This document shows positions 1 through 64,000 of a stretch of DNA of 64,000 bases, in pieces. The position numbers and the translations under genes were made by a program. The notes below the pieces were generated by a model. That model made no database searches and was not told the DNA's origin. It saw nothing but the letters and a program-made list of their open reading frames with translations. Origin of the DNA: a virus (taxonomy: Duplodnaviria; Caudoviricetes); IMG/VR virus record IMGVR_UViG_3300028805_000089, positions 24,718 through 88,717 of that record; one strand, given 5' to 3'. Within the stretch, counting starts at the first letter, position 1, and every line of letters begins with the position of its first letter.

Positions 1-1
1 G

Positions 2-415
2 GACCGTCTCAAGCCCCGCCTGCGTACCCGCAAAAACGCCTGGCGGCAGTTCCGGATGATCGAATCCTGCGCTGACAAACTCCTGATGCAGCTTTACGAC
101 ACGCTGCCCAACTCCACGATGGACCGCATCATCGCCGGAGCAAACTCCCTTGAAATTCGCATCTGCCCTAAATCCGTTCGCCGTCCGGAGGAATACACCA
201 TGTTCAAGACCTCGGACCTTATCACGCTCATGAAGGCCGTCGGCGCGGGGGAGTGTGCTATGTGTCTCGGTGACCGGCAGACCGCAAACGCTTGTCCGCT
301 CCGCAGGATCATCAAGGATTACTACGCTCCGGATTGTCCACCGTCGCGCTTTGGAAACTGCCCCTATGCGGGCGGCGCTCTGGAAGCGGCGATGGAACAG
401 GCCGCGAACGAATGA
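2..415 (+). CDS. hypothetical protein, 5'-truncated by the window edge, Cys-rich C-terminus
   Basis: Frame is open from base 2 (DRLKPRLRTRKNAW...) to TGA; CxxC and CP motifs. Confidence 0.7.
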   Translation, partial: DRLKPRLRTRKNAWRQFRMIESCADKLLMQLYDTLPNSTMDRIIAGANSLEIRICPKSVRRPEEYTMFKTSDLITLMKAVGAGECAMCLGDRQTANACPLRRIIKDYYAPDCPPSRFGNCPYAGGALEAAMEQAANE

Positions 416-425
416 GGTGACCCTG

Positions 426-773
426 ATGAAAAACGCCCGCGCCTATAAGACCGGGACCATGCGTTCCATGTTTGGTCCCGGCCCGGACGGGGAGATATGC
501 AAATCATGTGCGCACCTCGTTTACCTCCAGTATAGCAAACGCTATTACAAGTGCCGTGCCTACGGAACCTCCTCCTCTGAATCCACCGACTGGAGCTGCA
601 CCTGGCCCGCCTGCGGCCTGTTCACATACGACGAGGAAGCGCCGCTACCGCCCGGATTCATCCCCGTTGTCGAATCCCGTAAACACGCCCCGCGCCCGAA
701 GAAAATGGAACCGGAACTTCCGGGCCAGATCGATATGGAAGAACTGATGAAAGGATGTGAAGACAATGCCTGA
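426..773 (+). CDS. hypothetical Cys-rich (Zn-binding) protein
   Basis: GAGGTG RBS then ATG 426; CKSC...CRAY...WPAC pattern. Confidence 0.75.
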   Translation: MKNARAYKTGTMRSMFGPGPDGEICKSCAHLVYLQYSKRYYKCRAYGTSSSESTDWSCTWPACGLFTYDEEAPLPPGFIPVVESRKHAPRPKKMEPELPGQIDMEELMKGCEDNA

Positions 774-1086
774 ATACATCGCCAAGGAACGCGCAATGGA
801 CTGCGTCTACGAAGCTATTAAAGCCACGGACGCGAACGCGCAGGATTTGTACGCGATCCGCAGGAAGATTGCGAAGGAACCCGGTATCGGCTGGGTGAGC
901 GTTGACGACGTGTTACCAGAGGAAGATACGGACGTTATGGTCTGGAATGGTTGTGGGATGGAAATAGCGGCCTATACAACAAATCCGGCTAAACGATGGT
1001 ATACATATACAGGGCAAAAGGTGTTTGTTGAATATTGGATGCCCCTCCCGGAACCGCCGAAGGAGGAAGACCATGAGACCGATTGA
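766..1086 (+). CDS. DUF551-family phage protein
   Basis: WVSVDDVLP...VEYWMPLPEPP signature. Confidence 0.8.
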   Translation: MPEYIAKERAMDCVYEAIKATDANAQDLYAIRRKIAKEPGIGWVSVDDVLPEEDTDVMVWNGCGMEIAAYTTNPAKRWYTYTGQKVFVEYWMPLPEPPKEEDHETD

Positions 1087-1405
1087 TGCTGATGTATTAA
1101 AGCAAGATTTGACGCGCTTTTATGATGGCGAAGTGACGGCTAAAGAATTGATTGACGCGCAACCAACCGTTGGCTGCTGGGTCTCGGTCGGGGACAGGAT
1201 GCCAGAAGAAAGGCCCGGGCGGTTTGAGGGGGAAATGGAATCCGATTTCGTCCTGTGCTGTGCAAAATCGGAAGAAGAAACGATAATTGATATAGGCTAT
1301 ACGGTTAATGGTGAGTGGGAATGTGAAAGCGGTTATGTTAATGATTGTTGCGAAGTTACTCATTGGATGCCGCTTCCCGCGCCGCCGGAGGAGGACGAGA
1401 AATGA
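1073..1405 (+). CDS. DUF551-family phage protein
   Basis: MRPIDAD N-terminus; WVSVGDRMP...VTHWMPLPAPP. Confidence 0.8.
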   Translation: MRPIDADVLKQDLTRFYDGEVTAKELIDAQPTVGCWVSVGDRMPEERPGRFEGEMESDFVLCCAKSEEETIIDIGYTVNGEWECESGYVNDCCEVTHWMPLPAPPEEDEK

Positions 1406-1755
1406 GACTGATTGATGCAGACGCGCTGGAGCGTGTGATTATGATGATGCCTTATGAAGAACTGTGCGCGGATTGTTGTTATAACGTACTTACGAAACTG
1501 GACGATGCTCCGACCGTTATCGGCTGGGTCAGCGTACAGGAAAGACTGCCGGAGAAGAGCGGATGGTATCTGGTATCACTTGTAAATACATGCACGGGAC
1601 ACAGATGGGAAGTGCCAGTACCTGCTGACTACAGCCACGGAGAGTGGGATTACGCATATGTCGGAGGAAAGGATGCTACTTGGATGCTGAATAACATGGT
1701 AACCCATTGGATGCCGCGCCTGGAACCGCCAGAGGAGGTAAACGAGGATGCCTGA
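1402..1755 (+). CDS. DUF551-family phage protein
   Basis: MRLIDAD N-terminus; WVSVQERLP...VTHWMPRLEPP. Confidence 0.8.
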   Translation: MRLIDADALERVIMMMPYEELCADCCYNVLTKLDDAPTVIGWVSVQERLPEKSGWYLVSLVNTCTGHRWEVPVPADYSHGEWDYAYVGGKDATWMLNNMVTHWMPRLEPPEEVNEDA

Positions 1756-2065
1756 CAGGGAGAAAGTGATAAAGGGCTTAGGGTGCTGTAGCGCGATGAG
1801 TGGTGATGAATGCCGAAGGTGCCCATATAGTTCAGAATGTCTTGACGAGTATTTCCCGGTTGGTATGTCACATCTTGCTAATGACGCACTGGAACTGCTT
1901 AAGGAGCAGGAACAAGAAATAAGTCGATTGAAACACCACGTGGATTGTGACACTGCAGAAAAACTACTGTCTGGATGTGTTGGCTACGGGAGAGGGCTTA
2001 ATGACGATGAACCGTGCGAAACGTGCAAAGCGTGCGAAAAATACAATGGATATGGCGAAGAGTAA
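1748..2065 (+). CDS. small Cys-rich phage protein (REKVIKGL family)
   Basis: MPDREKVIKGL N-terminus is identical to that of the gene at 59466-59741; multiple Cys pairs. Confidence 0.75.
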   Translation: MPDREKVIKGLGCCSAMSGDECRRCPYSSECLDEYFPVGMSHLANDALELLKEQEQEISRLKHHVDCDTAEKLLSGCVGYGRGLNDDEPCETCKACEKYNGYGEE

Positions 2066-2080
2066 AGGCGGTGAAGTGGA

Positions 2081-2236
2081 ATGATGGTGACTGACCACGA
2101 CAAATGTGAAAAAACATGTTTTACTTGTTCAAACGCTTTTGTTGACGAAGACCAATATCATGATACATATCTTTGCTGTGTGTTGAGAGATGGTGAAGTT
2201 GTAGAGGACAATGATAGTTGTGACGATTGGAATTAA
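2081..2236 (+). CDS. small Cys-rich hypothetical protein (51 aa)
   Basis: ATG 2081 to TAA; MMVTDHDKCEKTCFTC...SCDDWN; fills the gap between neighbours. Confidence 0.6.
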   Translation: MMVTDHDKCEKTCFTCSNAFVDEDQYHDTYLCCVLRDGEVVEDNDSCDDWN

Positions 2237-2253
2237 AGGAGAGAAATAATAAC

Positions 2254-2517
2254 ATGTTTAACTCGCGTGAGATTATCAAGGTCGTCGATCAATTGATTGG
2301 CCCCACGACCACCGTTGGCAGTTCAGCCTTTGATAAAGAAATCGATAACAATCTGAAAAATCTGATCGACCTTGTGAACTGGGCCTTGGACGGCATTGCC
2401 GACAGCGCAAGGACGCGCCATCGCTTTGAAACAAGCATGAGGATCACAGGCGAACGTGCGTTTTCCGCGCTGTGTGAATGGAAGGACTGGATTGAAACAA
2501 CGATAAATCTCGATTGA
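2254..2517 (+). CDS. hypothetical protein
   Basis: AAGGAG RBS, ATG 2254, ORF ends in TGA. Confidence 0.7.
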   Translation: MFNSREIIKVVDQLIGPTTTVGSSAFDKEIDNNLKNLIDLVNWALDGIADSARTRHRFETSMRITGERAFSALCEWKDWIETTINLD

Positions 2518-2569
2518 TTGTTTCATGTGAAACAACTGCGCAACTTACGCAAAAAAGGAGAGTGTTGAA

Positions 2570-2950
2570 ATGGGCTGGGGATACTATATCGACGCCCGAA
2601 AGAACCACGGCACACCAAACGAGCAGCGCCGCGAACTCGTCGACTGGCACAAGTTTGACGAACTCTATGCCAACATCCGGCACATCGTCCGCTACGAGGC
2701 CCCGGACGCTTCCGCGTCACCGGACGGTAAACTCCCCCCGGAAAAAGTCCTCACCAAAGATCAGCTTATCGACATCCTGCACGAACTTGAGCGCCTCCCG
2801 GATTACTGGGCCGACTACGAAGGCGAAGTTCTCGTCCCCGGCGTCCGATCCACCAACGGTTTCAAAACTGTCGAGCGGCTCTGCGAGATCATCTGCCAGT
2901 ACGACCTGATTACCGAAGAAGGGTGGGAAATCGTTTTCTATTATGGATAA
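2570..2950 (+). CDS. hypothetical protein
   Basis: AAGGAGAG RBS; 126 aa ORF with GC3-rich codon use. Confidence 0.75.
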   Translation: MGWGYYIDARKNHGTPNEQRRELVDWHKFDELYANIRHIVRYEAPDASASPDGKLPPEKVLTKDQLIDILHELERLPDYWADYEGEVLVPGVRSTNGFKTVERLCEIICQYDLITEEGWEIVFYYG

Positions 2951-3188
2951 CGCTAATCTTCCCGATCCGGTCAAGGTCTTCGACACCCTCAAACGTCACG
3001 CTGGCGCTTACGATTACGGCTGCTGGAATCATCACGACGGCGAGATATACGATAAATGCCCCTATTTCGGGTCAGACCATTGCGTTATGGATTCCTGCGC
3101 CGACGCCGTCACCGTTCTCAAAATCCTTCTTGCCAACCAGAGCGAATCCTCACCGTATTACAACGTCAAACTCCCATCAACATCTTAA
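2943..3188 (+). CDS. hypothetical protein
   Basis: Overlaps the upstream stop; 81 aa, KCPY..C motif. Confidence 0.65.
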   Translation: MDNANLPDPVKVFDTLKRHAGAYDYGCWNHHDGEIYDKCPYFGSDHCVMDSCADAVTVLKILLANQSESSPYYNVKLPSTS

Positions 3189-3250
3189 CCATTCCAAAAC
3201 TCCACTCTCCACTCTTCACTCTCCACTCTTACCGACATAAGGAGGCCCAT

Positions 3251-3595
3251 ATGTCCGGAGGACACTTCAACTACGCGAATAATTCACTTAAGCAGGAAAT
3301 CTTCCCCTATTCCTGGACCGGAACCCGCGACCCCCGCGACGATCCCTTCCACGACCTTGAAGTCTCAGACCTTGTCTTCGATGTATTCAATATGATCCAT
3401 GACCTGGATTATTACGAGTCCGGCGATTACGGCGAAGGGACTTACCGCAAGGAAATCACCGTCTTCAAGGAAAAGTGGTTTGGCAAAGGCAGCCGCGCAA
3501 AGCGCATGACCAAATACATCGACGAATCCATCGCCGCCCTTCGCGCCGACCTGATCGCGATGGTCACCGGCCAGCCCACATCGGAGGAACACTAA
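3251..3595 (+). CDS. hypothetical phage protein
   Basis: AAGGAGG RBS, MSGGHFNY start. Confidence 0.75.
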   Translation: MSGGHFNYANNSLKQEIFPYSWTGTRDPRDDPFHDLEVSDLVFDVFNMIHDLDYYESGDYGEGTYRKEITVFKEKWFGKGSRAKRMTKYIDESIAALRADLIAMVTGQPTSEEH

Positions 3596-4014
3596 TGGAA
3601 TACAAATACCGTCTCACTGCCCGCCCCGTCGTTCCCTCCATCCTCCCGCCCGGAGGACTCATCCGTGCCGACCTCTGCTTTGATAAGCCATGCCCGAATT
3701 CCGGCTGGGGCGTCACAGTCTACGACAGGCCCCTTACCGAAGAGGAAGCGAAGGAATACCACCTGGATATCATCTCCGGTCCCCAGCCCAGGCCGAAGCA
3801 CCCGAAGGGGGTCATCCTGCACAACCGCGCCAAGTGCCTTGCCTGCGGTGATATCCTCGAATCGACATCTGTACATGATTTTGTCACATGCTCCTGCGGC
3901 AACGTCTCCGTTGACGGCGGTCACGATTACCTCAAGCGTTCCGTCAAAGACTGGTCAAAATATCAGGACCTGTCCGTTACGATTTTCCCCCAGCTTTCCG
4001 AACCAGAAGATTAA
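3595..4014 (+). CDS. two-domain protein: DarA_C-like N-terminus plus Zn-ribbon (NRAKCLACGDILES...CSCGNVSVDGG)
   Basis: YKYRLTARP...GWGVTVYDRPLTEEEAKEY resembles the DarA C-terminal family; the C-terminal domain is shared with the HNH gene. Confidence 0.6.
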   Translation: MEYKYRLTARPVVPSILPPGGLIRADLCFDKPCPNSGWGVTVYDRPLTEEEAKEYHLDIISGPQPRPKHPKGVILHNRAKCLACGDILESTSVHDFVTCSCGNVSVDGGHDYLKRSVKDWSKYQDLSVTIFPQLSEPED

Positions 4015-4030
4015 GGAGGCCCGACCGACT

Positions 4031-4363
4031 TTGTCCAGACCGAAGAAAGATCCCTATGTCGTTTCCAAAGCGACGTGCAAAGGGTGCATCCATTACGCGC
4101 CCCTGGCCGACTGCTCCATTTCATCCACCTGGTGCTGCACCTACATCCTGGATACGGGGCATCGCCGCCCGGAAGGGGAGACCTGCGCGGAATGCTCCGT
4201 CAAGGAAATCCGCGAAGGCCCGCGCCAGCCGCGCCGCGTCCAGATACACATCGAAAAATCCACGTCGCCCTTCAGCCAATGCGACCGTAGCGAATACTCG
4301 TCCAATGAGATCGTCAACTCGTCCACGCAAACCATCAAATCCATCATGGAGGGAAAACTGTGA
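4031..4363 (+). CDS. Cys-rich hypothetical protein
   Basis: AAGGAGG RBS then TTG 4031; CKGC, CC and CAEC motifs. Confidence 0.65.
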   Translation: MSRPKKDPYVVSKATCKGCIHYAPLADCSISSTWCCTYILDTGHRRPEGETCAECSVKEIREGPRQPRRVQIHIEKSTSPFSQCDRSEYSSNEIVNSSTQTIKSIMEGKL

Positions 4364-4818
4364 AGAAGGTTTACTGTGATATCTGCGGCGGTCTGATCCA
4401 CCGCGATGCCGCACCCCACCGTCTCATCCTGCCCACCTGGAACATGATCACCCACACCGTTGAAGTGAAGGAATACCCGGATGTCTGCGATTCCTGCGCG
4501 GAGGATATTTCCGTTTATATTGCTGCAATATTCAACCACGCGTCGGAACAGACCGTCCCGGAGCAGGACGAATCCACCGCCGTCGAATGGCACCCGGTTT
4601 CCGAATGCCCTCCCGCCGCCGGTCGCTACCTTGTCGCGGATACCCGTCTCAACGTATCAGGCCGTCCCCACGTCAGCATCGCCATGTATGATGACGACGA
4701 ATGGGCCACCAACGCCCTGATCCATCCGGAGGATATCATCTGCTGGACGGACATTCCGGAAACGCCGGATCGTTTCTTCAAGGAGAAAGATTTGATTGAG
4801 GAAGACGACGAGCAGTAA
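4360..4818 (+). CDS. Zn-finger plus DUF551-like protein
   Basis: CDICG...CDSC N-terminus; WHPVSECPP...ICWTDIPETP. Confidence 0.7.
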   Translation: MKKVYCDICGGLIHRDAAPHRLILPTWNMITHTVEVKEYPDVCDSCAEDISVYIAAIFNHASEQTVPEQDESTAVEWHPVSECPPAAGRYLVADTRLNVSGRPHVSIAMYDDDEWATNALIHPEDIICWTDIPETPDRFFKEKDLIEEDDEQ

Positions 4819-5086
4819 AGACGAATCGCCCTGGCACGATGTCACGGAATCCCTTCCGCCGTCGCCCGGTCTGTATTTCTGCCTTGTCTGTTTCCGTCCC
4901 ATTGCCGGGGACCACGCGTCCCCGGCCCTTTTTCCGGATGTCCAGCGTTTCCTGCCGGATGAGGACCCGCCCCGCTTTTCCGGCGAGACCCTTCACGGCC
5001 TCCGCGTCCGTTACTGGATGCACATCCCCCCGCTTGCTGTTCCACTTTACCTCGAACGCCCCGAATCCGAACTCTTCCCAAAGTAA
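4796..5086 (+). CDS. DUF551-like protein
   Basis: WHDVTESLPP...VRYWMHIPP; AAGGAG RBS before TTG. Confidence 0.65.
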   Translation: MRKTTSSKDESPWHDVTESLPPSPGLYFCLVCFRPIAGDHASPALFPDVQRFLPDEDPPRFSGETLHGLRVRYWMHIPPLAVPLYLERPESELFPK

Positions 5087-5184
5087 CAGGGGACGGTTCC
5101 ACAAAGTAACAGGGGACGGCTCCCTGTTCCACGCCCACTTTATAAAGTAACAGGGGACGGCTCCCTGTTCCACGCCCACTTTAT
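5081..5184 (+). repeat. tandem 41-bp repeat containing the AGGGGACGG motif (two full copies and one partial)
   Basis: aaagtaacaggggacggctccctgttccacgcccactttat is repeated directly with no spacer. Confidence 0.85.
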
Positions 5185-5216
5185 TAATTCCAAAACGCAG
5201 CCTTTCCCATACCCCA

Positions 5217-5225
5217 TGTTATAAT
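5217..5225 (+). promoter_or_regulatory. extended -10 promoter (TGnTATAAT)
   Basis: tgttataat in an AT-rich gap about 55 nt before ATG 5281; no clear -35. Confidence 0.55.
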
Positions 5226-5280
5226 ATTCCTATAGTGTAACCATTGTAACCTTCGACCTATTAAAGGAGACTAACTGCTT

Positions 5281-5751
5281 ATGGAACGAGACGAATGGGA
5301 AGACTTTATCAACTTTGTAGACGGAATCATCAAAGGCAAATCGGACAAACCCGATCCTCCCGCGCCCAAACCGGATTTGAAAACCACCCCCTCCGGCGAC
5401 GATAAGCCCGTCAAGGTCAACATGTCCCCGGACGGCAAGTATACCACCCAGACCTACGCCAAGCGGGAACAGCCGAAGCACGGCGAACACCTCCCGCGCT
5501 ACGTCGGCAAAGTCCGGTGTATCGACTCTGCCGGTGACCGCTGCCAGCTTTTCGTCCGCGTGGACGATCCGGAGGAAGGCAGCCCGTCAAACCGCTCCAT
5601 CATTCATATCGGATTCGCCATGGACGGCGATGCCGAAGGCCCGGACGATTATTATTTGGATATCACCTCGGAACAGTCGCTTGCCCTTCGAAGCATGCTC
5701 GAACAGGCAGAGTATTACACCATTATCGGCGACGTTAACGACGTGGAGTGA
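5281..5751 (+). CDS. hypothetical protein
   Basis: AAAGGAG RBS; 156 aa ORF. Confidence 0.75.
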   Translation: MERDEWEDFINFVDGIIKGKSDKPDPPAPKPDLKTTPSGDDKPVKVNMSPDGKYTTQTYAKREQPKHGEHLPRYVGKVRCIDSAGDRCQLFVRVDDPEEGSPSNRSIIHIGFAMDGDAEGPDDYYLDITSEQSLALRSMLEQAEYYTIIGDVNDVE

Positions 5752-6242
5752 CCGCCATGCTGATCTTCGCCATCGATCCCGGTTCCACCCAGTCGGCCTA
5801 TTGCATGATGGGGGAGGACGCGCTTCCGATTTCCTTCGACAAGCGCCCGAACGAAGACCTCATCGCGCTTCTCCGCAACTACGGCAAAAGCCGCCCCACC
5901 GTGGTCATCGAACGCGTCGCGTCCTACGGCATGCCCGTCGGGCGCGAGGTCTTCGACACTTGCGAATGGATCGGGCGTTACACCCAGGTTGCCAAGGACC
6001 TTGCCCTCGACGTGGAATACATCCTCCGTCAGGAAGAAAAACTCCACATCTGCAAATCCCCCAAGGCCAACGACGCCACCATCCGCAAAGCGCTCATCGA
6101 CCGCTTCGCAAAGCACGATTTCAAAACCGGGAAAGGCAATTCCCATAATCCGGATTTCTTTTACAACTTTAGAGCAGACATCTGGGCAGCATTCAGTATA
6201 GGGGTAACCCATTTAAATAAAAAGGGGATGATCGAACTATAA
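5748..6242 (+). CDS. RuvC-like Holliday junction resolvase
   Basis: AIDPG, VVIE and DIWAAFSIG catalytic-motif pattern. Confidence 0.75.
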   Translation: MTAMLIFAIDPGSTQSAYCMMGEDALPISFDKRPNEDLIALLRNYGKSRPTVVIERVASYGMPVGREVFDTCEWIGRYTQVAKDLALDVEYILRQEEKLHICKSPKANDATIRKALIDRFAKHDFKTGKGNSHNPDFFYNFRADIWAAFSIGVTHLNKKGMIEL

Positions 6243-7150
6243 GCGCACCGATTATAAAAGACGAAGTAGGGAAAAAATACGGAAGATTGACCGTGCTTGA
6301 GTATGCAGGAATGAACGACCGACATAATGCTCTGTTTTTATGTCAGTGCGAATGTGGTGGGCAGAAAATAGCAACTGGGTCTGGATTGCGCGATGGGACT
6401 ATAAAAAGTTGTGGATGTCTTCGGAAAGAAAAAAACATTCAAAACATAACAGGATACAATCAAAGCGGCGCTAACATTACGCACGGAAAAACGAAAACAC
6501 GTTTATATACCATTTGGCGTGCAATGAAGAGGAGATGCTATCAGAAGAACGCTACTAATTATTATAGATATGGTGGTAGAGGAATTGAAGTCTGTGATGA
6601 ATGGCGCAACAATTTTCAAGAATTTTATGATTGGTCTCAGGCAAACGGATATAATGACGCATTGACAATCGACCGCATAGACAACGATAAAGGATATTCG
6701 CCGGATAATTGCAGATGGACAACACAAAAAGAACAAGTTAAAAACCGTTCTGTAACTATAATGTATACACACAATGGAGAAACTAAGCCTCTAATCGATT
6801 GGGCCAATAAGTATAATGTACCGGAACGTCTTGCTTACGAAAGGTATCAAAAGGGCCTGAAGCATGAATCCATTTTTCGCGAATATTATGGGTTGCCAGA
6901 CGATATTACCGGAAACCAGATGGGAGTATACATTTGCTACGATCCAAGTGTCCGTATTGTTCGGAACAGAATCAAGTGTGTACATTGTGGCGCAATTATC
7001 GAATCCAAAAATCTGTATGGCGAAAAATGGTGTCCATGCAGAAGTGTTGTAATCGATGGCGGCACATCGGTTCTAAAGCGGTCTTTTCTTAATTCAATGT
7101 CTGATTATATCGAACTCTCAGAGACAAAAGCAAATGAGGAAAAGACATAA
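6239..7150 (+). CDS. HNH (homing-type) endonuclease with a C-terminal Zn-ribbon domain; start codon uncertain
   Basis: GKKYGRLTV, CQCECG, SCGC, TIDRIDNDKGYSPDNCRW; AT-rich; conserved N-terminal motif lies upstream of the first TTG (6287). Confidence 0.8.
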   Translation: MSAPIIKDEVGKKYGRLTVLEYAGMNDRHNALFLCQCECGGQKIATGSGLRDGTIKSCGCLRKEKNIQNITGYNQSGANITHGKTKTRLYTIWRAMKRRCYQKNATNYYRYGGRGIEVCDEWRNNFQEFYDWSQANGYNDALTIDRIDNDKGYSPDNCRWTTQKEQVKNRSVTIMYTHNGETKPLIDWANKYNVPERLAYERYQKGLKHESIFREYYGLPDDITGNQMGVYICYDPSVRIVRNRIKCVHCGAIIESKNLYGEKWCPCRSVVIDGGTSVLKRSFLNSMSDYIELSETKANEEKT

Positions 7151-7183
7151 CGGGGGACAGTTCTTTGTTCCTCCGTCCAACGC

Positions 7184-7255
7184 GGGCATATAGCACAGAG
7201 GTAAGTGCGGTGGCCTTATAAGCCATTCATCATGGTTCGACTCCATGTATGCCTA
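7184..7255 (+). tRNA. tRNA-Ile(UAU)
   Basis: GGGCATA/TATGCCT acceptor, GCAC/GTGC D stem, GTGGC-CT TAT AA-GCCAT anticodon arm, CATGG-TTCGACT-CCATG T arm. Confidence 0.85.
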
Positions 7256-7258
7256 TCC

Positions 7259-7339
7259 GCCAACGTAGCGCAACCGGCAGCGCATCGGCCCTGTAATCCG
7301 GACCGGAGGTTGCGGGTTCAACTCCCGCCGTTGGCTCCA
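7259..7339 (+). tRNA. tRNA-Thr(UGU), atypical (C33, enlarged variable loop)
   Basis: GCCAACG/CGTTGGC acceptor, encoded CCA, anticodon loop CC TGT AA, GCGGG-TTCAACT-CCCGC T arm. Confidence 0.7.
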
Positions 7340-7414
7340 GCCAGCATAGTTCAGCGGCAGAACATCGGTTTTGTAAACAGGGTGTCGTGGGTTCAAATCC
7401 CTCTGCTGGCTCCA
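7340..7414 (+). tRNA. tRNA-Thr(UGU)
   Basis: GCCAGCA/TGCTGGC acceptor, loop TT TGT AA, encoded CCA; one anticodon-stem and one T-stem mismatch. Confidence 0.75.
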
Positions 7415-7544
7415 AGACCATCATACGCAGCAATCAGGCGTATGAAAAAAACCGGTCAGCGGCATGACGGCGCGTGATTGCCACGCCGTCCTGTCACGAT
7501 GCGGTCAGGACCGTGGAGTGGTTACAATTCACCGCATCATTCAT

Positions 7545-7792
7545 ATCGGCGTGGCGGAATAGACATCCATCACTCCCACGGGAAGTAAACAGGGACGCGG
7601 CTTCCGGTTAAATACACCTGATGAACAGGGGCGCGGGTCACGGATGGTAAAGGTCTCGATGAACTTCGGGCCAATAGTAGACGCATAGTAAGCGGCCCTG
7701 GCCGAACAGGCTGCGCTTTAGAGGGTGCGTAATCCCGTACGAGACGCATTAGCCTGGTGCGTTATGCGGGGTGCAAATCCCCGCCGCCGATC
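7545..7792 (+). ncRNA. expanded tRNA-like structured RNA (about 250 nt)
   Basis: ATCGGCG/CGCCGAT acceptor, Leu-like TGGCGGAAT...GTAGACGC D arm split by an insert, GCGGGG-TGCAAAT-CCCCGC T arm, several internal hairpins. Confidence 0.55.
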
Positions 7793-7855
7793 TTCAAACC
7801 AATTACATCTTCACTCTTCACTCTCCACTCTTCACTCTTGAAAGGACGGTGACTC

Positions 7856-8179
7856 ATTATCTCCCGCGATTACGAAACCTCCGTTACCTACACCTCGACC
7901 ACCGCGTTCTTCTCTTCCGACGAAAAGCGCTGGATCAACCGCATCCGAAAACTCAAGGAATCCAATCCGGACAAAGTCCATATCCTTGAAGAACCGGAGA
8001 ACAACGACGGCTGCATATACGCAACCGTCCCAAGTAACTGGTTGAAAATCGCCCCGCCCCGTCAGCTTTCCTACACGGACGAGCAACGGGAAGCGATGGG
8101 CGAACGCCTCAAAAACTACCGCAAAACCAAAGCTGAGTTGAACGATCCCGACGGGGAACAGGAGGATGATGACGAATGA
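7856..8179 (+). CDS. conserved-looking phage hypothetical protein, probable ATT start
   Basis: 107-codon open frame (ISRDYETSVT...NWLKIAPP...) with GC3-rich codons, no ATG/GTG/TTG near its 5' end; AAAGGA lies 9 nt before ATT. Confidence 0.6.
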   Translation: MISRDYETSVTYTSTTAFFSSDEKRWINRIRKLKESNPDKVHILEEPENNDGCIYATVPSNWLKIAPPRQLSYTDEQREAMGERLKNYRKTKAELNDPDGEQEDDDE

Positions 8180-8835
8180 AAATAGTTCCCCAATCCTTCT
8201 CGATCCTGACGCCCGTCCACCTGGATAAGGAATCCGTATCCCAACTTTATCAGCAAATCGAAACGGCGGGCCGCACATGCTACAAATCCCAGCTTGCCAT
8301 CACCGAAGATTCCGCACGTCAGTTCGTAAAAAGGCTGACAGAAAACCGGCACGAGGCAATGCTTGAACACGCGTCGATTACCGTGCGTTTCGTCACATCC
8401 CGTGCCGTTTCCCACGAACTCGTCCGTCACCGCATGGCATCCTTCGCCCAGCTTTCCCAGCGATATGTCAATTACTCCAAAGAGAAATTCGGCCACACCA
8501 TTCCCTTCGTCAGGCCGACGAACATCACACCAGGCACACGCGCTGACGAGTGTTTTCTGCTGGCATGTCAAGCGTGCGAAAACGCATATTTCGCCATGCT
8601 TGACGAAGGCTGTCCCCCGGAGGATGCCCGTTCTGTCCTGCCCAACGCAACGGCAACGGAAATCGTCGTGACGGCCAACCTCCGCGAATGGCGGCACATC
8701 CTTTCCCTTCGCGCAGCGGGCACAACAGGCAAACCCCACCCAGATATGCAGGCGCTCATGCTCCCCGTCCTCTCGGATTTCAGCGCCATGATGCCCGAAG
8801 TCTTCGGGGATATCCAACTCCCGACACACAAGTGA
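8176..8835 (+). CDS. thyX: FAD-dependent thymidylate synthase
   Basis: HEAMLEH and RHRMASFAQLSQRY ThyX motif, ARSVLPNA, NLREWRH. Confidence 0.93.
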   Translation: MKIVPQSFSILTPVHLDKESVSQLYQQIETAGRTCYKSQLAITEDSARQFVKRLTENRHEAMLEHASITVRFVTSRAVSHELVRHRMASFAQLSQRYVNYSKEKFGHTIPFVRPTNITPGTRADECFLLACQACENAYFAMLDEGCPPEDARSVLPNATATEIVVTANLREWRHILSLRAAGTTGKPHPDMQALMLPVLSDFSAMMPEVFGDIQLPTHK

Positions 8836-8861
8836 TAAAGTGATAATAGGAGGATTCAAAA

Positions 8862-9305
8862 TTGAACCGCATAACCCTGATCGGAAACCTCTGTTCTGAT
8901 CCTACGAGCCGCACCACACAGTCCGGCATCACCTACACCACGTTTACTTTGGCGGTCAACCGCCGCAACCGTTCCCAGAACGCGTCCGAAGGCCAGCCGG
9001 AGGCCGACTTCTTCCGCGTCACGGCATGGCGTCAGCTTGGCGATATCTGCGCGAAATACCTGGCCAAAGGCCGCAAGGTCGCGGTCGTCGGCCCCGTCTC
9101 CCTGAACACCTTTACCGGCAAAGACGGCGCTACCCACGCTACCATGGAAGTCACCGCCGACGACGTGGAATTCCTTTCCTCCCGTTCCGATGCCCCCGCC
9201 CAGGCAGCTGCCGCTCCGGACGCGGCTCCCGCCGACGCTCCCGCAGCGGAAAAGAAAGCGCCGTCCAAATACGTCGAAGTCGATGATGAGGAATTGCCAT
9301 TCTAA
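8862..9305 (+). CDS. ssb: single-stranded DNA-binding protein
   Basis: MNRITLIGNL...FTLAVNR...V.AW OB fold; acidic DDEELPF tail. Confidence 0.93.
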   Translation: MNRITLIGNLCSDPTSRTTQSGITYTTFTLAVNRRNRSQNASEGQPEADFFRVTAWRQLGDICAKYLAKGRKVAVVGPVSLNTFTGKDGATHATMEVTADDVEFLSSRSDAPAQAAAAPDAAPADAPAAEKKAPSKYVEVDDEELPF

Positions 9306-9314
9306 ATCCCGGAG

Positions 9315-9737
9315 GTGACCCTATTGAACTTTCCCTTCCAGGTTTTTCTCTGTCTCCTTTTCGGCGTGGTCTGCGTGGTCTTCATTGTCTGGGTCTTCCG
9401 TCAGGACAACGCCGGTTACATCACCACAGAAATCCCGATACCCGCGCAGAGGGGGAAGGCCATGACACCCCCTCCCGCTTTCTCCCCGCCCTACGGGGAC
9501 ATCTCCTTCACCAATATGCGTCTGCTCGTCTACTACGCCAACATCGCCGTCATCGCGGCGTCAGGCCGCAAGGGCAAGCCGCCCGAAGAAGACCTCCCGG
9601 ATATCCGCGAAAAGGCCATCGACATGGTACTTGCCTTTTGTCAGGCCGACGGATATGAGATCGACGCCGCCGCCCGCGCAGCCATTCCATTCATTGTCGA
9701 TTACCGCATCAACGAACTCTACGCCCCGCTGTTCTGA
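9315..9737 (+). CDS. membrane-anchored hypothetical protein
   Basis: N-terminal hydrophobic helix; GGAGG before GTG. Confidence 0.65.
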   Translation: MTLLNFPFQVFLCLLFGVVCVVFIVWVFRQDNAGYITTEIPIPAQRGKAMTPPPAFSPPYGDISFTNMRLLVYYANIAVIAASGRKGKPPEEDLPDIREKAIDMVLAFCQADGYEIDAAARAAIPFIVDYRINELYAPLF

Positions 9738-9751
9738 AAGGAGGAACCCAT

Positions 9752-10006
9752 ATGAACTTTGCCGATGCTCTTCTTGCCATGACGCACGGCGAACGTGTCC
9801 GCCTTCCATGGTGGCGCGGATACTGGTACATCCGCAAGGATACCATCGTTGTCCACCTCAAAGACGGCGACGAATTCGATATCCGCGAATCCACGGACAT
9901 CCTCGAAACCGTTTCCTATATGACCTCGGATTCATGGCAGCTTGTTCCTGACCATTCCGTCATGCACGATCTTCAGCAGGAGATGAACGAACTCTGCAAA
10001 ACATGA
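9752..10006 (+). CDS. DUF2829 / Tad2-like anti-defence protein
   Basis: MNFADAL.AM..GERVRLPWW.G...SDSWQLV pattern typical of DUF2829. Confidence 0.7.
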   Translation: MNFADALLAMTHGERVRLPWWRGYWYIRKDTIVVHLKDGDEFDIRESTDILETVSYMTSDSWQLVPDHSVMHDLQQEMNELCKT

Positions 10007-10042
10007 TTTGCCAAAACATGATTTACCAAAGCATGATTTGCC
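9998..10042 (+). repeat. 15-bp tandem repeat x3 (AAAACATGATTTGCC)
   Basis: Three imperfect direct copies overlapping the stop codon of the DUF2829 gene. Confidence 0.85.
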
Positions 10043-10072
10043 GAAAAATAATTCCCTGAAATACAATTCTGC

Positions 10073-10096
10073 AAACGGCCTTCGGGCCGTTTTTTT
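10073..10096 (+). terminator. intrinsic terminator at the convergence of the + and - operons
   Basis: AAACGGCC-TTCG-GGCCGTTT followed by a T run. Confidence 0.85.
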
Positions 10097-10308
10097 ATTA
10101 TCCGATTTTATCTCCACTCTCCACTCTTCACTCTCCACTCTGTTCTGTCCTCTTCACTCTAAAATAAAAAAAGCCCCGCGCACAGGCTACGCTGCCCATG
10201 CACGGGACCCCGAAAGGAGGTGATGCTGTTTCGGGACCGCCACTTCCCGAACGCATACTCATCATACCTTCTTTACGTCTTCACTTCAATCCTTCGTCCA
10301 AATAAACA

Positions 10309-10644
10309 TCAGTCCTCAAAATCCCCGTATACTTCCATCGTGCTGTCGGCGCTGGCGTTGACAACCTTCACGTAATTCACCCCGCCCATCGGGACCTTGT
10401 AAAGCCCCGCCACGCTGATGCTGTCGTCAACGCTGCCGTCCAGCAGATTGATAGGGGAGTCGAACCACACCCCGTTAACGGGATCATTCCCGGTATGTAC
10501 CTTCACGGTCAGGCTTGGTATCCCGTCGCTGAGTACCGTCAGGTATAGCGCCCTCGCGCCCATCTCGTTCTTCACGGGGCCGCCGTCCGTCAGGCCGCTT
10601 CCCTTCTTAATAAATTCCGCGCTCTGTACTCTCACCCGGATCAC
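10309..10644 (-). CDS. hypothetical protein, last gene of the late operon
   Basis: GTG overlaps the upstream TGA; 111 aa. Confidence 0.7.
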   Translation of the reverse strand: MIRVRVQSAEFIKKGSGLTDGGPVKNEMGARALYLTVLSDGIPSLTVKVHTGNDPVNGVWFDSPINLLDGSVDDSISVAGLYKVPMGGVNYVKVVNASADSTMEVYGDFED

Positions 10645-10910
10645 TCCTCTTCTTTCTTCTCTTCCTCTTCACCGTCATTGCCGACATAAACATCGCCCTC
10701 ATAGAAATCCCCGCCCGCGCTGGCGGCGTCGGTGAGTCCTTCCCCGATGATGTACGCGACAACCTACGCTCCGGCCATGATAATGCCGCTGATCTGCGTC
10801 ACGGTCTGCTCGTCCATGTGCAGGGCCAGCAGCAGCCCGCTCACAAATCCCACGATTGCCATCCAGAATTTCCTGCTCGTCAGTTTGCTTACCCAGTCGA
10901 TGTTCCTCAT
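10641..10910 (-). CDS. holin, 89 aa, with one in-frame TAG (codon 49)
   Basis: MRNIDWVSKLTSRKFW...IMAGA*VVAYIIGEGLTDAA; frame continues to TGA. Confidence 0.85.
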
Positions 10911-11028
10911 AAATCTTCGCTCCTCTCATTTTCGTCCCGGCGCGCCGGGTCAGTTACTTCCAAACAGGGGACGGTTCTCTGTTCCCTTCAAACCGTCTCC
11001 ATCTCAACTCTCAACTCTTCCCCGTTAC

Positions 11029-11277
11029 TTAACGCCTCCATGGATAATCGTAGCTCATTGCCCGTTCGCTGTCCCCGACGCCCTCCGTGGTCGGATCGAT
11101 CAGGACGCCCAGCAAGCCGAGCAGCGTCAGCACATGGCTGATGATGTCCATCACGGTGCTTTCCTCAACCGGCACCACGATGCCAAGGGATTTACAGACA
11201 TTGTATCCGAAGCCCACGATCAGGCTCAGGAAGGTCGCCAGCCAGACCTTGTTCCGAAAACGCACTTTCCAATTCAT
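11029..11277 (-). CDS. holin, phi-LC3 type
   Basis: MNWKVRFRNKVW...LGVLIDPTTEGVGDSERAMSY. Confidence 0.88.
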   Translation of the reverse strand: MNWKVRFRNKVWLATFLSLIVGFGYNVCKSLGIVVPVEESTVMDIISHVLTLLGLLGVLIDPTTEGVGDSERAMSYDYPWRR

Positions 11278-11281
11278 ACTC

Positions 11282-11506
11282 TTACCCCACTTTCTTCGAC
11301 AGTTCTTCTACGTCTTTGACGACGTCGTCCACGCGCTGCTCCAGTTTGATGGTCCGCTCCACCACCTGGTTGTGTTTTTCCACCTTGATCTCCAACTGTT
11401 CCAATCGGTACGCTATCAGGGCCGCCTGTTTACGGTTACTAATAAACGTCCCCAGGAACGCGCCAAGCGCGGTAATCACCGCCACCACGATCGTTGTCCA
11501 GTTCAT
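11282..11506 (-). CDS. small membrane/coiled-coil lysis-module protein (XhlA/holin-like)
   Basis: N-terminal TM helix followed by YRLEQLEIKVEKHN. Confidence 0.7.
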   Translation of the reverse strand: MNWTTIVVAVITALGAFLGTFISNRKQAALIAYRLEQLEIKVEKHNQVVERTIKLEQRVDDVVKDVEELSKKVG

Positions 11507-11600
11507 AGGATCACCCCCTCAATTATTTGTATTTTGCTAAAATAACCGTACCTCTTATTTTAAATAACTGCCCATCTCTGAAATAAGGAAGACCCCGTAA

Positions 11601-11660
11601 GCCTTCCCCTCAGGGGAAGGTGGCTGCGACCGCAGGGAGCAGACGGATGAGGTTCCCCGT
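11601..11660 (+). repeat. palindromic CCTTCCCC..GGGGAAGG..GGATGAGG element, copy 1
   Basis: Same element at 24123, 49036 and 52571; expanded form at 19981. Confidence 0.8.
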
Positions 11661-11761
11661 CGTTCCCGTCCGTTTCCGTCCGTTCCTTCCCCGTTATCAA
11701 ACAGGGGACGGTTCCTCGTGTTCTCTCCATAATCCCTTTTACCATGTTCACTTCAACGATC

Positions 11762-12661
11762 TCAGCAGCACGTAATCGTGAATTCCGCCATCTGTGCGTC
11801 CGTGGCGTTGTTGAAGTCGCTGAACGGGCTGTTCTCTGCGTCGAGCTTCCACATCACAATCACGGAATCGTACCCGCTCGGAATGTCGAATTCCGTCTCG
11901 GGCCCCGTCTCCCACGGCCAGGAGGCAATATCCGTCGAAGTCGACCCGGACCACGTCCCCGTTGGTTTCCTGGAGGCCACGTATCCGCCGCAGTATTCGG
12001 ACGCCACGTTCTTTTTGAAATACATCACGATGCTCTTGAATGTTGCGTCAAGCGATGTCACCCTGATCTTCGATGTGTTCGGGGCAAGCGGGATCGGCAC
12101 GACCCAGCCGAATTTATACGAGGTCGGCCTGCTTCCGACGGGCTTGACCGTCGCGCTCGCCGAAGTGTCGGTGGTCATGAGGTAGTCGACCAGCAGCTTG
12201 GTCTCTTCATCGTCTACGTCGAGCGCCGTACAGTAAGCCGTATACCAGGAATCTGTGGGATACGCATACATCCCGGTGATGTCGTTACTGGTGCTCGGCG
12301 GATAAGCGTAGGTGTGCGTCGCTTTAACAAACCCGCTCAGCACCACCTCGCACGTCACGGCGCAGGTCGCGGTAACGGTGCCGGATGTCGCCGTAATGTT
12401 GCAGGTGCCCGCGCCGGCGATGGTCACAAGGCCCGTCTGCGATACCGTCGCCACGTTTGTATCGGACGATGCCCAGTATATGCCGTCGATCGAATCCAAA
12501 GGGATAACGCTTGCCGTAAGCTGAGTCGTCGCGCCGATCGCGCTGGCGCTTATCGTGTTCTGAGAAAGCGTGACCTGGCTTGTATGCTCGCCTTCAAACG
12601 TCACCGTGTCCAGTTTGTTCGTGTTGAAATCCGCGCCCTTGATGACCAGTGTTTTTGCCAT
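11762..12661 (-). CDS. Ig-like (Big_2) domain virion protein
   Basis: WASSDTNVATVSQTGLVTIAGAGTCNITAT. Confidence 0.8.
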   Translation of the reverse strand: MAKTLVIKGADFNTNKLDTVTFEGEHTSQVTLSQNTISASAIGATTQLTASVIPLDSIDGIYWASSDTNVATVSQTGLVTIAGAGTCNITATSGTVTATCAVTCEVVLSGFVKATHTYAYPPSTSNDITGMYAYPTDSWYTAYCTALDVDDEETKLLVDYLMTTDTSASATVKPVGSRPTSYKFGWVVPIPLAPNTSKIRVTSLDATFKSIVMYFKKNVASEYCGGYVASRKPTGTWSGSTSTDIASWPWETGPETEFDIPSGYDSVIVMWKLDAENSPFSDFNNATDAQMAEFTITCC

Positions 12662-12664
12662 TGC

Positions 12665-14776
12665 TCAATACCTCCACTTCAGTTTGATGAATGCCCTCGC
12701 AGAAGCCGTTGCGTAAACCACCTTGCCGATGGCCGCGTCCGGGTCGTTCACTTTCGCCAGTTTGCAGTCCGCGTCCAGGCCGATGTAATCCCCTATGGAC
12801 AGCCCTGTCAGGCCGGCCCTGTCGGCCGCGATATACCCACGCGTCTGGATGTATGTGTCGCTGGCGGTCTGGTACGCGACGACGCCGTACACTTTGTCCA
12901 GGGCTGTGGCTTTCTGCCAGTCCTGACCGCTCCGCAGGTTGTAATACTCCACGGCGGTCCCTACGGGCAGGGAGTTTTTGACCGCGCACTGCACGTCCGC
13001 GGTGTTATAGTAAGTCGCCGGCGACGTGTTGTACATCGGCGAACTCCCGCCGCAGCCCATGATCACGATATGCGGATACGTCTGATCGGCGCCAGGGTCT
13101 TTCGATGCCGACAGTATCGTAAAATCGCAGTTGTCGAACACATACACCACCACGTCGTCCGGGTCGGTCGTCTCCAGGTAGTCGTACATGCTGAAGTTGT
13201 ACCCCTTGCAGTTGTACAGGTACACCCTCGGAAGGTTGGGCAGTGAAGGCCGCGTGTGCAGCCCGCCGAGATGGCCGAAATCAACATTATAAAATTCATA
13301 TTCCATACCACACTGGGCGATCCCGGCCCCGTATGTGTGCGGAGGATTGTAGGACATCGCGCCATACGCCCGGAGGACGATGTTTTTCATGGTCCTGTGC
13401 AAAACTTTCCCGATCGGGCAGTGGAAATCGTCGTGGATGCAGTACCGGATGTTCTCCGCGAGGATCGTCAGGTTTTCGATCCCGCCTCCGCCCTGGAGGT
13501 TCAGAGTGCTGATTGCGTTCCGTACATCACTCGAATAATCGGTGGTGTTCAGAGACGCTGTCAGGATGATCTCCTCCGGCTTGCCCATGCCGATCAGGCT
13601 CATTCCGTTGAGCAGTTTCGGCCCCACGAATCCGGTCTGGTTGAAATACGCTGCCTGGATCTCCTCCTCGGTATAGTCTTCCAGCACGTCATACGTCCCC
13701 GGATAGATCTCGATGCGGTACGGGTTCAGCACATCGTTGGCGCTTGTCCCGATCGCGTCCAGCGCGTCTCTAAGATTTGTGTAATCCCCTGTGCCGTCTT
13801 TTTTGATGCTGACCACGGTCGGCCTGATCGGCACATCCCCGAGAACGCTGACCTCGAACGTGACGGTCCGACCGTTGTTGATCGCCCCCGCGGCATATAC
13901 CGCGCTAATGCTTTCCGCGTCCTCGGTCAGGGTGTATTCGTACCACGAACAGTCGCACCTTGCGGAAACAATGGTTGTATTGTCGTGCTTGTATGTGATG
14001 TTTACCCCGTCTTCCCACGGCATTGCCCCGCGCTCAATGTGGAGCACCAGCCGATCTCCCGCTTTGAAATTTCGCGTGATGGTCAGCGTCAGCCCCTGGC
14101 CGCTCGCGGCGGTCCCGCGCACGGAATAAGTCACGTACTTCCTGCCGTCAAATACCTTGGTCACGATCCCGCCGTCGGCGAAACGCCCGAGCACATGCCC
14201 GTATGGATCCACGATGTCCAAGTCGGTCCCCGTGGCCTCGCTGTCCTTGATCAGGTCGGCGCTGTTAAAATTTTTCGTGACAATATGCCCGTTTTCTAAC
14301 CTGACAATCACGTTCCCGGAAGGGTCTGTAATGTCCAGGTCTGCCGTCCCGTCGCTATCAAGCACGCTTGGAATCTTGTTATTTATTTTATACGTTGCAT
14401 CATCAGTTGCGCTCTTTAAGTCACTAACCTCCCCGCCCACGTTCACTTGCGTCCAATGGCCGGATGTCCATGCTTCGCCCGACGCGATTGCCGTCGTACA
14501 TCTGTAAAGCAGCCCGTTGTGGATAACGTAATCGCCGACGGCATATGATGCGCTGGCAGAGTACGTCGGCGCAAAGTTCGCCACGGTATCCGTAAAATCC
14601 TGCGGAAGCGACTCCGTCAAACTCTGCGCCCTGTCGGCTGCTTCAGCCGCGATCTGTGCGTTCTCCTATGCGTTCCCGATTGCTTCAGCCCACTCGGCCT
14701 TGCTCCCGGTGTACCCTTCCTGCACCGCAATGGCATACGCGGATATCGGGCCGATTACTTTCGTCTGTGTTGCCAT
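12665..14776 (-). CDS. tail appendage / receptor-binding protein, 703 aa, with a CBM-like repeat and a pectinesterase-like beta-helix; TAG at codon 37
   Basis: ATG 14776 MATQTKVIGPISAY...GNA*ENAQ continues in frame into the 651 aa ORF; KKDGTGDYTNLRDALDAI...IYPGTY. Confidence 0.8.
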
Positions 14777-14780
14777 CTCT

Positions 14781-16346
14781 TCATCCCTCCATGTTTGCCA
14801 TACGCGCATCCGCGATGGCGCGGTCCATCTGTTCCAGCGTCCTGTGCAGTTCAGCGCTTACGTCTTCAAGCCTGCGAAGGATTTCTTCCATGCCGCCCTT
14901 GATATCATCGTCGCCGCCGCTTTCGCCCTTCTTCCCTTCGTCCCCGCCGATGCCAAGTTCCTTCTCGATCTCGTTCCACGTAAGCTAACCCACGATTCCG
15001 TCGGCCTTCAGCCCGTGATTCACCTGGAACTTCTTCACGGCCAAATCCGTCTGCGTCCCGAATATCCCGTCCGGTCTCCCGCAGTCATATCCAAGCTGGT
15101 TCAGCCACTCCTGCAGTTGCTTCACCGCGTCGCCGTTGCTGCCCTTCTTTACCGTTACCATCAGGATCACCTTTCCCGCTTCCGCGATTTCTTCCGGCGT
15201 GTAAAGTCCTTTCGGTATCCCGTAGTTCGTCCAGGATGTGTCGCTCAAGCTTCCGTACTTAACCCCGCCGTTCCCGGTGCAATGGATGATAACGCCGTCC
15301 CCGATGTGGATTCCCGTGTGCGAATAATTTTTGTTCGCGGAGTTGTACTTAAAAAGGCAGCACACCACATTCGGCATCCCGGCGGTCTTACCGCGCTGTT
15401 CCCAGTTTCTCGGCGTTTCATACTGCGTCGTGCATCCCTCGCCGTAAAGGTCAATGCCAGCGCCATGCTCCATCACATAATGCGTAAACCCCCGGCAGTC
15501 GTAGCATTGATGCCCCTGCCACTTACACCCGTCGCAGGTCTTCTGCTTGTTCTACAGCACCGGGCATTCCCCGTAGATTTTGCTCTTATACTCCGGGCGA
15601 TAACCGGCGTATTTCTTCCGCGTCTCCGGGGTGCATTCCTGCCCCCACGCGCCAAAGACATACGGGTCGCCGATTTTGCTTTCAGCCAGTTCTACCACAT
15701 CCCGCGCCTTATCGTTTAACAACACTTTATCCGTCACATGCACCGCCTCCCTCAGTACCAGTCCTCCGTAGTTGTCCATCACGGCACATCCCGGATAATA
15801 AAACGCCAGAATGTCCCTGTACCAAATCCCGTGCTTCGCGGCCACCCGCGCACCGCGCTGGCTCATGCCCACGCCGTGTCCGTACTTTTTGTGTCCGTCC
15901 TCCCTGTCCCATGGGTCTTCCTGCTCGATCAGGTAGGGATAATCCCCGCCCCACCGTTCCTTGGACGAAGTCGTTCTCCCGCCGTTGTTCGCGCTGAAGT
16001 GGGCGACGGCAATGCCGCCGCCGTACATCAGCACCTCGCCTTTGGTATCCATCGCGGCACGGTACGATATGGGATATTTCCCATAATCACACCGCGCCGC
16101 CCGGTATGCCATCGTGGTCTATGCGTCGTCGCTCACCGCCAGCCCCCGCAGCGCCCCTCTGGATATCGCCAGACTCCGCGCCGCAACGGCCTGCGCTTTG
16201 CACGCTTCCATGCCGGACTCCCCGATTTCGGACGCGGTCACCGCCGCGACGTATTCCTCAAAGTCCACGTTTACCGTATCCCCGATATTCACCCCGAAGA
16301 ATTCCGCGTTCTCCCTTTGCGTTATTCTTACCGTTATCTCAGGCAT
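14781..16346 (-). CDS. endolysin-like cell-wall hydrolase, 521 aa: SpoIID/LytB + NlpC/P60 + peptidoglycan-binding domain; 3 TAGs
   Basis: EAQAVAARS, YGHGVGMSQRGA, IGDPYVFG...DCRGF, HTGIHIG, DGIVG*LTW; TAGs at 16119, 15552 and 14985 are all in one frame. Confidence 0.85.
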
Positions 16347-16435
16347 TGTCCGTCTCCTTATGCATTTAATAGGGGAGAAGCAGAAGTGACCCTGCCCCTC
16401 CCCCTTGGCAGGGAGTTGGTTACTTAAAGCCTCCG

Positions 16436-18493
16436 TCAATTGTTCAACGCCCTCGGCGAGTTGTATCTCGCAAACATCCACTGCCGCCCCTGGCTGATCA
16501 ATCTCCTGATCTCATGTGTCCAGTATTCCGCCACGACCAGATTGCCGCCCGTGCCAAAGTGAAGTCCGTCATACGGATGGAGCCATGTGTGGTTTGTTGG
16601 CGTCGCACCGTCATGCGAAAATTCGCCCGTGAATTCAGCGACGCCCACCACGTTCATCGGATAAAGGGCGGCGATCTGGTGGATCACGTTATTCGTAACG
16701 TCCACATCGCCGTTTGATGCCCACACCGTGCCAAGATAGATCCGCGCCGTGTTTTTCTGTGAAATAATTTTTGAGATGATCTTGCAATAATATCCGGTTT
16801 CGGTTTCGGCGAAATCATTATAATTGGTGTACGGAGTGACATCGGTTGATAGCGTATCGGTTAGTCCGTTGTTCGTCCCAAGCCATATAATAAAATCCTT
16901 ATACTGGCTGTATGTATAGGAATCGCTATACTCGGTATACCAGTTTGATGCGGAGTACCCGCTTTTCCCGGCGTTCGTTACGGTTGCCCCCGTGAATTTT
17001 GCCAGAAATTGCGGATACGATACGTCCGTATGCGGAGGATTGCCGTTGCCGTGCCAATAGGATTCAGTCAGGCTGTCACCAATGCACAGAACGTTTTGAA
17101 GATAATATTCGTATCTCGGTTCAAGCCGGTCAATGATTGTTCCTGAGGTAACGGAATTGTCAAGGTATGCGCTCTTAACGGTATACCGATATGACGCAGG
17201 GAGATAGATTTTTGTGGATGACGTTGTCATCTCGCTGGCCCGGAAATATTTCGCGCCGCTCGGCACGATGATCGTGGTCAGGCAGTCAAGCTGTTTGTTC
17301 CACTGGTTCGTTGCTCCGGATATATAGGTCCGGTCGGCATCATAAAACGCGATCCCGGCGGCATCCCTATACCCGCACTGCAGTTTCATCGTGTCTGTAT
17401 GGATCGGCAGGAAATCCGTATAGTTGAAATTGACGCTGTCCGTAAGTTCGCCTGTGCTCGCAACAACGTATTTGCCGGCTTTCCACAGCACGGGCATCTC
17501 AAACCACCTGTCGTATTTTTCATCCGTGCTTCCGTTCATTGCGGCGTATACGTCCTCGGCGGCAGTATAATACACCGTTACCACGCCAAGCGTCTTTGAG
17601 CATGATATCACGATGTATTCGGCGTTAGCAGGGATCGTCGGCACGATCAGGTATGCATCCGTATATGTCCCGGTAAAACCGTCAAGATAACCCAAATCAG
17701 CATCATAAAAAGAAACGCCCGCAGAGTTGTTGTTAAGTTTGGTACGGAACCCGATCAGGTTTTTCACAGGCAGGAATGTCGTTGTGTAATAGGATGTATT
17801 GGTTGCCGCCACCCCGGTGGAATAATCCCTGTACCTGTTCTGTATCAGTGTCGGCGTATATGCCACTGCCGTGTCGATATTATCAATCGCGCTCTTTAAG
17901 TCATCAACATCCCCCGCCAGAGCATCGGTCACCGTCTTGATTCCTGCGCTCGTTACGGGGTTGCTGCTGCCTGCGGTCGGCGTGGAGTCAAACGTCAGTT
18001 TGTCCTGTTTCCCCGTTTCCAAATCGCTGATTTGTGTACTGTGAAAGTCAACGGTCATCTGGTCGGCAGCCTGGATATTGTTTCTGGCAGCGCTCCTTTG
18101 GGCCGAAGTCAGGTTCTGGGTTTCATGCCACACGGCCTTTGAAAGGTCCTCGCCGACGCTCACCTGTACCCAATGCGCGGGTGTCCACGCTTCTGCCGTC
18201 GTGATTTTAGTAGTACACCTGTAAAGCGATCCGTAGTGGATTACATAAGCGCCGACCGCGTATGTCGAGCTGGTGGAATATGTCGGTGCAAAGTTTGCAA
18301 TCGTATCCGTAAAATCATCAGGCAGCGACTCTGTCAGGTTCTACACCCTGTCTGCCGCAGCTTCTGCTGCCGCCGCGTTCGCCTACGCGTTGCCAATTTC
18401 CGCAGCCCATTCGGACTTACTGCCGGTGTATCCTTCCTGCACCGCAATGGCATACGCTGAAATAGGTCCGATCACTTTTGTCTGTGTCGCCAT
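16436..18493 (-). CDS. tail appendage with SGNH/GDSL esterase domain, 685 aa; TAGs at codons 37 and 51
   Basis: N-terminal module paralogous to 12665-14776; CIGDSLT, WLGTNN, DGLH motifs. Confidence 0.8.
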
Positions 18494-18549
18494 TTTCATT
18501 CCTCCTCATTTCATCAAACAGGGGACGGTTCTCCGTTCCCCGTCCTCCG

Positions 18550-19875
18550 TTACTCCATCCCCTCGCTCCCCGCCGTCTCCTCTTCGTCCTCGTACACCGG
18601 CGGCCACGTTTCCGTCGTCACGTCCGGGAAGTCGTTAACACTCGTCGCGTTGATTGTCATCGTTCCATCCTGTGCCAGACTTCTTTCAAACCCGCTCACC
18701 AGATGCCTCTCCAGCGGATATCCTTCCTTGTCCGGTCTCCGCAGCGTAATCAGTTGGTTCTCCTGTATATGGAAAATCTGCCCGCATTCGATGCTCACGT
18801 TTTTCTTCAGCGTCGTATACCGCTTCAGCCTGAACCGCGCCAGACTCTCGCACACTTCGCGGCTGTAATATCCGCTCTGCGCTTCCCTTATCAGCTTCCT
18901 GCCAAGAATATATATGTTCGTGTCGCTCTTCGGGTCGGTATTGATTGCCCTGCCGCCAATCACGCCGTGGTCGCTCAGACTTTGCCCTTCGATGATAACG
19001 TCATTGTACATTTCCCCGTTAAGGATTGTATATGTCGTGCCAAGGAACCGGCTGTTGTCCGGCGATATCTCGTATACCACCGGCTTTTCGCTGTCGTTCA
19101 CGTCATCCTGACTCGGCTCCACGCAGAGCCGCCCGGTGCAGTCATACCCGATGCACCCGGCCAGCATCGTGTTCAGTTCCAGCATCACGTCGGCATAGGT
19201 CTGTCCGGCGCTTTCAGCCCGGTATGTGTAAGGCGCGTCCGTCAGATACCCGACCGACCCGTCCTCAAGTTCCTGCGTCTTCCCATTGTAATAATCGGTA
19301 AACATCGGAGGTACGGAGTCAATCTTCAACCAGCTTTCAGGAGGGATGTTCTGTCCGTACCCCCGTGGGAGATTTAGCAGCCCCTGCATCGCCTGAAAAA
19401 TCGGCGTTCCCACCGTCACCTCATAAATGCCGTCCAGATTGCCAAACAATGTCCCGTCAAGGTAACTCCACTTGTCGTACAGGTCCCACGTCACCGTGTT
19501 GCCCTACGGATCGACCGCCTCCTGCGGGTCCTTAATGTAAAACACGCCCTGCGGCAAATAGAATTCTTCGCCGTTTGGCAGCACCAGCCCCTCACTCAAC
19601 CGCACCTGCGTCCCGAACCAGATCTTGTTCACTTCATAACTGAACGCACCGTCGATGTTCGCCAGCGTCACGCTTGCGTTTCTCCTCTGCCCGTTGTTAA
19701 AGTTAACGGTCAGCGTCCCGTCCTGAATAAACGCCCTGCTCTTTGGGTTGTCCGGGTTGTTGTCAACCACAAAATTTACCGTTCCGTCGGGCCACAAAAA
19801 CTCCAGTTTCGCCAGCTTCTGAAACGGCCCCTTCAGCGCCTCCAGATACAAATTCCACTTTTCGCTCTGTGTCAC
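18550..19875 (-). CDS. tail tip / baseplate-hub-like protein, 441 aa; TAG at codon 124
   Basis: AVDP*GNTVTWDLYDKWSYLDGTLFG; position downstream of the tape measure. Confidence 0.7.
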
Positions 19876-19980
19876 TCTTTCACCCCCAGACACCCACATG
19901 ATTATTTTTCAAACGAGTTTTTCTGCCATCGTAATTTTTTTCAACCGACTTCTAAACATTGCCGCAGGAGCGTCTCCATC

Positions 19981-20154
19981 GCCTTCTCCGTTTGGGGGCC
20001 TGGAGCGCCCGGAAAACAGTCCGGTGGACTGTTTTCAGCGAAAGGCGGGCGGTAGCCCCGGACGGTGTCAGTGCCATCGTAAGACGCTTAGGTCACGGGA
20101 CACCCCGGCCTACTTCGTCGGCCACCCCGTGGCAAGGGATGAGGTTCCCCGTCC
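19981..20154 (+). repeat. expanded palindromic repeat with a nested CAGTCCGGTGGACTG hairpin
   Basis: Starts gccttctccgtttgggg and ends ggatgaggttccccgtcc like the other copies; intergenic. Confidence 0.6.
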
Positions 20155-20186
20155 ATCCGTCAACTTCACTCTCCACTCTTCACTCT

Positions 20187-20390
20187 TCACTCTTTTCTCC
20201 GTTTATCCCTCTTGATCTCCTGGTCCGTCCTCCGCGCCACCTTGCCGTTTCCCGTCAGCTTATACATCGGCACGACTTCGTCCAGCAGCGTCCATCCGGT
20301 CATGTCCTCATCAACCACGGTCCATCCGTCCCGCTCCTCTTTGGATGCCTCCCATATTCTCCGCTTTTCGTCAACCCTTACCCAGCACAT
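20187..20390 (-). CDS. small hypothetical tail-region protein
   Basis: GGAGG RBS, 67 aa. Confidence 0.55.
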   Translation of the reverse strand: MCWVRVDEKRRIWEASKEERDGWTVVDEDMTGWTLLDEVVPMYKLTGNGKVARRTDQEIKRDKRRKE

Positions 20391-20402
20391 ATCCAGCCTC
20401 CG

Positions 20403-22064
20403 TCAAATATTATACGTCACGGTCAGCGTGCATCCCGCCCGCATGAATGTAAAGAATTCGGTCGGGCTGTTCATGCCCACGGCAAATCCTTTAATCGTCC
20501 CGTTCTGAAGCAGATAAAACTTTTCGGGCGGGAATTCAAACGTCCCGGTTTCTCCGGGCGCGATATACTGCATCGGCGCTCCGACGGACAAATACCAGTC
20601 TCCGCTCTGCTATGAATAACTCCACGGGTCGCAGGATCCGGCGTAATTATGTATCGTCGCCGCCGTCAGGTTGTGATAATACGGCCTGATAACAACGCCG
20701 CTGCTGCTCCCGCCGCTGCTTGTCCTTTTGATGCTCACCGTCGCCTTGGTTATCGTGGCCCCGGCCAGCGTCTGCGCAATCGTATCCGCGTCGTCAAACA
20801 GCCAAAGACCGGCCATATATTTTTTGCTCCCGCTGTTGTATCCCATTCTTGGATTGTTCGTTCCGTCGCCGCGCCATCCGATGGCCTTTCCAAGGTACGC
20901 CTCCGTGCCGGTCTTGGAACTCTCGGTAAAGTATCCGCTGCTGCTTGTCCATGTGCTGGTCACCTCGGTCACGGCGGGCGGTGCTTCTCCGCCGCTCGTC
21001 ACCTTGGTCACCGTACCGGAGCATGTGAACGGATAACCGTTGCTCTCATACCCCGTCCCGGCGGAATCTGTCCCGGCGGGAATCGTTCCCTTCGCGTTCA
21101 CATATCCGCCGTCGGGGCTGATGACTACGCCGTTCACAAGGTTCGCAAGCGTCGTTTCGTCCGTGCTGAACGCGCCGCCAGCGCAGTCAACGATATCGGC
21201 ATGCGCATGTTCCACATAGATCGCCGCGCCCGTCCGGTCGATCAGGCATCCGTCGATAAAGGCGTAGCTGCCGTCCCTCACATAAACGCCGTATGCCTGC
21301 CCGTCGTCCCCGGCCTCGCGTTCTACGCCGTGGATTTCAATGCCGCTCACCTTCACGAATCCGTTTCCGCGCAGGTCAACCACCGCGTCCTCCAGCACGC
21401 CCATGAACTGCGTCGTGTCCGTCCCGTCGGTATCGCCCGTGATGTTTACCCTGTTGTTCCCGGATATCACCCAGTCGCCCTTCACCACGGCAGCCTTGTC
21501 AAGGTTCAGCGTCAGCGTCCCGTTCCCGCTGAACCCGGAGATATCCACGTCCTCGACGTATGTCCCTTCAGGTACGGCGATGACCACATCCCCGGTCAGG
21601 TGCTTTCCAAGCCCGTCGATCACATCCTGTATTTTGCCGTTTACCGTCGCGGTCTTCGCACCCTGTATATTGATAATGTCGCCGCCGATATGCCCGTCAA
21701 CCGAGAGGTTGTCAAGCACAAGGCTTACGCCGTTTTCGTCGGCTGAAATAAAAGTCTTTTTCCAGCTTCCGCTGTTCACAGCGCAGGCGTTCCCAAGCCC
21801 GTAAGCCCATTCCACCCACACGCTTTCACCCGGCTGCGCGTTGTAAAGGTCCGGCACAAACGGCACGTCGAACGGCTCTCCGAACGCCTCCCGCACGGTC
21901 AGGACCACGTTTCCGTTTTCGTCTTCATGCGCTCCCTGTACAACGTACATTTTTTTCCTGCGCACAAAGTCCGTGGAATATTCCTTCAGGATATCCGTCA
22001 CAACGTTTTCGATGCCGTTCAGCATCATTTTGTTTTCGACGATTCTGTTTCTTCCGTTATCCAT
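20403..22064 (-). CDS. minor tail protein, 553 aa; TAG at codon 485
   Basis: WSYS*QSGDWYL continues in frame to TGA 20403. Confidence 0.7.
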
Positions 22065-23853
22065 TTTGCTCGTCCGCCTTTATCACGGTCTCGACCTTCA
22101 GTTTGCCCTCGCTGTCAATCTCAAGGTCTGCTGGAACATATTCCATGCTGTTGTCATACACCTGCTCAAGCTGACCGCCGTCGCTCATCTGAATCTCGCT
22201 GCCGACGTACCCATCGTCGTTCATCGTCCACGTCACATATCCGTCCTGATCTACGCTGATAGCCGTCGCCGTGTCGATTATGTCGTCGCCCCGCGCCATC
22301 AACCCGTCCGTCAATAGACTTACGATCTGGCAGTCCTTCGCGTCCCCGACCTCGACCCACGGAATCTCTATCTGCACGGGCTGTTCCGCGTATTTGTCCT
22401 GCGTCTCTTTCACGATGGCGTCGCTTATCTCTATCATCCGCAGGTTGCCCTTCCGGTCCCGCAGGAACTTGACGGTATTCCGCGTGCTCATGTCCATCAG
22501 ATCATCGACCATCTGCACGCTGTCCCTGAACTGCGTATCCTTCACGCCGCCGACCCACGCCCGCAGCTTTCCGCTCAGTCCTTTCCGTCCCACCTTCTGC
22601 ACGGTTGGGTAGGGGGTAAAGTTGTTCTCCACATACGGCGTGTTCTCATTGCTTATGCTACCGCTGTCCACGTTCGCCTGAAACTGGTGTACGCACTTTA
22701 CATGGTACAGGGTATTGTATATCGTTATATATTGTATCTCTTCTTCGTATGCACCGGCAATCGGGAATTTCATGTATTCCGTGTTGGCGGGAGTTGCTTC
22801 TATTATTGCCCAGTTCCAGTAATAGCGCATTTTCATTGGTCTTTCGGATGTCAGCGTGTATCCTTCGTAGTTCGTCGCGGCATAATAAGCTTTGTAAATA
22901 TACTCGGTATTATTGCACGCGCCGAAGTCATACATCTCCGTTTGACCGGGCGGGATCAGTCCAGCCTTTTCCACGGCGTTTGTCTGTGTGTTTATCCGGT
23001 AAATGTCCCATCCCTTTTGCGGCTGCGGCACTTCGTATCCTTCGTCCGCGCTTATCCGCAGGAAAAACGCCGGGTTATCCCGCACATAATAAACTTCCAG
23101 ATGGACCCCTTCCAGCGGCGTCTCAGGCCACGCGACGGTAAAGTCTTCCCAGTCGGTCTGCGCTGTAATCCCGTTTTCAAACGTACCGGTAAGCTGTATG
23201 GAATAATTCGTATGGTTTTTCATCAAACCATAGAAAACAAACGGGGCGCGTGACGCGTATATGTCGCCCGTGTCTTTTAATATCTCATGCTCCGAATCCT
23301 ATTTTGCCAGTTTCCATCTGTATGATATCAGCGGGTTGCCAGGTTGTTCGTCTGATATAAGTCCGCCGAAATAAGCGCAGCGTCCCTGATATAAATATCC
23401 GTTTGGTATCGTAAATGTCGGCCTTTTGCTTGTCAAAAAAAACACGGGACTGATATTGACAAGTCGTTTGAATACAAAGTCTGTACTATCGACATAAAAC
23501 TGGTCTATGCGAAGTTTATAACCGTATTGATAACCGTTGACGATACCGGCGTTTGCAAGGTCTGCTGCCGTGATCGTGTCCTAAAACGGAACGGGATTCC
23601 CGCGTTCGTCCTTGCCGTATATAGGCATTTCATACACTCTTTCGGAGCCGGGTATGTGATAATACTTCGCCCTCACTTCGCTTCTGTATACTTCTGTACT
23701 TTCCGGCGTGTTTTCCAGAATAAAGAACTGCCACGAAACCATCGGCTGCGTCCCGTTAATCTGCCACGTCACCGTCATATCCTGTGTCGCGTCTATAACG
23801 CCCGTCCCGTTAAGCTATGACGGCGTAATGACGGTCGGTTGATAAAGCCCCAT
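22057..23853 (-). CDS. tail tip (distal tail-like) protein, 598 aa; TAGs at codons 13, 91, 185
   Basis: MGLYQPTVITPS*LNG...PVPF*DTI...LAK*DSE; single frame read through to TAA; AAGGAGG RBS. Confidence 0.75.
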
Positions 23854-24122
23854 ATCCTTTTATCCTCCTTCTCCGTCCGCCTTTCCGGGACGGTCATGCG
23901 TTTTGGCACTTTTTATTCAAATTGCCGGTCTGCACGGGGCAGGGGAGAGGTCTCCCTCTCCCCGCCCCAAACAGGGGACGGTTCTCCGTCTCTCGGTTCT
24001 CCGTCACGCTCCAAACAGGGGACGGTTCTCCGTTCTCATTTATCCGTGTCCGTTCCTGTCCGTTCATGTACGTCCATGTACGTCCATGTACACTTGTGTA
24101 CACCAAACTTAGTCGGCGTGAT

Positions 24123-24187
24123 GCCTTCCCCGATTGGGGAAGGTGGCACCGCGCCTAAAGCGCGGTGACGGATGAGGTTCCCCCGTC
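24123..24187 (+). repeat. palindromic CCTTCCCC..GGAAGG..GGATGAGG element, copy 2
   Basis: Lies in a repeat-dense gap after the tape measure gene. Confidence 0.8.
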
Positions 24188-24244
24188 CCCGTCATCTCAA
24201 CTCTCAACTCTCAACTCTTCTGTCAGGATCTCAACTCTTCCTCT

Positions 24245-27200
24245 TTACCTGTTTCTGTACAGCCTGTGCCTGCCCAGAATGTCCGTCATCGTTTTCGCGT
24301 CGCTTCCGTCAATCGTGATGCCGTCCACGATAATCGTCGTGCTTTGGTCCACGCTTGAATAGCTTCCGTACTTGCCCTGCTCCGGCGAATACTTGCCGAT
24401 GTCGCCCACCGTAATGGCGTCCCACGTCGGGGCCAGCGCGTACAGCGCGTCAAGCAGTTTCACGGTCCCTTCCATCTGCGCAACGTAATTCTCTCCGGCA
24501 CCCATCATTTTCTGAAGCGCGTCCGTCAGGCTTTCCAGCGGCACCTCCACAGCGTCCACCAGTCTCTGGTAATACTTGTCGAGGTCGTCGTAGGTCTGCT
24601 GCAGCTTGTCCAGCGCATCCTGCAATGGGTCGATGCTCTCTCCGTACTCGTACTCAATTTTCGTCCTCTCATGCTCAAGGTCTTCCTGCTTGCGTTCGAT
24701 TACTTCCTCCTGATCCTCAAGCGCTTCGATTTGTTCCTTGTACTGGTCTTCGATGGCATCCCGTTCCCGCTTCAGCGTCGTGATTTCAAAGTCGGCCAGC
24801 GCGTCAGCATACGCCTCCTCGGCCTCCTTAATCGCCTTCGCGTCGGCCATCCATTCCCATTGCCCGGTTTCTTCATTAAAGTACCTTATCGTCCTCTGGT
24901 GCCTTGCGTCCTCCAGCGCCTGCCGTTTTTCCTCAAGGTCGATGTTTTCCTTGTTGATGTCCCGCTCTTTTTCAAGCCGCTCTATTTCCTTGTTCAGCGG
25001 TTTGATGGCGTCGTCCCTCGCCCTTTCAAGCAGCGTCACTTCATACTGCAGCATCGACAGGCTGTAGTCCAAATCCTCCAGTTCCTCTTCGATGGGCTTG
25101 AGCAATTCATCCCTTGCCCGTTCGATGGCCGTGATATCATCCTGATAACTATCGATCTGGTACTGGATTTTCTTCAGCCCATAATCGATATACTTCCGAA
25201 TGATATCCCAGAAATCTTCCTGTTCTCCTTCGTCGCTGCTCTGGGTTTGGGAACCCTGGCTCTGTTCCCATTCCTCGCGTTCGCTCTTTTTTTCTTCTTC
25301 GTCCTTCTTTTTATCCGGAGGAGGGGTCACGGTCAACTTCGTGGAATCTCCGAACATTTTGCCGAAGAATCCTCCCACAAGGTCCATGAAGTTATTCCCG
25401 CCGTTTGTTCCGTCGGCATAAGCGGGGATGCTCATCTTTCCGCCAAGCAGCGACGCCGTTTCCTTCGCGGTATAGATCGTCGCGCCTTTCGGGATCTTTG
25501 CGATAGTCGGGAATCCGTTTGCGTAAATCTACGCCAGCCCATTCCCGGCAACCAACTCCGGCCCTTCCTCGTTGATCAGGGCATATCCGCCTTTGAAGTC
25601 GGAAGCGCCGTTTGCCGCCTTTGGTAGGTTGAACAAGTCTTTGAGTCCTTCAAGAACGCCGCCTGACGGCGATTTTGTATTCGTCGTTACGGTTATCGTC
25701 TTGTTCTTGATTCCCTCCAGCGTGGTTTTCAGGCGGTTCAGTTTGCTCTGGCTGTCAGAAACGTTTGCGTTAACGCTGAAACTGATTGTCCTTTCGATAA
25801 ATTCCTGAAGTTCTTCAATGGACTCAAGTTCTGTATAAGCGTTTCCTTCAGCGTCAATGGTCAGCGTGGTATGTTTTCCGTTCCCTTGCGTATCGCCAAA
25901 GAATTCGTCGATGATTTGCGTCCCGTCGCCCTCAGTTACAATCTTGACCCTGTGAACGGTACCGGCAGCTTCATCGATTTCCGTAATAATGTCCATAACG
26001 GCGTCGCTGTCTTCCACCTGGAATTGCGCGGTGTATACCATCGTGCCGTCTTCAGTCATAAACGAATCTTCGCTGAGTTTGATTCCGGCGACCGGAAGTT
26101 CAGCTGGATTTTGCCCAAGATTAGCCTGCACAACAGAGGAAGCTTCTTCTGCGGCACTCTTTGCAGAAGACTCATCGGCTGTCACTTTCAGTTCTATCCC
26201 GGCATACATATCTTTAAGCGATCTGCCCTTCGTGGGATCAGGAGAACCGGTGTTCAGCGGACTTGAGGGATTTAATATCGGACTTAAAGCAAATAGCGAC
26301 CCGGTGAATGGGTCATCATCAAAAACGGCGCTCAAATGATAATGATAAGATTCGTCTGTAGTATTGATGCTGTCGGCAATCAGTTTTTGTGCCGCCGCGA
26401 CGCCCGCCTCGACGCCGTCAGTTGTTGCTTCCAGATCATAAGTGCCAAACTCGCCGCTGTTTACCGCTCCCGTGCTGGTCACTACATTTTTTTCGACTTT
26501 ATCAAGGGCTTCGACGGCACCGTCATCATTTCCCGTAACATTGATAACAGCCTTGTTGCTTGCGGCGTTGGCTTTTTCTTCTGCGGTTACGACGACCTGG
26601 TCGGCCTTATTATTAAATTTATCGAGATCGCCGTCATAATGGATCATCCGTACCGTTTGCGTCGGCCCGTTTGCGGTTTCTTCAAGTATAACGATCATAG
26701 CGTTCAGCATATCGCCGTTCGCGCTGTATTCAATCTCCCTTACACCTAAAACAGAATTGGCGTTTGCGTCCGTGATCGAAAGATTTGCCACCTGACCGTT
26801 TGTCTTGTAATAAATATCGCGAATGCGTCCGGCTTGATTGGCAATAAATTCCACGTCCTGAATATTATCGATCTGTCCGTCCGTCGTGAATGTAACATGT
26901 CTGTCTTTTGTCAATGTGTCCATGTTCCATTCAAACACGTCCGCGTCTCTTAACGTGCCGTCCGTATAAAAGCCGACTTTCCGTTGCGTTATATTCGCCA
27001 GCGTTGTATCTATGACGTCGATATTGTTGACTTTGCCGGTAGAGTCAAACTGTATTGTTCTGGTCTCGGCGGCGGCTTCGGCACCGGCAAGTATTTTGTC
27101 GATTGTCATTTGCGCTGTGCCGTCCTGATCGACTTCAAAACTGATTTTGTATGTCGTGCCGTCGTTTTCAAATATGTTTAATCCATTCGGCGTCTATGCG

Positions 27201-30200
27201 GCTGTCGCCATTCCGCTGTTGTTGATAAGCTTTCTGAGATACTCCCAATCCGCGTCGTTTCCGGATGCGTCTTTGATTGCCGTGATTTTACCTTCGACCA
27301 TTTCAAGGGAACCGCCTGCGGCCTCGGCGGCCGCCTGCATTCTCGCAAGCATTTTGTCGGCTCCCTCGGCATTCCCGTTCAGACGCATCTGGTCAAGATA
27401 CGCGTTCATGGACGCGACCTGCTCGGTCACGTTTTCATATCCGCTTACGTCAACGGGCAGTCCAAGCGCTTCCGGTGTACTTTCGGCGGCGATCTGCGCG
27501 GCGTTTGAGAGTTCTTCCCGGACGGTCTGCGCGTCTTCCGCAGCATGCTCCGTGGCGTCTTCCATTTTTTCGGTGTAATCGGCGTAATTTTGCCATCCGC
27601 CCTCAACGTCAGGAACACCTTGTATCTCGACTTCGCCGATTTCGTTCAGCAGATAAAGCCATTCCTTCATCTGCATCCACTCGGATGAACCCATTCCGGA
27701 ATTCTCGGCGAACGCAAGCAGCTTGTCATAATCTATTGTCAGCAGACCTTCTTCTGTTTCAGCCGCAAACCCGGCTGCCTTGCCCATTTCCTTCAGTTGT
27801 GCCGTGAAATTTTTTACGTCCGATTCAAGGTCGCCGTATACGCCCAGGGCCTTGATGGCATCCCATGTCTGATCGATACTGAGATGAGTCGCCTCGGCAA
27901 GCCCCTGCAAATCAGAAACGGTAAACTCTATTTGCCCGTTTACTTCTTTGTAGGACGCGACGACTTTGTCATTCAGCTTGATCTCGCCCGTCTTCTTGTC
28001 GGCGATTTTTGCAAGCACGGCAAGGAATCCCTCGCCGTAAGTCTTTTCCGCGTCGCCGTACATTGTTTTGTACGGTCCGTTTGCCATGAACGCGTTGACG
28101 CCCTTATAACCTTTTTCGCGGTACAGCGTATCGAAATCCGTCCCGCTCCCGGCCATCAAATATCGCGCCGCAGCCATTGCTTTCTGGCTGTTCACGCGTC
28201 CCGCCTCGATCTCCTCGGCGTATGTCGCGTATGCGCTCTGGTAATCCGCGAATCCTTTATTTTCCGCGTCGCGTTCCATTGCGGCGTCAAAGGCCGTCTT
28301 GGCTTTTGTCGCGGCGCTTAATGCGGCTGTAAGTTTGTTTACGCTTGCGGCTGCTTTATCGGTACTATTTGCCATTCCGGCGGCACCATCGAATTCGGTA
28401 ATCCTTAACCATTCTTTATATACTTGCGGATACCTCTACGCAAATAATTCGAGAAACGCTGTTCTTATATATTTGGCATAACCCGGATAATTGTTTTCGT
28501 CAATTGTATTGAATAGCGTTTCCATTTCTCTTGCATATTCGCGCAGCGTATCTATATCTACATCTCCACCGGAATTAATAATGCCTTGTAAATTCTCCAG
28601 TTTAACCCAGTTTGGATTATCTATCTACATTAGGGAATTTGCCGCCGAATCAACATAGGCGTTTAATGCTGTTGACGCTCTTTCGTATGCGTCACTCGCG
28701 TCATCTAAATACTCAACGATTCGTGAGTAGCTTGGAACATCTGTCGCCTTAATATGATTGTCTAAGGCGTATTGCTCTATTTTAGCTTTTAAAAGCTTTA
28801 CAGATTCGTACTGCTCATAAAGTTCTTTTGCATCAAGTCTCCAATAATCAGTTAACCACGCGGTATAAGATGGTTGATTCGTTCCCTATGGTGTAATAAT
28901 ATTGGCAATTTCTTCTCTGAAACCATCGAAAAGCTCTTTTAATTCATCTGTGTCGCCAAAGAAAAAACGATATGTCTTTGGCGTAAGTGGAACAGACATA
29001 ACAGAAGTGCGGTTAAATTCATCAAGAGCGCCCTTGGCCGCCGCTTCGGCTGCCTTTATTTGCTCTTTTGTCATTTGACGAATTTCGTCTCCCGCAGCTA
29101 TCGCTTGATCTCTCGTTAGGCCAAGTGCGTCCGCCAATGCATAAAGTGCGGTGGTATACTCTTCCGTTCCTTCTTTGGCGGTTAAAAAATTGGCGTAAAG
29201 AGTCATTGTTTCAGTACTGTTTTGATTTGCTTTTTGTCCTGCTGCTACGGCGGCTTTTGCCTGTTTTTCAACATTCGCATTGTAATCCTGCAAAAGTTTA
29301 TTTGCAACGCTTATTGCAACACCAGCAGCGGTCACAGCAAGTCCAAACCCTCGAATGTTTCCTGTCATGCCGGTGACCCAATTTGTATCTCTTCCGGTAA
29401 ATCCAGCCCATAACGTTGCAATTCTTTGTGCTTTCAATGCCGTTACCAATCCAAGTACGATGGTTAGTGCATTTGCTAAATTGCCGACAGCTTGAACTGT
29501 GCCGTTTAACAAATCGAGAACGCCCTTGATCATTCCGGTAGAAACCGTATTATTGACCAGCGCGACCCAGCTTGCCTTCAATCGTTCCGTCTTGACGGTG
29601 ATGGAATCCAAAGAGTTTTGTACCTCCCGGTCGATACTCCCGCTGGCACCTTCGTAGGTCTTCAGCATGCTCTCGTACATGTCCCAGTTCTTGATGAGTA
29701 CCATCAACTGGTTTGTGCGCAGCTTGCCGCCGATATCGCTGACCATGCTGAACAGTTTCGCCTCGGTCAGGATGCCCTGCTGATAGGATTTTGCCAACGC
29801 CCCGATGGCCTCCATCGGGTCGATCAGCGTTCCGGTCGCTTCGGCGGCGCGTACCACTTCGGGCGCGTACAGTTCCAGCACCTGGCGAAGTCCTTCTATT
29901 TCGCCTGCCGTCCATTTCGCGCCGTCCTCGATCTCCGTGGTCGTGTCGCCCATGATGTTCAGGAAAATTGCGCGGAGGGCGGTCGCCGCTTCGGTGCCGC
30001 TCCTCTGCGTAACGGCGGTAACGGTGCCAAGGGCGGCGGTCAGTTCGTTGATGCCTACGTGCGCGGTGGAAGCGATGGTCGCCAGTTTACCGATACCGGC
30101 GCTGATCTCTGCCACGTTCGTGGCGTATTCGTTGCCGATCTGGTTCGCGCCGTCCATCGCGGCGGTCAGGGCCTGGATGTTGCCGTTCAGCCCGTAAGCC

Positions 30201-30706
30201 TTGTCGATGGCCAGGATGTACTGGTTCGCAACGTCTGCGCTCACGTCGCCTGCCCTTTGCAGTTTAACGCTCAGTTCCGCAAGCCCCTCTGCCTGGTCCT
30301 TGTAACCTGCGCGTGTAAAGTCGGCCACGCCTGAAAGGTACTTGGACGCAGCTACGCCGTATGCCTGCGCCACCTTCATAGCGTTCTGCGTCATTCCGGC
30401 AAGTTCTTCGTTTGTCTTTCCGGTCACACGGCGTACCACGACCAGTTCGTCGTCGATGGCCTTGATTTCCTGATACGCGCTTTTCAGATTATTTGTAAAC
30501 GTCTTCCACAATTTCGTGCCAAGGCTGTTCAGCATGTTTTCGTACAGTCTCGTGGTATAACCCACCATCTGGTTAGCCGCTTGCCCCATTCGTCCGCCCA
30601 GATTGATATTCGCCTGCTGCTGCAGCTGATTTAACTGCTGCTGAAGCCCGGCGACGACCGCCGACATATTGTCTACTGCGTTAATATTTACGGTTACGGT
30701 TGCCAT
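24245..30706 (-). CDS. tape measure protein, 2153 aa; 5 in-frame TAGs
   Basis: TP901-type N-terminal region (IDDELVVVRRVTG...); ORFs of 606, 393, 526 and 396 aa plus the gap between the first two share one frame, separated only by TAG at 28886, 28625, 28436, 27194 and 25529. Confidence 0.9.
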
Positions 30707-30837
30707 TTATTTCCCTCCCCGGATAATTCCTGAACTCACCTATTCAAAAATCGCCCTTGGAAGGGCTTTTCGTCTGCCGTCACAAAATCCCTCGAACAGG
30801 GGACGGTTCTGTGTTTGCCGTTTATTTTTCCTGCACG

Positions 30838-31332
30838 TCACACGCCGGACAAATCCGCGTCGTTCACCACATGCGCCAGCGCGTTGTCAACAACGCCGCC
30901 GTCATTGCATCCTTCCTGTACGCCTATCTCCATATACGGCCTCGGCCCAGGCCAGTCCGGATCATGCCATCTTCGTCCGTTCGCGCCGGCTTCAATAATG
31001 TCGCTCAAATAAAACACAGGGTCAGGCGGCGGATTGATCATTCCGTTGTCCCCGGCAGGGGTGCGGTCTTCAATATCGATCCTCGCGCCCAGCATAGACC
31101 GAAGCGTTGTAGTCAACCAGTTGTCTTCATCCGCAAGACCGCCGCCTTCCATGCGCCGTGTATACACAGTACCGGCATACCCGTTGTAAACATGGTTGTG
31201 TACGGCCAATCGAAGCGCTTCCTTGCATGCGTCGTTCAGTTCGCCGCCCTCGCCGGATTGTCGTAGTATCACTTGCCTTATCTGCCGTATCGCCCGCGTT
31301 TGTATATTCTGCATCTCATTCCCGGCAATCAT
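30838..31332 (-). CDS. putative tail completion / HK97 gp10-like protein
   Basis: AAAGGAGG RBS; C-terminal PRPYME motif; position between major tail and tape measure genes. Confidence 0.55.
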   Translation of the reverse strand: MIAGNEMQNIQTRAIRQIRQVILRQSGEGGELNDACKEALRLAVHNHVYNGYAGTVYTRRMEGGGLADEDNWLTTTLRSMLGARIDIEDRTPAGDNGMINPPPDPVFYLSDIIEAGANGRRWHDPDWPGPRPYMEIGVQEGCNDGGVVDNALAHVVNDADLSGV

Positions 31333-31486
31333 CCCGCATCCTCCTTTCTCCGTGGTACAATATTCAATCCCCGCGTCGCGGAACCTGAATGCTGTATCAC
31401 AAAACACAGGGGACGGTTCTTTGTGTTTGCAACGGGGGAGGGCTTTTACGCCCTCCCCCTCGTATCGTTTGTGCTATTCTTTTTTA

Positions 31487-32557
31487 TCAGGCGGTAACGA
31501 CCACGTTGGCCACAACACTCAGGTCGCCGTTTTCCACGGTGATCTCCGTGTTACCGGCGGCCGCGCCGGTCAGCACGCCCTTGTCGGAAACGGTCGCCTT
31601 GGAAGTGTCGGTCACGGTGTAGGTCAGGTCGCTGTAGTCCGGCTGCACCAGGCTGTCGTCGGCCATGACGTACTTCACGGGGACCTGCACGGACTGCGAG
31701 GCGGCAACGGTCACGACGCCGCCGACGATGGCCATGCCCTTCACGTCCACCAGAGCGCCGCCCACGGGCATATCCACCATGTAAGCAAGGGCAAAGGACG
31801 CTTCGTCCACGCAGATGCCCTCGGCGGCAGCCTCTTCATAAGGCAGAGCGGAACCGGACAGGGTGTCAACATCAGCGTCGGTCTGGTCGCCCTTCACAGG
31901 CGCTTCGCCCTTGAACTGCATCCTCGGAATCCAGATGTAGCGGTCGCCCCACTTGGTGCCCTTGGTGCTGCCCTGGCCCTGAGTGGTGTACAGCGGCATA
32001 CGGATCATGCAGATTTCGATGTTGGGTTCAAACACGCTGTCAACGCGCAGCTGATGGGCACTGGCGGCGCGGACGAAGTACCGCACGCAGTAGGTCTCGC
32101 CGACCACGGGAACGAAGTCCTACACGGCCTTGGTAGTGGGATCGATTTCGAAAGCGACGCCGCTCTTGTCCACGAAACCGTAAATCTTGTCGGTTCCGTA
32201 GGGAGCCACGGGGGTCTGACTCACGATCAGCGCGGTCGCGCCGGAAGCGACGGTAATGGTCTCCAGTACGGGGATGATTCCGTTGTAGCTGAGTTCGCCG
32301 CCGACGGACAAGGCACGGCTCTCCAGGGTGGAGGTCGCGGCGGTGATTTCCAGTTCCAGCTTGGCGCTGTCAGGCAGGTTCAACAGGACGGGGTTCCGCA
32401 GGGAGCCGTTGATCTCGCCCATGTTGGTGCTGGTTGTCAGACTGTTGGTCTGGATTTTGTTGGAATAGAAATCCAGGTTGAAAGTGGACGGGTTGAAAAG
32501 CCAAACGTCCATAGTGCCTTTCGCATAAATGGGAGTACTGTTGGTTGCGTAAGCCAT
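31487..32557 (-). CDS. major tail protein copy B with C-terminal Ig-like domain, 356 aa; TAG at codon 146
   Basis: TKAV*DFVPVVGETY; highly similar to 32575-33666. Confidence 0.8.
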
Positions 32558-32574
32558 AATCTTACATCTCCTCT

Positions 32575-33666
32575 TTAATCATTTGTAACATAAACAACAA
32601 GCGGCGCGAAATACGTTTCACCGTTCACGGTAATTCGCGCATCAACGTGTCCCATACCGGGACCTACGGCCATGAATATGCCGCTTTTTTCAAGCTGTCT
32701 TCCGGACGTCACAACAGTAGTCGGCCCGATATCGTACCTAAACAAACTGTAATCCGGTTGGGCCAGCGTTCCGTCCTTCATTACATATTTAAGCGGAACG
32801 GTTGCAGACTGGCCGACTTTCATTTCCATATATCCGCCAACCATTACGATGCCTTCAAAATCGGCCCACGGTCCGGCTGCAGGCATGTCTACCATATACG
32901 CCAGCGCGAAGGACGCTTCGTCCACGCATACACCTTCGGCAGCCGCTTCCTCATAGGGAAGGGCGCTTCCGGACAGCGTGTCCACATCGGCGTCGGTCTG
33001 GTCGCCTTTCACGGGCGCTTCACCCTTGAACTGCATCCGGGGAATCCAGATATACCGGTCTCCCCATTTCGTACCCTGTGTGCTTCCCTGTCCCTGGGTC
33101 GTATACAGCGGCATCCTTATCATGCATATCTCAATATTCGGCTCAAACACCGAATCGATACGCAATTGATGTGCGCTTGCGGCCTTCACAAAGTACCGCA
33201 CACAATAAGTTTCACCGGCAGTCGCGGCGAAGTTTTTCACCTTCCGTGTGTCCGCGTCGATCTCGTAGGCGATGCCGCTCTTGTCCACAAATCCGTACAC
33301 CGTGTCCGTGCCATAAGGCGCGACAGGGGTCTGACTTACGGTCAAATCAGCGCCGGACGCCGTAACGGTTTCCAGCACGGGAATAATCCCGTTATACGTC
33401 AGTTCTCCGCCCACGCTCAATGCGCGGCTCTCAAGCGTCGATGTGGCTGCGGTAATCTCCAGTTCCAGTTTCGCGCTGTCCGGAAGGTTCAGCAGAACAG
33501 GGTTTCTCAGCTAACCGTTGATCTCTCCCATATTGGTCGAGGTCGTCAGGCTGTTCGTCTGCACCTTGTTGCTGTAAAAGTCAAGGTTGAACGTGGCCGG
33601 GTTAAACAGCCACACGTCCATCGTTCCCTTGGCATAAACAGGCGGGCTGTTTGTCGCGTAAGCCAT
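32575..33666 (-). CDS. major tail protein copy A, 363 aa; TAG at codon 52
   Basis: GEING*LRNPVLL aligns with GEINGSLRNPVLL in copy B. Confidence 0.8.
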
Positions 33667-33708
33667 GTTTATCTCCTTCTCTCATAACACAGGGGACGGT
33701 TCTCTGTG

Positions 33709-34518
33709 TCAGCTTCCGGGCGGCATAAACTGTCCCATTCCGGCGGGCGCTCCGCTCTTTATCGTGTCGCCCATCTCCTTCTGCCACTTGTCCAGCCGCA
33801 CCAGCCCGTGGTCCGGGTCGATGCGGTCGAACATCCAGTTCGGCGCGGGATTGCCTTTGCTGAACTTCGCTCCGTTTCCCTCTGCGATTGCGCAGATAAC
33901 GTACATCAATCTCCGGTTGTGCGCGTGTTTCAGCCGCGTATACTCAAGGATGCTCATCTCTCTTATGTCGTTCATCCTCAGTCCGCTCACGGCAGCCACG
34001 CTTGCCATCTCGTCGTACAGATTGATGTCTAAGTTATTTTTTTGCCCCAGGCTTTTCAGGTCTTCCTCCGCCTGAATAATCTCCGCGTTATCGCTTTCGT
34101 CAGGCAGATCGACCCCGTTCATTTCAGCGATAGCCCTTCTTACGGCATCCAGTTGATACGGCATCAGCACGGCACGGTTTTCCCCGTACTGGACGATCAC
34201 GCTTTTCAGCCCGTCCTGTGTGCCTACCTCCCGTATGCAGTTGGATATATCCTCTTCCGGAAGGCCCATGCTCAAGCCCATCAACAGCTTGAACATCATA
34301 TACCTTGTATCGCCTTTGTCCCGGAGCAATGTATATAACGCGTCGGCGTAGCATTTTACCGCATAGCGGGCAGGGAGCGTTGACAGCCTTACCGTCAGCG
34401 CACCGCTAAACGTTATCCACGCCTGATACGCATTCATCGTCAGCGGGCTGAATGTCAGCCCGTACAATTCACGCGGGTCGCCCCACGCCTCGTTCATCCG
34501 GTCAAGCAGTTTTCCCAT
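33709..34518 (-). CDS. hypothetical protein, possible tail assembly chaperone
   Basis: 269 aa ORF adjacent to the major tail genes. Confidence 0.55.
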   Translation of the reverse strand: MGKLLDRMNEAWGDPRELYGLTFSPLTMNAYQAWITFSGALTVRLSTLPARYAVKCYADALYTLLRDKGDTRYMMFKLLMGLSMGLPEEDISNCIREVGTQDGLKSVIVQYGENRAVLMPYQLDAVRRAIAEMNGVDLPDESDNAEIIQAEEDLKSLGQKNNLDINLYDEMASVAAVSGLRMNDIREMSILEYTRLKHAHNRRLMYVICAIAEGNGAKFSKGNPAPNWMFDRIDPDHGLVRLDKWQKEMGDTIKSGAPAGMGQFMPPGS

Positions 34519-34549
34519 CGTTTATTCCTTCCTGCTCTTTTCGCCTGCG

Positions 34550-34894
34550 TCAGGCACCCTGCTGGTTGTTAAGCAGCGCCTGCCGCGCAACGTCTTTGAG
34601 GAACGTGTCGTACTTCTCCTGCGCGGCGACCGCAGTCGCCAGCGCGTCCTCCACGTCCCCGTTCAAGTGCTGTCCCGTCATGGACTTGGCCATGATGGTC
34701 GTCAGTTTACACGTCGCATACTGAAATTCCGTGTTCAGTTTCTCCGCCTTTTCGCGGGCCTCGCTGATGGCCTGCATCCGTTCGATAAAGCGCTCCGTGT
34801 TTTTTCTTTCTTTATTGCCCTGATATGTTATCCACGCCACGATTATCGTGCAAAGCGGAGCGAACGCAATCCCGAAAATCTCAAGGAAGGTCAC
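34550..34894 (-). CDS. membrane-anchored coiled-coil (holin-like) protein
   Basis: N-terminal TM helix; NGDVEDAL motif. Confidence 0.6.
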   Translation of the reverse strand: MTFLEIFGIAFAPLCTIIVAWITYQGNKERKNTERFIERMQAISEAREKAEKLNTEFQYATCKLTTIMAKSMTGQHLNGDVEDALATAVAAQEKYDTFLKDVARQALLNNQQGA

Positions 34895-35079
34895 GTTCCG
34901 TCACCCCCCTTCCTCTCAAGATATTTCTCGCAGCTTTTATATCCAACGGTGATTTCATATGCCCTTCTGCTCGGACAGTATTGCTGTTTCAAACATATCT
35001 GCCCGTCCGCCTTGCATTGGAATATCCCGTTTACCTTGTCCATACGCACCGCATACGGGCATTGCCACGAAGTTCCCAT
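34891..35079 (-). CDS. small Cys-rich protein
   Basis: CPY...C...C..Q.YC; stop/start overlap with neighbours. Confidence 0.6.
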   Translation of the reverse strand: MGTSWQCPYAVRMDKVNGIFQCKADGQICLKQQYCPSRRAYEITVGYKSCEKYLERKGGDGT

Positions 35080-35094
35080 CGGTCATCCCTTCTC

Positions 35095-36453
35095 TCAATA
35101 CCCGTACACGTTCACCGTCACGGTCTTTTCCATTCCGTGCGATGCAGCGCTTACGGTAATTTCACCCGGCAGGAATCCGGTAACCGTTATCCGGTTCCCG
35201 TCCTGCTCCCATGACGCCGCGTTCATGTCCCATGTCCTCACGGTATATTCAACGGCTTCTTCGGTCTTCACGCCGCCGACAAACCACGCGGCCTCCAGAG
35301 TAACACTCTGGTATTGTGCGCATTTCTCGGCCTTCTGCAGCCATTCAAGCCCTTCGATGATTTCCCCGTCCACCGTGATTGCGGCCTCGCAGGTTATCTT
35401 TTCGTTCTCCTCAAGTGTAGCGCGGATGACGCATTCGCCCTCGCCGACGGTCGTAATAACACCGTCTCCGTTTACCGTCGCCACGTTCTCGTCCGTGCTT
35501 TCATACCGCCATGTCAGCGGATATTCTCCCAGCCGTTCCACTCCTCCGTCAGCGGTCGTTCCGTAGGTCACGCCGTCAATGATGGATAGTATCTGGCCGT
35601 TTCGCACGGTCTCGATCCCGGTCTGATAAGTTTTGCCGGGAATCGCTTTTGCGGGAACGCCCGTAAACGAGGCGTGCATGTCAAAACTTTTTCCGTCGGC
35701 CACCCTGTTCTCCAGGTCGTCGCTTTCGATGGGTTCCTGGCTCTGCAAGTCGAAATACAGGATATGCGTGGAATCCGCGTTCCCTGTCTCGCTCTGCAAA
35801 AAGTCGATCAGGCCCCTCACCATATAAGCCATCGTCCCAAGGATCATCCGGCGGTTCGTCAGCAGGTCCTTCGTATCCTCGTTCAGCTGCATCACGCATT
35901 TCTGGTAAAGGTTCGGGGATACGATGTAGTCCATATATTCGTTTGCGCTGGCCTGGCTCTGGTTCTTCGCCCAGTAAAACGGCTCTTCCTTGATGTTGCC
36001 GTAAAAGTCCAGCCGCCGCCATGTCACGTTGCACCTTCTGCACACCGCAGTCGCCTGCGCTCCGTTCGCTTCGTCCGGGTTCTACACGATGTATGTATCC
36101 CCGTTCACTTCGATCTTCGCGCCAAGCCCCACGGCGTTGATCTTTGAACTTTCAAACTTTATCTTTTTCCAGTCCTCAATGATATTGGTGGTCGTGCCGT
36201 GCCTTACCATGACCTACATACGAATCCGCGTCCTGAACCATTTATAAAAATCGTCCTCGTCGATACCCTGGACCCGCGCCATGTACATATCCTACGCGTA
36301 TTTCAGATTCCTGTTGTTGTAATCCGATGTGTTCCGCGTGAACCCGTACTACCTCTGCAGCCCTTCGTTTTCGGAAGGGGATTTCACCCCGGCGCGTTTT
36401 CTGTACGGCACCATGCTCTTCGCGTTGCCTATCCTTTTCTCTATCCCTTCCAC
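35095..36453 (-). CDS. neck / head-closure-like protein with Ig-like C-terminus, 452 aa; TAGs at codons 35, 54, 80, 124
   Basis: AAGGAGG RBS, GTG 36453; LQR*YG, KYA*DM, IRM*VM, YIV*NP all in frame with the 316 aa ORF. Confidence 0.78.
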
Positions 36454-36566
36454 GCCGTCTCCTCCTTCCTTCTTTTTTAAACTCCGCTGTCATTATCGCG
36501 TTTCATTCAGGTTCCCCGCGCCCAAACTCTCGGACCATTCCAAAACTCCACTCTTCACTCTTAAAT

Positions 36567-37265
36567 TCAAACCGGAGGTTTAAATTTCTTCCCGCTCGGC
36601 AGCGTCTCCATTGCCGCCAGCCCCTGCTCAAAGCTGACCAACGCGCTGTTCAGTTGCCCGTAAATCGTCTTCAGCCTTTCCGTTCCCTTGGCGATCCAGT
36701 TGCTCTCGTTGCCCACGTCAAAGCTGTCGTCCTTTATCTTCGGCGTCCTCGGGAGAAAGTCGTTGTTGAACCTCCGCTCCCATACGTACTGTACGCACAG
36801 TCCCAGAATGTTCTTCATTTCGTCCGTCAGGTCGTTCTCAAAATACCCGTCGGTATAGAAATCGAACTGCACGCTCCTGCCGCCCTCCACTACCTGGTTC
36901 ACGGTTACGCTCCCGGTCTCCGGGTCGTATGTGATATCAAGCGGCACATACACCGGCGTACCAAGGTCGTCTTCTTCGATCACCCCGGCGCTGCATATTT
37001 CAAACCCCGTGATTCCCGTCTCGATCACGTCGCCCTAATCCAGCATCGTGGTCGTTTCGATTTCCGTATCCTCCCAGTCCGGGTCCGTGTGGGCAAGCCA
37101 TGTTTTCGCCTCCGGTGGCCGGTTGAACATCGGTATTCCGTTCTTCATGTACAGCGCCATCTTCCTGAAGAATCCGGCGGGGTTCTCGTCCATCTCGTCC
37201 TGAAGACGCACGTCTTCTTGCTGCACCATAAAATAGTCGCAGATGATCTCCGTATATGCTGTCAT
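36567..37265 (-). CDS. head-tail connector-like protein, 232 aa; TAG at codon 77
   Basis: TTMLD*GDVIETG joins two ORFs in frame. Confidence 0.7.
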
Positions 37266-37282
37266 ATGAACGTTCCCCCCTT

Positions 37283-37954
37283 TCACACGCTCGGCGTATG
37301 CGGGGGAGTGTCGCTGTCCCCGTATGTCACGCCGAATATCACTCTTCGTCCGATGTTCTGCGCGGAGTCCATAATATTCTCGGACCCCGTTTCCGAAAGC
37401 TGCTGACGGTCTATATAAAACGTGCCGATGCCGTCGATGTTCACGCCGCTCAAGCATTCCCACAGGCATTGCTCAATGGCCACGCACCTGGACTGCGCAA
37501 GCGTCTTTGTGTTCGTGTCCATCTGCATGTTCGACAATATGTCGAATATGATGCCAATCTGCACGATGTTTTGGTTCAGCGGCTTGATGTTCCCGATAAA
37601 ACACTTCAGTATCGTCTGCCCCCGCGTCTGCGCCTGCGGCACGTAGCTTACCGGGTAGATCCGATATCCCCTGTCCGTCGGCATGATGTCCGGCTTGTCC
37701 GTATCGAAAACCAGCTTCAGCTTTTCGGCGGGGGAGGGGATGGGATTATCCAATGGATTCGGTCCGTCGTAATACAGATACTTCATCAGCCTGCATCGCG
37801 GATAGGTATTGTCGTCCGGCGGGGTGTACCCCGGCAGCGGCAAATCCATAATGTAATCCAGAATCAGTTTCGGCAGCGTATCCAGGTGGTTCATCCACGC
37901 CGTATTGATTACCCGTTCATACGGATAAGTTGCGCTCCGCCTGTCGGTGTTCAT
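37283..37954 (-). CDS. putative neck / tail terminator protein
   Basis: 223 aa; position in the head-tail region. Confidence 0.55.
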   Translation of the reverse strand: MNTDRRSATYPYERVINTAWMNHLDTLPKLILDYIMDLPLPGYTPPDDNTYPRCRLMKYLYYDGPNPLDNPIPSPAEKLKLVFDTDKPDIMPTDRGYRIYPVSYVPQAQTRGQTILKCFIGNIKPLNQNIVQIGIIFDILSNMQMDTNTKTLAQSRCVAIEQCLWECLSGVNIDGIGTFYIDRQQLSETGSENIMDSAQNIGRRVIFGVTYGDSDTPPHTPSV

Positions 37955-38622
37955 TTCGCCTCACCCTTTTTCATCGCGGCTGCCTTCCCGGCCATCTCCA
38001 GTATCCTCGCGGCCCGCTCCAGTTCCTCCGGCTTGGGTTCCCGTGACTTCCTTTCGGCCTTCGCCGTATCCCCGGCGATGCGTCCGGCCTTGCGCTTCTC
38101 ATAGTCGCTCACCGCCACGCCAATGGCCTTCAGGTCTTCGCTCAGTTCTTCCAGGTTCTGCGGATCGTTCATCGAAAGCGCCACAAACGTCCTGCCAAGG
38201 CCGTCATTGTAATGTCCCAGCCGCGAATAGATTTCTGTGTTCAGCATTTTTTTCAGTTCGCCGTAATCATACAGGATGTTGAACACCTTGTCCCGGATGT
38301 CCCGGTCGCCCTTCAGCCTTTCAAGCTGATTGATAAGGTGGCTCGACAGCACCTCGTCGTAATCCTTTTCCTGAAGCACAGTTTCCTCCGGATACAGCTT
38401 CAGGTAATTTACCGACAGGGCGCTCGCCAGCGCCATCTGCCGCGCCATCGTGTTTTCCTCATACCGGTCCGGCGTCGCGAACGCGGATTCGCTCTTGTCT
38501 CCGCCGTTGATGGTCACGTTCTGGATGGCCACGCTTGCCACGTTCCTGCACCAGATGTGCTTCCGCTGAAGCGGGATATAATCATTTGCCTTTTCGATGA
38601 TCTCTTTCGTCAGGGTAATCAT
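37951..38622 (-). CDS. hypothetical structural-region protein
   Basis: 223 aa ORF with RBS. Confidence 0.65.
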   Translation of the reverse strand: MITLTKEIIEKANDYIPLQRKHIWCRNVASVAIQNVTINGGDKSESAFATPDRYEENTMARQMALASALSVNYLKLYPEETVLQEKDYDEVLSSHLINQLERLKGDRDIRDKVFNILYDYGELKKMLNTEIYSRLGHYNDGLGRTFVALSMNDPQNLEELSEDLKAIGVAVSDYEKRKAGRIAGDTAKAERKSREPKPEELERAARILEMAGKAAAMKKGEAK

Positions 38623-38714
38623 GTTTTCTTTCTCCCTCTTGTTTTATAACGGCGTACCGTTGCATAAGGAGTTTTCCAAAACTCCACTCTTCACTCTCCA
38701 CTCTTCACTCTTGC

Positions 38715-39449
38715 TCAAAACGCCGCGTCCTTCGCGTTCAGCTTCTCGATCACGCTGTAAAACGCGCCCTGTTTCGGGAACTTCGGGTCCTGCTTGCTCA
38801 GTTCGTTCAGCGCCACCACCAGCTGCCTGTTGTGTGCGCTCGGATGGTTCTCTTCAAACCCGGAAATGAACCTCCGGGCGATCATTTCCTTATGCTCGTG
38901 GCACAGTGCCGGAAATACGGCGATCAGGTCTTCGCCCATGTCAAGCATTTTCACAAACGCCTTTTCGTCCAGGAGTTCCCCTTCCCGGTACATGCAGTTG
39001 TTCATTTCCCGCTCTTCGTCCGTAAGCCCGGAAAGGACAATCAGCATCCGCTTTTTGATAAAGCCCTTCATGCTCTCGTCCAGGAACTTGCTCCATTCGC
39101 TCTTCGGTACGGAAGCGTACCCGGTCTTCCCGGTGATGCTCCCGTACACGCCGTTCGGTCCCAGATTCAGCACGTTCTCCTCGGCCACCTCTGCCTGCCA
39201 GCGGAGGTTCACCTTCTCCACGTCGGCCATTACCTGGACCACCTGCGGCTTGGCCATCGCCAACTGCTCCTGCATCATCTGAAGCGTCTTCATCGCGTCG
39301 GCCAACTGCTTTTTCAGCGCGTCAACTTCCTCGTTAACGGCTTCCGCTTTGACCTCCTGCGGCGCTTCATTAACTTCTTCGTTCACCTTCGGCGTCCTCG
39401 CCGGTTTCCTTGCCGCGCCCTTCACGGTTTTCTTTTTCTGCTCGGTCAT
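38715..39449 (-). CDS. hypothetical protein downstream of the capsid gene
   Basis: 244 aa, AAGGAG RBS. Confidence 0.7.
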   Translation of the reverse strand: MTEQKKKTVKGAARKPARTPKVNEEVNEAPQEVKAEAVNEEVDALKKQLADAMKTLQMMQEQLAMAKPQVVQVMADVEKVNLRWQAEVAEENVLNLGPNGVYGSITGKTGYASVPKSEWSKFLDESMKGFIKKRMLIVLSGLTDEEREMNNCMYREGELLDEKAFVKMLDMGEDLIAVFPALCHEHKEMIARRFISGFEENHPSAHNRQLVVALNELSKQDPKFPKQGAFYSVIEKLNAKDAAF

Positions 39450-39513
39450 TTTTCTTTCTCCTTAAAGGTTATTCCCCGCTCCCGGAGTCGAACCGGGCAA
39501 ACCCCTGCGGGGA

Positions 39514-39550
39514 TAAACCGGGGGAGAGGAACTTCCCCGTCCCCCGGCCT
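39514..39550 (-). terminator. intrinsic terminator-like hairpin after the capsid gene
   Basis: CCGGGGGA...TCCCCCGG followed by TTT on the - strand. Confidence 0.65.
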
Positions 39551-39564
39551 TTTGTATCGCGTTA

Positions 39565-40794
39565 TCAAACGGTCATGACGGCCATCTTGGAACCAAAGAC
39601 GGCGACGCTATCCAGCGAACTGGTCACGATGATGTCGATGCTCCGATCTGCGGTTTCGTCAGGATCGAGGGTGATCGAGATTGGGAACCCATCCTCCATA
39701 GCCAGATACACGGGCTTGTGACCATTGGTCGCGGCGAAGTAGATCTTGCTGGAATCGATCATTTCGGTCACAGTCGTGTTCTGAGTGCCGGGAACGATAG
39801 CCTGATCCAGGGCCATCAGCTGCGCTCCGCCGTAACCGGTCAGATAGCCGCTCCGGGCGTACTCGTTACCAAGTAGCATGGCAAGCGCGGCGTCCAGGTT
39901 GATGGAGGCGGCGTTGGCGATGCCGCTGGGCAGCACCTTGGACAGGGCGATGATATCACCGAAGGCGATGACGCCGCTGCCATAGGCGTTGTTGACGGCC
40001 TTGACCTTCTTCACGGCAGTCAGGAAGTTCTGGGTAGAATACTGCGCGAAGGTCAGACCGGCGGGAACGAGGGTGCTGTCGGCAGCGCCCGCAACCATGG
40101 CAGCGTTCCACATCGCCATGATCTTGGAATGCATACCGGCGGCGATGGCGTTGAAGAGACGGCCAAGATCAACGTCGTTCGAGATCATCTGATACCATTT
40201 GATAGACGCCTTCGCTGTTTTGGGTCTCGGATTCAAAACGAAAGATTTCGAGTAGAGCCTGTTGGCGGGCTTGCTCCGGGCAGCGCCGTGGCTGTCGTCC
40301 TCGAACAGGAACACGTCGTTGCTGTTCACTTCGATCTCGTGGGTCTGGCCAATCGGCACGAACACGGTCTCGCACAGATAATCCAGCGCGTTGGACAGCA
40401 TCGCGGGCATGACGGGAGTCACGACTTCGGTGAAGATGCCGGACAGGACCTTCAGGAAAGTGCGGTCGTTCATGAACCGCCTCTGGGCCTTAACGAGGTC
40501 CTGGAAGGTTTCGGGAGCAGCTTCACCGGTCTGGTTGCAGGCCATCTTCGCGGCGTACAGGAACATCTTGGTCTTCAGCTGCTCGTTGATCTCGGCGTAC
40601 TTTTTGTCGTCGATCCGGTTGGTATAATCGGCCTGTTCGTTCAGGGCGACGCGCACCTTGTTCAGGTCGCGGCCGGCGCGTTCAGCCATCAGAAGGCGTC
40701 CGCAGGCCACGATGTCGGCGCGTTCCTGGCTGCCGCCGAATTCAGCCGCGTTCACAGCAAAGATGCTGCTGGAAAGGTTATTCAGTCGAATCAT
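39565..40794 (-). CDS. major capsid protein
   Basis: 409 aa, follows the scaffold and decoration genes, highly biased codon use, TGA TAA double stop; no TAG. Confidence 0.8.
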   Translation of the reverse strand: MIRLNNLSSSIFAVNAAEFGGSQERADIVACGRLLMAERAGRDLNKVRVALNEQADYTNRIDDKKYAEINEQLKTKMFLYAAKMACNQTGEAAPETFQDLVKAQRRFMNDRTFLKVLSGIFTEVVTPVMPAMLSNALDYLCETVFVPIGQTHEIEVNSNDVFLFEDDSHGAARSKPANRLYSKSFVLNPRPKTAKASIKWYQMISNDVDLGRLFNAIAAGMHSKIMAMWNAAMVAGAADSTLVPAGLTFAQYSTQNFLTAVKKVKAVNNAYGSGVIAFGDIIALSKVLPSGIANAASINLDAALAMLLGNEYARSGYLTGYGGAQLMALDQAIVPGTQNTTVTEMIDSSKIYFAATNGHKPVYLAMEDGFPISITLDPDETADRSIDIIVTSSLDSVAVFGSKMAVMTV

Positions 40795-40812
40795 GTCTTT
40801 TCACTCCTTCTC

Positions 40813-41400
40813 TTAGGCTTTAAGCGCGAGGGCGTCCACATAGCCGAAACCGGCATAAGCGCCCTGGGTGAAGTTGCCGCTGCCCAGTACCTGGAAATAG
40901 ATCCCGCTACCCGCTTCGGGGGCGGCGGCGGCGGGAACCAGTTTACCGGCGTTGGTGGAAGTGCCGCAGGTCAGGTAACCGTTCGTGCCAAGAGCGGTGG
41001 TCAGGTTGCCGACGCCAAAGCGGTAGATATGGGTGCCGTCCGCACGGATCAGGGTGAAGGTGTCCTCCACACCGGCGGGGATGGGCAGGCCCAGGGTCTC
41101 GCGGTTCACTTTATAAACGTTGCCGCTGATGGGATCGGTGATCTCGTTCACGTTATGGGGGTTGGCGGCGTACAGGATGTCGGTAGCGGCACCGGCCTGC
41201 ATGGTCCATGTGTTGCCGTTCTTGGTCCCAGCAGGATAACCTTCGTTATCGATCAGGGCAACCCGCTTGCACAGGAAACCGGCGGAGCAGATTTCAGGTT
41301 CGTCGCTCCCGTTCAGGAACTTGCCGGTGATGTTGGCCACGCTGTCAAATTCGTGGTTGGAAACCCGCACTTCAAAGGCGGTATTCGCGATATATGCCAT
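40813..41400 (-). CDS. head decoration / minor capsid protein
   Basis: 195 aa, between protease and capsid genes; biased codon use. Confidence 0.65.
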   Translation of the reverse strand: MAYIANTAFEVRVSNHEFDSVANITGKFLNGSDEPEICSAGFLCKRVALIDNEGYPAGTKNGNTWTMQAGAATDILYAANPHNVNEITDPISGNVYKVNRETLGLPIPAGVEDTFTLIRADGTHIYRFGVGNLTTALGTNGYLTCGTSTNAGKLVPAAAAPEAGSGIYFQVLGSGNFTQGAYAGFGYVDALALKA

Positions 41401-41425
41401 TGCTTTTCACTCCTTATAATTTCTC

Positions 41426-42916
41426 TCAGCGCATGATGCGGCTGATCGCCCCGTCCAGGCCGTCGCCGTCCTTGCCGTTGCTGTTCACGATGTCCCACGC
41501 CAGGGTCCTGCGCTCGTTCTCGCGCTTTTTCTGAGCGGCCTTCAGGACTTTGTCCATGCAGGCGGCGTTCAGCGCCTCCACGGCACGCTCCGCGCCGTTC
41601 CACTTGCCGCAGTTGTCGCAGCAGTCTTCCTCGGCGTATTCCTCAGCATCGTCTTCCAGACCCTTGCACAGTTCCTCGCAGCCGTCCACTTCCATCTCGC
41701 GGACGATCTCGTTCAGGCGGGCCTTCAGGGCGTTCTTCACGTCCTCGATGCGGCGCTGTTTTTCCATCTCGCGCAGTTTCGCGACTTCGGCCTCGGCCTT
41801 GTCGGCGCGTTCTTTTTCAGCGGCGCACAGTTTCTCGGCCTTCTCCTGATTCGCGGCCATTTCGCCGGTCAGTTCGGCGATGTCCACCTCAAAGGCGGTT
41901 TCGTCGTTCAGTTTGAAAACGGCGTTGACACTCAGAGCCTGGAAATGTTCGGGGACGATGGTCTCATCGGTATTCTCGAACACGTAGGCGCAGGGGTCGC
42001 CGTCCTTCAGCATGCAGACGTGCTTTTCGTCCGCAGCCAGCACACGGCAGCCGTCACCAAACCGCTTCGCCAGTTCAGCAAGCTGTTTCCTGTTCATCTT
42101 TCTGTTCACTCCTTGTTTTTCGTTGGTCTCATTGTCCTCGGCCTTTTCCTCTTCCATCGACGCGGCCCTGAGTTTCATTTCTTTAAAAGCCGCCTGCATT
42201 TCGGAAAGCGCCCGGACATTGGCACCGGGGATGGCCGGGGCGACGTCATCGCCCAATATGGTCACGCCCAGTCCCCTCCAGTTTGTGTAGACGTCGATGT
42301 TCCCATTCTGTTCTCCCTCGAACACTTCGGTCTCTGCGCTGACAGACATGCGCCCCTGCGACGCGATTTTGTCAACAAGTTCTTTATGATAAAAGCGCCA
42401 GAGTTTTCCACGGGCAATAATCCATTCCTGCCCATCCTTCTCTTCGACGCGAATATCCCCTTCATTTTCCCCGATGCACCCAACGATTCTTTCGGCATAC
42501 GGACTCATCGTGGAGTAATAGGTGTTGCCGTCGGCGTCGGTCTTCTGGTCCATGTTATGCCCGTCGCCGATCTTGCTTCCCACATACGCGGTCAGGATGG
42601 GGCATCCGCAGAACGTCCATGCAAAATCCTTGATGTTCCTGTAGTCCCAGTTGTTCCTGTTCACCCCGCTCCGCATCACTTCGATCTCAACGGAGTACGT
42701 CAGGTCGTTGTCTCTCTGCAGCACCCTCAGTTCCCCGCATACGGGCTTTTCATCCTGCCCGTCATTTTCCTGCCCGGTTTTCAGTATATAGGCACTCTAT
42801 GTGCAAACCGTCCAGTTGGTCGCATTCGCATTGGTTACGCTGTCACAAAACTCTTTCATAGTTGTGGACAACTGCCCCGTGTTTACGACCAGCTCTTTGC
42901 CGCCTTCCATTTCCAT
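41426..42916 (-). CDS. prohead protease / scaffolding protein, 496 aa; TAG at codon 40
   Basis: GGAGG RBS before ATG 42916; VCT*SAY in frame with GELRVLQ...DGHNM...GVTILG and a coiled-coil C-terminus; the 5' extension is less certain. Confidence 0.7.
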
Positions 42917-43048
42917 CAACCTCCGCAAATCCGCATTTTTTGCGGATATCCGTTCAACACAACATAGGGGACGGTTCTCTGTGTTCACATCAAAACCGCC
43001 TTCATCTCAACTCTCAATTCTCAACTCTCAACTCTAAGTTCTAAACTC

Positions 43049-43837
43049 TCACCCTGTGGTTATCTCTATCCTTTTCCGGTTCCCGCCAAGCACGATCCGC
43101 TGTTTCACAAACCCGCTCGGCACCATCATCTTTTCCATCGCGTATCCGCCGTAGTCCAGCCAGCTTGTACACACCACCACCCGCGTCTCCCGCATGTATA
43201 CCTTCTTGGTCGATGGATTCACCACCAGCCTGTAAGGCGATGTGATGCTCGGCTTGTGCGTATGTCCGGTCACCAGAACGTCCAGCCCTTCGATCACCCC
43301 GGCGAACCTCTCGCTCCGGTTGACGCTTGCCCCGGTCGTGCCGCCGCCGCCCGCGCCGTGAGTCACCCCGATAACATAACTCGGGTTCACCTCGTGGTTC
43401 TGCCGTCCGTTGCCCATCTGGATATGCAGGAACGCCATCTCCGGCCTGTACACATCCTCCAGGTCAAGCTTCACCGCGATATCGTACACCGGGTCATCGT
43501 CCGCGTCCCTCACGCTCCGGCGTTCATGGTTTCCGGTCGTCACGCACAGGATACGGTCCTTCACAGGGCGGAGCATCTCGGCCATCTTTCTCTGCTGCTC
43601 CACGGGACGCATGGTCTCTTCAAAGATGTTGGCTACGCAACTCCTCGTCGTATTGTTGATGAGGTCGCCCGCAAGGATCAGGTAGGTATCTTCGCTTTCC
43701 TTCACGGTCTGCAAAAACTTCTCAAAATCCTTCTGCCTGCATTCCTTGCTCCCCAGGTGCACGTCCGCCACCGGTACGATGGTGATGTCCCGCCGGTCCT
43801 TAAAGTCGTAGTGTATCACTTCAAAAGCACTCTTCAC
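43049..43837 (-). CDS. calcineurin-like metallophosphoesterase
   Basis: DVHLG, GDLIN, GNHE, HG, GHTH motifs. Confidence 0.88.
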   Translation of the reverse strand: MKSAFEVIHYDFKDRRDITIVPVADVHLGSKECRQKDFEKFLQTVKESEDTYLILAGDLINNTTRSCVANIFEETMRPVEQQRKMAEMLRPVKDRILCVTTGNHERRSVRDADDDPVYDIAVKLDLEDVYRPEMAFLHIQMGNGRQNHEVNPSYVIGVTHGAGGGGTTGASVNRSERFAGVIEGLDVLVTGHTHKPSITSPYRLVVNPSTKKVYMRETRVVVCTSWLDYGGYAMEKMMVPSGFVKQRIVLGGNRKRIEITTG

Positions 43838-43889
43838 GGCGTATATATCCTTTCTTTTTCTTACGTCGTCTGCTCTGCTGTTTGCAAAC

Positions 43890-45602
43890 TTACGGGGCGA
43901 ACATATTGCCCGTCACCGTATACTCCCGGTATTCCTCATACTCGCCATCAATATCGCTCTCGTGCCCTTCGCTCGTGATGCCCTCGCTTCTCGGCCTCCC
44001 GCCGACGTCCCGGAGTTCTCCGCTCGTGGCGCTCTTGCCGCTGACGCCGCCGTTGTAGCTTGTTGCGATTGGCACCCGCAGGTCGCTGAGACCCACGGCC
44101 TTCAGCGCCTTCGACATCGCGATATCCTCAAGCACGCTTGAGTCCATCAGCGCGTCGTATTTGAACCACGCCGGGAGGATGCCAAGCGCCAGATCCTTCT
44201 TCGCCGCTTCCGCGTCCTGCCGGTCCAGATAAAGGTTCCCAAACATCTTGAACCGCCATTCGTGCTTCAGCCCCGCGTTTCCAAGAATCCAGTTCATCAT
44301 CTTCTCGAACGTCCTGTACACGGACGCGGCAAATTCGCCTTCCATGTATTGTGCGCTCATGATGCTCCCGGCCCTCGGCTCTTCGCTGATCGGCACCAGC
44401 CCGTTGCCTGCTTTCAGCATGGCATACTTGTATCCCTTGCTGCTCACATCGGTAGCGCTCGGCGCTTCGTCCAGTTGCTCAAGGTGCATATTCTGGAACG
44501 GCGCGGCGTAAAGTCCTACACCTGACGTGTTGTTGGCGGCAAGCATTTGATACCACAGTGCTTCAAAGTATTTCCGCCCGGTGGGGGAGAGCTTATACGG
44601 GTCGTGCTGGTCCGGCACCGTGTTCTCGGCATACGGGATTTCACCCAATACGCAGGAAATCAACGGATTCTGCACCAACGCCAACTGCACGGCCTCGTAC
44701 TGACTCACCTGTTCCATCGCAAGGAACAGCCCCGTAAACGGGCTGAATACGTTGCGGTTCACGTCGTCGCATTCAAAGGTCCACACCTTTTCCGGAGGCA
44801 GCGTCACCCAGTAGAACCACCGCCCGTTCTGCACGTACACTTCCGGGTTGCCCATCGTGCCGCGCACCTTTTCCTGCTCCATAAAGAACACGCGCTTGCC
44901 GTTGGGTTCTCCGGGCATCGGCCCGGTCTGTCCCATAAAAATGCTGATATACGGTTTAAACAGGTCCCCGAATTGCCGCCAGTCGGTTCCCGGCTGCATG
45001 AAATACATCATGTCAAACGCCACGGTGTACTTGCTTACGCTGTTGTATCCCACGATCTTGCACCAGTCCGTGGGCAGTTGCTGCATCGCCGCGCTCAGTA
45101 CCCGGTTGTGGCTCTTATCGATATTGATCCTCGGATGGTAAAACGCTTTTCCATCCTGCAATACCTGACCCGCGATCATGTGCGCGTTGATCTTCGGTTC
45201 CATCGCAAGCCGTATCTTCTCGGCCATCTGCCATTCCCGCATGAACTTCGGGCTGCTCATCGCTTCCTCGTTCATACACAGGGGGTACACATAGTTTCGG
45301 CAGGTCAGGATGTCCTGCGTTGTCTTGCGCAGTTTAAACAGCGGATATGCGCTGTACTCCAGCGCATGCATCGCTTCCCGAAGCGGTTCCTCGCTGAAAT
45401 CGGGATTCTTCAGCATGTCCGCGATTTTGTCTTTATCATAATCAATCGGCACCGACGTGATGTGCTTCACCCGGTTGTTGTGGGTATCCGGGTCGCCGTC
45501 GATGGAGGCGAGATACATGGCGTCGTATACGCTGTCCGGATCCATCTTCTCAAAGCGCTTGGCGATGTTCCGCGCCTTGGAAAACAAATCCGCGTATCCC
45601 AT
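43890..45602 (-). CDS. portal protein
   Basis: About 570 aa, directly downstream of the terminase region; no TAG. Confidence 0.75.
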   Translation of the reverse strand: MGYADLFSKARNIAKRFEKMDPDSVYDAMYLASIDGDPDTHNNRVKHITSVPIDYDKDKIADMLKNPDFSEEPLREAMHALEYSAYPLFKLRKTTQDILTCRNYVYPLCMNEEAMSSPKFMREWQMAEKIRLAMEPKINAHMIAGQVLQDGKAFYHPRINIDKSHNRVLSAAMQQLPTDWCKIVGYNSVSKYTVAFDMMYFMQPGTDWRQFGDLFKPYISIFMGQTGPMPGEPNGKRVFFMEQEKVRGTMGNPEVYVQNGRWFYWVTLPPEKVWTFECDDVNRNVFSPFTGLFLAMEQVSQYEAVQLALVQNPLISCVLGEIPYAENTVPDQHDPYKLSPTGRKYFEALWYQMLAANNTSGVGLYAAPFQNMHLEQLDEAPSATDVSSKGYKYAMLKAGNGLVPISEEPRAGSIMSAQYMEGEFAASVYRTFEKMMNWILGNAGLKHEWRFKMFGNLYLDRQDAEAAKKDLALGILPAWFKYDALMDSSVLEDIAMSKALKAVGLSDLRVPIATSYNGGVSGKSATSGELRDVGGRPRSEGITSEGHESDIDGEYEEYREYTVTGNMFAP

Positions 45603-45606
45603 ATAA

Positions 45607-45933
45607 TTACCTGACGCCACCGGAATCACCGCCTTTCTCTTTTATCTCCAGTTCCTTTTCCAGCCTGTCCAGGAAATCAAAAAACTGTTTGTATTTGTCT
45701 CCGTTCTTTGTTTCGCCGTTGATGGACACCAGCGCGTCCAGCGCCCACCGCCGCTCAAGTTCGTTCAGTTCCCCTTCGCCCGTCAGTTTCCGGTTCTTTA
45801 CCGCCGGTTCCGTATCCATCATCACAAGGATGCTGTTGTCCCTGCTCCGGTGATACCTCTGCCCGACAGCATAATCCAGGCACTTCCTCGTCAGCGGCAG
45901 TTCGTAGATGCAAACCTTCTGAATGTCCATCAT
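45607..45933 (-). CDS. hypothetical protein between terminase and portal
   Basis: 108 aa ORF. Confidence 0.65.
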   Translation of the reverse strand: MMDIQKVCIYELPLTRKCLDYAVGQRYHRSRDNSILVMMDTEPAVKNRKLTGEGELNELERRWALDALVSINGETKNGDKYKQFFDFLDRLEKELEIKEKGGDSGGVR

Positions 45934-46041
45934 TTTATTTTCTCCATTCTTTTTTTTGCGCCGCCCTTATTGGCGTTCACAGTCTCTCCGTTCCCCGCGT
46001 GAGTTTCTTTATCTTCACTCTTCACTCTTCACTCTTCACTC

Positions 46042-47853
46042 TCACCGTTGAGCGTTCCCACCCCGGTATCCAAGCCCGCGTCCCCTCGTGTCCAGGTGCT
46101 TCATCCCGCCTTTACGCTCAAACTCTTCTTCCCATTCTCCCCGGCGCTCAAAGTCCATCGCCAGTTCCTGGTACTCCAGTTTGCTTGCCCACCGGCAGGC
46201 GTACTTGAATGCCGACCACATATCCCTCTGGATATGGTTGCTCACGCGCTGCTCCTTGATGGTCACGCCCATCGGCTTTTTCACGAGGTTGGCTATCTGT
46301 TCGCACATCTCTTTCGTCTTGATGTACGGTATGGCGATGCTTGCGTTCAGATCATCGTCCTTGATCCGGTGGGCCTGCTTGTATGCCGCCACGCCGTCGT
46401 ACACGTTCTGCGTCAGCAGCCGCATGTTCCCGTGTTCAAACTCGATCTCCATATACCGCACCATCTCGGCGTCCGGGTCATGCGTCCCGGTCACGCCGCC
46501 CTGGCCCGTGGCCTTGATGGCGTATATCACAGGCAGCGCCCCGTTCCTCTCAAGTTCTGGGAACTCATGGTTCACCGTGCATAGGGGAGGGAGTCCGTCT
46601 CCCAAATCCTTGTGCAAATCCTCAAGCACTCCCTTGCCGTATTGCCAGGAGTCGATGGCGATGTACACCCGGCTGCCGCCTGCGGCGTAACGCCTGAAGG
46701 TTTCCTTCAGTTGCCGCGCCTGCATCATTGCTTCCCTCGGCGGGGGATTGTCGAAAACATACACAAGGCTTTTCTTGTATCTGTCTGTCCGGAACGCGCC
46801 CTTCTGTTTCTCCAGCTTCACGACCGCCGTCGCGCACATGGCGTTTTTCGCCCCGTCCACGTAGCTTACGTCGTACCCGATAACGTATATAACGTCCGGC
46901 TTGCCGCATCCCCGGTCTTCCATCACCGAAAGGTCGCTGCTTTCGTGCAGTACGCTGTCCCGGATGATGGGATTCTCGGTCGATCCCGTCCAGACACATT
47001 CCATTTCACGCGTCCATTCCTCCGGGGTCAGGTTCTTCTTCTGCGTCTTGTACCATTTGATATCGCGGACGCCCAGCAGCACGGCGACGATCCCTGGCCA
47101 GGATATCGAAAAGGCGCTCCCGCCTTCCCTCTGCATCTTTACGATGCTCTCCCGCACCGCATACGCTTCGTTCGTCTTCCTCTAAGGGTTCGTAACGTAG
47201 TGATGCTGTACCTGGGGGAAGAAGGGGTCCCGCTCCTTGTTCACCTTCCGCACGATACGGATGGCGGGGGAGATGACCTTGCGGTAATTCTCATGGTTAA
47301 ATTTGTTCCCGGCCTCCTCCTGCGCAAACTCCTCGTTCGTCACGCCGCTGGCGTTCAGGCCACGGAAGTTCTCGCAGGAAAACAGGCTGCCGAATTTCGT
47401 GTTCAGGATGAACCGCGCTTCGGTGTTGGAGGATACCGTAAAATACTTGCACAGTTCCGGGTAGTTCTGCTGTACCGTCGTCCACGCGTCGCTGATGATA
47501 AGCGCCGTCTGTTTCATGCTCGGCCCGTAATACTGCAGCTTGATCCCCGGATACAGTATCATCATCACCAGGTTTGCAAGGAAATGGCTGTAACTCTTCA
47601 GCGTGCCGCGCCCGCCGTCGATGAATGTATCGCTGTACCGGCATACCGCCCGGATATTCACCCTTGCGATGATCTACAGCCCGTACATCGCGTTCGGACT
47701 TTCAAACATATCCAGAAACTTGTCCGGATACCAGCGCCAGTAGCTGATAAGCAGGCCCCATTCGTTCGGAAGCAGGTCAACGTCCCTGTCCCGGACGGTC
47801 TTCTTCTCTTCCCATTTCCTTTTGCTTTTGTTGTAATGCACCCTGAAAGGCAT
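46042..47853 (-). CDS. terL: terminase large subunit, 603 aa; TAGs at codons 60 and 224
   Basis: RWYPDKFLD, GGRGTLKS (Walker A-like), GVTNEE (Walker B-like), YVTNP*RK, GYDVS nuclease motif, RDMWSAFKY. Confidence 0.88.
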
Positions 47854-48834
47854 TTACACCCGCTCCCTTCGGGGCGGCAGCTTGCCCAGTTCCTTCATGA
47901 TGGCTTTTTCCTGATCGGTCATGCCGGTCTCCAGTTCCCCGAATACGTCGGTCACCTGAAGGTAGTCCGGCACCTCAGTCAGCACCCGCTCTCCGTCCGT
48001 CCGCCGCCTCGCGTTCTCTGCCACCAACATTACGGCGTCAATAATGTCCAGGCTTGTACCGTAATGTATATGCGTACTGTCGGCGATCCACTTCAGCAGC
48101 GTGTCCCGGTCGCACAGCGTTCCGTCCGTCATGGCCCCGCGCCTTTCAAGCGCATCCACGATGGCGTCCACCCGCATGTCCTCGGCGGGCTTTTCGTCGC
48201 TCGCCTTCATGCTCTCCATGTCGCGGGTCTTCTTTATAATATCGGTAATGCGGTTGGCCACGTCGAAGTCGCCGGTCCGCATCGCCTTGTCGAATTCCAC
48301 GTCCAGTTTGGAAAGGGCGATCAGGTTCTTCTCGATACGCGGGGTAATGTTTCCCTTGAACTCATGGGACTCCACGTTGTACTTGCGGTCAAGTTCTTCG
48401 TAGTCTTCGTCCGCAAGGCCACTGCCCCACTTCTCGCGCCATTCCTCGCGTTTCAAATCTTCCTTTGTCTTTTCCTTCGCCAGCGGTTCAGGCAAATCGC
48501 CTTCTTCAAACACCGCCGCCACCTTTGTGGTCCCGGTGTAAAACCGTTTCCTTGTATCAATGGATTTCAGGTATTCTGTCCATACCGCCGCAGGGTTCTT
48601 ATCTTTCGGAGTGAACAACGGGTTGAAGGGGATATCGCAGGCAGCGCACATAATGTAAAGCGCTTCCTTCGTGGAACCGGCCTGGAAACTTAGGTACACG
48701 AAGCGCTTCCCCGTGCATTCTTTGCATTCGCCATGCCATCCGCTCGGAGAAAGCGCTGTATCAACTTTTATTCCGTTGTCCTCGCTGATCACCTTTCCGC
48801 AGGTGCAGCACTTCTTTGCCGCCGTACCTTTCAC
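47854..48834 (-). CDS. Zn-finger protein upstream of terL (possible terminase small subunit)
   Basis: CCTCG, CKEC and CAACDIPF motifs; TAAATG junction with terL. Confidence 0.6.
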   Translation of the reverse strand: MKGTAAKKCCTCGKVISEDNGIKVDTALSPSGWHGECKECTGKRFVYLSFQAGSTKEALYIMCAACDIPFNPLFTPKDKNPAAVWTEYLKSIDTRKRFYTGTTKVAAVFEEGDLPEPLAKEKTKEDLKREEWREKWGSGLADEDYEELDRKYNVESHEFKGNITPRIEKNLIALSKLDVEFDKAMRTGDFDVANRITDIIKKTRDMESMKASDEKPAEDMRVDAIVDALERRGAMTDGTLCDRDTLLKWIADSTHIHYGTSLDIIDAVMLVAENARRRTDGERVLTEVPDYLQVTDVFGELETGMTDQEKAIMKELGKLPPRRERV

Positions 48835-48838
48835 TCCT

Positions 48839-49003
48839 TCAGCATTCTTCCCATTCGTTGCCGTTCCATACCCAGCAGTATTTCATGTCCTCCGTGTGGG
48901 CGATGGTCCCGACGGGATATCCATCCTCCCACAGGATGTTCTCAAGCGCTTCCGGAGATTTAAGCACGATCTCCCTGCGCTCCTTCTCTTCTCCCATCGG
49001 CAT
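48839..49003 (-). CDS. small hypothetical protein (54 aa)
   Basis: GGAGGTA RBS, MPMGEEK...WVWNGNEWEEC. Confidence 0.55.
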   Translation of the reverse strand: MPMGEEKERREIVLKSPEALENILWEDGYPVGTIAHTEDMKYCWVWNGNEWEEC

Positions 49004-49035
49004 TACCTCCGTACAGGGGACGGTTCTATGTGTTA

Positions 49036-49080
49036 GCCTTCCCCGTTTGGGGAAGGTGGCCCGAAGGGCCGGATGAGGTT
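49036..49080 (+). repeat. palindromic CCTTCCCC..GGGGAAGG..GGATGAGG element, copy 3
   Basis: Same element as at 11601 and 24123. Confidence 0.8.
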
Positions 49081-49108
49081 CTTCGTCTCCCCGTAACCTC
49101 GTAAACAG

Positions 49109-49181
49109 CGGGAAATGCCGGACTCGAACCAACAGCCATCGCGTTAACAGCGCGCCGCTCTCCCAATTGAGCTAATTTCCC
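49109..49181 (-). tRNA. tRNA-Asn(GUU)
   Basis: GGGAAAT/ATTTCCC acceptor, GCTC/GAGC D stem, GCGCG-CT GTT AA-CGCGA arm, TTCGAGT T loop. Confidence 0.88.
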
Positions 49182-49388
49182 GTATCCATCCTGCTAACCG
49201 GAAGGTGATTCCCGGTCTGTCATTCCTTTTCCCTTCCGTAACCTCGGACCGCGCCTTTCCCTTTCTCCCGTGGCCTCGGATGCTGACAAAGCATGTGTAC
49301 CATCGTTCGTCCGTTGATGACGCTGTTGATTATTTATCTTCGTCCAAAACTCCACTCTTCACTCTCCACTCTTCACTCTTTTAAAAAG

Positions 49389-49475
49389 CGGAGGCACAGG
49401 GATTTGAACCCCGGGGGGCTTTTACACCCCTGCGGTTTTAGAGACCGCCGCATTCAACCGCTCTGCCATGCCTCC
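49389..49475 (-). tRNA. amber suppressor tRNA-Ser(CUA)
   Basis: GGAGGCA/TGCCTCC acceptor, G73, Ser-type D arm GCAGAGCGGTTGAATGC, perfect stem GCGGT-CT CTA AA-ACCGC, long variable arm, CGGGG-TTCAAAT-CCCTG. Confidence 0.93.
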
Positions 49476-49545
49476 ATACAAAAACGGCACATCCTTTCGG
49501 ATGTGCCGCATTGGCACGCAGACGTCTTCTCGCCCCGTTACCCGT

Positions 49546-49574
49546 ATTATACCATTTTTTTCAACAAAAGTCAA
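49546..49574 (-). promoter_or_regulatory. sigmaA/sigma70 consensus promoter for tRNA-Ser(CUA) and the late operon
   Basis: TTGACT - 17 bp - TATAAT with TGn extension, about 70 nt upstream of the tRNA. Confidence 0.85.
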
Positions 49575-49575
49575 G

Positions 49576-49591
49576 GTAAGTCAAGACTTAC
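49576..49591. promoter_or_regulatory. palindromic operator abutting the -35 box
   Basis: GTAAGTC-AA-GACTTAC, perfect 7-2-7 inverted repeat. Confidence 0.6.
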
Positions 49592-49607
49592 GCATAAAAA
49601 AATATAG

Positions 49608-50090
49608 TTATTTTTCATTTTTTACGACGTTCCGGATGATTTCAACCGCTTTCTCCGCGTCACTGATCGTCAGTCCGCTCAACGCGCAGGTCTTCACAAG
49701 GTGGGGGAGGATGCCGTTGTCATCATAATCCGGCGCAACCTCGTCGTCCAGTACGCACCATCCTTCCATCAGGTCTTTGGCGTTCCTGTCTATCCATTCC
49801 CTGATCTCCGCGCCGCGCCCGTCGCCGTGTCCGGTCTTCCCGCTGATGTGTATCCCGCATCTCTTCAACTTCCGCACCAGGTACTTCCCGGTCTCGCTCG
49901 TTTCCTCCGGGTCCCGTTCCCATTCGTCCCGCCAGGAGGAACACAGCACCACGATGGCGTCCGTCTCTTCGATGATGTGCTTCAGCTTTTTAACGCACGC
50001 GTCCTATATCCCGGTATGCCCTCCGGGTTCCGTCGCGTCGCATCCGGCGTAATTCAGCACGCCGTCCACGTCCAGAAATACTGCCTTCAT
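49608..50090 (-). CDS. HAD-superfamily hydrolase (Swiss Army Knife RNA-repair type), 160 aa; TAG at codon 29
   Basis: MKAVFLDVDGVLN motif I lies upstream of GI*DAC; VVLCSSWR and CVLDD lie downstream. Confidence 0.85.
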
Positions 50091-50326
50091 TTATCCGTCT
50101 CCCATTTCCTTGAATCAACCATGCCGTTCCACGCGGTGTCCTTCGCGTCCCGCATTCGTGTCAGCGTCATCACGTTCCCGCAGTCCTCACATGTGACTTC
50201 TGCTTCTTCCCAAACCGTCAGTCGTACAATCCTGCCCTTCTTCCTTACGGCCAGTATCTCATCCTCCATCACCCCCAGCGTGTTCCCGCAGTTCGGACAT
50301 GTCACCTTAAAAGAGGGTTTCTTCAT
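50087..50326 (-). CDS. Zn-ribbon protein
   Basis: CPNCG...CEDCG. Confidence 0.7.
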   Translation of the reverse strand: MKKPSFKVTCPNCGNTLGVMEDEILAVRKKGRIVRLTVWEEAEVTCEDCGNVMTLTRMRDAKDTAWNGMVDSRKWETDK

Positions 50327-50729
50327 TCACTTCCTCCTCGTATTCCTCGGACATCGTCTCGTCCCCGTTCTTCAGCGCCCGCATCGCTTCCTGCTCCATC
50401 TGCACGGTCGGGTCGAACTCCCATTTCTGCACAAGCACCGTCAGGTTCACGCCCAGGTCTTCGCCTGTCTTCCGTTTGTATGCCGTGCCGCCCACGGTCC
50501 CAATGACGATGATATAGTTTCCTTCCTTCACCTTTTCCAGCAGGCTGTTTCCAACCTCGCCATAGGCGTACAGGGTGAAATTGTCATACTTCCCTTCGGC
50601 GGTTTTTCTCTTCGACGCACGCTTTACACCCACGCGGAGAGTCACAAAGTTGTTCTTTGTGATTTTGCTCTCCCTGATGGTCGGTGCGCTGCTGACCCTG
50701 CCGCAGATGATAAGTTTGTTGAAATACAT
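50307..50729 (-). CDS. second, divergent SSB-like OB-fold protein
   Basis: NKLIICGRV...LRVGVKR...KEGNYIIVIG; acidic C-terminus. Confidence 0.65.
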   Translation of the reverse strand: MYFNKLIICGRVSSAPTIRESKITKNNFVTLRVGVKRASKRKTAEGKYDNFTLYAYGEVGNSLLEKVKEGNYIIVIGTVGGTAYKRKTGEDLGVNLTVLVQKWEFDPTVQMEQEAMRALKNGDETMSEEYEEEVNEETLF

Positions 50730-50733
50730 TTGT

Positions 50734-51153
50734 TTATTCCTTTCTCTCTGATTCAAATTCTTTGTGTTTCTTTGCTACAACTTCGCGCATCTCGTTGATG
50801 GCGTTCGTAATGTCCTGCACGAACGGGTAACGCGCCCTTTCCTTCAGGGCCTCCCGGAATGCGTCCTATTCCTGCCTGTGCGCGTCCAGTTCGTCCCGCG
50901 TGAATATTTGCTTCGACCTCTTCTCGTACTGGTCCACGTACATCTTCCCGTTGTCCCCGTCGTATGTCACTTCGTAGAACTTCCCGTCGTAAGGCGTCGT
51001 GATGACTAACGCCTTCCTGTTCTGGATCGTCTTGCAGTACCACACCAGCCGCAGACCGTCGATCTTAAAGTCCCTCGGCACCCGGTACTTCAGAGCGTAT
51101 TCCATGTCCCGGAAAAACTGTTCCTCAATCAGCGGCATTCCTTCCTCGATCAT
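50734..51153 (-). CDS. DUF6275-like phage protein, 139 aa; TAG at codon 96
   Basis: VWYCKTIQNRKAL...YEVTYDGD; HRQE*DAFREAL continues to a TAA next to the downstream RBS. Confidence 0.7.
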
Positions 51154-51653
51154 TTCCCGTCGTCCCCTCCGTCATCCATGTAGATGCTCACCTTCGATTT
51201 CGTCTCTTCCTCTTTACCGATGGTCTCGCTGATCACCACGTTGCTCACTTCCTCACTCAGGCTCGAAAGCACGTTCTTCAGTTCATCATCCGTTTCGGAC
51301 ATCATCGTGCAGATTCCGTGCAGCGCCCCGGCCACATACTGGAGCATGTAGATGTTTTCCTGTTTCATTCCGTTCGTCCTTTCCTTTATCTTTTTTATCT
51401 TTGCCTTGGTTCTCCCAATGATATCTTCTACAGCTTCTTTCATGGTTCCACATTCTGTAACCGACATTTCGTTGACATTACGTTCTGGCGAAATGTCATC
51501 CGCAATGTCCGCCGCGCCGCCGGGTGGTTCTTCGTCTTTCCCAAGGCGTATATGGCAGCACGCGCATTCCGGCCTCCTGGAAAATTCCCTCGCCCCGCAG
51601 TTCGGGCATTCAAACCATGTGAACCAACCGTCGTCCCGTTCCTCCCAGTCCAT
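51150..51653 (-). CDS. Zn-ribbon hypothetical protein
   Basis: CPNCG...CACC. Confidence 0.65.
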   Translation of the reverse strand: MDWEERDDGWFTWFECPNCGAREFSRRPECACCHIRLGKDEEPPGGAADIADDISPERNVNEMSVTECGTMKEAVEDIIGRTKAKIKKIKERTNGMKQENIYMLQYVAGALHGICTMMSETDDELKNVLSSLSEEVSNVVISETIGKEEETKSKVSIYMDDGGDDGK

Positions 51654-52894
51654 TACCGGCCTCCCATCTCCCGCAGCATTTCAACGCATTCCTTTAGTAT
51701 GCGCATCGCCTGCCGCACCTCGTCCCTGGTGTTCAACGCCCCGGCACTCAGCCGCACGGTCCCGTGCAGATATTCCTCCGGCACCTTCATCGCCCGAAGC
51801 ACATGACTGCTCTCAGCCGTTCCTGCCGTACATGCGCTTCCTGCGGAGCATATTACGCCCCGGTTCTCCAGCATTGTGATGAGCGCTTCGTTCTCAACGT
51901 CCTTGAACCCGACGCTGACGATCCCGCCCTCCGCGCACGGTTCCCCGTTGATCCTTGCGTCTGGTATATCCGCGATCCCGGCGATCATCTCGTCCGTCAT
52001 CCCGGACAGACCGCCCCACTCGCAAAAGGCCCGTTCGTTCTTCAGCGCCTCTGCCATGCACACCGCCGCCGTCACGTCCTCCGTCCCCGGTCTGCGTCCA
52101 AGCTGCTGCGCTCCGCCCTCCATCAGATTTGCGACCGCCGCGCCGTTCCGGATATACGTTATACCTCGCCCCTTCCCGGCGTGGAACTTATGGCCGCTGG
52201 CGGTCAGCATATGGCATCCGATGTCGTTCACGTCGATGAACAGCTTGCCCAGCGCCTGCGTCGCGTCCACATGGAACAGGATGTCGCGTTCCTTCAGGAT
52301 ATCACCGATTTCCCAAACCGGATTCAGCACGCCGGTCTCGTTGTTCACCATCATTACGCTGACAAGGATCGTGTTGTCCTTTATCGCGTTCTCAACGTCC
52401 GATGTCCGTACCTCGCCGCTCTTTTCGTCCACCGGCAGATACGTCGCTTCGCACAAGCCCCGCTCCACCAGCGCCTTTACCACGTTCAGCACGCTGTGAT
52501 GCTCGGCCTCGTCCGTAATGATATGCGGCAATACGTTCGGAAAAGGGGAATTATCAGCGTCGCTGTTTTTGCCTTCCCCGATTGGGGAAGGTGGCACCGA
52601 CCGAAGGGAGGTGACGGATGAGGTTCCCCGTTCCCGTCCTTCCATCCACGCTTCCACCGCGCCCCGAATGCACCAGTTGTTCCCCTCTGTCGCCCCGGAC
52701 GTAAAGTAAACCTCTCCGTCCTCCGCGCCAATCTCGAACGCGATATCTCTCCTCGCCTTATCGATCTTCTCCCGCGCTTTTCTTCCTTCTTCGTTCAGCG
52801 CGTGCGCGTTTCCGTATACCTCGTTCGCCATCCGCGCCGCCGCCCTTACCTCCGGCGTCATCTCCGTCGTCGCGGCGTTATCAAGATAGATCAC
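51653..52894 (-). CDS. iscS: cysteine desulfurase (IscS/NifS/DndA family)
   Basis: YLDNAATT, FTSGATE, EHHSV, NNETG, HVDATQ, SGHK (PLP Lys), SAGSAC (catalytic Cys). Confidence 0.93.
   Translation of the reverse strand: MIYLDNAATTEMTPEVRAAARMANEVYGNAHALNEEGRKAREKIDKARRDIAFEIGAEDGEVYFTSGATEGNNWCIRGAVEAWMEGRERGTSSVTSLRSVPPSPIGEGKNSDADNSPFPNVLPHIITDEAEHHSVLNVVKALVERGLCEATYLPVDEKSGEVRTSDVENAIKDNTILVSVMMVNNETGVLNPVWEIGDILKERDILFHVDATQALGKLFIDVNDIGCHMLTASGHKFHAGKGRGITYIRNGAAVANLMEGGAQQLGRRPGTEDVTAAVCMAEALKNERAFCEWGGLSGMTDEMIAGIADIPDARINGEPCAEGGIVSVGFKDVENEALITMLENRGVICSAGSACTAGTAESSHVLRAMKVPEEYLHGTVRLSAGALNTRDEVRQAMRILKECVEMLREMGGR
52571..52636 (+). repeat. palindromic element copy 4, inserted in frame within the cysteine desulfurase gene
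   Basis: Encodes GTSSVTSLRSVPPSPIGEG on the - strand. Confidence 0.8.
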
Positions 52895-53156
52895 TTGCTA
52901 TCCTCACTTCCCTTATTCCGTATCGTTTCATCGCTCTTTGTATGTCCCGCGTCCAGTCGTCCCTGTCCGTGTGCCGGTTTGAGAAGATCAGCCCGTCCGG
53001 CAGCCCTTCTCCCGACGCCATAAAAATGTGCGCCCGCATTACGCCCCCGCTGTCCGCGTCCTTAATACACCACCCGCAGCCACCGCCGGAAACAGCATTC
53101 AGCGATGATTCGCGTTCCGCAGGAAGAAGGCGAATATACGCCCCCCCGCGTGGGAA

Positions 53157-54239
53157 TTACTGGATTTTTCCGATATCGAGCCAGTAGAGGAACACCCGCA
53201 TGGGCATGTCGAAGCACCGTTTCCATTCGTATTCTTCAACTCCCCTTGTACCATTCCATCCATTTCTCGGCGGAAAGTCTCCCGATACCCCCCCCACATT
53301 TTCCAATAACTGGATACTCTCAAACCGCTCGTCATCCTCCGCTTCCAGGGGATACGCCGCCGCGTATTCCGGCTGCAGTATCTTAATCTGTCCCGGATGA
53401 TTCTCGATCATCTTTTCAAACGCCCGAATGTACAGTTCCTTGTACCTCGGCCACCGTTCAAATTCCCGTTCCATGTTCTTCCGTCCGCTGAGCGGGCATC
53501 CGATGCACCCCAGCCTTGTGAATCCCTCGTCGTATAATTCGCAGTAGGGGAGACCGTAGGCGAAAATAAAGTCCCACACGTCCCGTTCCGTCCATTTGAT
53601 GATGGGGTTCAACAACGTCTTCCGCGTCCGGTAGCACTGTTCTACCATTCTGCGGCTTTCGTTGTTGTCGTTGTTCAAAATCACGCCGCCGCTTTTGTTC
53701 GTCCCGTATTCCACGTTCAGCCGCTCCGCGACCTTCCGTGTGCTTACGGGCTTGTTCTGGAAGTCCACCACGCCGTGGTTGTTTTTTCTGTTGGCGCTTT
53801 CCGCCCACCGGACGCCCGTTACCGTCACCCGGCCCGCCTCGTTGCTTTCCTTCAGTGCGCTGCAACAGTACCTTGCCATCCGCGTCGGCGGCAGCGTGTG
53901 CTGGGCGATCAGGGTCCACATTGAAACTCTTTTCCCGTTCCTGTCGCGTGGATAATCCCAGGTTACGTCCGGATGATATTGCCTGATGTACTTCATCAAC
54001 TCCGGCGGGTCCACGCTCGTCACACTGTAATGCGCCTCGTAGTCCACTTCCGCCAGGTCCGCGATCTTCTTCAGTGCAATCGAATCCTTCCCGCCGGAAA
54101 ACGCTAACCAATATTTGTCAGGCGGTGGGGGGGTGAACGTTTTCAAAAACCTTACGCTCTCCCGCACCTTCGCCTTCAGTTCGTCGCTCATATCCTCTGG
54201 CCTGTGCGGTGTAGACATATCAACAATAGGCATTCCCAC
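53157..54239 (-). CDS. PAPS-reductase-family (PP-loop, Fe-S) protein
   Basis: AFSGGKDS, RYCC..LKE, GVRWAES, NPIIKW, RLGCIGCP. Confidence 0.88.
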   Translation of the reverse strand: MGMPIVDMSTPHRPEDMSDELKAKVRESVRFLKTFTPPPPDKYWLAFSGGKDSIALKKIADLAEVDYEAHYSVTSVDPPELMKYIRQYHPDVTWDYPRDRNGKRVSMWTLIAQHTLPPTRMARYCCSALKESNEAGRVTVTGVRWAESANRKNNHGVVDFQNKPVSTRKVAERLNVEYGTNKSGGVILNNDNNESRRMVEQCYRTRKTLLNPIIKWTERDVWDFIFAYGLPYCELYDEGFTRLGCIGCPLSGRKNMEREFERWPRYKELYIRAFEKMIENHPGQIKILQPEYAAAYPLEAEDDERFESIQLLENVGGVSGDFPPRNGWNGTRGVEEYEWKRCFDMPMRVFLYWLDIGKIQ

Positions 54240-54246
54240 AACTCCT

Positions 54247-54441
54247 TTATATCTTCTTGAATTCCCATTCTGTCTTCCCGGTCATGATCCTTAGTCCGAT
54301 CCTTACCATGGTCCATCCGACATTCTTTATCCACGTCGGTCTTTGCATTTCCCTGTGTGTCCGCATCTGAACGGTCCCGTGGCCAAAGTGCATCATGATT
54401 GTCAATCCCCGGATTCCCGGTCTTTCAGTCTCTCTATCCAT
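54247..54441 (-). CDS. small hypothetical protein
   Basis: 64 aa ORF, start uncertain. Confidence 0.45.
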   Translation of the reverse strand: MDRETERPGIRGLTIMMHFGHGTVQMRTHREMQRPTWIKNVGWTMVRIGLRIMTGKTEWEFKKI

Positions 54442-54683
54442 CTCGCAAGTTTCCTGTTCCTTATGTCGCGTATCCTGTCGCAGTCCTTCAGCGCTACCTG
54501 CTCCAGGTACAGTTCCACATCGGCCACCTCTTCGTCGAAGGCAAGCAGCGCGTCCTGTACGCTGACCGGCGTAGGATTCTTTCCGTTCAGCACACGCCGC
54601 AGCTTCAGCGCCGCCTGGGCCAATTCACTCGCTTCCTCCGCGACTCCCGCAAGCAGTTCGTCCTGCGTCAGGAAGTCCGTCAC
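54402..54683 (-). CDS. MazG-like all-alpha nucleotide pyrophosphohydrolase
   Basis: EEASELAQA...EEVADV acidic motif. Confidence 0.65.
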   Translation of the reverse strand: MTDFLTQDELLAGVAEEASELAQAALKLRRVLNGKNPTPVSVQDALLAFDEEVADVELYLEQVALKDCDRIRDIRNRKLARWIERLKDRESGD

Positions 54684-54684
54684 T

Positions 54685-55038
54685 TTATATTTTTCCGTTT
54701 TCGCTCACCTCCAGTTTCTGCAGCCAGTCCCGGAACTTCAGCCAACCGGGCCTGTCGATTTTCGTATCGCCCAGATAATCTATCGTTATCGTTTTCCCTT
54801 CCGAAAGTTCACGCGTTGATATTTTGTCGTTCTCTTCGATATCCCGCAGAATCGTTGTCTTCACGTTCTCCGTGACCGCCTGCGGATACCTCATGATAAA
54901 GCCCTGCACTAAAGACGGCATGTAACTTTGCCGCCCGATGGCATACCGCACCGCGCAGATCATCAGCGCACCGAATTCGCTTACATCGTCACCCTTAATC
55001 GTTATGCTCTTCCTCTTCTTCTTTGCTGGCGTCAACAT
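54685..55038 (-). CDS. hypothetical phage protein
   Basis: ICAVRYAIGRQSYMP motif; 117 aa. Confidence 0.7.
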   Translation of the reverse strand: MLTPAKKKRKSITIKGDDVSEFGALMICAVRYAIGRQSYMPSLVQGFIMRYPQAVTENVKTTILRDIEENDKISTRELSEGKTITIDYLGDTKIDRPGWLKFRDWLQKLEVSENGKI

Positions 55039-55321
55039 TTCCGTCTTCTCCTTCCGATTTCTTAAACGTTTCCAACATGATCTTCAGCGCGTCCCGTTCG
55101 GCCTGCAGCTTCTTCAGCTTCTTCCGGGCCGTACACTCCGTGCCGCAGTAGCTTTCCCTGCGGCACATCTCGCAATGGCCTCCGCTCTTCCATTGTTCTG
55201 TACCGGCGTTTACTCGGTCGCCGCTGACTTTGCCGCTGCCGACTGATTCCTGTGCCGTAGGATTGATATTCACGTCCTGCATTGCGTTTTTTAATGCTTC
55301 GCTGATTTCCTTCGCTTCCAA
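54995..55321 (-). CDS. hypothetical protein
   Basis: CEMCRRESYC motif. Confidence 0.65.
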   Translation of the reverse strand: MEAKEISEALKNAMQDVNINPTAQESVGSGKVSGDRVNAGTEQWKSGGHCEMCRRESYCGTECTARKKLKKLQAERDALKIMLETFKKSEGEDGNVDASKEEEEEHND

Positions 55322-55333
55322 TCCCGTTCCTCC

Positions 55334-55609
55334 TTATTCCGGCCTGATCTTTACGGATACGATTCTGTCTGTTTCTATTGTAAACAGGTCGCTGTAATAA
55401 TCGCCGTTCTTCTCAAGCCTTTCCGTCCGGTGATCCGCGCTTCCTTCCCGAAGCACCTTCACCTTCCACGCGCCCTCATCGTACTTCACTTCGATCTCCG
55501 TACCGTCATCAAACTCAATATTCACAATCTGCCCGTAGCAGCCTATCTCATCCTGCCAGTCTCCATCGATCTCTATTAGGTCATCGCTCCAGCCGCTTAC
55601 CTGTATCAT
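55334..55609 (-). CDS. hypothetical phage protein
   Basis: MIQVSGWSDDLIEIDG start; 91 aa. Confidence 0.7.
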   Translation of the reverse strand: MIQVSGWSDDLIEIDGDWQDEIGCYGQIVNIEFDDGTEIEVKYDEGAWKVKVLREGSADHRTERLEKNGDYYSDLFTIETDRIVSVKIRPE

Positions 55610-55785
55610 TCGCCTTTTCCCTCCGCTTTGCCGTTCTTTGCGTTTGCTGCCTTTTCCAGTTTGAGATACAGTTCATAGCAATCGTGACACACCATTCTCG
55701 CGTACAGCGTATCGCCATGCCATAAAGGCATCATCGTCAAATAATTTTCTTTCCCGCATATGGAACATTTACCCTTCGTTGGCAT
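55606..55785 (-). CDS. small Zn-finger protein (59 aa)
   Basis: CSICG...CHDC; overlaps both neighbours. Confidence 0.6.
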   Translation of the reverse strand: MPTKGKCSICGKENYLTMMPLWHGDTLYARMVCHDCYELYLKLEKAANAKNGKAEGKGE

Positions 55786-56026
55786 TGTCCGTTTCCGTCA
55801 CCTGCGCTTTGTCTTGTATTTCGCCCTCCGGTTCCTGCGCTTCGTTCTGTATTTCGTCTCCGGGTTCCTGCGGATGCTTGTCCCGGAATTTATGCGTTCT
55901 GTTCTCTCTGCAATACGGACACCAGTTATGGTTTCTGCACAACGGATCTATGGCCTTCGATCCCCTGTACGGTTTCCTGTGTTCCTTCCCGTGGGCTATC
56001 GCTTTATCCAGAGACATCAGTTTCAC
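55769..56026 (-). CDS. hypothetical protein
   Basis: CRNHNWCPYC motif. Confidence 0.7.
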   Translation of the reverse strand: MKLMSLDKAIAHGKEHRKPYRGSKAIDPLCRNHNWCPYCRENRTHKFRDKHPQEPGDEIQNEAQEPEGEIQDKAQVTETDNANEG

Positions 56027-56301
56027 CTCCTTTGAGTTCCCTTAAAGGCCCCATTCCCGGGGCGATGCTACTGAGGAACATCGTACATACGGTTGTATGC
56101 GTCTATTGTTTCCTGCATAACATCACCCCCTTTACTTAAAGCCTCCTTTATCTCAATAAGCGGACACCGCTTGTCTCGCTCCGTGAATATATTGCATTCG
56201 TCGTCTATCGCATCTCTCATAACCATGCAGTAATAATCACATTCCAGAGGGCACGCCACGCAGGATTCCGGCATTTCAATCTCAACTATCGCTCTGGTCA
56301 T
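56023..56301 (-). CDS. Cys-rich protein; TAG at codon 78, probably read through to TGA (92 aa)
   Basis: MPESCVACP..C..RCPL; readthrough ends at the TGA inside the next RBS (AGGAGGTGA). Confidence 0.6.
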
Positions 56302-56545
56302 TCCATTTCACCTTCCTGCCGCATTGCGAACAGTAGTTATAATATCTTCCCATAGGATAATTACACTTCCCGCATAAGTACATGTCGCTCCATGCTGGAC
56401 TGAGCGGACTGACAGGTTCTATCGCGTCCTGCCTTTCCAAAGCTTCTATCGCCATGTCGAACGCCGCCGCGTATTCCATCGGATAATTCCATTCCACCTC
56501 CGCGACGGCGGTTCTGATTATTTCAATCGCTTCCTGATTATTCAT
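56282..56545 (-). CDS. Zn-ribbon protein
   Basis: CGKC...YCSQCGRKVKW. Confidence 0.7.
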   Translation of the reverse strand: MNNQEAIEIIRTAVAEVEWNYPMEYAAAFDMAIEALERQDAIEPVSPLSPAWSDMYLCGKCNYPMGRYYNYCSQCGRKVKWNDQSDS

Positions 56546-56729
56546 TCTTTTCAGTCTCCGTTCGTCTCCTGTACTGCGCAGGTGATTCCCGCTGTTTACA
56601 TCTTTGAAATTCCTGCCGTCCGTCCCATAGTGTGACCACGCTGTGCCACGACAGTTCGATTTTCTTTGCGGTACACTTCCCATCGTCATTGAACCGGCAG
56701 CCAACATCGGCACACACAACCTTGCTCAT
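56538..56729 (-). CDS. small Cys-rich protein
   Basis: C...GC.FN..GKC. Confidence 0.6.
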   Translation of the reverse strand: MSKVVCADVGCRFNDDGKCTAKKIELSWHSVVTLWDGRQEFQRCKQRESPAQYRRRTETEKNE

Positions 56730-57130
56730 TCGCTAACCTCCGGCGCCGACGGCATCGGCCTCCAATGAGTGATCGGTCCATACCAGTCCGGGTCCAATAA
56801 TACTCCGCCGCCTGGTGACCATATATACCAATTCTTATCTTCGTGCATTGAAGCCGCCCAAATGTTTTTATAATGCGGCGTATATACAAGCACCGCATGA
56901 CGGATTTCCGGCATCCGGTCTTCGACGCTGACCCAGCCGCCGACGGTCGGCATATTGTCGGCAACATCCATTGCTTCAGCAAAGGTCCCAAGTACGCCGT
57001 TCCAATACTCTCGTTCCGTGAATATTTCATGGTCTAAGTTTGGGTCAATCGCGTCTTTCATATAAACTTTAGCAATATACTCACGCCGTTTTATTTCCTT
57101 TACATACTCGTCAGCATCAATCGGTCGCAT
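56726..57130 (-). CDS. DUF551-family protein
   Basis: MRPIDAD; WVSVEDRMP...ITHWRPMP. Confidence 0.78.
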   Translation of the reverse strand: MRPIDADEYVKEIKRREYIAKVYMKDAIDPNLDHEIFTEREYWNGVLGTFAEAMDVADNMPTVGGWVSVEDRMPEIRHAVLVYTPHYKNIWAASMHEDKNWYIWSPGGGVLLDPDWYGPITHWRPMPSAPEVSE

Positions 57131-57136
57131 CCTGAT

Positions 57137-57295
57137 TCACCACCCTTCACGCAGTATCCACGCGCCAAACAAAATGCTCATCGCTATTTCAAACCATTCA
57201 TCTACTGATTTCCCGCTTTTCATTATTGACATTTCCATACCGCCGATTATCACAATCGAAATGCAAACTTTTAAAAGCCCCTGTATGTTAAACAT
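57137..57295 (-). CDS. small membrane protein (52 aa)
   Basis: Two hydrophobic stretches; fills the gap between neighbours. Confidence 0.5.
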   Translation of the reverse strand: MFNIQGLLKVCISIVIIGGMEMSIMKSGKSVDEWFEIAMSILFGAWILREGW

Positions 57296-57698
57296 CTTCG
57301 TTCTCCTTCGGCGTTTCCGGCATCGGCATCCAATGCGTCACCTTCGTCGTAATGTACTGCCACGAATCCCTGGACGTGCGGTTTATAAACAGTTTCTTAC
57401 CATTCCAATCCGGGCCATAATACCACCCGACATAATATCCTCCCTTTGGAGAATACAACAGCACAGGCTTTATGTCTTTCATGTTGTGGGCGCTGGCCGG
57501 TTCTGGCAATTGGTTCTTGACGCTAACCCATCCTTCGGCCTTCGGCACGGCATGCATCCTCTCAATAATTGCATACTTGATCGAGTCGAACACCTCTTCG
57601 TGCGGACGCACGTACCAATCCAACGCTGCCTTTACCGCTTCAGCACGGGTAATCAAATCGCCGCCGTTATCCATCGTAATGTTAATTTCGTCAAACAT
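57288..57698 (-). CDS. DUF551-family protein
   Basis: WVSVKNQLP...VTHWMPMPETP. Confidence 0.75.
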   Translation of the reverse strand: MFDEINITMDNGGDLITRAEAVKAALDWYVRPHEEVFDSIKYAIIERMHAVPKAEGWVSVKNQLPEPASAHNMKDIKPVLLYSPKGGYYVGWYYGPDWNGKKLFINRTSRDSWQYITTKVTHWMPMPETPKENEDV

Positions 57699-58050
57699 CC
57701 TCTGCATTTGCCTCCTCGATCCACGCGTTAACGCACGCAATCGCCTTGTCAAGCACTTCGGAAAACGTGGCTGCTTCCCAAACGTACTGCCTTTGTGGCT
57801 GCGGCCCAATAAGGTAACAGTACAGCCATATATGCCAACGCACTTCACCGTCGTTGCCGAAGAATATCTTAACGGATATCTGCCCGTCAGACATCTTTCC
57901 CGGTTCCCCGTTCCTGTGCTTCCGCTCGACTTCCTCCTGTACCTTCTCCCGAAGCAACCGGAACCTTAACCAGTCGTTTCCCCGTATCGGGGTCTCGCTC
58001 TTTAGCAGCCGTTCCACCGCGCCGTAGTCCGTCAATCTTCCCACCTCCAC
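57691..58050 (-). CDS. hypothetical protein
   Basis: 119 aa ORF in the operon. Confidence 0.6.
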   Translation of the reverse strand: MEVGRLTDYGAVERLLKSETPIRGNDWLRFRLLREKVQEEVERKHRNGEPGKMSDGQISVKIFFGNDGEVRWHIWLYCYLIGPQPQRQYVWEAATFSEVLDKAIACVNAWIEEANAEDV

Positions 58051-58355
58051 GGGTTAATGCTTATCATTACACTCTTGTCACCGTTCGCCATAACGGCATT
58101 GACAAATTCCTGCATGCCGATGTTCCGCGTTATTTTGGCATCGTGCCGTTTCAACCACCCGGACTTCTGCAGCTGCTCGACAGCCGCTTCGTCCGTCAGT
58201 TTGTCGCCAAAGGGAATCGCCTTAATCGTTTCCTCGATAAAGTCCTCAATCTTTCTGGCGAGATCGTCCCAGTAAATATACGGCTGCCCGGTTTTATCGA
58301 TATAATTATCCATCCATTCCGCGATAATTTGTCTCAACTTTGTGCAGTTAATCAT
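58032..58355 (-). CDS. hypothetical protein
   Basis: AAGGGA RBS, MINCTK start. Confidence 0.6.
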   Translation of the reverse strand: MINCTKLRQIIAEWMDNYIDKTGQPYIYWDDLARKIEDFIEETIKAIPFGDKLTDEAAVEQLQKSGWLKRHDAKITRNIGMQEFVNAVMANGDKSVMISINPWRWED

Positions 58356-58554
58356 GAATTTTCCCTTCCTTTCGTTCCATCCAGCACTCGCACTTGCTGT
58401 CGTCGTCATCAAGGCCCAGCATCCAATTCGCTACGCCCTCGTCAGCCATGGCTGTACAGATGAAACCCTTCATCCGTTCATGTTTGCATCCTCTTCGATA
58501 GTCCAGTTTCTCCAGTCTTAACCGGAACCGGCAGTTATGGCATCCGTCAGTCAT
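58348..58554 (-). CDS. small Cys-rich protein
   Basis: CHNC...C...C...CECW. Confidence 0.6.
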   Translation of the reverse strand: MTDGCHNCRFRLRLEKLDYRRGCKHERMKGFICTAMADEGVANWMLGLDDDDSKCECWMERKEGKIHD

Positions 58555-58825
58555 TCCAATTCAATTCCTTTCCGCACTTCGGACAAACCGAATAAGTCTT
58601 GTCCAGCCATAGCCCACAATTCCCGCATTCACTCTCGATTGAGCCATCAAACTGCTTAAATACAACTGACGTCTTTTGTTGTGCCTTCAGCAATTCCAAT
58701 GCGTCCTCTATTGCCCGTTCTATGTTCGCAATCGGATCGTCCAAACTGTCGGTGCGACACCATCTGTTCATAACCTTCAAACTGTCTTGCAACCTTTTTA
58801 TGGTTCCGTCCAGATTAGGCATCAC
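58547..58825 (-). CDS. Zn-ribbon protein
   Basis: CGNCG...CPKCGKELNW. Confidence 0.7.
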   Translation of the reverse strand: MMPNLDGTIKRLQDSLKVMNRWCRTDSLDDPIANIERAIEDALELLKAQQKTSVVFKQFDGSIESECGNCGLWLDKTYSVCPKCGKELNWND

Positions 58826-59048
58826 GCTTCATCATCTCCTTTGCCTTCTTCCATTGCTCGTGCATCATCTCCGCACGCTTCCGGTCTTCCTCGTCCCATC
58901 CGTGCTTTTCATACAGTTCTTCCCACGTTTCTCCGTCTCCCCATCCAAAGACAATCGCGTATATCCATGCGTCCCGCCTGCATTCGCTCCAGTCCCTTAC
59001 GCTGAAGGCAATAGCACATTCGATGCTCTCAAGCGCATTGAGCGTGAT
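58815..59048 (-). CDS. hypothetical phage protein, probable ATC start
   Basis: Open frame LESIECAIAFSVRDWSECRRDAWIYAIVFGW with an in-frame TAA just upstream and no canonical start. Confidence 0.55.
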   Translation of the reverse strand: MTLNALESIECAIAFSVRDWSECRRDAWIYAIVFGWGDGETWEELYEKHGWDEEDRKRAEMMHEQWKKAKEMMKRDA

Positions 59049-59119
59049 CGGTTATTGCCCTCATTCGGAAAACAAAATATTCCGTCGGTATTGCTCTGTC
59101 TGCTCATTCTGGCTTCACC

Positions 59120-59476
59120 TCACTCGTCATCCCACCAGTTAAATCCCTTGTCTGCGCTTCCGTATTGCAATACAGTTTTCGGATAAAACGAATCCCTGTC
59201 TCTCGGCCTATATTTGTTCGGGCATACTTTATATCCAAGTTCCAACATCTTATCGATATACTCAAACTCAACGCCGATGAACGGTTTTTGCATATCCGTC
59301 TTTCCATGACCGCAGCAGCACCCAGTCGTTTTAATTCCCAATTCCCAAAGGTGGATTATTTCCGGTAAAAGGCATTTATCGATGTTCACCATCTTTGCCT
59401 TGCCATCAACCAGCCACGGCAAATGAATGTTATATGCGCAGTCTCCAGTCCCAAATTCAATGTCCTTACATTTCAT
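59120..59476 (-). CDS. hypothetical phage protein
   Basis: IDKCL...GIKTTGCCCGHG motif. Confidence 0.7.
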   Translation of the reverse strand: MKCKDIEFGTGDCAYNIHLPWLVDGKAKMVNIDKCLLPEIIHLWELGIKTTGCCCGHGKTDMQKPFIGVEFEYIDKMLELGYKVCPNKYRPRDRDSFYPKTVLQYGSADKGFNWWDDE

Positions 59477-59741
59477 CCCACTTTATCTCCCTCCCACATC
59501 CCGGACAATACTTTCCAGCCGGAAACAAATAAGCCGTACAATTTGCACATATTCTGTTTGAACCGTAAATTTTATGTTCCGCAATCAATGGCTCCACAGG
59601 GTCGTGCCCCTTCAGCAGTTCCAACGCGTCATTTATTATCTGCGTTCTGCACAACTTATCATTCCAATAAGGACATTCCCGGCAGTCTCCTCTTGTAATA
59701 TGGTACTCAAGGCCCTTAATTACTTTTTCTCTGTCAGGCAT
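59466..59741 (-). CDS. REKVIKGL-family Zn-ribbon protein
   Basis: MPDREKVIKGL; YCPGCGREIKW. Confidence 0.72.
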   Translation of the reverse strand: MPDREKVIKGLEYHITRGDCRECPYWNDKLCRTQIINDALELLKGHDPVEPLIAEHKIYGSNRICANCTAYLFPAGKYCPGCGREIKWDEM

Positions 59742-60015
59742 CCCACTTTTTCTCCCTTCCGCAATTAGAACAATAATTCTGTTTCAAACGACCAATCAAC
59801 GCTCCACATTTCCCGCAATATGCTACATTATCAAAGCATGAGCAAATATCGTCCATTTCAAGCCTCATAATTGGTTTTACAGGTTCATGCACTTTCAGGA
59901 AATTATCGAGCAGAGATATTTCGTCATGCAATGTGGAGTATGCAGAATAGGTCATCTCGTCGTTCATTCTGAAGCCGTCCAACGCAGCAAGAACTCTTTC
60001 GATGTTTCCATTCAT
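59734..60015 (-). CDS. Zn-ribbon protein
   Basis: CGKCG...YCSNCGREKKW. Confidence 0.7.
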   Translation of the reverse strand: MNGNIERVLAALDGFRMNDEMTYSAYSTLHDEISLLDNFLKVHEPVKPIMRLEMDDICSCFDNVAYCGKCGALIGRLKQNYCSNCGREKKWDA

Positions 60016-60021
60016 CCCACT

Positions 60022-60201
60022 TCACCGTCTTGCTCTGATAAGACTTATCAGTTCCTTGATTGCGTCTTTGATTCCGTCTGTATTGCTATAGCATCTTTTG
60101 CAGAACAGGATGAGCCACAGCGCCATGTTTATGAATCCAAGCGTTTGACGGATATTTTTTAATTCACTTACAATTTTCCCAATAGCTTCAGTTTCAGTCA
60201 T
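60022..60201 (-). CDS. small hypothetical protein
   Basis: MTETEAIGK start, hydrophobic core. Confidence 0.5.
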   Translation of the reverse strand: MTETEAIGKIVSELKNIRQTLGFINMALWLILFCKRCYSNTDGIKDAIKELISLIRARR

Positions 60202-60208
60202 TCCAATT

Positions 60209-60583
60209 TCACCGCCTTTCGCTGTTCGTCCGTGGGCCGATAACTCCAGCAACGCCACTGTTCTTTTCACTTTCTTCTCGTTCTGCAAGGCTGCAATAAT
60301 CGCTATTGCTATGCCCTACCATTTGCTGATACTTTCCGCATTTTGGCGGAATAAAATCGTCTTTGTCTGTTATATGTCCCGGTACCCACCATCTACAATC
60401 TTTACACCTGACAACCATTTGCCTGTCTTCAACATCCATAGCGCAATTTTCACAACCATCTTGCTTCAGCAGTTCCAACGCCGTTTCCATGATTTCTTTC
60501 AAAAGTTCGTCGCTTGTACAGGCAGGGGTGAAATTCATTATTTCCGACTCAAAATCTTTTATGATTTTCTCCCTGTTATTCAC
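60209..60583 (-). CDS. Cys-rich protein
   Basis: VVRCKDCRWW...DYCSLAER. Confidence 0.65.
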   Translation of the reverse strand: MNNREKIIKDFESEIMNFTPACTSDELLKEIMETALELLKQDGCENCAMDVEDRQMVVRCKDCRWWVPGHITDKDDFIPPKCGKYQQMVGHSNSDYCSLAEREESEKNSGVAGVIGPRTNSERR

Positions 60584-60929
60584 CCCATCGCACCCCCGTC
60601 CCGCACCGGCTGCAGTACCGGATATCTTTGTCCTTTTTCTTCGCCAGCATGTATTCGCACTTCGGGCAATGGTATCTTCCTTCCCACTCCAGAACTTTCT
60701 GCGGAACGTTGTCTTTCAGGCACATTACCTTTTCTTCCGGCGTGATCCTGAACTGGTTGGCCTCCCCGTCGAACCCCATGCCCACACACCGCACTCCCGT
60801 GCATGGTTTCTGTCCGTACGTCATGTAAGGCAGTTCGGTTGAAATAACGACCTTCACTCTTTCAGGATGCTTTTCCTCCTGCGCTGTCTGCTGAACTATT
60901 TCTGCCAATCTGGCAAGCGTCATTCCCAT
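60576..60929 (-). CDS. Zn-ribbon protein
   Basis: CPKC...YCSRCG. Confidence 0.65.
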   Translation of the reverse strand: MGMTLARLAEIVQQTAQEEKHPERVKVVISTELPYMTYGQKPCTGVRCVGMGFDGEANQFRITPEEKVMCLKDNVPQKVLEWEGRYHCPKCEYMLAKKKDKDIRYCSRCGTGVRWGE

Positions 60930-61240
60930 GCGATCATCCTCCCGCATTCCTGACAATACTTGTACTTCGTCTCCGTGATTCCGCCGCACTCCAGTTCCGT
61001 CCACCCGACGACGGCCTCGCATTCCGGGCATTGCCATTCATCATTGCCGACAAATACTGGATTCACCGGCTCTTTACACTTCAGCAGCAATTCCAACAAC
61101 GCGTCCCGCAAAAGCATCGTCTTACACCTGATCTTTAAACCCGGAACGTTTCGATACTTACATTTCTTACAGTTCTCCGGCCCTATACAGTTCATAATGG
61201 CGGCCTTCAGCGCCGTGTCGATATTTGCCATCTCTCGCAT
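60920..61240 (-). CDS. Zn-ribbon protein
   Basis: AAAGGAG RBS; CPECE...YCQECGRMIAW. Confidence 0.7.
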   Translation of the reverse strand: MREMANIDTALKAAIMNCIGPENCKKCKYRNVPGLKIRCKTMLLRDALLELLLKCKEPVNPVFVGNDEWQCPECEAVVGWTELECGGITETKYKYCQECGRMIAWE

Positions 61241-61361
61241 TCTCCTTTCGTCTTATCGCGCAGGCCGGGGTTTCACTTCGTCGCTCCCGCCGTGCGCATC
61301 GACGTTCCCGGGCCTTCCGTCTACTCCATGGCGTTTCGACTGCTCCACTACTGCGCATACA

Positions 61362-61535
61362 TTACTCTCCGTCTTCGTAATCTTCGTCGTCTTCTTCTTC
61401 GTCGTCGTCTCCGTACACGACGGCCTTGTCGCACTCGATGTTTCCCGGTTCCGTATTGACCCGCGCATACTCCATAAGCGCTACGAGCAATATCCCGCAG
61501 GACAAGCCGACAACGAAACATATAATGCTCTCCAT
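61362..61535 (-). CDS. small membrane protein with acidic tail
   Basis: MESIICFVVGL..., paralog of 61705-61866. Confidence 0.6.
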   Translation of the reverse strand: MESIICFVVGLSCGILLVALMEYARVNTEPGNIECDKAVVYGDDDEEEDDEDYEDGE

Positions 61536-61552
61536 TTGCCGCACCTCATTTA

Positions 61553-61690
61553 TTACTCGTACTCGTTCACATCGTATATGAATATGCGTTGTATGCGATG
61601 CGCTTCCATCGCCTCCATCACATCTGCAACCCTTAATATCTCGGTCGTCGCGGCCTCGCGCCCGACACATTCTATAGCTTCAAACTTCAT
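61553..61690 (-). CDS. small hypothetical protein (45 aa)
   Basis: GAGGA RBS, MKFEAIE... Confidence 0.45.
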   Translation of the reverse strand: MKFEAIECVGREAATTEILRVADVMEAMEAHRIQRIFIYDVNEYE

Positions 61691-61704
61691 TCGTTCCTCT
61701 CCGT

Positions 61705-61866
61705 TTATTCCTCGTCCTCGTCGCTGTTATCGAATTCGTTCCCGACAGAATCGAATATGCGTGTTCCAAACCTGTCTACCGCAGCGCCCAATGTGGCAGT
61801 TACCATCAATATCCCGATAAATAGTCCGAAGACCGCCCCTGCGACAAAACATACAATTCCGGTCAT
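61705..61866 (-). CDS. small membrane protein with acidic tail
   Basis: MTGIVCFVAGAVFG...DEDEE. Confidence 0.6.
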   Translation of the reverse strand: MTGIVCFVAGAVFGLFIGILMVTATLGAAVDRFGTRIFDSVGNEFDNSDEDEE

Positions 61867-62219
61867 TCTTCACAATCCTCCCATACGACCCTGAACCGCT
61901 CCCGGTCCGGCGGATACGCCGCACGCATGCAGTCGTCCAACAGCATAAGCGTCCCGTCGTCACTCAAAGCCCATCCGTCGATATCGCAGTAAAGAAGATG
62001 CTTCGCCCATTCCTCGTGCAGGGCAATCTCGTAGGTGTCCGCTTCCTTCCCGGTCTTCGTATCGATGACCCTGAAAGACCGTATGCCCTCCGCGTCCCGC
62101 TTCAAAAGTTCGACAGCCCGCTCGATCTCCCGAATATAATCGTGCTGGGTGTCGGTACAGTCCTCGCTGATAAGATACTCCAGCGCTTCGATAACCTCCG
62201 TTCGCGTTAATTCCCGCAT
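61863..62219 (-). CDS. hypothetical phage protein
   Basis: FRVIDTKTGKEAD...DIDGWAL..DG.L.LLDDC. Confidence 0.7.
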   Translation of the reverse strand: MRELTRTEVIEALEYLISEDCTDTQHDYIREIERAVELLKRDAEGIRSFRVIDTKTGKEADTYEIALHEEWAKHLLYCDIDGWALSDDGTLMLLDDCMRAAYPPDRERFRVVWEDCEE

Positions 62220-62473
62220 GGCCGCAAATCCTCCGGAATCTCCCATCCCCGCTCCTGGACGTAAAGCACCGCGTCCGCAAGCGTAACAAAGTAATGCCCC
62301 GTACCGTCGTACTGCACCGAATACGGCATGATCTTTTCCCCGTTGTACAACAGAACGAACGCGCCGCCGTCCGGAGCAAATCCCCCTGTAAGAGGTTTCC
62401 ACCCCGCGCCGTACTTGTGTACGCTTTCCCATTCCGCTATCGCACGGTCCCTGTCCGACATTCTCTTATACAT
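62207..62473 (-). CDS. hypothetical protein, first gene of the - strand block
   Basis: 88 aa ORF. Confidence 0.6.
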   Translation of the reverse strand: MYKRMSDRDRAIAEWESVHKYGAGWKPLTGGFAPDGGAFVLLYNGEKIMPYSVQYDGTGHYFVTLADAVLYVQERGWEIPEDLRPCGN

Positions 62474-62673
62474 CGAAGGAATACACCCCTTCCTAAAAAT
62501 CTACCTCTCTTAATATTAAACCAGTTTTTGCCCCGGAGTTTAATACTTCGTCCAAATAAAGTCCGGAAACACATTCCTAAAATTACAGTACCCCCGCAAA
62601 CGCTAAATCCGAAAATCCAAGCCCGGATGAAAACATACCCCCACCCCCGCAAACCCTCCCGCGATCCCGAAGA

Positions 62674-62951
62674 CCGGACGCAAACACACCCACCCCGCAC
62701 AGGCATACCCGTATGCACCCCGCGCCCTACGCACCCAACACCTGACACGCACCCGCAGCACACCCCGCACACACCCGAAAACCTGCACCTGCACCGGACG
62801 CAAACCTACCCCCGTACAACCCCCGCCCGTACAACTGACGTGTAACGCAAACACACCCCCTTCCTCGGTACGCATGTCCCTGGGGGAACTCTCTGCATAC
62901 AAACACCGGACGCTAACAGTAGGGGAGATCCTGCACCTTCCGGACGCAAAC
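62674..62951 (+). repeat. four dispersed CCGGACGC(A/T)AAC direct repeats in a C-rich non-coding tract
   Basis: Copies at 62674, 62794, 62906 and 62940. Confidence 0.75.
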
Positions 62952-63790
62952 ATACTCCCCGCCCAATCCTACATCTATTCTCTTCAACCCGGCTCTCAGC
63001 CCCTATATAATATTTCATATGCAATGTATACTATAGTTATGGAAATATCCAAGTAACTATTTTTATTCCAAGTAGCTAAGTAATAAATCCAAGCTGGGTA
63101 TGTATCTATAATTAATTATTCCTTCGGTTGTTTTTTGTCCCTTATGCTGCTATAATATCCACAGGAAGATGTTCCCTCGTTGGCTCTGTTATTCCCCTCT
63201 TGGTATCTGTCCGCTGCTTCTTTATGTCCACACGAGGTCGCACCTCTGACCGCTCCTTCCCTGCGTGTTTTGTATTGCTGCTCTTTATGTCCACAGGGGG
63301 GAGTATCTTTACTTGGCTTTATATGCCGCATCTTGGTACCAACATGCTTTTTATATATCCAAGCTGGGTATAATAAAATACCCTCTGCTATTTATCATGC
63401 AATATACTATATCCGTGGATCGTAAACGTATGGGGGAGTAGAGGTAGTGGAAGGTGGAATGTCAATGCGGAAGGTTAAGGTGAACGGCGAAAGGTGGAAG
63501 GTAGTGGGGGAGTATGGGCATGCCTACGGCCGGGCGCGGATTTTTTGCCAGGATCTGGAAACCGTGGCTAAACAAAAACGCTTTGTTAGATGGTCATAAC
63601 TGGCAGGATCTGGCAGTTATTTTCGATACTGCTGCATATGGTATTCGTTACTATATACGGCAGCATGGGCCGACGACAGTTATGGTACCATTATATTAAT
63701 AATGATACTATAAACGGGCCGTTCTTATTTGACTGTTTGTTTATTAAATAAGTTATTATCTTAATAAGATTTTGGCTTTCTTTGACTTTA

Positions 63791-63812
63791 ACGCTTTAAT
63801 TGATTAAAGCGT
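63791..63812. promoter_or_regulatory. perfect 10-2-10 inverted repeat in an AT-rich intergenic region
   Basis: ACGCTTTAAT-TG-ATTAAAGCGT. Confidence 0.55.
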
Positions 63813-64000
63813 CTTTGTGCTTTACTTTGCTAAAGTACGCTTTAGCCTGCTAAAGTATTAAAGGACTGTCTCTATCTGGTAATTGATACTACGTAACGAA
63901 CTATAGACTACAACTTATTATTATATAATATATAACGAAACATCCGCGCAAGTTGATCGGATCCGGTCAGGCGCTGCCGGTCCGGCGGAGCCGAGGCCAG

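Follow-up and report, generated by a model that had tools for sequence, protein, structure and literature searches.

Are the amber codons that interrupt many late genes of this phage read as an amino acid and, if so, as which one? The question arose from a window of 64,000 nt (positions 24,718 to 88,717 of IMG/VR record IMGVR_UViG_3300028805_000089), in which a first-pass annotation had counted 30 in-frame ambers in 17 intact genes and proposed an apparent TAG-to-Ser genetic code. The record is that of a temperate siphophage of the sheep gut or rumen, whose 88.7-kb genome (53% GC; complete, with 156-bp end repeats) carries two integrases, a CI-like repressor and an SPbeta-like Yon/Yom head-tail module; its host is inferred to be, probably, a Firmicute. 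We are confident, short of certainty, that this phage recodes TAG as Ser in its late arm through a Ser-bodied tRNA(CUA) of its own, the charging and gating steps of this scheme being inferred.

In-frame TAG codons of the late arm

All 30 positions were confirmed as TAG on the - strand, within frames open between TAA/TGA stops, bearing out the claim that neither TAA, TGA nor a frameshift breaks these genes. Twenty-nine of them fall in 16 late genes, the readthrough forms of which match full-length homologs or pack tightly against the neighboring gene, most ending 3-154 nt from the start of the next one. Readthrough yielded a terminase large subunit of 603 aa and a tape measure protein of 2153 aa, compared to 599-607 and 2033-2215 aa, respectively, in standard-code relatives. 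The remaining codon, TAG 56068, lies in a small ORF (56023..56301, - strand) whose readthrough is doubtful; it lacks homolog support and was excluded from the sense codons, since the homolog in the recoded relative L005 is 62 aa long and ends well before the site. TAG 56068 may thus be a real stop or part of a degenerate tail, and the original count holds for 29 codons in 16 genes.

With the TnpB gene set aside, in-frame TAGs numbered 29 in 14,172 codons of the - arm versus 0 in 6,548 codons of the + arm (Fisher p 2e-5), leaving the early arm devoid of sense TAGs; in the recoded late arm, TAG amounts to ~4% of Ser codons. The TnpB-like gene, located in the early arm outside the window (genome positions 13223-14374), ends in TAG; the earlier statement that no gene does so is therefore valid for the late arm only. 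Evidence on the code of the host, which was not identified, consists of this TAG stop and of the standard code used by the relatives. The recoding is of the suppressor-tRNA type and confined to the late arm, most likely in a standard-code host, such that the proposed genetic code stands as to its residue and not as to a genome-wide scope. Reading TGA as sense was rejected, as coding density then fell (70% vs 77%).

That the TAGs might be nonsense mutations of a defective prophage, or errors of assembly, is now largely refuted, and we attach next to no weight to it. The phage being temperate, decay of a prophage is conceivable, yet the absence of any frameshift, TAA or TGA break and the completeness of the genome speak against it. 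Logan contigs of the source run (the same sample, and not independent) showed no alternative letters across most of 10500-30499. Independent assemblies, namely L005 from JGI, L006 from Logan and L013-L016, have TAG at the same codons, which are thus not assembly errors; the shared TAGs persist in assemblies whose terminases have diverged by up to 8%, and additional Ser sites have acquired TAG. The terminases of recoded phages group as a single clade (support 100/99) amid standard-code phages ~82% identical to them, and GC content in the recoded lineage is 53-59%. None of the closest relatives has been cultured, and most of them have the standard code; YonD, YonB, YomW, YomU and YomN families occur in relatives. 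A related-locus search found no relatives of the terminase and tail tube in the viral-contig set, nor of the capsid in the genome-contig set.

Residues opposite TAG

Twenty-two TAG columns, two of which are paralogous and not independent, were aligned to standard-code relatives and scored by likelihood with 5000 bootstraps. Ser fitted best, with Thr 9.7/16.0, Gln 18.1/22.5 and Lys 24-28 log units below it, and won 4888 and 4970 of the 5000 bootstraps (98-99%). The share of Ser at TAG columns (0.34-0.41) greatly exceeded the background (0.055) and was lower than that at ordinary Ser columns (0.50-0.61). Where close relatives exchange TAG for another codon (at least 16/21 local identity, n=13), the replacement was Ser in 8 cases, Gln in 2, and Val, Thr and Ala in 1 each; random one-step nonsense would be expected to give Ser in 2-3% and Gln in 16-38% of cases. 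Some of the TAG/Ser exchanges involve TCC, TCA or AGC and are not single-step from TAG.

The genes concerned, all on the - strand, span head, tail and lysis functions. In the YonF-like terminase large subunit (46042..47853; TAG 47674 and 47182), all six close homologs have Ser at residue 224, and at residue 60 four of the six have Ser and two Asn. TAG 42797 of the YonD-like head protein (41426..43006) is common to L005 and L014. A head-tail region protein (36567..37265) has its TAG, 37035, in a column uniform for Pro in standard-code relatives, the local alignment being weak. The four sites of the Ig-domain structural protein (35095..36453) face Gln in 5/5 (36349), mixed Ser/Thr (36292), Ser in 5/5 (36214) and Ser in 4/5 (36082); in recoded strains, TCA and TCG, both Ser, occur at 36214 and 36082. 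All five standard-code relatives have Ser opposite TAG 33511 in the first of two major tail tube-like proteins (32575..33666; local identity 20/21), and TAG 32120 in the second copy (31487..32557) lies in a variable column with CAG in L014-L016. Of the five sites of the tape measure protein (24245..30706; TAG 28886, 28625, 28436, 27194 and 25529), the last is replaced by TCG in L014/L015 (local identity 20/21) and is mostly Lys in distant relatives. One tail protein (22057..23853; TAG 23815, 23581 and 23299) shows Ser in 5/5 close relatives at 23815, and at 23581 uniformly Thr in standard-code relatives and Ser in L014; another (20403..22064) carries TAG 20610, and a tail-associated protein (18550..19899) carries TAG 19504 in a Gly/Asn column. 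The endolysin (SpoIID, NlpC/P60 and PG-binding; 14781..16346) has Ser in 18/33, Ser in 12/19 (well-aligned homologs) and a Pro/Ala/Thr/Ser mixture at TAG 16119, 15552 and 14985, respectively, and homologs of the holin-like protein (10641..10910; TAG 10764) have Ser, Thr, Ala and Ala; the endolysin and holin columns agree with Ser. A CBM5/12 and GDSL protein (16436..18499) contains TAG 18383 and 18341, and its CBM5/12 paralog (12665..14776) TAG 14666, opposite Ser in 3/4. TAG 50004 of the HAD_SAK_2 protein (49608..50090), spanned by the Pfam domain (4-144), is common to L005 and L006, and TAG 50866 of the DUF6275 protein (50734..51153) is replaced by Thr (ACG) in the 139-aa homolog of L005.

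Three kinds of evidence, separate from one another, thus support the proposal that TAG specifies Ser: the body of the tRNA described below, the homolog columns, in which the suggested check of the facing residues favored Ser over Gln, and the codon exchanges among strains. In the absence of peptide, charging or expression data, Ser remains the best-fitting residue as predicted from sequence.

Suppressor tRNA, its putative control region and competing readings

An amber suppressor tRNA-Ser(CUA) is encoded at 49389..49475 (- strand), with G1-C72, G2-C71, A3-U70, G73 and a long variable arm. It meets the features of a bacterial tRNA-Ser body (G1-C72, G2-C71, G73, long variable arm) under the identity rules of PMC9976931, and its annotated best BLAST matches were all tRNA-Ser, in agreement with the Ser body assigned to it at first pass. 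The recoded relatives L005 and L006 carry the same tRNA, there with an encoded CCA that is missing from the phage. Charging by SerRS is inferred from these identity elements, without charging data. No match to the tRNA was found in one Oscillospiraceae genome, an uninformative result from a single incomplete genome. A tRNA-Asn(GUU) at 49108..49181 (- strand) was gained with the suppressor in the recoded clade. Some 70 nt upstream of the suppressor lies a sigma-70/sigma-A-type promoter-like site (49546..49574, - strand; 11/12 match, extended -10), followed, before the tRNA, by a terminator-like hairpin of 11 bp with a U-tract (49476..49509, - strand); both assignments are consensus matches only. 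Promoter-like site and hairpin are kept in L005 and L006. Weaker look-alikes of the former occur in standard-code L003 and L004, and a homologous hairpin in L004 and a similar one in L003 have no tRNA behind them. The conserved promoter and hairpin ahead of the tRNA suggest, by inference, late-stage gating; two TAG genes (50004 and 50866) are located ahead of this promoter, so that the timing is not perfectly nested.

In the mechanism that we propose, host SerRS would serylate tRNA(CUA), as inferred from known biochemistry, and no phage synthetase would be needed because serine identity resides in the variable arm, G73 and acceptor stem and not in the anticodon. In line with this scheme, a domain search detected no RF-1-family and no class Ic, IIb or IId synthetase domain in the genome. 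The charged tRNA would then compete with host RF1 at UAG. Judging from the anatomy of the locus, an ancestral promoter and terminator-like hairpin may already have headed the operon for packaging, tail and lysis when the tRNA was inserted behind them as its first cistron; from this position, the tRNA would probably be made once late transcription starts, early and lysogeny genes remaining in the standard code. Some TAGs may have replaced Ser codons, and others may stem from CAG, AAG or GAG codons whose change to TAG was tolerated as a substitution by Ser.

Leaky or mixed decoding, mainly as Ser with Gln or Lys also inserted at some sites, or with frequent termination giving useful truncated forms, is unlikely without being negligible. 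The non-Ser columns are one-step neighbors (CAG, AAG, GAG) of TAG, and no phage factor removing RF1 competition was found. Suppression must nevertheless be efficient, because the tape measure requires five readthroughs in succession and the terminase two, and tolerated substitutions explain the non-Ser columns, as at 25529, where distant relatives have Lys and close ones Ser. Yet less probable is code 15, in which GlnRS or GluRS mischarging of the CUA tRNA, or another tRNA, would deliver Gln. TAG=Gln is the validated phage code according to PMC9523058, and the Gln column at 36349 and three TAG/CAG exchanges between strains are consistent with it. CAG-to-TAG is the easiest mutation, however, and a few such sites are expected; moreover, Gln won less than 1% of bootstraps, the phage genome has no Gln-type CUA tRNA, and the CUA tRNA that it does encode has a Ser body with a long variable arm, so that neither hallmark of code 15 (Gln opposite TAG, Gln-type suppressor tRNA) is met. 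Pyrrolysine-using microbes occur in the rumen, and ARAGORN labeled the CUA tRNA 'tRNA-Pyl', but pyrrolysine insertion is hardly tenable: the label was rejected given the long variable arm, compared to the very short variable loop of tRNA-Pyl (PMC4695839), and the lack of a PylRS-class (IId) domain, and the poor fit of Lys likewise opposes it. The features of a pyrrolysine system (short-variable-loop tRNA-Pyl, PylRS) are absent. Three features of phages recoded by a suppressor tRNA are present: in-frame stops in intact essential genes, a phage suppressor tRNA and a bias to late, structural and lysis genes.

Known recoding systems and significance

Recoding of TAG to Ser by a suppressor tRNA is not a first, and the novelty implied at first pass was overstated. 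A 2015 review (PMC4695839) credits Ivanova et al. (Science 344:909, 2014) with phages in which UAG is reassigned to Gln or Ser and a tRNA(CUA) of Gln or Ser type is phage-encoded; as there described, those phages share with ours the Ser reading, inferred here from sequence, and the Ser-tRNA(CUA). According to the review, they also encode RF2, and our genome has no RF-1-family domain. The serine version was predicted once, in 2014, and our literature search on amber-to-Ser phages found no described lineage and nothing beyond that report. Code-15 gut phages (crAss-like, Lak, Garnet, Topaz, phAss-1; bioRxiv 10.1101/2021.08.26.457843; PMC10607447) likewise have a suppressor tRNA, TAGs concentrated in structural and lysis genes, a TAG-free integrase, close standard-code relatives and temperate examples, but insert Gln and follow a low-GC route, in contrast to the GC-rich Ser lineage. 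Among phages with a code other than that of the host, Borges et al. (bioRxiv 10.1101/2021.08.26.457843) reported no reassignment besides TAG-to-Gln and TGA-to-Trp; they applied a 10% coding-density cut-off to contigs <100 kb; reading TAG as sense here adds only ~2.6 points (rough gene caller), TAG being sparse. The SPbeta-like module is represented by the YonF-like terminase and by the families of the relatives, with the difference that this terminase is only ~25% identical to those of cultured phages. Serine amber suppressors such as E. coli supD and T4 psu1 are laboratory mutants. They too have a tRNA-Ser body, a CUA anticodon and charging by SerRS (inferred in our case), whereas the phage tRNA is natural, clade-conserved and depended upon by essential genes.

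Tentatively, and with slightly less than even confidence, we propose that this is the first defined TAG=Ser phage clade with close standard-code sisters, that the tRNA was gained directly behind the terminator of the late promoter such that late transcription switches on genes and code alike, and that sparse, high-GC, synthetase-free Ser recoding is a frequent, overlooked route missed by coding-density screens. Such screens would leave this genome unflagged, and pipelines restricted to tables 4, 11 and 15 would split genes or misassign the TAG residues of the terminase, the lysin and the tail proteins. The recoded and standard sisters, together with strains differing at single TAG/Ser codons, make a tractable case for studying the onset of recoding and the hypothesis that recoding times lytic genes. 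Amber recoding in phages is thus not restricted to Gln; as SerRS recognizes its tRNA irrespective of the anticodon, Ser would be the easy route to expect, and tRNA(CUA) would represent a natural, selected amber suppressor.

In-frame TAG codons in the phage and its relatives

The 30 positions at which the first-pass annotation had placed in-frame amber codons were all found to be TAG on the − strand, in frames open between TAA/TGA stops. Reading TAG as sense joined the fragments into 16 genes, mostly closely packed and matching full-length homologs; the claim of intact genes running through TAG holds for these 16 but is doubtful at site 56068, where the homolog stops earlier. There, the ORF (56023-56301, −) exceeds its 62-aa homolog in the recoded relative L005, and the extra tail carrying the doubtful TAG is possibly an insertion or frameshift remnant. 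The statement that no gene ends in TAG fails outside the window, where an IS200/IS605 TnpB-like gene of the early arm (L017; genome record G000:C1, 13223-14374, +) is TAG-terminated, the sole well-supported case in the genome. One doubtful site aside, the in-frame TAG observation is confirmed.

Assembly error or decay, which would have refuted recoding, is contradicted by identical TAGs in independent assemblies. L005 (JGI) and L006 (Logan), whose terminases are 99% and 92.5% identical to that of the phage, both keep the two terminase TAGs and the HAD TAG and also carry the tRNA pair of the window, and the recoded relatives L013-L016 have other TAGs in common with the window, plus further TAGs elsewhere. 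No in-frame TAG was found in homologous genes of the standard-code relatives L003/L008 and L004 (~82% terminase identity) or L009-L012 (tail genes), and the tRNA is absent from the matching locus in L003 and L004. In a terminase tree drawn with a midpoint root for display only, the four recoded rows formed one branch (support 100/99) nested within standard-code relatives.

Decoding of TAG

Probabilities of a homolog residue given the window residue were estimated from the same alignments and applied to 22 TAG columns. As predicted by the first-pass annotation, Ser led, with Thr 9.7 and Gln 18.1 log units behind; over the 18 better-aligned columns the deficits were 16.0 and 22.5, and Ser won 98-99% of bootstraps. 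Columns 47182, 33511, 36214, 36082 and 23815 are well conserved, and close relatives have Ser there with few or no exceptions. The endolysin columns gave Ser 18/33, Ser 12/19 (well-aligned homologs) and a Pro/Ala/Thr/Ser mix, and the holin column Ser, Thr, Ala and Ala. Among close-relative exchanges at ≥16/21 local identity, 8 of 13 were with Ser (codons TCG, TCC, TCA and AGC). Among them are two portal sites with TAG in L006 versus Ser in the window, and residue 224 of the terminase, exchanged in a 97%-identical strain. Under random one-step nonsense mutation, only 2-3% Ser would be expected, against 16-38% Gln. Against Ser stand column 36349 (Gln 5/5), column 37035 (Pro) and three exchanges with CAG; these can be accommodated as tolerated substitutions, although some mixed decoding remains possible.

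The tRNA at 49389-49475 (−) is of type II, with a CUA anticodon, a long variable arm and the elements G1-C72, G2-C71, A3-U70 and G73, and every annotated best BLAST match (phages, E. coli) was a tRNA-Ser. A domain search of the genome found no release factor and no class Ic, IIb or IId synthetase domain. TAG is very likely read as Ser in this phage. Long-variable-arm CUA tRNAs with a different body occur in two other IMG/VR phages (L001, 12152-12240; L002, 6364-6457), of which L001 is rich in in-frame TAGs, with as many as 9 in one gene.

Arm bias and the tRNA locus

In-frame TAG was confined to the − arm of packaging, tail and lysis genes (29/14,172 codons, ~4% of Ser codons there, versus 0/6,548 in the + arm; p 2e-5). 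A sigma-70-type promoter match (11/12) and an 11-bp hairpin and its U-tract lie just before the tRNA(CUA), on its upstream side, and are conserved in L005 and L006. The standard-code L004 has a homologous hairpin and weaker promoter-like boxes before its packaging genes, and L003 a similar hairpin at that place, neither with a tRNA behind. We infer that the tRNA may have entered an attenuated late transcript as its first cistron, in which case the code change would follow late activation. Such an arrangement would resemble that of lambda, in which pR'/tR' gives an attenuated late transcript. Two TAG genes upstream of the promoter argue against strict late gating.

Three more tRNAs, Ile(UAU) and two Thr(UGU), lie at the early-arm end (7184-7414, +); the UAU anticodon is rare in bacteria.

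The phage and its place among recoded phages

The virus record spans 88,717 bp with a 156-bp terminal repeat, the window being its final 64 kb. The best-matching sequencing runs came from sheep gut; goat, cow and other gut samples matched in part. The genome encodes two tyrosine integrases, a CI-like repressor, YqaJ recombinase, a methylase and a helicase. Together with an SPbeta-like head-tail module, these genes mark the phage as a temperate siphophage, and its host is inferred, though not shown, to belong to the Firmicutes. Relatives carry a single copy of the major tail tube-like gene, which is tandemly duplicated here (31487-33666, −). At 51653-54233 (−), IscS-like class V aminotransferase and PAPS-reductase-domain genes lie close together, recalling sulfur-modification modules. 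Short intergenic repeats (about 10960-11020, 11600-11720, 20000-20200 and 24000-24230), with very high depth drawn from many other gut-metagenome contigs, probably belong to a family of REP-like host repeats. Standard-code and recoded relatives alike (L004, 17245-18431; L011, 1266-2452; L014, 3606-4822) carry, behind the capsid gene and in reverse orientation, an insertion of a NUMOD1 homing-endonuclease-like gene (of GIY-YIG type in L004 and L011) with a small HTH gene, which the window lacks.

In its working, the phage is like code-15 gut phages, but it does not satisfy the Gln criterion. Among phages that differ in code from their host, Borges et al. reported TAG-to-Gln and TGA-to-Trp alone, in a screen requiring a 10% density gain (contigs under 100 kb); the gain here with a rough caller was 2.6 points. 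GC content is 53%, against 55-59% in standard-code sisters, unlike the low-GC route of those authors. The novelty of the reassignment itself was not upheld, as PMC4695839, citing Ivanova 2014, describes phage UAG reassignment to Ser and Gln, with an encoded Ser-tRNA(CUA), as already reported; our literature search found no paper describing or testing an amber-Ser phage lineage. Phage recoding is known, but the TAG-to-Ser form inferred here has rarely been documented, and the new clade offers unusually good material for comparison.

Follow-up and report, generated by a model that had tools for sequence, protein, structure and literature searches.

The phage analysed here very probably reads the amber codon TAG as serine, an assignment inferred from nucleotide sequence without protein or aminoacylation data. 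We make it because three kinds of evidence are taken together: a paralogous gene that carries a serine codon opposite a TAG, a tRNA with anticodon CUA, and the residues that face the other TAG codons of the genome in its relatives. The window, that is, the whole stretch of 64,000 nucleotides under analysis, corresponds to bases 24718-88717 of a single virus record of 88.7 kb. The phage has SPbeta-like virion genes, and its relatives are prophage-like loci in draft genomes of gut Clostridia of the Oscillospiraceae type, with related loci of this kind present in those of Flavonifractor plautii and Flintibacter muris. The features on which the argument rests are collected in Table 1.

Table 1. 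Tube genes, TAG codons and tRNA genes discussed in the text (positions are those of the window)
Feature	Position	Strand	Remarks
Holin-like gene 10641-10910, TAG, codon 49	10764-10766	minus	Relatives Ser (TCT, TCG)
Gene 22057-23853, TAG, codon 13	23815-23817	minus	Ser in 4/4 close standard-code relatives (TCG, TCG, TCC, TCA)
Tail tube protein paralog B, 356 aa	31487-32557	minus	C-terminal Big_2 Ig-like domain
Copy B, in-frame TAG, codon 146	32120-32122	minus	Variable column, K/Q/I/E/L/V/S in relatives
Copy B, TCC, Ser52, opposite the copy-A TAG	32402-32404	minus	Codon alignment
Tail tube protein paralog A, 363 aa	32575-33666	minus	One in-frame TAG read through
Copy A, in-frame TAG, codon 52	33511-33513	minus	Aligned to TCC of copy B
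Gene 35095-36453, TAG, codon 124	36082-36084	minus	Close relatives: Ser (AGC) 3/4, Ala 1/4
Gene 35095-36453, TAG, codon 80	36214-36216	minus	Ser in 3/4 close relatives
Gene 35095-36453, TAG, codon 35 (contrary site)	36349-36351	minus	Gln (CAG) in 4/4 close standard-code relatives
Large terminase, TAG, codon 224	47182-47184	minus	Ser (TCG) in close relatives
Large terminase, TAG, codon 60	47674-47676	minus	Ser (TCG, AGC) in close relatives; variable in distant homologs
tRNA-Asn(GUU), neighbour of the suppressor	49108-49181	minus	Kept with the suppressor in recoded relatives
tRNA(CUA), serine-type amber suppressor	49388-49475	minus	ARAGORN; Rfam tRNA 56 bits

The paired tail tube genes and their codon 52

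Two late genes in tandem, here called copies A and B, are each interrupted by a single TAG and by nothing else. Copy A has the ribosome-binding site AAGGAG ahead of its ATG and copy B likewise has one upstream; residues 272-345 of copy B match PF02368 (Big_2), and copy A ends in a different C-terminal domain. The assignment of both to the SPbeta-type tail tube family (PF27173; structures 8ygm and 9jgi) is based on the Pfam matches of their homologs and on fold. Precomputed matches place PF27173 YomU_Tube on most homologs of the two copies, and a local Pfam search with copies A and B themselves matched the tube family in neither. An AlphaFold model of the copy-A ortholog P0003 (mean pLDDT 76.5) had as its top Foldseek matches the tail tubes 8ygm, 9jgi, 8xkn and 7t4f (from phage SPR, lambda and others), with probabilities of 0.99-1.0 but low TM-scores of 0.2-0.4, and the solved tubes share only 13-16% sequence identity with the tube proteins of the window. 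The tube gene lies between the head-tail connector genes and the chaperone and tape measure genes, and the gene order in relatives runs from tube through YomN to tape measure. Unlike the SPbeta-type tube, the window gene is tandem-duplicated, with differing C-terminal decoration domains; such duplicates are also seen in the related loci L035, L019 and L031, while the gene is single in L021, L023 and L036.

The translations and the codon alignment bear out the claim of the preliminary description that the TAG of copy A and a TCC serine codon of copy B both occupy codon 52, within a flank identical for more than 30 residues. The identical stretch in fact extends over 53 residues (codons 36-51 and 53-89, 100% identical at the protein level) and is bounded by residue 35, which is Val in copy A and Ile in copy B. 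The same description had called the paralogs near-identical, and this holds locally around codon 52 but not overall, BLASTP giving 80% identity over 322 amino acids; it was also right that the second TAG of the pair, at 32120 in copy B, faces AAA (Lys) of copy A in a variable column. Synonymous divergence reaches a pS of 0.68 in the 53 identical flanking codons and 0.77, which is saturated, over the whole genes. Because a pS of 0.68 is itself near saturation, the identity of the flank is due to selection rather than to recent copying, and since selection has held the flank constant for so long, the residue facing the TAG is informative. We infer from these codon comparisons that copies A and B are old duplicates under strong purifying selection.

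A search of a large protein collection with the tube protein yielded 106 relatives; column 52, counted in 100 homologs, contained Ser in 39, Gly in 60, Ala in one and Gln in none. Of the 40 clusters that make up the close subfamily with the same local motif, 39 have Ser. The preliminary description would have lost its case had position 52 proved highly variable with frequent Gln, and the column is not variable in this sense. In the P0003 model, residue 52 falls in a low-confidence loop (residues 49-55), and no structural reason for a serine there was found.

At the codon level, orthologous or single tube genes carry at position 52 TCG (L019), TCT (L021, L023, L036), TCC (L035) or TAG (L031, L096). 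The copy-A ortholog of L019, itself a recoded relative, is very close to the window gene, with a dS of only 0.06 over codons 1-51, so that the TCG/TAG difference at codon 52 is a single-base difference between very close genes. In L031, a recoded relative at a dS of about 1, the TAG is retained, as it is in L096, which represents a third lineage; TAG52 has thus been kept in three lineages (window, L031, L096) between which synonymous change is saturated. Ser lies opposite 60-64% of the genuine Ser codons in these alignments and opposite 4-5% of the genuine Gln codons, and the site at 33511 alone gives a likelihood ratio of about 13 for Ser over Gln, before its perfect flanks are counted.

The tRNA with anticodon CUA

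The 88.7-kb genome encodes five tRNAs, one of which has the anticodon CUA and is the only reader of TAG. Its gene lies at the head of the late operon, just upstream of the gene in the small-terminase position and of the large terminase gene. The tRNA fits the Rfam tRNA model over its whole length, with a 7-bp acceptor stem and a 5-bp T stem, and its variable region has a 16-nt insertion relative to that model, forming a G/C stem of 4-5 bp, that is, a long variable arm. This covariance-model alignment was used in place of single-sequence folding, whose minimum-energy structure was not a cloverleaf and was uninformative. Pyrrolysine was discarded as the amino acid, 'tRNA-Pyl' being merely the default name that ARAGORN gives to a CUA anticodon and the body being a class II serine one. 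The early region also carries a tRNA cluster at 7184-7414 (plus strand) with tRNA-Ile(UAU) and two tRNA-Thr(UGU), one of the latter, 81 nt in total, having a variable region of unusual length.

Every full-length best BLAST match of tRNA(CUA) in 5,426 E. coli genomes and GenBank phages is annotated as tRNA-Ser. We additionally compared it with 16 class II tRNAs of Flintibacter muris and Flavonifractor plautii (8 Ser, 7 Leu and 1 Tyr), and it proved to be 61-68% identical to the host-type tRNA-Ser(UGA), with a D arm and an anticodon stem that are almost the same, against 34-53% for tRNA-Leu and tRNA-Tyr. In these two related host genomes G73 is found in all eight tRNA-Ser, as in tRNA(CUA), whereas all seven tRNA-Leu and the tRNA-Tyr have A73. 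The acceptor stem (G1-C72, G2-C71, A3-U70) is also of the serine type, and the loop of the variable arm contains no CUG or UUG motif resembling a glutamine anticodon. SerRS recognizes its tRNAs by the long variable arm, G73 and the acceptor stem and does not read the anticodon. The host SerRS should then charge tRNA(CUA) with serine, a charging inferred from these identity rules and for which there are no aminoacylation data.

G73 is the discriminator base of tRNA-Gln as well, and a glnS match scoring far over the cut-off shows GlnRS to be present in each of the two related host genomes. Because of these two facts some charging with glutamine cannot be excluded, and the argument that TAG must be serine since the hosts lack GlnRS was ruled out.

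The suppressor is conserved among the recoded relatives, both of those in which the region was read (L044 and L045) having an orthologous tRNA(CUA) followed by tRNA-Asn. In L044 a compensatory change from G-C to A-U leaves the stem of the variable arm paired. The standard-code relatives L039 and L042 have no tRNA in the same region. The 3' CCA is encoded in the suppressor gene of L044 (1319-1406) and is missing from that of the window, where G73-C is followed by a run of T; the window tRNA(CUA) would need CCA addition.

TAG codons across the late genes

The 31 late-operon genes examined contain 28 in-frame TAGs among 12,209 codons, distributed over 15 of the genes, and all of them end in TGA (21) or TAA (10), never in TAG. 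If TAG is serine, it accounts for about 4% of all Ser codons in this set. These genes were translated with TAG as X and compared by tblastn with all fetched loci, the DNA of relatives having been extended along contigs by exact-protein look-ups, and the residue facing each TAG was recorded.

The sites that have well-aligned flanks and on which the four close standard-code relatives agree face mostly Ser, as at 23815, 33511, 36214, 36082, 47674, 47182 and 10764 (Table 1). The TAG at 23815 is kept in both recoded relatives, and the column of terminase codon 224 consists, in a deep alignment of 120 homologs, of Gly (111) and Ser (7). In the reverse direction, conserved Ser at window positions 37532 and 25055 stands opposite TAGs of a recoded relative (relative F, L031 contig). 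Other residues face TAG at a minority of these sites, with Thr at 23581 (and at 25919 in the reverse direction), Ala at 23299 and Pro at 37035. The contrary site is 36349, where several distant relatives have Gln too and all three recoded genomes have TAG. Because of this TAG at a conserved Gln, the code call rests on the sum of the sites and not on column 52 alone.

Several sites were of little use. The TAGs at 28886, 28625 and 28436 lie in poorly aligned regions of the tape measure. The tail-fibre-like genes 12665-14809 and 16436-18499 (both minus strand) are 74% identical over their N-terminal 119 residues and then diverge completely, with a TAG at the same aligned codon in both (14666 and 18383). 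The preliminary description had set a further TAG, at 18341, against a CAG of the paralog; it does face Gln in the tail-fibre paralog 12665-14809, among neighbours that differ, and the codon itself is known only from that reading. The endolysin-like gene 14781-16481 (minus strand), a lysis enzyme whose combination of SpoIID, NlpC/P60 and PG_binding_1 domains is unusual, is interrupted by three TAGs, for which no alignable close relative was found; solved SpoIID structures cover only one of them, codon 121, which faces Val or Lys in a variable stretch.

Other observations were made along the way. A TAG in L019 and L044 (relative E) faces position 29522 of the window, codon 395 of the tape measure, where the window and most aligned relatives have Gly (GGN) and three relatives have Asn or Asp; TAG and GGC differ there at all three bases, which, judged from the codons, is not a simple one-step change. 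Outside the window, at 13220-14374 of the 88.7-kb genome, a long early-region open reading frame ends at a TAG and has its next in-frame stop 30 codons further on, so in early genes TAG may still stop translation or give a short extension. One recoded relative has an insertion after the major capsid gene (PF27364 YonB) that comprises a gene resembling a GIY-YIG/NUMOD homing endonuclease and an HTH partner (L031 1547-2781; L045 11260-12494), absent at that place in the window.

We next express the whole set as a likelihood, estimating substitution frequencies from the same alignments and computing the probability of the TAG columns under each of the 20 amino acids. When each of 20 TAG sites was given a single vote, Ser ranked first, with Thr trailing by 15.4 nats and Gln by 22.2, and Ser was best in 97% of 2000 bootstraps over sites. 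When only close relatives were used, with all observations (43, from 18 sites), Ser led Thr by 29 nats and Gln by 57. TAG sites face Ser in 40% of cases, compared with 60% for ordinary Ser codons, a shortfall to be anticipated if many TAGs originated in other codons through the change of one base. The comparison draws on a small set of mutually related, hence not independent, relatives, and the alignment was unreliable at several TAG sites (tape measure, endolysin). Within these limits, the original proposal that the paralog column serves as an internal control in favour of serine is supported by homologs, orthologs, the tRNA and the 20-site likelihood.

With one well-conserved Gln site among sites that are mostly Ser, Thr, Ala or Gly, and with GlnRS in the related hosts, decoding could be ambiguous, the tRNA being charged mainly with serine and partly with glutamine or another amino acid, so that a mixture of proteins is made at each TAG. 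Mischarging by E. coli GlnRS is indeed classic for amber suppressors that combine a CUA anticodon with G73. We consider such a mixture unlikely, given that wild-type supD inserts serine and requires changes in its acceptor stem to accept glutamine, that the acceptor stem of the phage tRNA is of the serine type at its first three pairs, and that a single CAG-to-TAG change with a tolerated replacement of Gln by Ser explains 36349 more simply. Minor insertion of glutamine at TAG is not excluded.

A uniform reading as glutamine (code 15), with the serine of the paralog as a coincidental substitution, has precedent on its side, no other amber reassignment having been reported for phages (10.1101/2021.08.26.457843; PMC9523058). 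It would agree with the conserved Gln at 36349, with the Gln that faces 18341 in the paralog and 32120 in several relatives, and with the GlnRS of the related hosts. It leaves unexplained the absence of Gln from all 100 homologs at tube column 52, the position of terminase codon 224 in a column of Gly and Ser only, the Ser that faces the terminase TAGs in close relatives, and a class II serine tRNA body whose extra arm lacks a glutamine-anticodon-like loop; with a likelihood that falls short of that of serine by 22 nats when each site votes once and by 57 nats when all observations count, we regard it as very improbable.

Scarcely tenable, finally, is the view that copy A is a dead duplicate in which the TAG at 33511 is a true stop, the tube protein being made from copy B only: a second, intact-looking tube gene does adjoin and one tube gene does suffice in some relatives (L021, L023, L036), but the 311 codons past the TAG stay open with a dN/dS of 0.17-0.35 against orthologs, the same TAG persists in three lineages across saturated synonymous change, and in-frame TAGs also occur in copy B and in 13 other late genes, including terminase and tape measure. 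Because of the constraint after the TAG and its retention in three lineages, we take copy A, as far as its codons can tell, to be a full-length gene under selection, and the non-expressed pseudogene that the preliminary description had left possible, for which no support was found, to be excluded for practical purposes.

A probable serine route to amber recoding

In the reading of TAG as serine, the codon would have turned from a stop into a sense codon in the late genes of the phage. SerRS, ignoring the anticodon, would charge tRNA(CUA) with serine, as inferred from tRNA identity rules, and at TAG the ribosome would insert Ser while release factor 1 competes for the codon. Tube copy A would then be made full-length with Ser at residue 52, the residue that paralog B encodes by TCC, and TCG and TAG, one base apart, would act as synonymous alternatives within the clade (TCG in L019; TAG in the window, L031 and L096). 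By analogy with the published model for recoded phages, structural, packaging and lysis proteins would be completed only once the suppressor has been made, which would constitute a form of gating. At 36349, an old change from CAG to TAG would, in the simplest reading, have led to the tolerated replacement of Gln by Ser mentioned above.

The whole clade, with SPbeta-like virion genes and associated with gut Clostridia, probably uses TAG as serine by means of a captured tRNA-Ser(CUA). Its standard-code sister phages are about 80% identical in the terminase, and because sisters this close exist, the reassignment is likely to be visible in progress, in TCG/TAG swaps and in the change from CAG to TAG as a replacement of Gln by Ser.

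Serine amber suppressors are familiar from the laboratory, namely supD (serU) of E. coli and the serine suppressor psu1+ of T4. Like the window tRNA, these are tRNA-Ser with the anticodon turned to CUA, SerRS ignoring the anticodon and TCG and TAG being one base apart. They differ in being laboratory mutants that act on rare nonsense mutations, whereas the window tRNA is a conserved wild-type gene, clade-wide, that serves about 28 sense TAGs in essential genes. Among natural tRNAs, the allo-tRNAs with serine identity (8/4 and 9/3) also carry serine identity elements, and one of them, given a CUA anticodon, inserted Ser at amber codons in E. coli (PMC5389517). The window tRNA is not an allo-tRNA, as it fits the standard Rfam model end to end, and it has the CUA anticodon naturally and in a recoded genome.

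The closest natural parallel in organization is with the code-15 gut phages (crAss-like, Lak, Garnet), which share with the window a concentration of in-frame TAGs in the late genes for structure, packaging and lysis, a suppressor tRNA borne by the phage, standard-code sisters, and related standard-code prophage-like loci in draft genomes of ordinary bacteria. The window differs in that the inferred amino acid is Ser and not Gln and that the suppressor is a class II serine tRNA. In crAss-like phages TAG as Gln has been confirmed by proteomics (PMC9523058), and a survey preprint found only TAG-to-Gln and TGA-to-Trp where the codes of phage and host differ (10.1101/2021.08.26.457843). None of the NCBI code tables (as included in Biopython) assigns TAG to Ser, and a full-text search of the literature, which did not cover subscription journals, found no natural phage with TAG as Ser. 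Stop-codon recoding with a phage suppressor tRNA is thus already well described, and what differs here is serine as the inferred amino acid.

Phage gene callers and annotation pipelines take amber recoding to mean TAG as Gln, which in this clade would put the wrong residue at every TAG, roughly 28 sites in the virion, packaging and lysis genes covered by the analysis. For genetic-code engineering, a small serine amber suppressor that evolved naturally has practical interest as well. The recoded and standard-code sisters, side by side, form a natural system for studying the capture of a stop codon. As SerRS disregards the anticodon, the serine route should work in almost any host, and its mechanistic simplicity predicts that phages reading TAG as Ser are more widespread than is recognised.

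Follow-up and report, generated by a model that had tools for sequence, protein, structure and literature searches.

We report a phage whose amber codon, TAG, is very probably read as serine, a reading that rests on alignments and on tRNA sequence, and whose likely decoder is a suppressor tRNA with the anticodon CUA encoded at the head of the late genes. The stretch analysed, hereafter the window, is 64,000 nt long, and positions refer to it unless stated otherwise. The explanation that we hold with good confidence is that this tRNA, serylated by the seryl-tRNA synthetase (SerRS) of the host, would insert serine at the TAG codons of the late genes; its action may also be tied to the late switch. 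Features bearing on this explanation are collected in Table 1.

Table 1. Features of the window relevant to amber recoding (window coordinates)
Feature	Coordinates	Strand	Details
Holin	10641..10910	-	TAG codon 49 (10764-10766); Thr, Ala, Ser, Ser in homologues
Distal tail and adsorption genes	within 12665..23853	-	Eight TAGs in five genes
Endolysin	14781-16346	-	Three TAGs
Tape measure protein	24245..30706	-	2153 aa; five TAGs; a recoded relative has TCG at codon 1726
Two major tail tube paralogues	31487..33666	-	One TAG each
Structural gene	35095-36453	-	TAG codons 35, 54, 80, 124; relatives have TCA at 80 and TCG at 124
Structural gene	36567-37265	-	One TAG; the pair of structural genes spans 35095..37265
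YonD-like head gene	41426..42916	-	TAG codon 40
Large terminase (YonF-like)	46042..47853	-	603 aa; TAG codons 60 (47674-47676) and 224 (47182-47184); close relatives have Ser
tRNA-Asn(GUU)	49109..49181	-	Second cassette gene; with the suppressor in all recoded loci covering the site
Conserved non-coding spacer	49182..49330	-	About 150 nt, between the two tRNAs
Amber suppressor tRNA	49389..49475	-	Anticodon CUA; G73; tRNA-Ser(UGA)-type body with long variable arm; no encoded CCA
Terminator-like hairpin	49478..49509	-	11 bp and U run, between promoter and suppressor
Sigma-70/SigA-type promoter	49546..49574	-	11/12 consensus; extended -10
HAD_SAK_2 phosphatase	49608..50090	-	Directly upstream of the promoter; TAG codon 29 (50004-50006) in 5/5 recoded genomes
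DUF6275 gene	50734..51153	-	TAG codon 96; ACG in four relatives

The window belongs to a phage genome of 88,717 bp with 53% G+C, a 157-bp terminal repeat and an estimated completeness of 100%. Two tyrosine integrases and a CI-like repressor, all free of TAG, are encoded at genome positions 5061-6008 (+), 6677-7786 (-) and 9014-9484 (-), and the phage is therefore probably temperate. By sequence its head and tail genes are SPbeta-like, the terminase being YonF-like and the head and tail genes of its relatives matching the YonD, YonB, YomW, YomN and YomU families. The type of lysin (SpoIID, NlpC/P60 and PG-binding), the closest tRNA matches and the named homologues point to a host among the Clostridia of animal guts. 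A host search of 401 genomes from the order of a Christensenella MAG yielded a 38% portal match as its best result. No close relatives emerged from single-protein and alignment scans of IMG/VR, and a scan of JGI metagenomes recovered relatives only at 45-51%; exact patterns of the suppressor tRNA and of the adjoining spacer had no matches in the collections, which may omit near-identical records. Also present are three further tRNA genes at 7184-7414 (+), namely an Ile tRNA with the unusual anticodon TAT, a Thr(TGT) tRNA and, in the middle, a gene with an irregular anticodon arm that was called as Thr or as an intron-bearing Tyr. A low-G+C HNH endonuclease gene (6287-7150) precedes these three genes, and the stretch after them (7420-7790) looks structured, with no Rfam match. 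Three distant portal relatives (L047, L049 and L055) contain a 98-nt tRNA-like gene to which ARAGORN assigned a four-base anticodon (e.g. L047:6154-6251).

The first-pass annotation, made from the sequence alone, had described the suppressor as an 87-base gene on the minus strand in which all stems pair and the anticodon is CTA, and its sequence and coordinates stand as first described. Full tRNAs were called by both ARAGORN (49388-49475 (-), anticodon CTA) and Rfam RF00005, the latter over the full model at 56.1 bits (E 2e-9) with a 16-nt insertion corresponding to the variable arm. The cloverleaf comprises a 7-bp acceptor stem, a 3-bp D stem flanked by a 13-22 mismatch, a 5-bp anticodon stem, a 5-bp variable-arm stem and a 5-bp T stem, with CUA followed by A37 and A38. 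All 25 cloverleaf pairs are standard in each of five copies (125/125 cells), the window copy including one G-U pair in the T stem, and one variable-arm pair has changed on both sides, five copies this close offering little power to detect covariation. An encoded CCA, missing from the window copy, is present in the four others. The possibility that CTA is a sequencing error for CGA, raised by the same annotation, was checked against JGI 3300041553, SRR14574040, ERR3220189 and ERR9559533, independent assemblies from different projects. Each contains the suppressor gene with an identical CTA, and the copies (loci L004, L010, L094 and L095) vary in the D loop, variable arm and T arm. Because CTA is the same in four assemblies that otherwise differ within the gene, such an error is ruled out and the anticodon is real. 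No other CUA tRNA is encoded in the phage genome.

Published rules for recognition by SerRS name a long variable arm, G73, G1-C72 and G2-C71 (PMC9976931). All of these are found in the suppressor together with A3-U70, as had been claimed from the sequence, and C11-G24 is there as well. A3-U70 and C11-G24 are further identity features of bacterial tRNA-Ser. With the anticodon masked, the best scores of the tRNA body were 51.5 with Ser(UGA), 14.5 with Tyr, 8.5 with Leu and 5.5 with Gln; the comparison set, whose search pattern enriched Ser, included 20 Gln, 32 Leu and 10 Tyr genes. The Gln, Tyr and Leu identities were rejected on these scores. Hallmarks of tRNA-Pyl are a short variable loop, a 6-bp anticodon stem and a D loop without the canonical GG; the suppressor has none of them, and tRNA-Pyl was likewise rejected. 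An allo-tRNA was rejected on the 7/5 acceptor/T stems, which are not 8/4 or 9/3. That the gene is of pyrrolysine, tyrosine or leucine type, or an artefact of sequencing, is thereby left with a label of Pyl from ARAGORN, given on the anticodon alone, and with a long variable arm that is also typical of Tyr and Leu tRNAs, and we consider it extremely improbable.

Profile searches of the complete phage genome found no tRNA-synt_2b or tRNA-synt_1c domain, hence no class IIb or class Ic synthetase, and no release factor (RF-1 domain, PF00472), the controls giving positive matches in reference genomes. The first result agrees with the earlier proposal that the phage needs no synthetase of its own. 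Because neither enzyme was found in the phage, we infer that the suppressor would be charged with serine by host SerRS and would compete with host RF1. Charging by the host enzyme would be expected because SerRS recognizes its tRNA by the variable arm, the acceptor stem and G73, irrespective of the anticodon. Serine identity and host charging, as first proposed, are thus supported: the masked body groups with tRNA-Ser, and the TAGs of the genome behave as serine codons.

With TAG read as a sense codon, 16 genes of the genome contain a total of 29 in-frame TAGs, and 27 of these TAGs fall within the late operon, which lies downstream of the suppressor. The genes for the terminase, head protein, tail tubes, tape measure, distal tail, endolysin and holin are interrupted by TAG only and become intact on read-through, and no late gene needs TAG as a stop. 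Of the serine-box codons in late genes, 27 of 655 are TAG; the remaining called genes have 2 of 418 (Fisher p 1.4e-4), and the early arm has none among 296 (p 6e-5). The capsid and portal of this genome contain none, and TAG sites are gained and lost between relatives. Outside the late operon the sole plausible TAG-ended gene is TnpB/Cas12f-like (L338:2287-3468; genome 13286-14467, before the window), in which the TAG lies just past the last RuvC motif and is followed by 30 codons. It is probably a true stop in the early arm, and the C-terminal tail would probably be gained late in infection. One of the two TAGs upstream of the promoter, in the HAD_SAK_2 gene, is shared by all five recoded genomes, so that this protein would be completed only once the suppressor is made. 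The gene encodes an RNA-repair-type phosphatase and adjoins the tRNA cassette; it and a metallophosphoesterase gene after the portal (43049-43837 (-)) both occur in the recoded clade, and neither has a close match in the three standard-code loci read.

To assign a residue to TAG we used three standard-code sisters (L002/L006, L003/L007 and L093/L097), which share about 82% terminase identity with this phage, six recoded relatives and sets of protein homologues. One of these sisters, the 76-kb L003/L007 (GCA_017536185.1), was deposited within a 'Lentisphaeria' MAG, a placement that is probably a binning error because its genes are of Bacillota type. With the tree and model fixed for each gene, all 20 residues were scored at every TAG column. 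Over 42 such columns serine was best; its lead, in log units, was 60.9 over Thr, 67.7 over Ala and 112.3 over Gln. Serine also led at the 25 columns with TAG in the window (Thr by 46.4, Gln by 77.5) and at the 17 with TAG in relatives only (Thr by 14.5, Gln by 34.8), and when each gene was left out in turn it remained first by at least 19.7 log units. Masked sets of true Ser and true Gln codons were recovered in 1000 of 1000 control trials. Alignments of the tape measure to standard-code relatives were mostly too poor to inform.

Codon exchanges among the recoded relatives point the same way. TAG alternates with TCG, TCA, TCC, TCT or AGC at nine well-aligned sites: terminase codon 224 (TCG), codons 80 (TCA) and 124 (TCG) of gene 35095, tail tube codon 52 (TCC), tape measure codon 1726 (TCG), codon 141 of gene 37283 (TCG), capsid codon 341 (TCT), and portal codons 316 (TCC) and 527 (AGC). 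The single-base path from TCG to TAG suggested by the first-pass annotation is accordingly seen at several sites. At the tail tube site (33511-33513, in 32575-33666) the paralogue and all four relatives have Ser; the two tail tube paralogues are 80% identical, and the relatives read carry one. The suppressor is present in L004, L010, L094 and L095, which are all the recoded loci covering the site, and neither it nor in-frame TAGs were found in the region read of the standard-code L002, L003 and L093. Phylogenetic analysis placed the five recoded terminases in one clade (support 100/99) among standard-code terminases, which is consistent with a single recent origin of the recoded clade.

Glutamine is the usual amber residue in phages (code 15; 10.1101/2021.08.26.457843), and under that code TAG would be Gln throughout and the suppressor either glutaminylated or incidental. 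This was rejected by the alignments, in which TAG columns align with Ser and include invariant Ser columns (terminase 224 and tail tube 52); Gln stands 112 log units below Ser, and the tRNA, at 51.5 vs Ser(UGA) and at most 5.5 vs Gln, is without Gln identity. We regard the chance that code 15 applies here as negligible.

A mixed reading was also considered, in which TAG is mostly Ser with a real share of Gln, or in which the clade once read TAG as Gln. It could come about through mischarging by GlnRS or a non-discriminating GluRS, by way of U35 and G73, or through a near-cognate host tRNA-Gln. Four of the 42 TAG columns favour Gln, above the level of ordinary Ser codons, and the best Ser/Gln mixture contained 13% Gln with a gain of 5.6 log units, beyond the controls (0/400 sets). 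Among recoded relatives TAG faces CAG at three sites, and at codon 35 of gene 35095-36453 (36349-36351, -), the one clear exception to TAG as Ser, four recoded genomes carry TAG where most homologues have Gln. However, TAG also faces GAG and AAG, as point mutation under a serine code predicts. The change from CAG to TAG is a single transition, and an excess of Gln is thus expected even under a pure serine code; since TAG as Ser opens one-step routes from Gln, Glu and Lys, an amino-acid model underrates them. Moreover, three of the four Gln-favouring sites vary in standard-code relatives, codon 35 being the one that does not, and only one CUA tRNA is encoded. The Gln acceptor set known from E. 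coli work differs from G1-C72 and A3-U70, the pairs of the suppressor, which further argues against mischarging. We therefore judge a mixed reading unlikely, and retain serine as the residue.

The ancestry first proposed for the suppressor, a one-step origin from tRNA-Ser(CGA) by a change of G35 to U, is not supported. In the 401 genomes searched, its best 14 callable matches are all Ser(UGA) genes, at 77-87% identity, whereas 30 Ser(CGA) genes of the same class are 58-71% identical and differ in the D arm and anticodon stem; the Ser(UGA) set was chosen by similarity and the Ser(CGA) set by pattern, and the similarity search could have returned CGA genes but did not. These comparisons point to a Ser(UGA) body that underwent two anticodon changes, unless a UGA-like Ser(CGA) exists in some host outside the sample, and the two changes may have passed either through CGA or through the ochre anticodon UUA. 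Ser(UGA)-type bodies with an ochre anticodon were observed in two IMG/VR contigs (L295:223-310 (-) and L275:3247-3289 (+)), the L275 copy being cut as at an attachment site; these would be natural examples of one possible intermediate between UGA and CUA.

Examination of the region preceding the suppressor identified a promoter and a terminator-like hairpin. The promoter, of sigma-70/SigA type, is kept in the recoded relatives, and promoter-like sequence occurs at the same place in standard-code relatives. A leader lies between the promoter and the hairpin, which ends a few bases before the suppressor; across seven sequences 97% of the cells in the hairpin pair, with covariation not above that of shuffles. 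In all three standard-code sisters promoter-like sequence, a short conserved motif and a hairpin precede the first late gene, at the small-terminase position, without tRNAs. The cassette of suppressor, spacer and tRNA-Asn thus entered behind a control element that is older than itself and ahead of the late genes, and the hairpin is a candidate late attenuator. The spacer is strongly conserved in all five recoded genomes and contains a 13-nt motif twice and several GGA motifs; it has no Rfam match, a folding z of -0.3 and no conserved reading frame (one relative has a 2-nt indel). Just upstream of the -35 box lies a short palindrome (49578-49591) whose outer bases co-change in L004 and which is imperfect in L010 and L095, making it a weak candidate for an operator.

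Lambda PR'-tR' offers an analogy for such a late promoter-terminator arrangement. By this analogy, the promoter would give a short terminated RNA until a late factor permits read-through, and transcription past the hairpin would yield first the suppressor and then the TAG-containing messages. TAGs in the terminase, tail and lysis genes would then be read as serine in competition with host RF1. Made mainly on terminator read-through, the suppressor would couple the code switch to late-gene activation and would be silent in the lysogen. That a late antitermination step controls the suppressor is a hypothesis we rate at roughly an even chance.

The same assignment of serine could accompany a different regulation, in which the suppressor is constitutive or early, the hairpin serves only in processing or stabilising it, and the TAGs reflect neutral drift into a new Ser codon. 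Consistent with drift, TAG accounts for just 4% of late serine codons, is absent from the capsid and portal here, comes and goes between relatives, and occurs in two genes upstream of the promoter; also, searches of the phage genome for late regulators of the NusG and DUF1492 families found neither, and no antiterminator or late activator was identified. Yet the early arm is empty of TAG, as expected if the suppressor is unavailable early, and standard-code relatives, in which there is no tRNA for it to process, retain the hairpin with its U run. As an account of regulation we find constitutive expression possible, if doubtful, and prefer coupling of the suppressor to late transcription. The fuller history, in which a G+C-rich temperate lineage recently and independently gained TAG as Ser through a Ser(UGA)-derived cassette placed behind an existing late promoter and terminator, such that late transcription and the new code start with a single antitermination event, is put forward tentatively, as a proposal falling a little short of even likelihood.

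These results bear on how stop codons come to be reassigned in phages. In phages of standard-code hosts, the largest survey of recoded gut phages found TAG to Gln and TGA to Trp and no other reassignment; it linked recoding to low G+C and argued that phages can co-opt the Gln and Trp synthetases with particular ease (10.1101/2021.08.26.457843). In the later papers on phage recoding that we consulted, the residue is again Gln, or isotypes were called as Trp, Ile and Tyr, and our literature search found no recent report of TAG to Ser in a phage. With 53% G+C in this genome, 55-59% in its standard-code sisters and TAG ending 11 of 91 called genes in the latter, a low-G+C route of stop-codon loss is not applicable. 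The clade would therefore represent a second route to recoding, one without low G+C and in which a tRNA alone suffices, since the anticodon plays no part in recognition by SerRS. Annotation pipelines with code 15 imposed would mistranslate these phage proteins. A suppressor behind an ancestral promoter and terminator would also suggest a testable trigger for the code switch of a phage and a way for a lysogen to leave the stop codons of its host unsuppressed, and the closeness of the sisters' terminases makes the states before and after recoding directly comparable.

Among known systems, the E. coli amber suppressor supD (serU) has a serine tRNA body with a CUA anticodon and is charged by SerRS; it is a laboratory mutant that arose from Ser(CGA) by one change. 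The present suppressor shares the serine body and anticodon but is natural, conserved and needed by the phage's own genes, and its body is of Ser(UGA) type. Allo-tRNAs, some of which occur in phages, also combine serine identity with a non-serine anticodon, but have 8/4 or 9/3 acceptor/T stems where the suppressor has the canonical 7/5 (PMC5389517). Like the crAss-like, Lak and temperate Garnet and Topaz phages that read TAG as Gln, this phage encodes a suppressor tRNA(CUA), and like code 15 gut phages it concentrates TAG in structural and lysis genes, has TAG-free integrases and has close standard-code relatives; unlike them it inserts, on our reading, Ser, in an 88.7-kb genome with YonF/YonD/Yom-type (SPbeta-like) head and tail genes (10.1101/2021.08.26.457843). 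The closest precedent, as summarized in a review (PMC4695839), is the report of Ivanova et al. (2014, Science 344:909) of phages reading UAG as Ser and as Gln, which by the review's account have a Ser-tRNA(CUA) or Gln-tRNA(CUA) together with RF2. As in the amber-to-Ser phages of that account, whose hosts were presumed to use the standard code, a phage Ser-tRNA(CUA) is here paired with UAG as Ser, whereas the RF2 that the review ascribes to them was not found in this genome. The serine assignment itself thus has a precedent from 2014, and the present clade is a well-documented case of a rarely reported kind, for which we also show standard-code sisters, swaps at the level of single codons and the place where the cassette was inserted.

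Follow-up and report, generated by a model that had tools for sequence, protein, structure and literature searches.

The closest described layout is that of Stx phages, in which the promoter PR' is constitutively active and its transcripts are terminated at tR', with tRNA genes lying between tR' and stx2AB, and in which a short terminated RNA, StxS, is made constitutively (PMC7547250). Phages with an altered genetic code provide the second point of reference. Such phages have been reported to decode TAG as Gln and TGA as Trp (10.1101/2021.08.26.457843; PMC10879173), production of the suppressor tRNA has been placed early, before the late phase (10.1101/2021.08.26.457843), and the trigger of the code switch has been called poorly understood (PMC10879173). 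Theta or HDV-like ribozymes have also been reported beside phage suppressor tRNAs (PMC10879173).

Elements of both kinds of system are found together in an 88.7-kb IMG/VR virus record, the final 64 kb of which constitute the stretch of DNA analysed here (the window). A gene for a suppressor tRNA stands directly behind a predicted intrinsic terminator, which is itself preceded by a promoter and a short leader. By comparison of ten related sequences, promoter, leader of about 60 nt and terminator together are one unit of control, which this phage group has conserved where its early genes give way to the late ones.

Anatomy of the early/late boundary

The features of the locus follow one another on the minus strand, from 50326 down, in the order given.

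50087-50326, minus strand: gene for a 79-aa four-Cys Zn-ribbon protein, with weak generic Zn-ribbon Pfam matches only
49608-50090, minus strand: HAD_SAK_2 phosphatase-like gene (Pfam PF18143, E 2e-23, residues 4-144, the match spanning an in-frame TAG)
49592-49607, minus strand: A/T-rich tract (about -45 to -60) including a T7 run, a possible UP element by its sequence
49576-49591, minus strand: perfect palindrome GTAAGTC-TT-GACTTAC, one base upstream of the -35 box
49546-49574, minus strand: promoter of sigma-70/sigma-A type with extended -10 (TTGACT, 17 nt, TGgTATAAT)
49574-49569, minus strand: -35 box TTGACT
49554-49553, minus strand: TG of the extended -10
49551-49546, minus strand: -10 box TATAAT
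49510-49539, minus strand: 5' part of the leader (about 30 nt), a small hairpin (P1) and then CGTGC(C) at 49518-49513
49476-49509, minus strand: predicted intrinsic terminator, an 11-bp stem with GAAA loop (49509-49484), then UUUUUGUAU
49388-49475, minus strand: suppressor tRNA(CUA) of serine type (long variable arm, G73), found by ARAGORN and matching the Rfam tRNA family with 56 bits
49182-49387, minus strand: inter-tRNA spacer of 206 nt, no Rfam family
49108-49181, minus strand: tRNA-Asn(GUU), found by ARAGORN and Rfam
48997-48839, minus strand: 52-aa ORF, which together with the next gene opens the protein-coding part of the late block
48834-47854, minus strand: gene for a 326-aa protein (phrog_3314, function unknown)
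46042-47853, minus strand: gene for a 603-aa protein with TAG at codons 60 and 224 (phrog_15503, function unknown)
45629-43890, minus strand: portal gene
10170-10211, minus strand: strong terminator at the far end of the late block, an 18-bp stem and T-run (-31.6 kcal/mol)

The promoter is present where a preliminary description of this DNA had placed it, with TTGACT, 17 bp and TGn-TATAAT on the minus strand; 70 nt separate its -10 box from the start of the suppressor tRNA at 49475, and that tRNA is the first gene behind it. Transcription is predicted to start near 49539. Against the sigma-70/sigma-A consensus, which the host is presumed to use, the promoter scores 11/12 plus the TGn, and in the 88.7-kb genome just one other site reaches 11/12 or more. 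At a threshold of 9/12, seven promoter-like sites were found in the region against 6.6 expected, i.e. the level of shuffled sequence. The 30-bp promoter is 97-100% identical in three tRNA-bearing relatives (see below), compared with 75-92% for the flanking genes, the A/T-rich tract is 88-94% identical in close relatives, and the pattern TTGAC[AT]-N14-TGnTA fits all ten sequences. Judged on sequence, this is a genuine promoter of strong appearance, better conserved than its flanks; it is near-consensus and looks constitutive, and an activator is probably not needed. The sole 12/12 consensus promoter of the genome (5003-5031, plus strand) precedes a tyrosine-integrase gene (L112:5061-6008) by about 30 nt. 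A second integrase-like gene (L112:6677-7786, minus strand) is found near that promoter, and a TnpB/IS605 OrfB gene (L112:13220-14374) near the integrase genes.

The terminator, absent from the preliminary description, ends 1-4 nt before the suppressor tRNA. Its hairpin (-21.2 kcal/mol, then U5) is the top-ranked and only minus-strand terminator-like site in 44000-56000, and the next strong one on this strand is that at 10211-10170, some 39 kb downstream. In all ten sequences compared the hairpin has an energy of -18 to -27 kcal/mol and a tail of 4-7 U. Within the aligned helix 96.3% of cells pair, against 31-55% with the partner slid, and two pairs show two-sided compensatory change, with a covariation score reached by 3/500 shuffles. 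Changes from U-A to U-G in the stem, moreover, keep pairing on the minus strand only. The element thereby has the sequence and the structural conservation of an intrinsic terminator, at which transcription would be expected to end.

Upstream of the terminator, CGTGC is invariant in 10/10 sequences, and every leader has a predicted P1 hairpin. The GUGCC of the leader can alternatively form a 5-bp helix with the terminator's 5' arm. All cells of this helix (100%) pair, only by way of one-sided G-U changes and with a score matched by shuffles; because compensatory changes are absent, it is a lead and no more. The leader, like the inter-tRNA spacer, matched no known family in Rfam, and inspection of the leader alignment revealed no convincing -10-like pause hexamer in +1 to +25. 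Searches of IMG/VR and GTDB with patterns for hairpin and leader returned chance matches only.

Downstream, the preliminary description had the transcript run on through tRNA-Asn, terminase, head, tail and lysis genes. The common orientation holds for some 39 kb, and the terminase is a candidate: the 603-aa protein is terminase-sized and precedes the portal gene, and its identification as a terminase found no support in Pfam, PHROGs or PDB. The 326-aa protein has invariant Cys37, Cys40 and Cys63 and a very conserved C-terminal two-thirds, and has no match in Pfam or PDB.

On the other side of the module, the Zn-ribbon gene is the last ancestral gene before it, and keeps this position in all relatives; in one of them (L055) its stop codon overlaps the -35 box. 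By this position the Zn-ribbon protein is a candidate late regulator. Its AF2 model is of low confidence (pLDDT 64) and gave no fold match in Foldseek, and in Atlas only ‘CpXC’ look-alikes of Bacillota type were found. No Q, N, RinA/ArpU, Ltr-type or other known antiterminator or late regulator was detected with Pfam and PHROGs among 30 upstream genes. Further upstream (51653-54239, minus strand), a cysteine desulfurase gene (Aminotran_5) adjoins a gene of the PAPS-reductase family, a DndA/DndC-like pair that is conserved in the relatives.

Relatives with and without the suppressor tRNA

Relatives were reached via homologues of the 326-aa protein on contigs from other metagenomes, and the ten sequences compared fall into three diverged subgroups, with 59-98% aa identity in this neighbouring gene. 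No close relative was found in the GenBank phage collection, in IMG/VR (by protein) or in GTDB genomes; one JGI metagenome contig is a close relative. Three contigs (L050, L057 and L058) show 84-98% aa identity in the 326-aa protein and carry the HAD gene, the tRNA(CUA) and the tRNA-Asn in the same order as the window, with 75-92% identity in the Zn-ribbon and HAD genes and 88-96% in the terminator hairpin. Six more distinct relatives (59-66% identity), which form two further subgroups, have neither the HAD gene nor a tRNA at the locus.

The module is nevertheless present in these six. The spacer of 140-215 bp between the Zn-ribbon gene and the first late gene holds promoter, leader and terminator in the order seen in 10/10 sequences, with hairpins of -19 to -27 kcal/mol followed by 4-6 U, and the first late gene is the homologue of the 326-aa gene, whose start codon lies 50-70 nt past the terminator. 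Since this leaves no room for a promoter behind the terminator, the latter belongs to the late 5' leader, and the presence of the module in six relatives without tRNA identifies it as the late-operon leader of the group. The promoter had been described as dedicated to the suppressor; it is not, because the late genes of the tRNA-less relatives carry the same module. A role of the hairpin as a 5'-processing element of the tRNA was ruled out likewise, as relatives without tRNA keep it.

The genetic code differs in parallel. The six tRNA-less relatives have no in-frame TAG in their visible genes, their 605-aa gene is uninterrupted, and TAG serves as the stop in 3/41 called genes. Their residues at the positions of TAG codons 60 and 224 of the 603-aa gene are Ser/Asn and Ser, respectively. 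The window phage thus combines a phage tRNA(CUA) with in-frame TAG at sense positions of conserved genes, as recoded phages do, and the late block is rich in such TAGs, with about 27 spread over 16 genes. They also occur upstream of the promoter. The HAD gene, which is confined to tRNA-bearing relatives, has an in-frame TAG at codon 29 (50006-50004) that is kept in all four tRNA-bearing phages, and a DUF6275 gene (50734-51153, minus strand) has TAG at codon 96, where L050 and L058 have Thr. The HAD gene of L058 contains a second TAG.

The tRNAs were most likely inserted just behind the terminator of an older module. In the simplest history, which is unrooted, a cassette of tRNA-Ser(CUA), spacer RNA, tRNA-Asn and 52-aa ORF would have been inserted behind the terminator, and the HAD gene before the promoter. 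The spacer within this cassette is of interest in its own right. Behind the tRNA 3' end and a T5 run, it begins with a 37-nt insert of tandem GAGTGAAGAGTGGA repeats (49350-49387, minus strand) that is confined to the window phage and L057. Its core of about 149 nt (49330-49182; L050:2560-2702, L057:2470-2617, L058:2290-2437) folds into several helices and is 91-95% identical in the four phages, above the neighbouring protein genes. The core may be a processing element or ribozyme, as far as its sequence suggests; Rfam detected no theta or HDV-like ribozyme beside the tRNA. A search of IMG/VR with the suppressor anticodon arm gave 48 loci, all of them unrelated tRNAs.

Operator, terminator and the control of late transcription

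The preliminary description had proposed a master switch for the tRNA and the late mRNAs, in which a regulator bound to the palindrome beside the -35 box would turn the promoter on or off. The palindrome itself is real: a perfect dyad with 7-bp arms is present one base from the -35, a position unusual at roughly 1-5% when judged post hoc. It is notable for its location only, since perfect 7-bp inverted repeats are frequent in the genome (33 with a spacer of up to 2, 135 with a spacer of up to 10), and no further copy of it was found in the genome within 4 mismatches. The conservation in related phages that the preliminary description had looked to is not seen. The left arm is altered in 3/3 close relatives (57-86% identity), in which the adjacent 30-bp promoter has 0-1 changes, and the contiguous arms shrink to 5 bp in L057 and 4 bp in L050 and are broken (0) in L058. 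What is conserved at the palindrome is not its dyad symmetry but a second, direct TTGACT (49583-49578) within the right arm, 10 bp upstream of the -35 and invariant in these relatives. This hexamer was considered as a second promoter and rejected, as there is no -10 at 16-19 nt from it.

Two observations speak for an operator nonetheless. L057 keeps its 5-bp arms by means of a two-sided change at arm position 5, and relatives in the other subgroups have inverted repeats at the same place. In three relatives with the standard code, a TGTCAAG-N8/9-CTTGACA repeat has the -35 of the late promoter as its right arm (L056:2885-2910, L062:2870-2895 and L111:500-565, in the last twice in tandem); L052 has a 5/7 version of it, and L059 an unrelated inverted repeat with 8-bp arms that abuts the -35. 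These repeats may be repressor sites, or divergent -35 elements or promoters. Their geometry is unlike that of the window's palindrome, and an operator would leave the conserved terminator downstream of it unexplained. With a decaying dyad present in a single genome copy, operator control through the palindrome is improbable, and we give it less credence than any other reading considered here.

Control is likelier to be exerted at termination than at an operator, because a conserved intrinsic terminator stands between promoter and tRNA. The promoter looks constitutive, the terminator follows it immediately and the late operon is very long, and read-through of the terminator is for these reasons ranked as the likely control point. 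By a modest preference, we hold that the late block and the code switch are gated by such read-through, most likely through phage antitermination following the logic of lambda PR'-tR'. Transcripts from the promoter, together with any read-through from the upstream operon, would meet a strong terminator within about 60 nt, and the tRNAs and the packaging, virion and lysis block of about 39 kb would be made only when RNA polymerase passes it. The most likely cause of passage would be a phage-made antitermination factor, and the Zn-ribbon protein, or an RNA-level switch using the invariant CGUGCC, may take part. Since the tRNA cassette lies immediately past the terminator, a single gate would serve both the switch of code and the late mRNAs that contain TAG.

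Several observations count against an antitermination gate. No known antiterminator homologue was found among the upstream genes, family and fold searches with the Zn-ribbon protein were uninformative, a convincing -10-like pause element is lacking, and the alternative hairpin shows no compensatory changes. Start site, termination efficiency and read-through are all predictions, and recognition of the promoter by the host is assumed. The gate would have at least two genes with TAG on its upstream side, and promoter and terminator could instead constitute a small-RNA gene or a fixed leaky attenuator.

The small-RNA gene would produce a trans-acting RNA of 60-80 nt, like lambda 6S/oop or StxS, with late genes and tRNAs fed by residual read-through. 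A strong promoter directly before a strong terminator, conserved as a unit, would fit such a gene, the invariant CGUGC and ever-present 5' hairpin suggest selection on the RNA, and StxS provides a precedent for function in by-product RNAs (PMC7547250). The 5' part of the leader, however, is strongly divergent between subgroups, belongs to no Rfam family and, considered as an antisense RNA, has no complementary target in the phage genome; nor would a small RNA explain the expression of a 39-kb late operon without another visible promoter. As an account of the locus it seems unlikely to us, and it is compatible with antitermination.

The fixed arrangement would involve no switch at all. The hairpin would mainly end or insulate the upstream early/middle operon, and a strong promoter would overcome its partial efficiency to give constant expression. 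Early transcripts must end at this hairpin, because there is no further terminator between the HAD gene and the promoter; no regulator was found among the upstream genes, and the TAG-containing genes there would profit from early tRNA. On the other hand, every relative has a strong, canonical hairpin, the promoter is always upstream of the terminator and never behind it in three diverged subgroups, and a phage that carries integrases needs its lysis genes silent in lysogeny. We consider this reading about as doubtful as a small-RNA gene.

If read-through of the terminator is the gate, its consequences for decoding differ somewhat from those first imagined. The preliminary description had likened the arrangement to an AND-gate, in which tRNA and TAG-containing messages are both needed. 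The concentration of TAGs downstream and the shared input agree with this, but at least two upstream genes (HAD and DUF6275) also need TAG read-through, and for that reason the gate is not clean. With tRNA and TAG-containing mRNAs on one input, the arrangement is a feed-forward one, with no second input that is independent of the first. Even so, the output of late proteins would be delayed and made sharper, in keeping with the preliminary description. It is tempting to go further and to speculate that the group possesses an undescribed antitermination system, in which the Zn-ribbon protein or another factor would act on the P1-CGUGCC-terminator leader, so that the late mRNAs and the altered code needed for their translation would arise from one read-through event. 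We regard this more specific proposal as possible, with the balance clearly tilted against it. If true, it would give a concrete answer, in a group of uncultured gut phages, to the question of what triggers the code switch in recoded phages.

Independently of the nature of the gate, the standard-code relatives show where in an existing circuit the suppressor tRNA sits, namely immediately behind the late-leader terminator, and this placement offers a simple and testable mechanism by which a change of code could be coupled to late transcription. The sublineage with tRNA and TAG codons and the relatives without either also form a natural before/after pair for the recoding of a lineage. Were the gate one of antitermination, its factor would be new; were it a leaky attenuator only, the finding would be ordinary.

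Comparison with known systems

The locus most resembles the lambdoid Q-PR'-tR' system (PMC7547250, PMC6266700). In both, a small phage gene lies directly upstream of a host-type promoter whose transcripts meet an intrinsic terminator shortly before a very long late operon; tRNA genes are found right behind the terminator in Stx phages as well, and a short terminated RNA is to be expected here as a by-product. Unlike the lambdoid phages, the window phage has no Q homologue and no recognisable qut or pause element, and its leader measures about 60-80 nt compared with 194-258 nt. Its host, moreover, is probably Gram-positive, because of the extended -10 and the Bacillota-type look-alikes of the Zn-ribbon protein. 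In contrast to the Stx2 phage, where the tRNA genes appear to have a promoter of their own behind the terminator, the tRNA of the window phage has none, and is a code-changing amber suppressor.

Other systems are similar in single respects. A small 5' hairpin and an invariant short motif before a terminator recall lambda N/nut (boxA and boxB hairpin) and the BglG/SacY RAT, the latter also in the short alternative helix that overlaps the 5' arm of the terminator; the window phage differs in that no homologous protein is present, the motifs are unrelated, and the alternative helix is of 5 bp and shows no covariation. An inverted repeat that adjoins or overlaps the -35 box, clearest in L056, L062 and L111, is reminiscent of operators of CI/Cro type. 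Compared with such dyad sites, that of the window is not conserved and occurs in a single copy, and is a candidate only.

With recoded gut phages (10.1101/2021.08.26.457843; PMC10879173) the window phage shares a phage tRNA(CUA), TAG concentrated in structural and lysis genes and close relatives on the standard code, as well as the idea that recoding times late-gene expression. It differs from them in that TAG aligns with Ser, and in the location of the suppressor tRNA behind the late-operon terminator. The layout itself is of a known kind, that of lambdoid late control, in which tRNAs past the terminator also occur. Neither the leader (P1 hairpin, CGUGCC motif, terminator) nor the candidate protein has been described. 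What is new is that a Ser suppressor which changes the code stands immediately past a conserved terminator of the late leader, in a group whose standard-code members show the same module without the suppressor.
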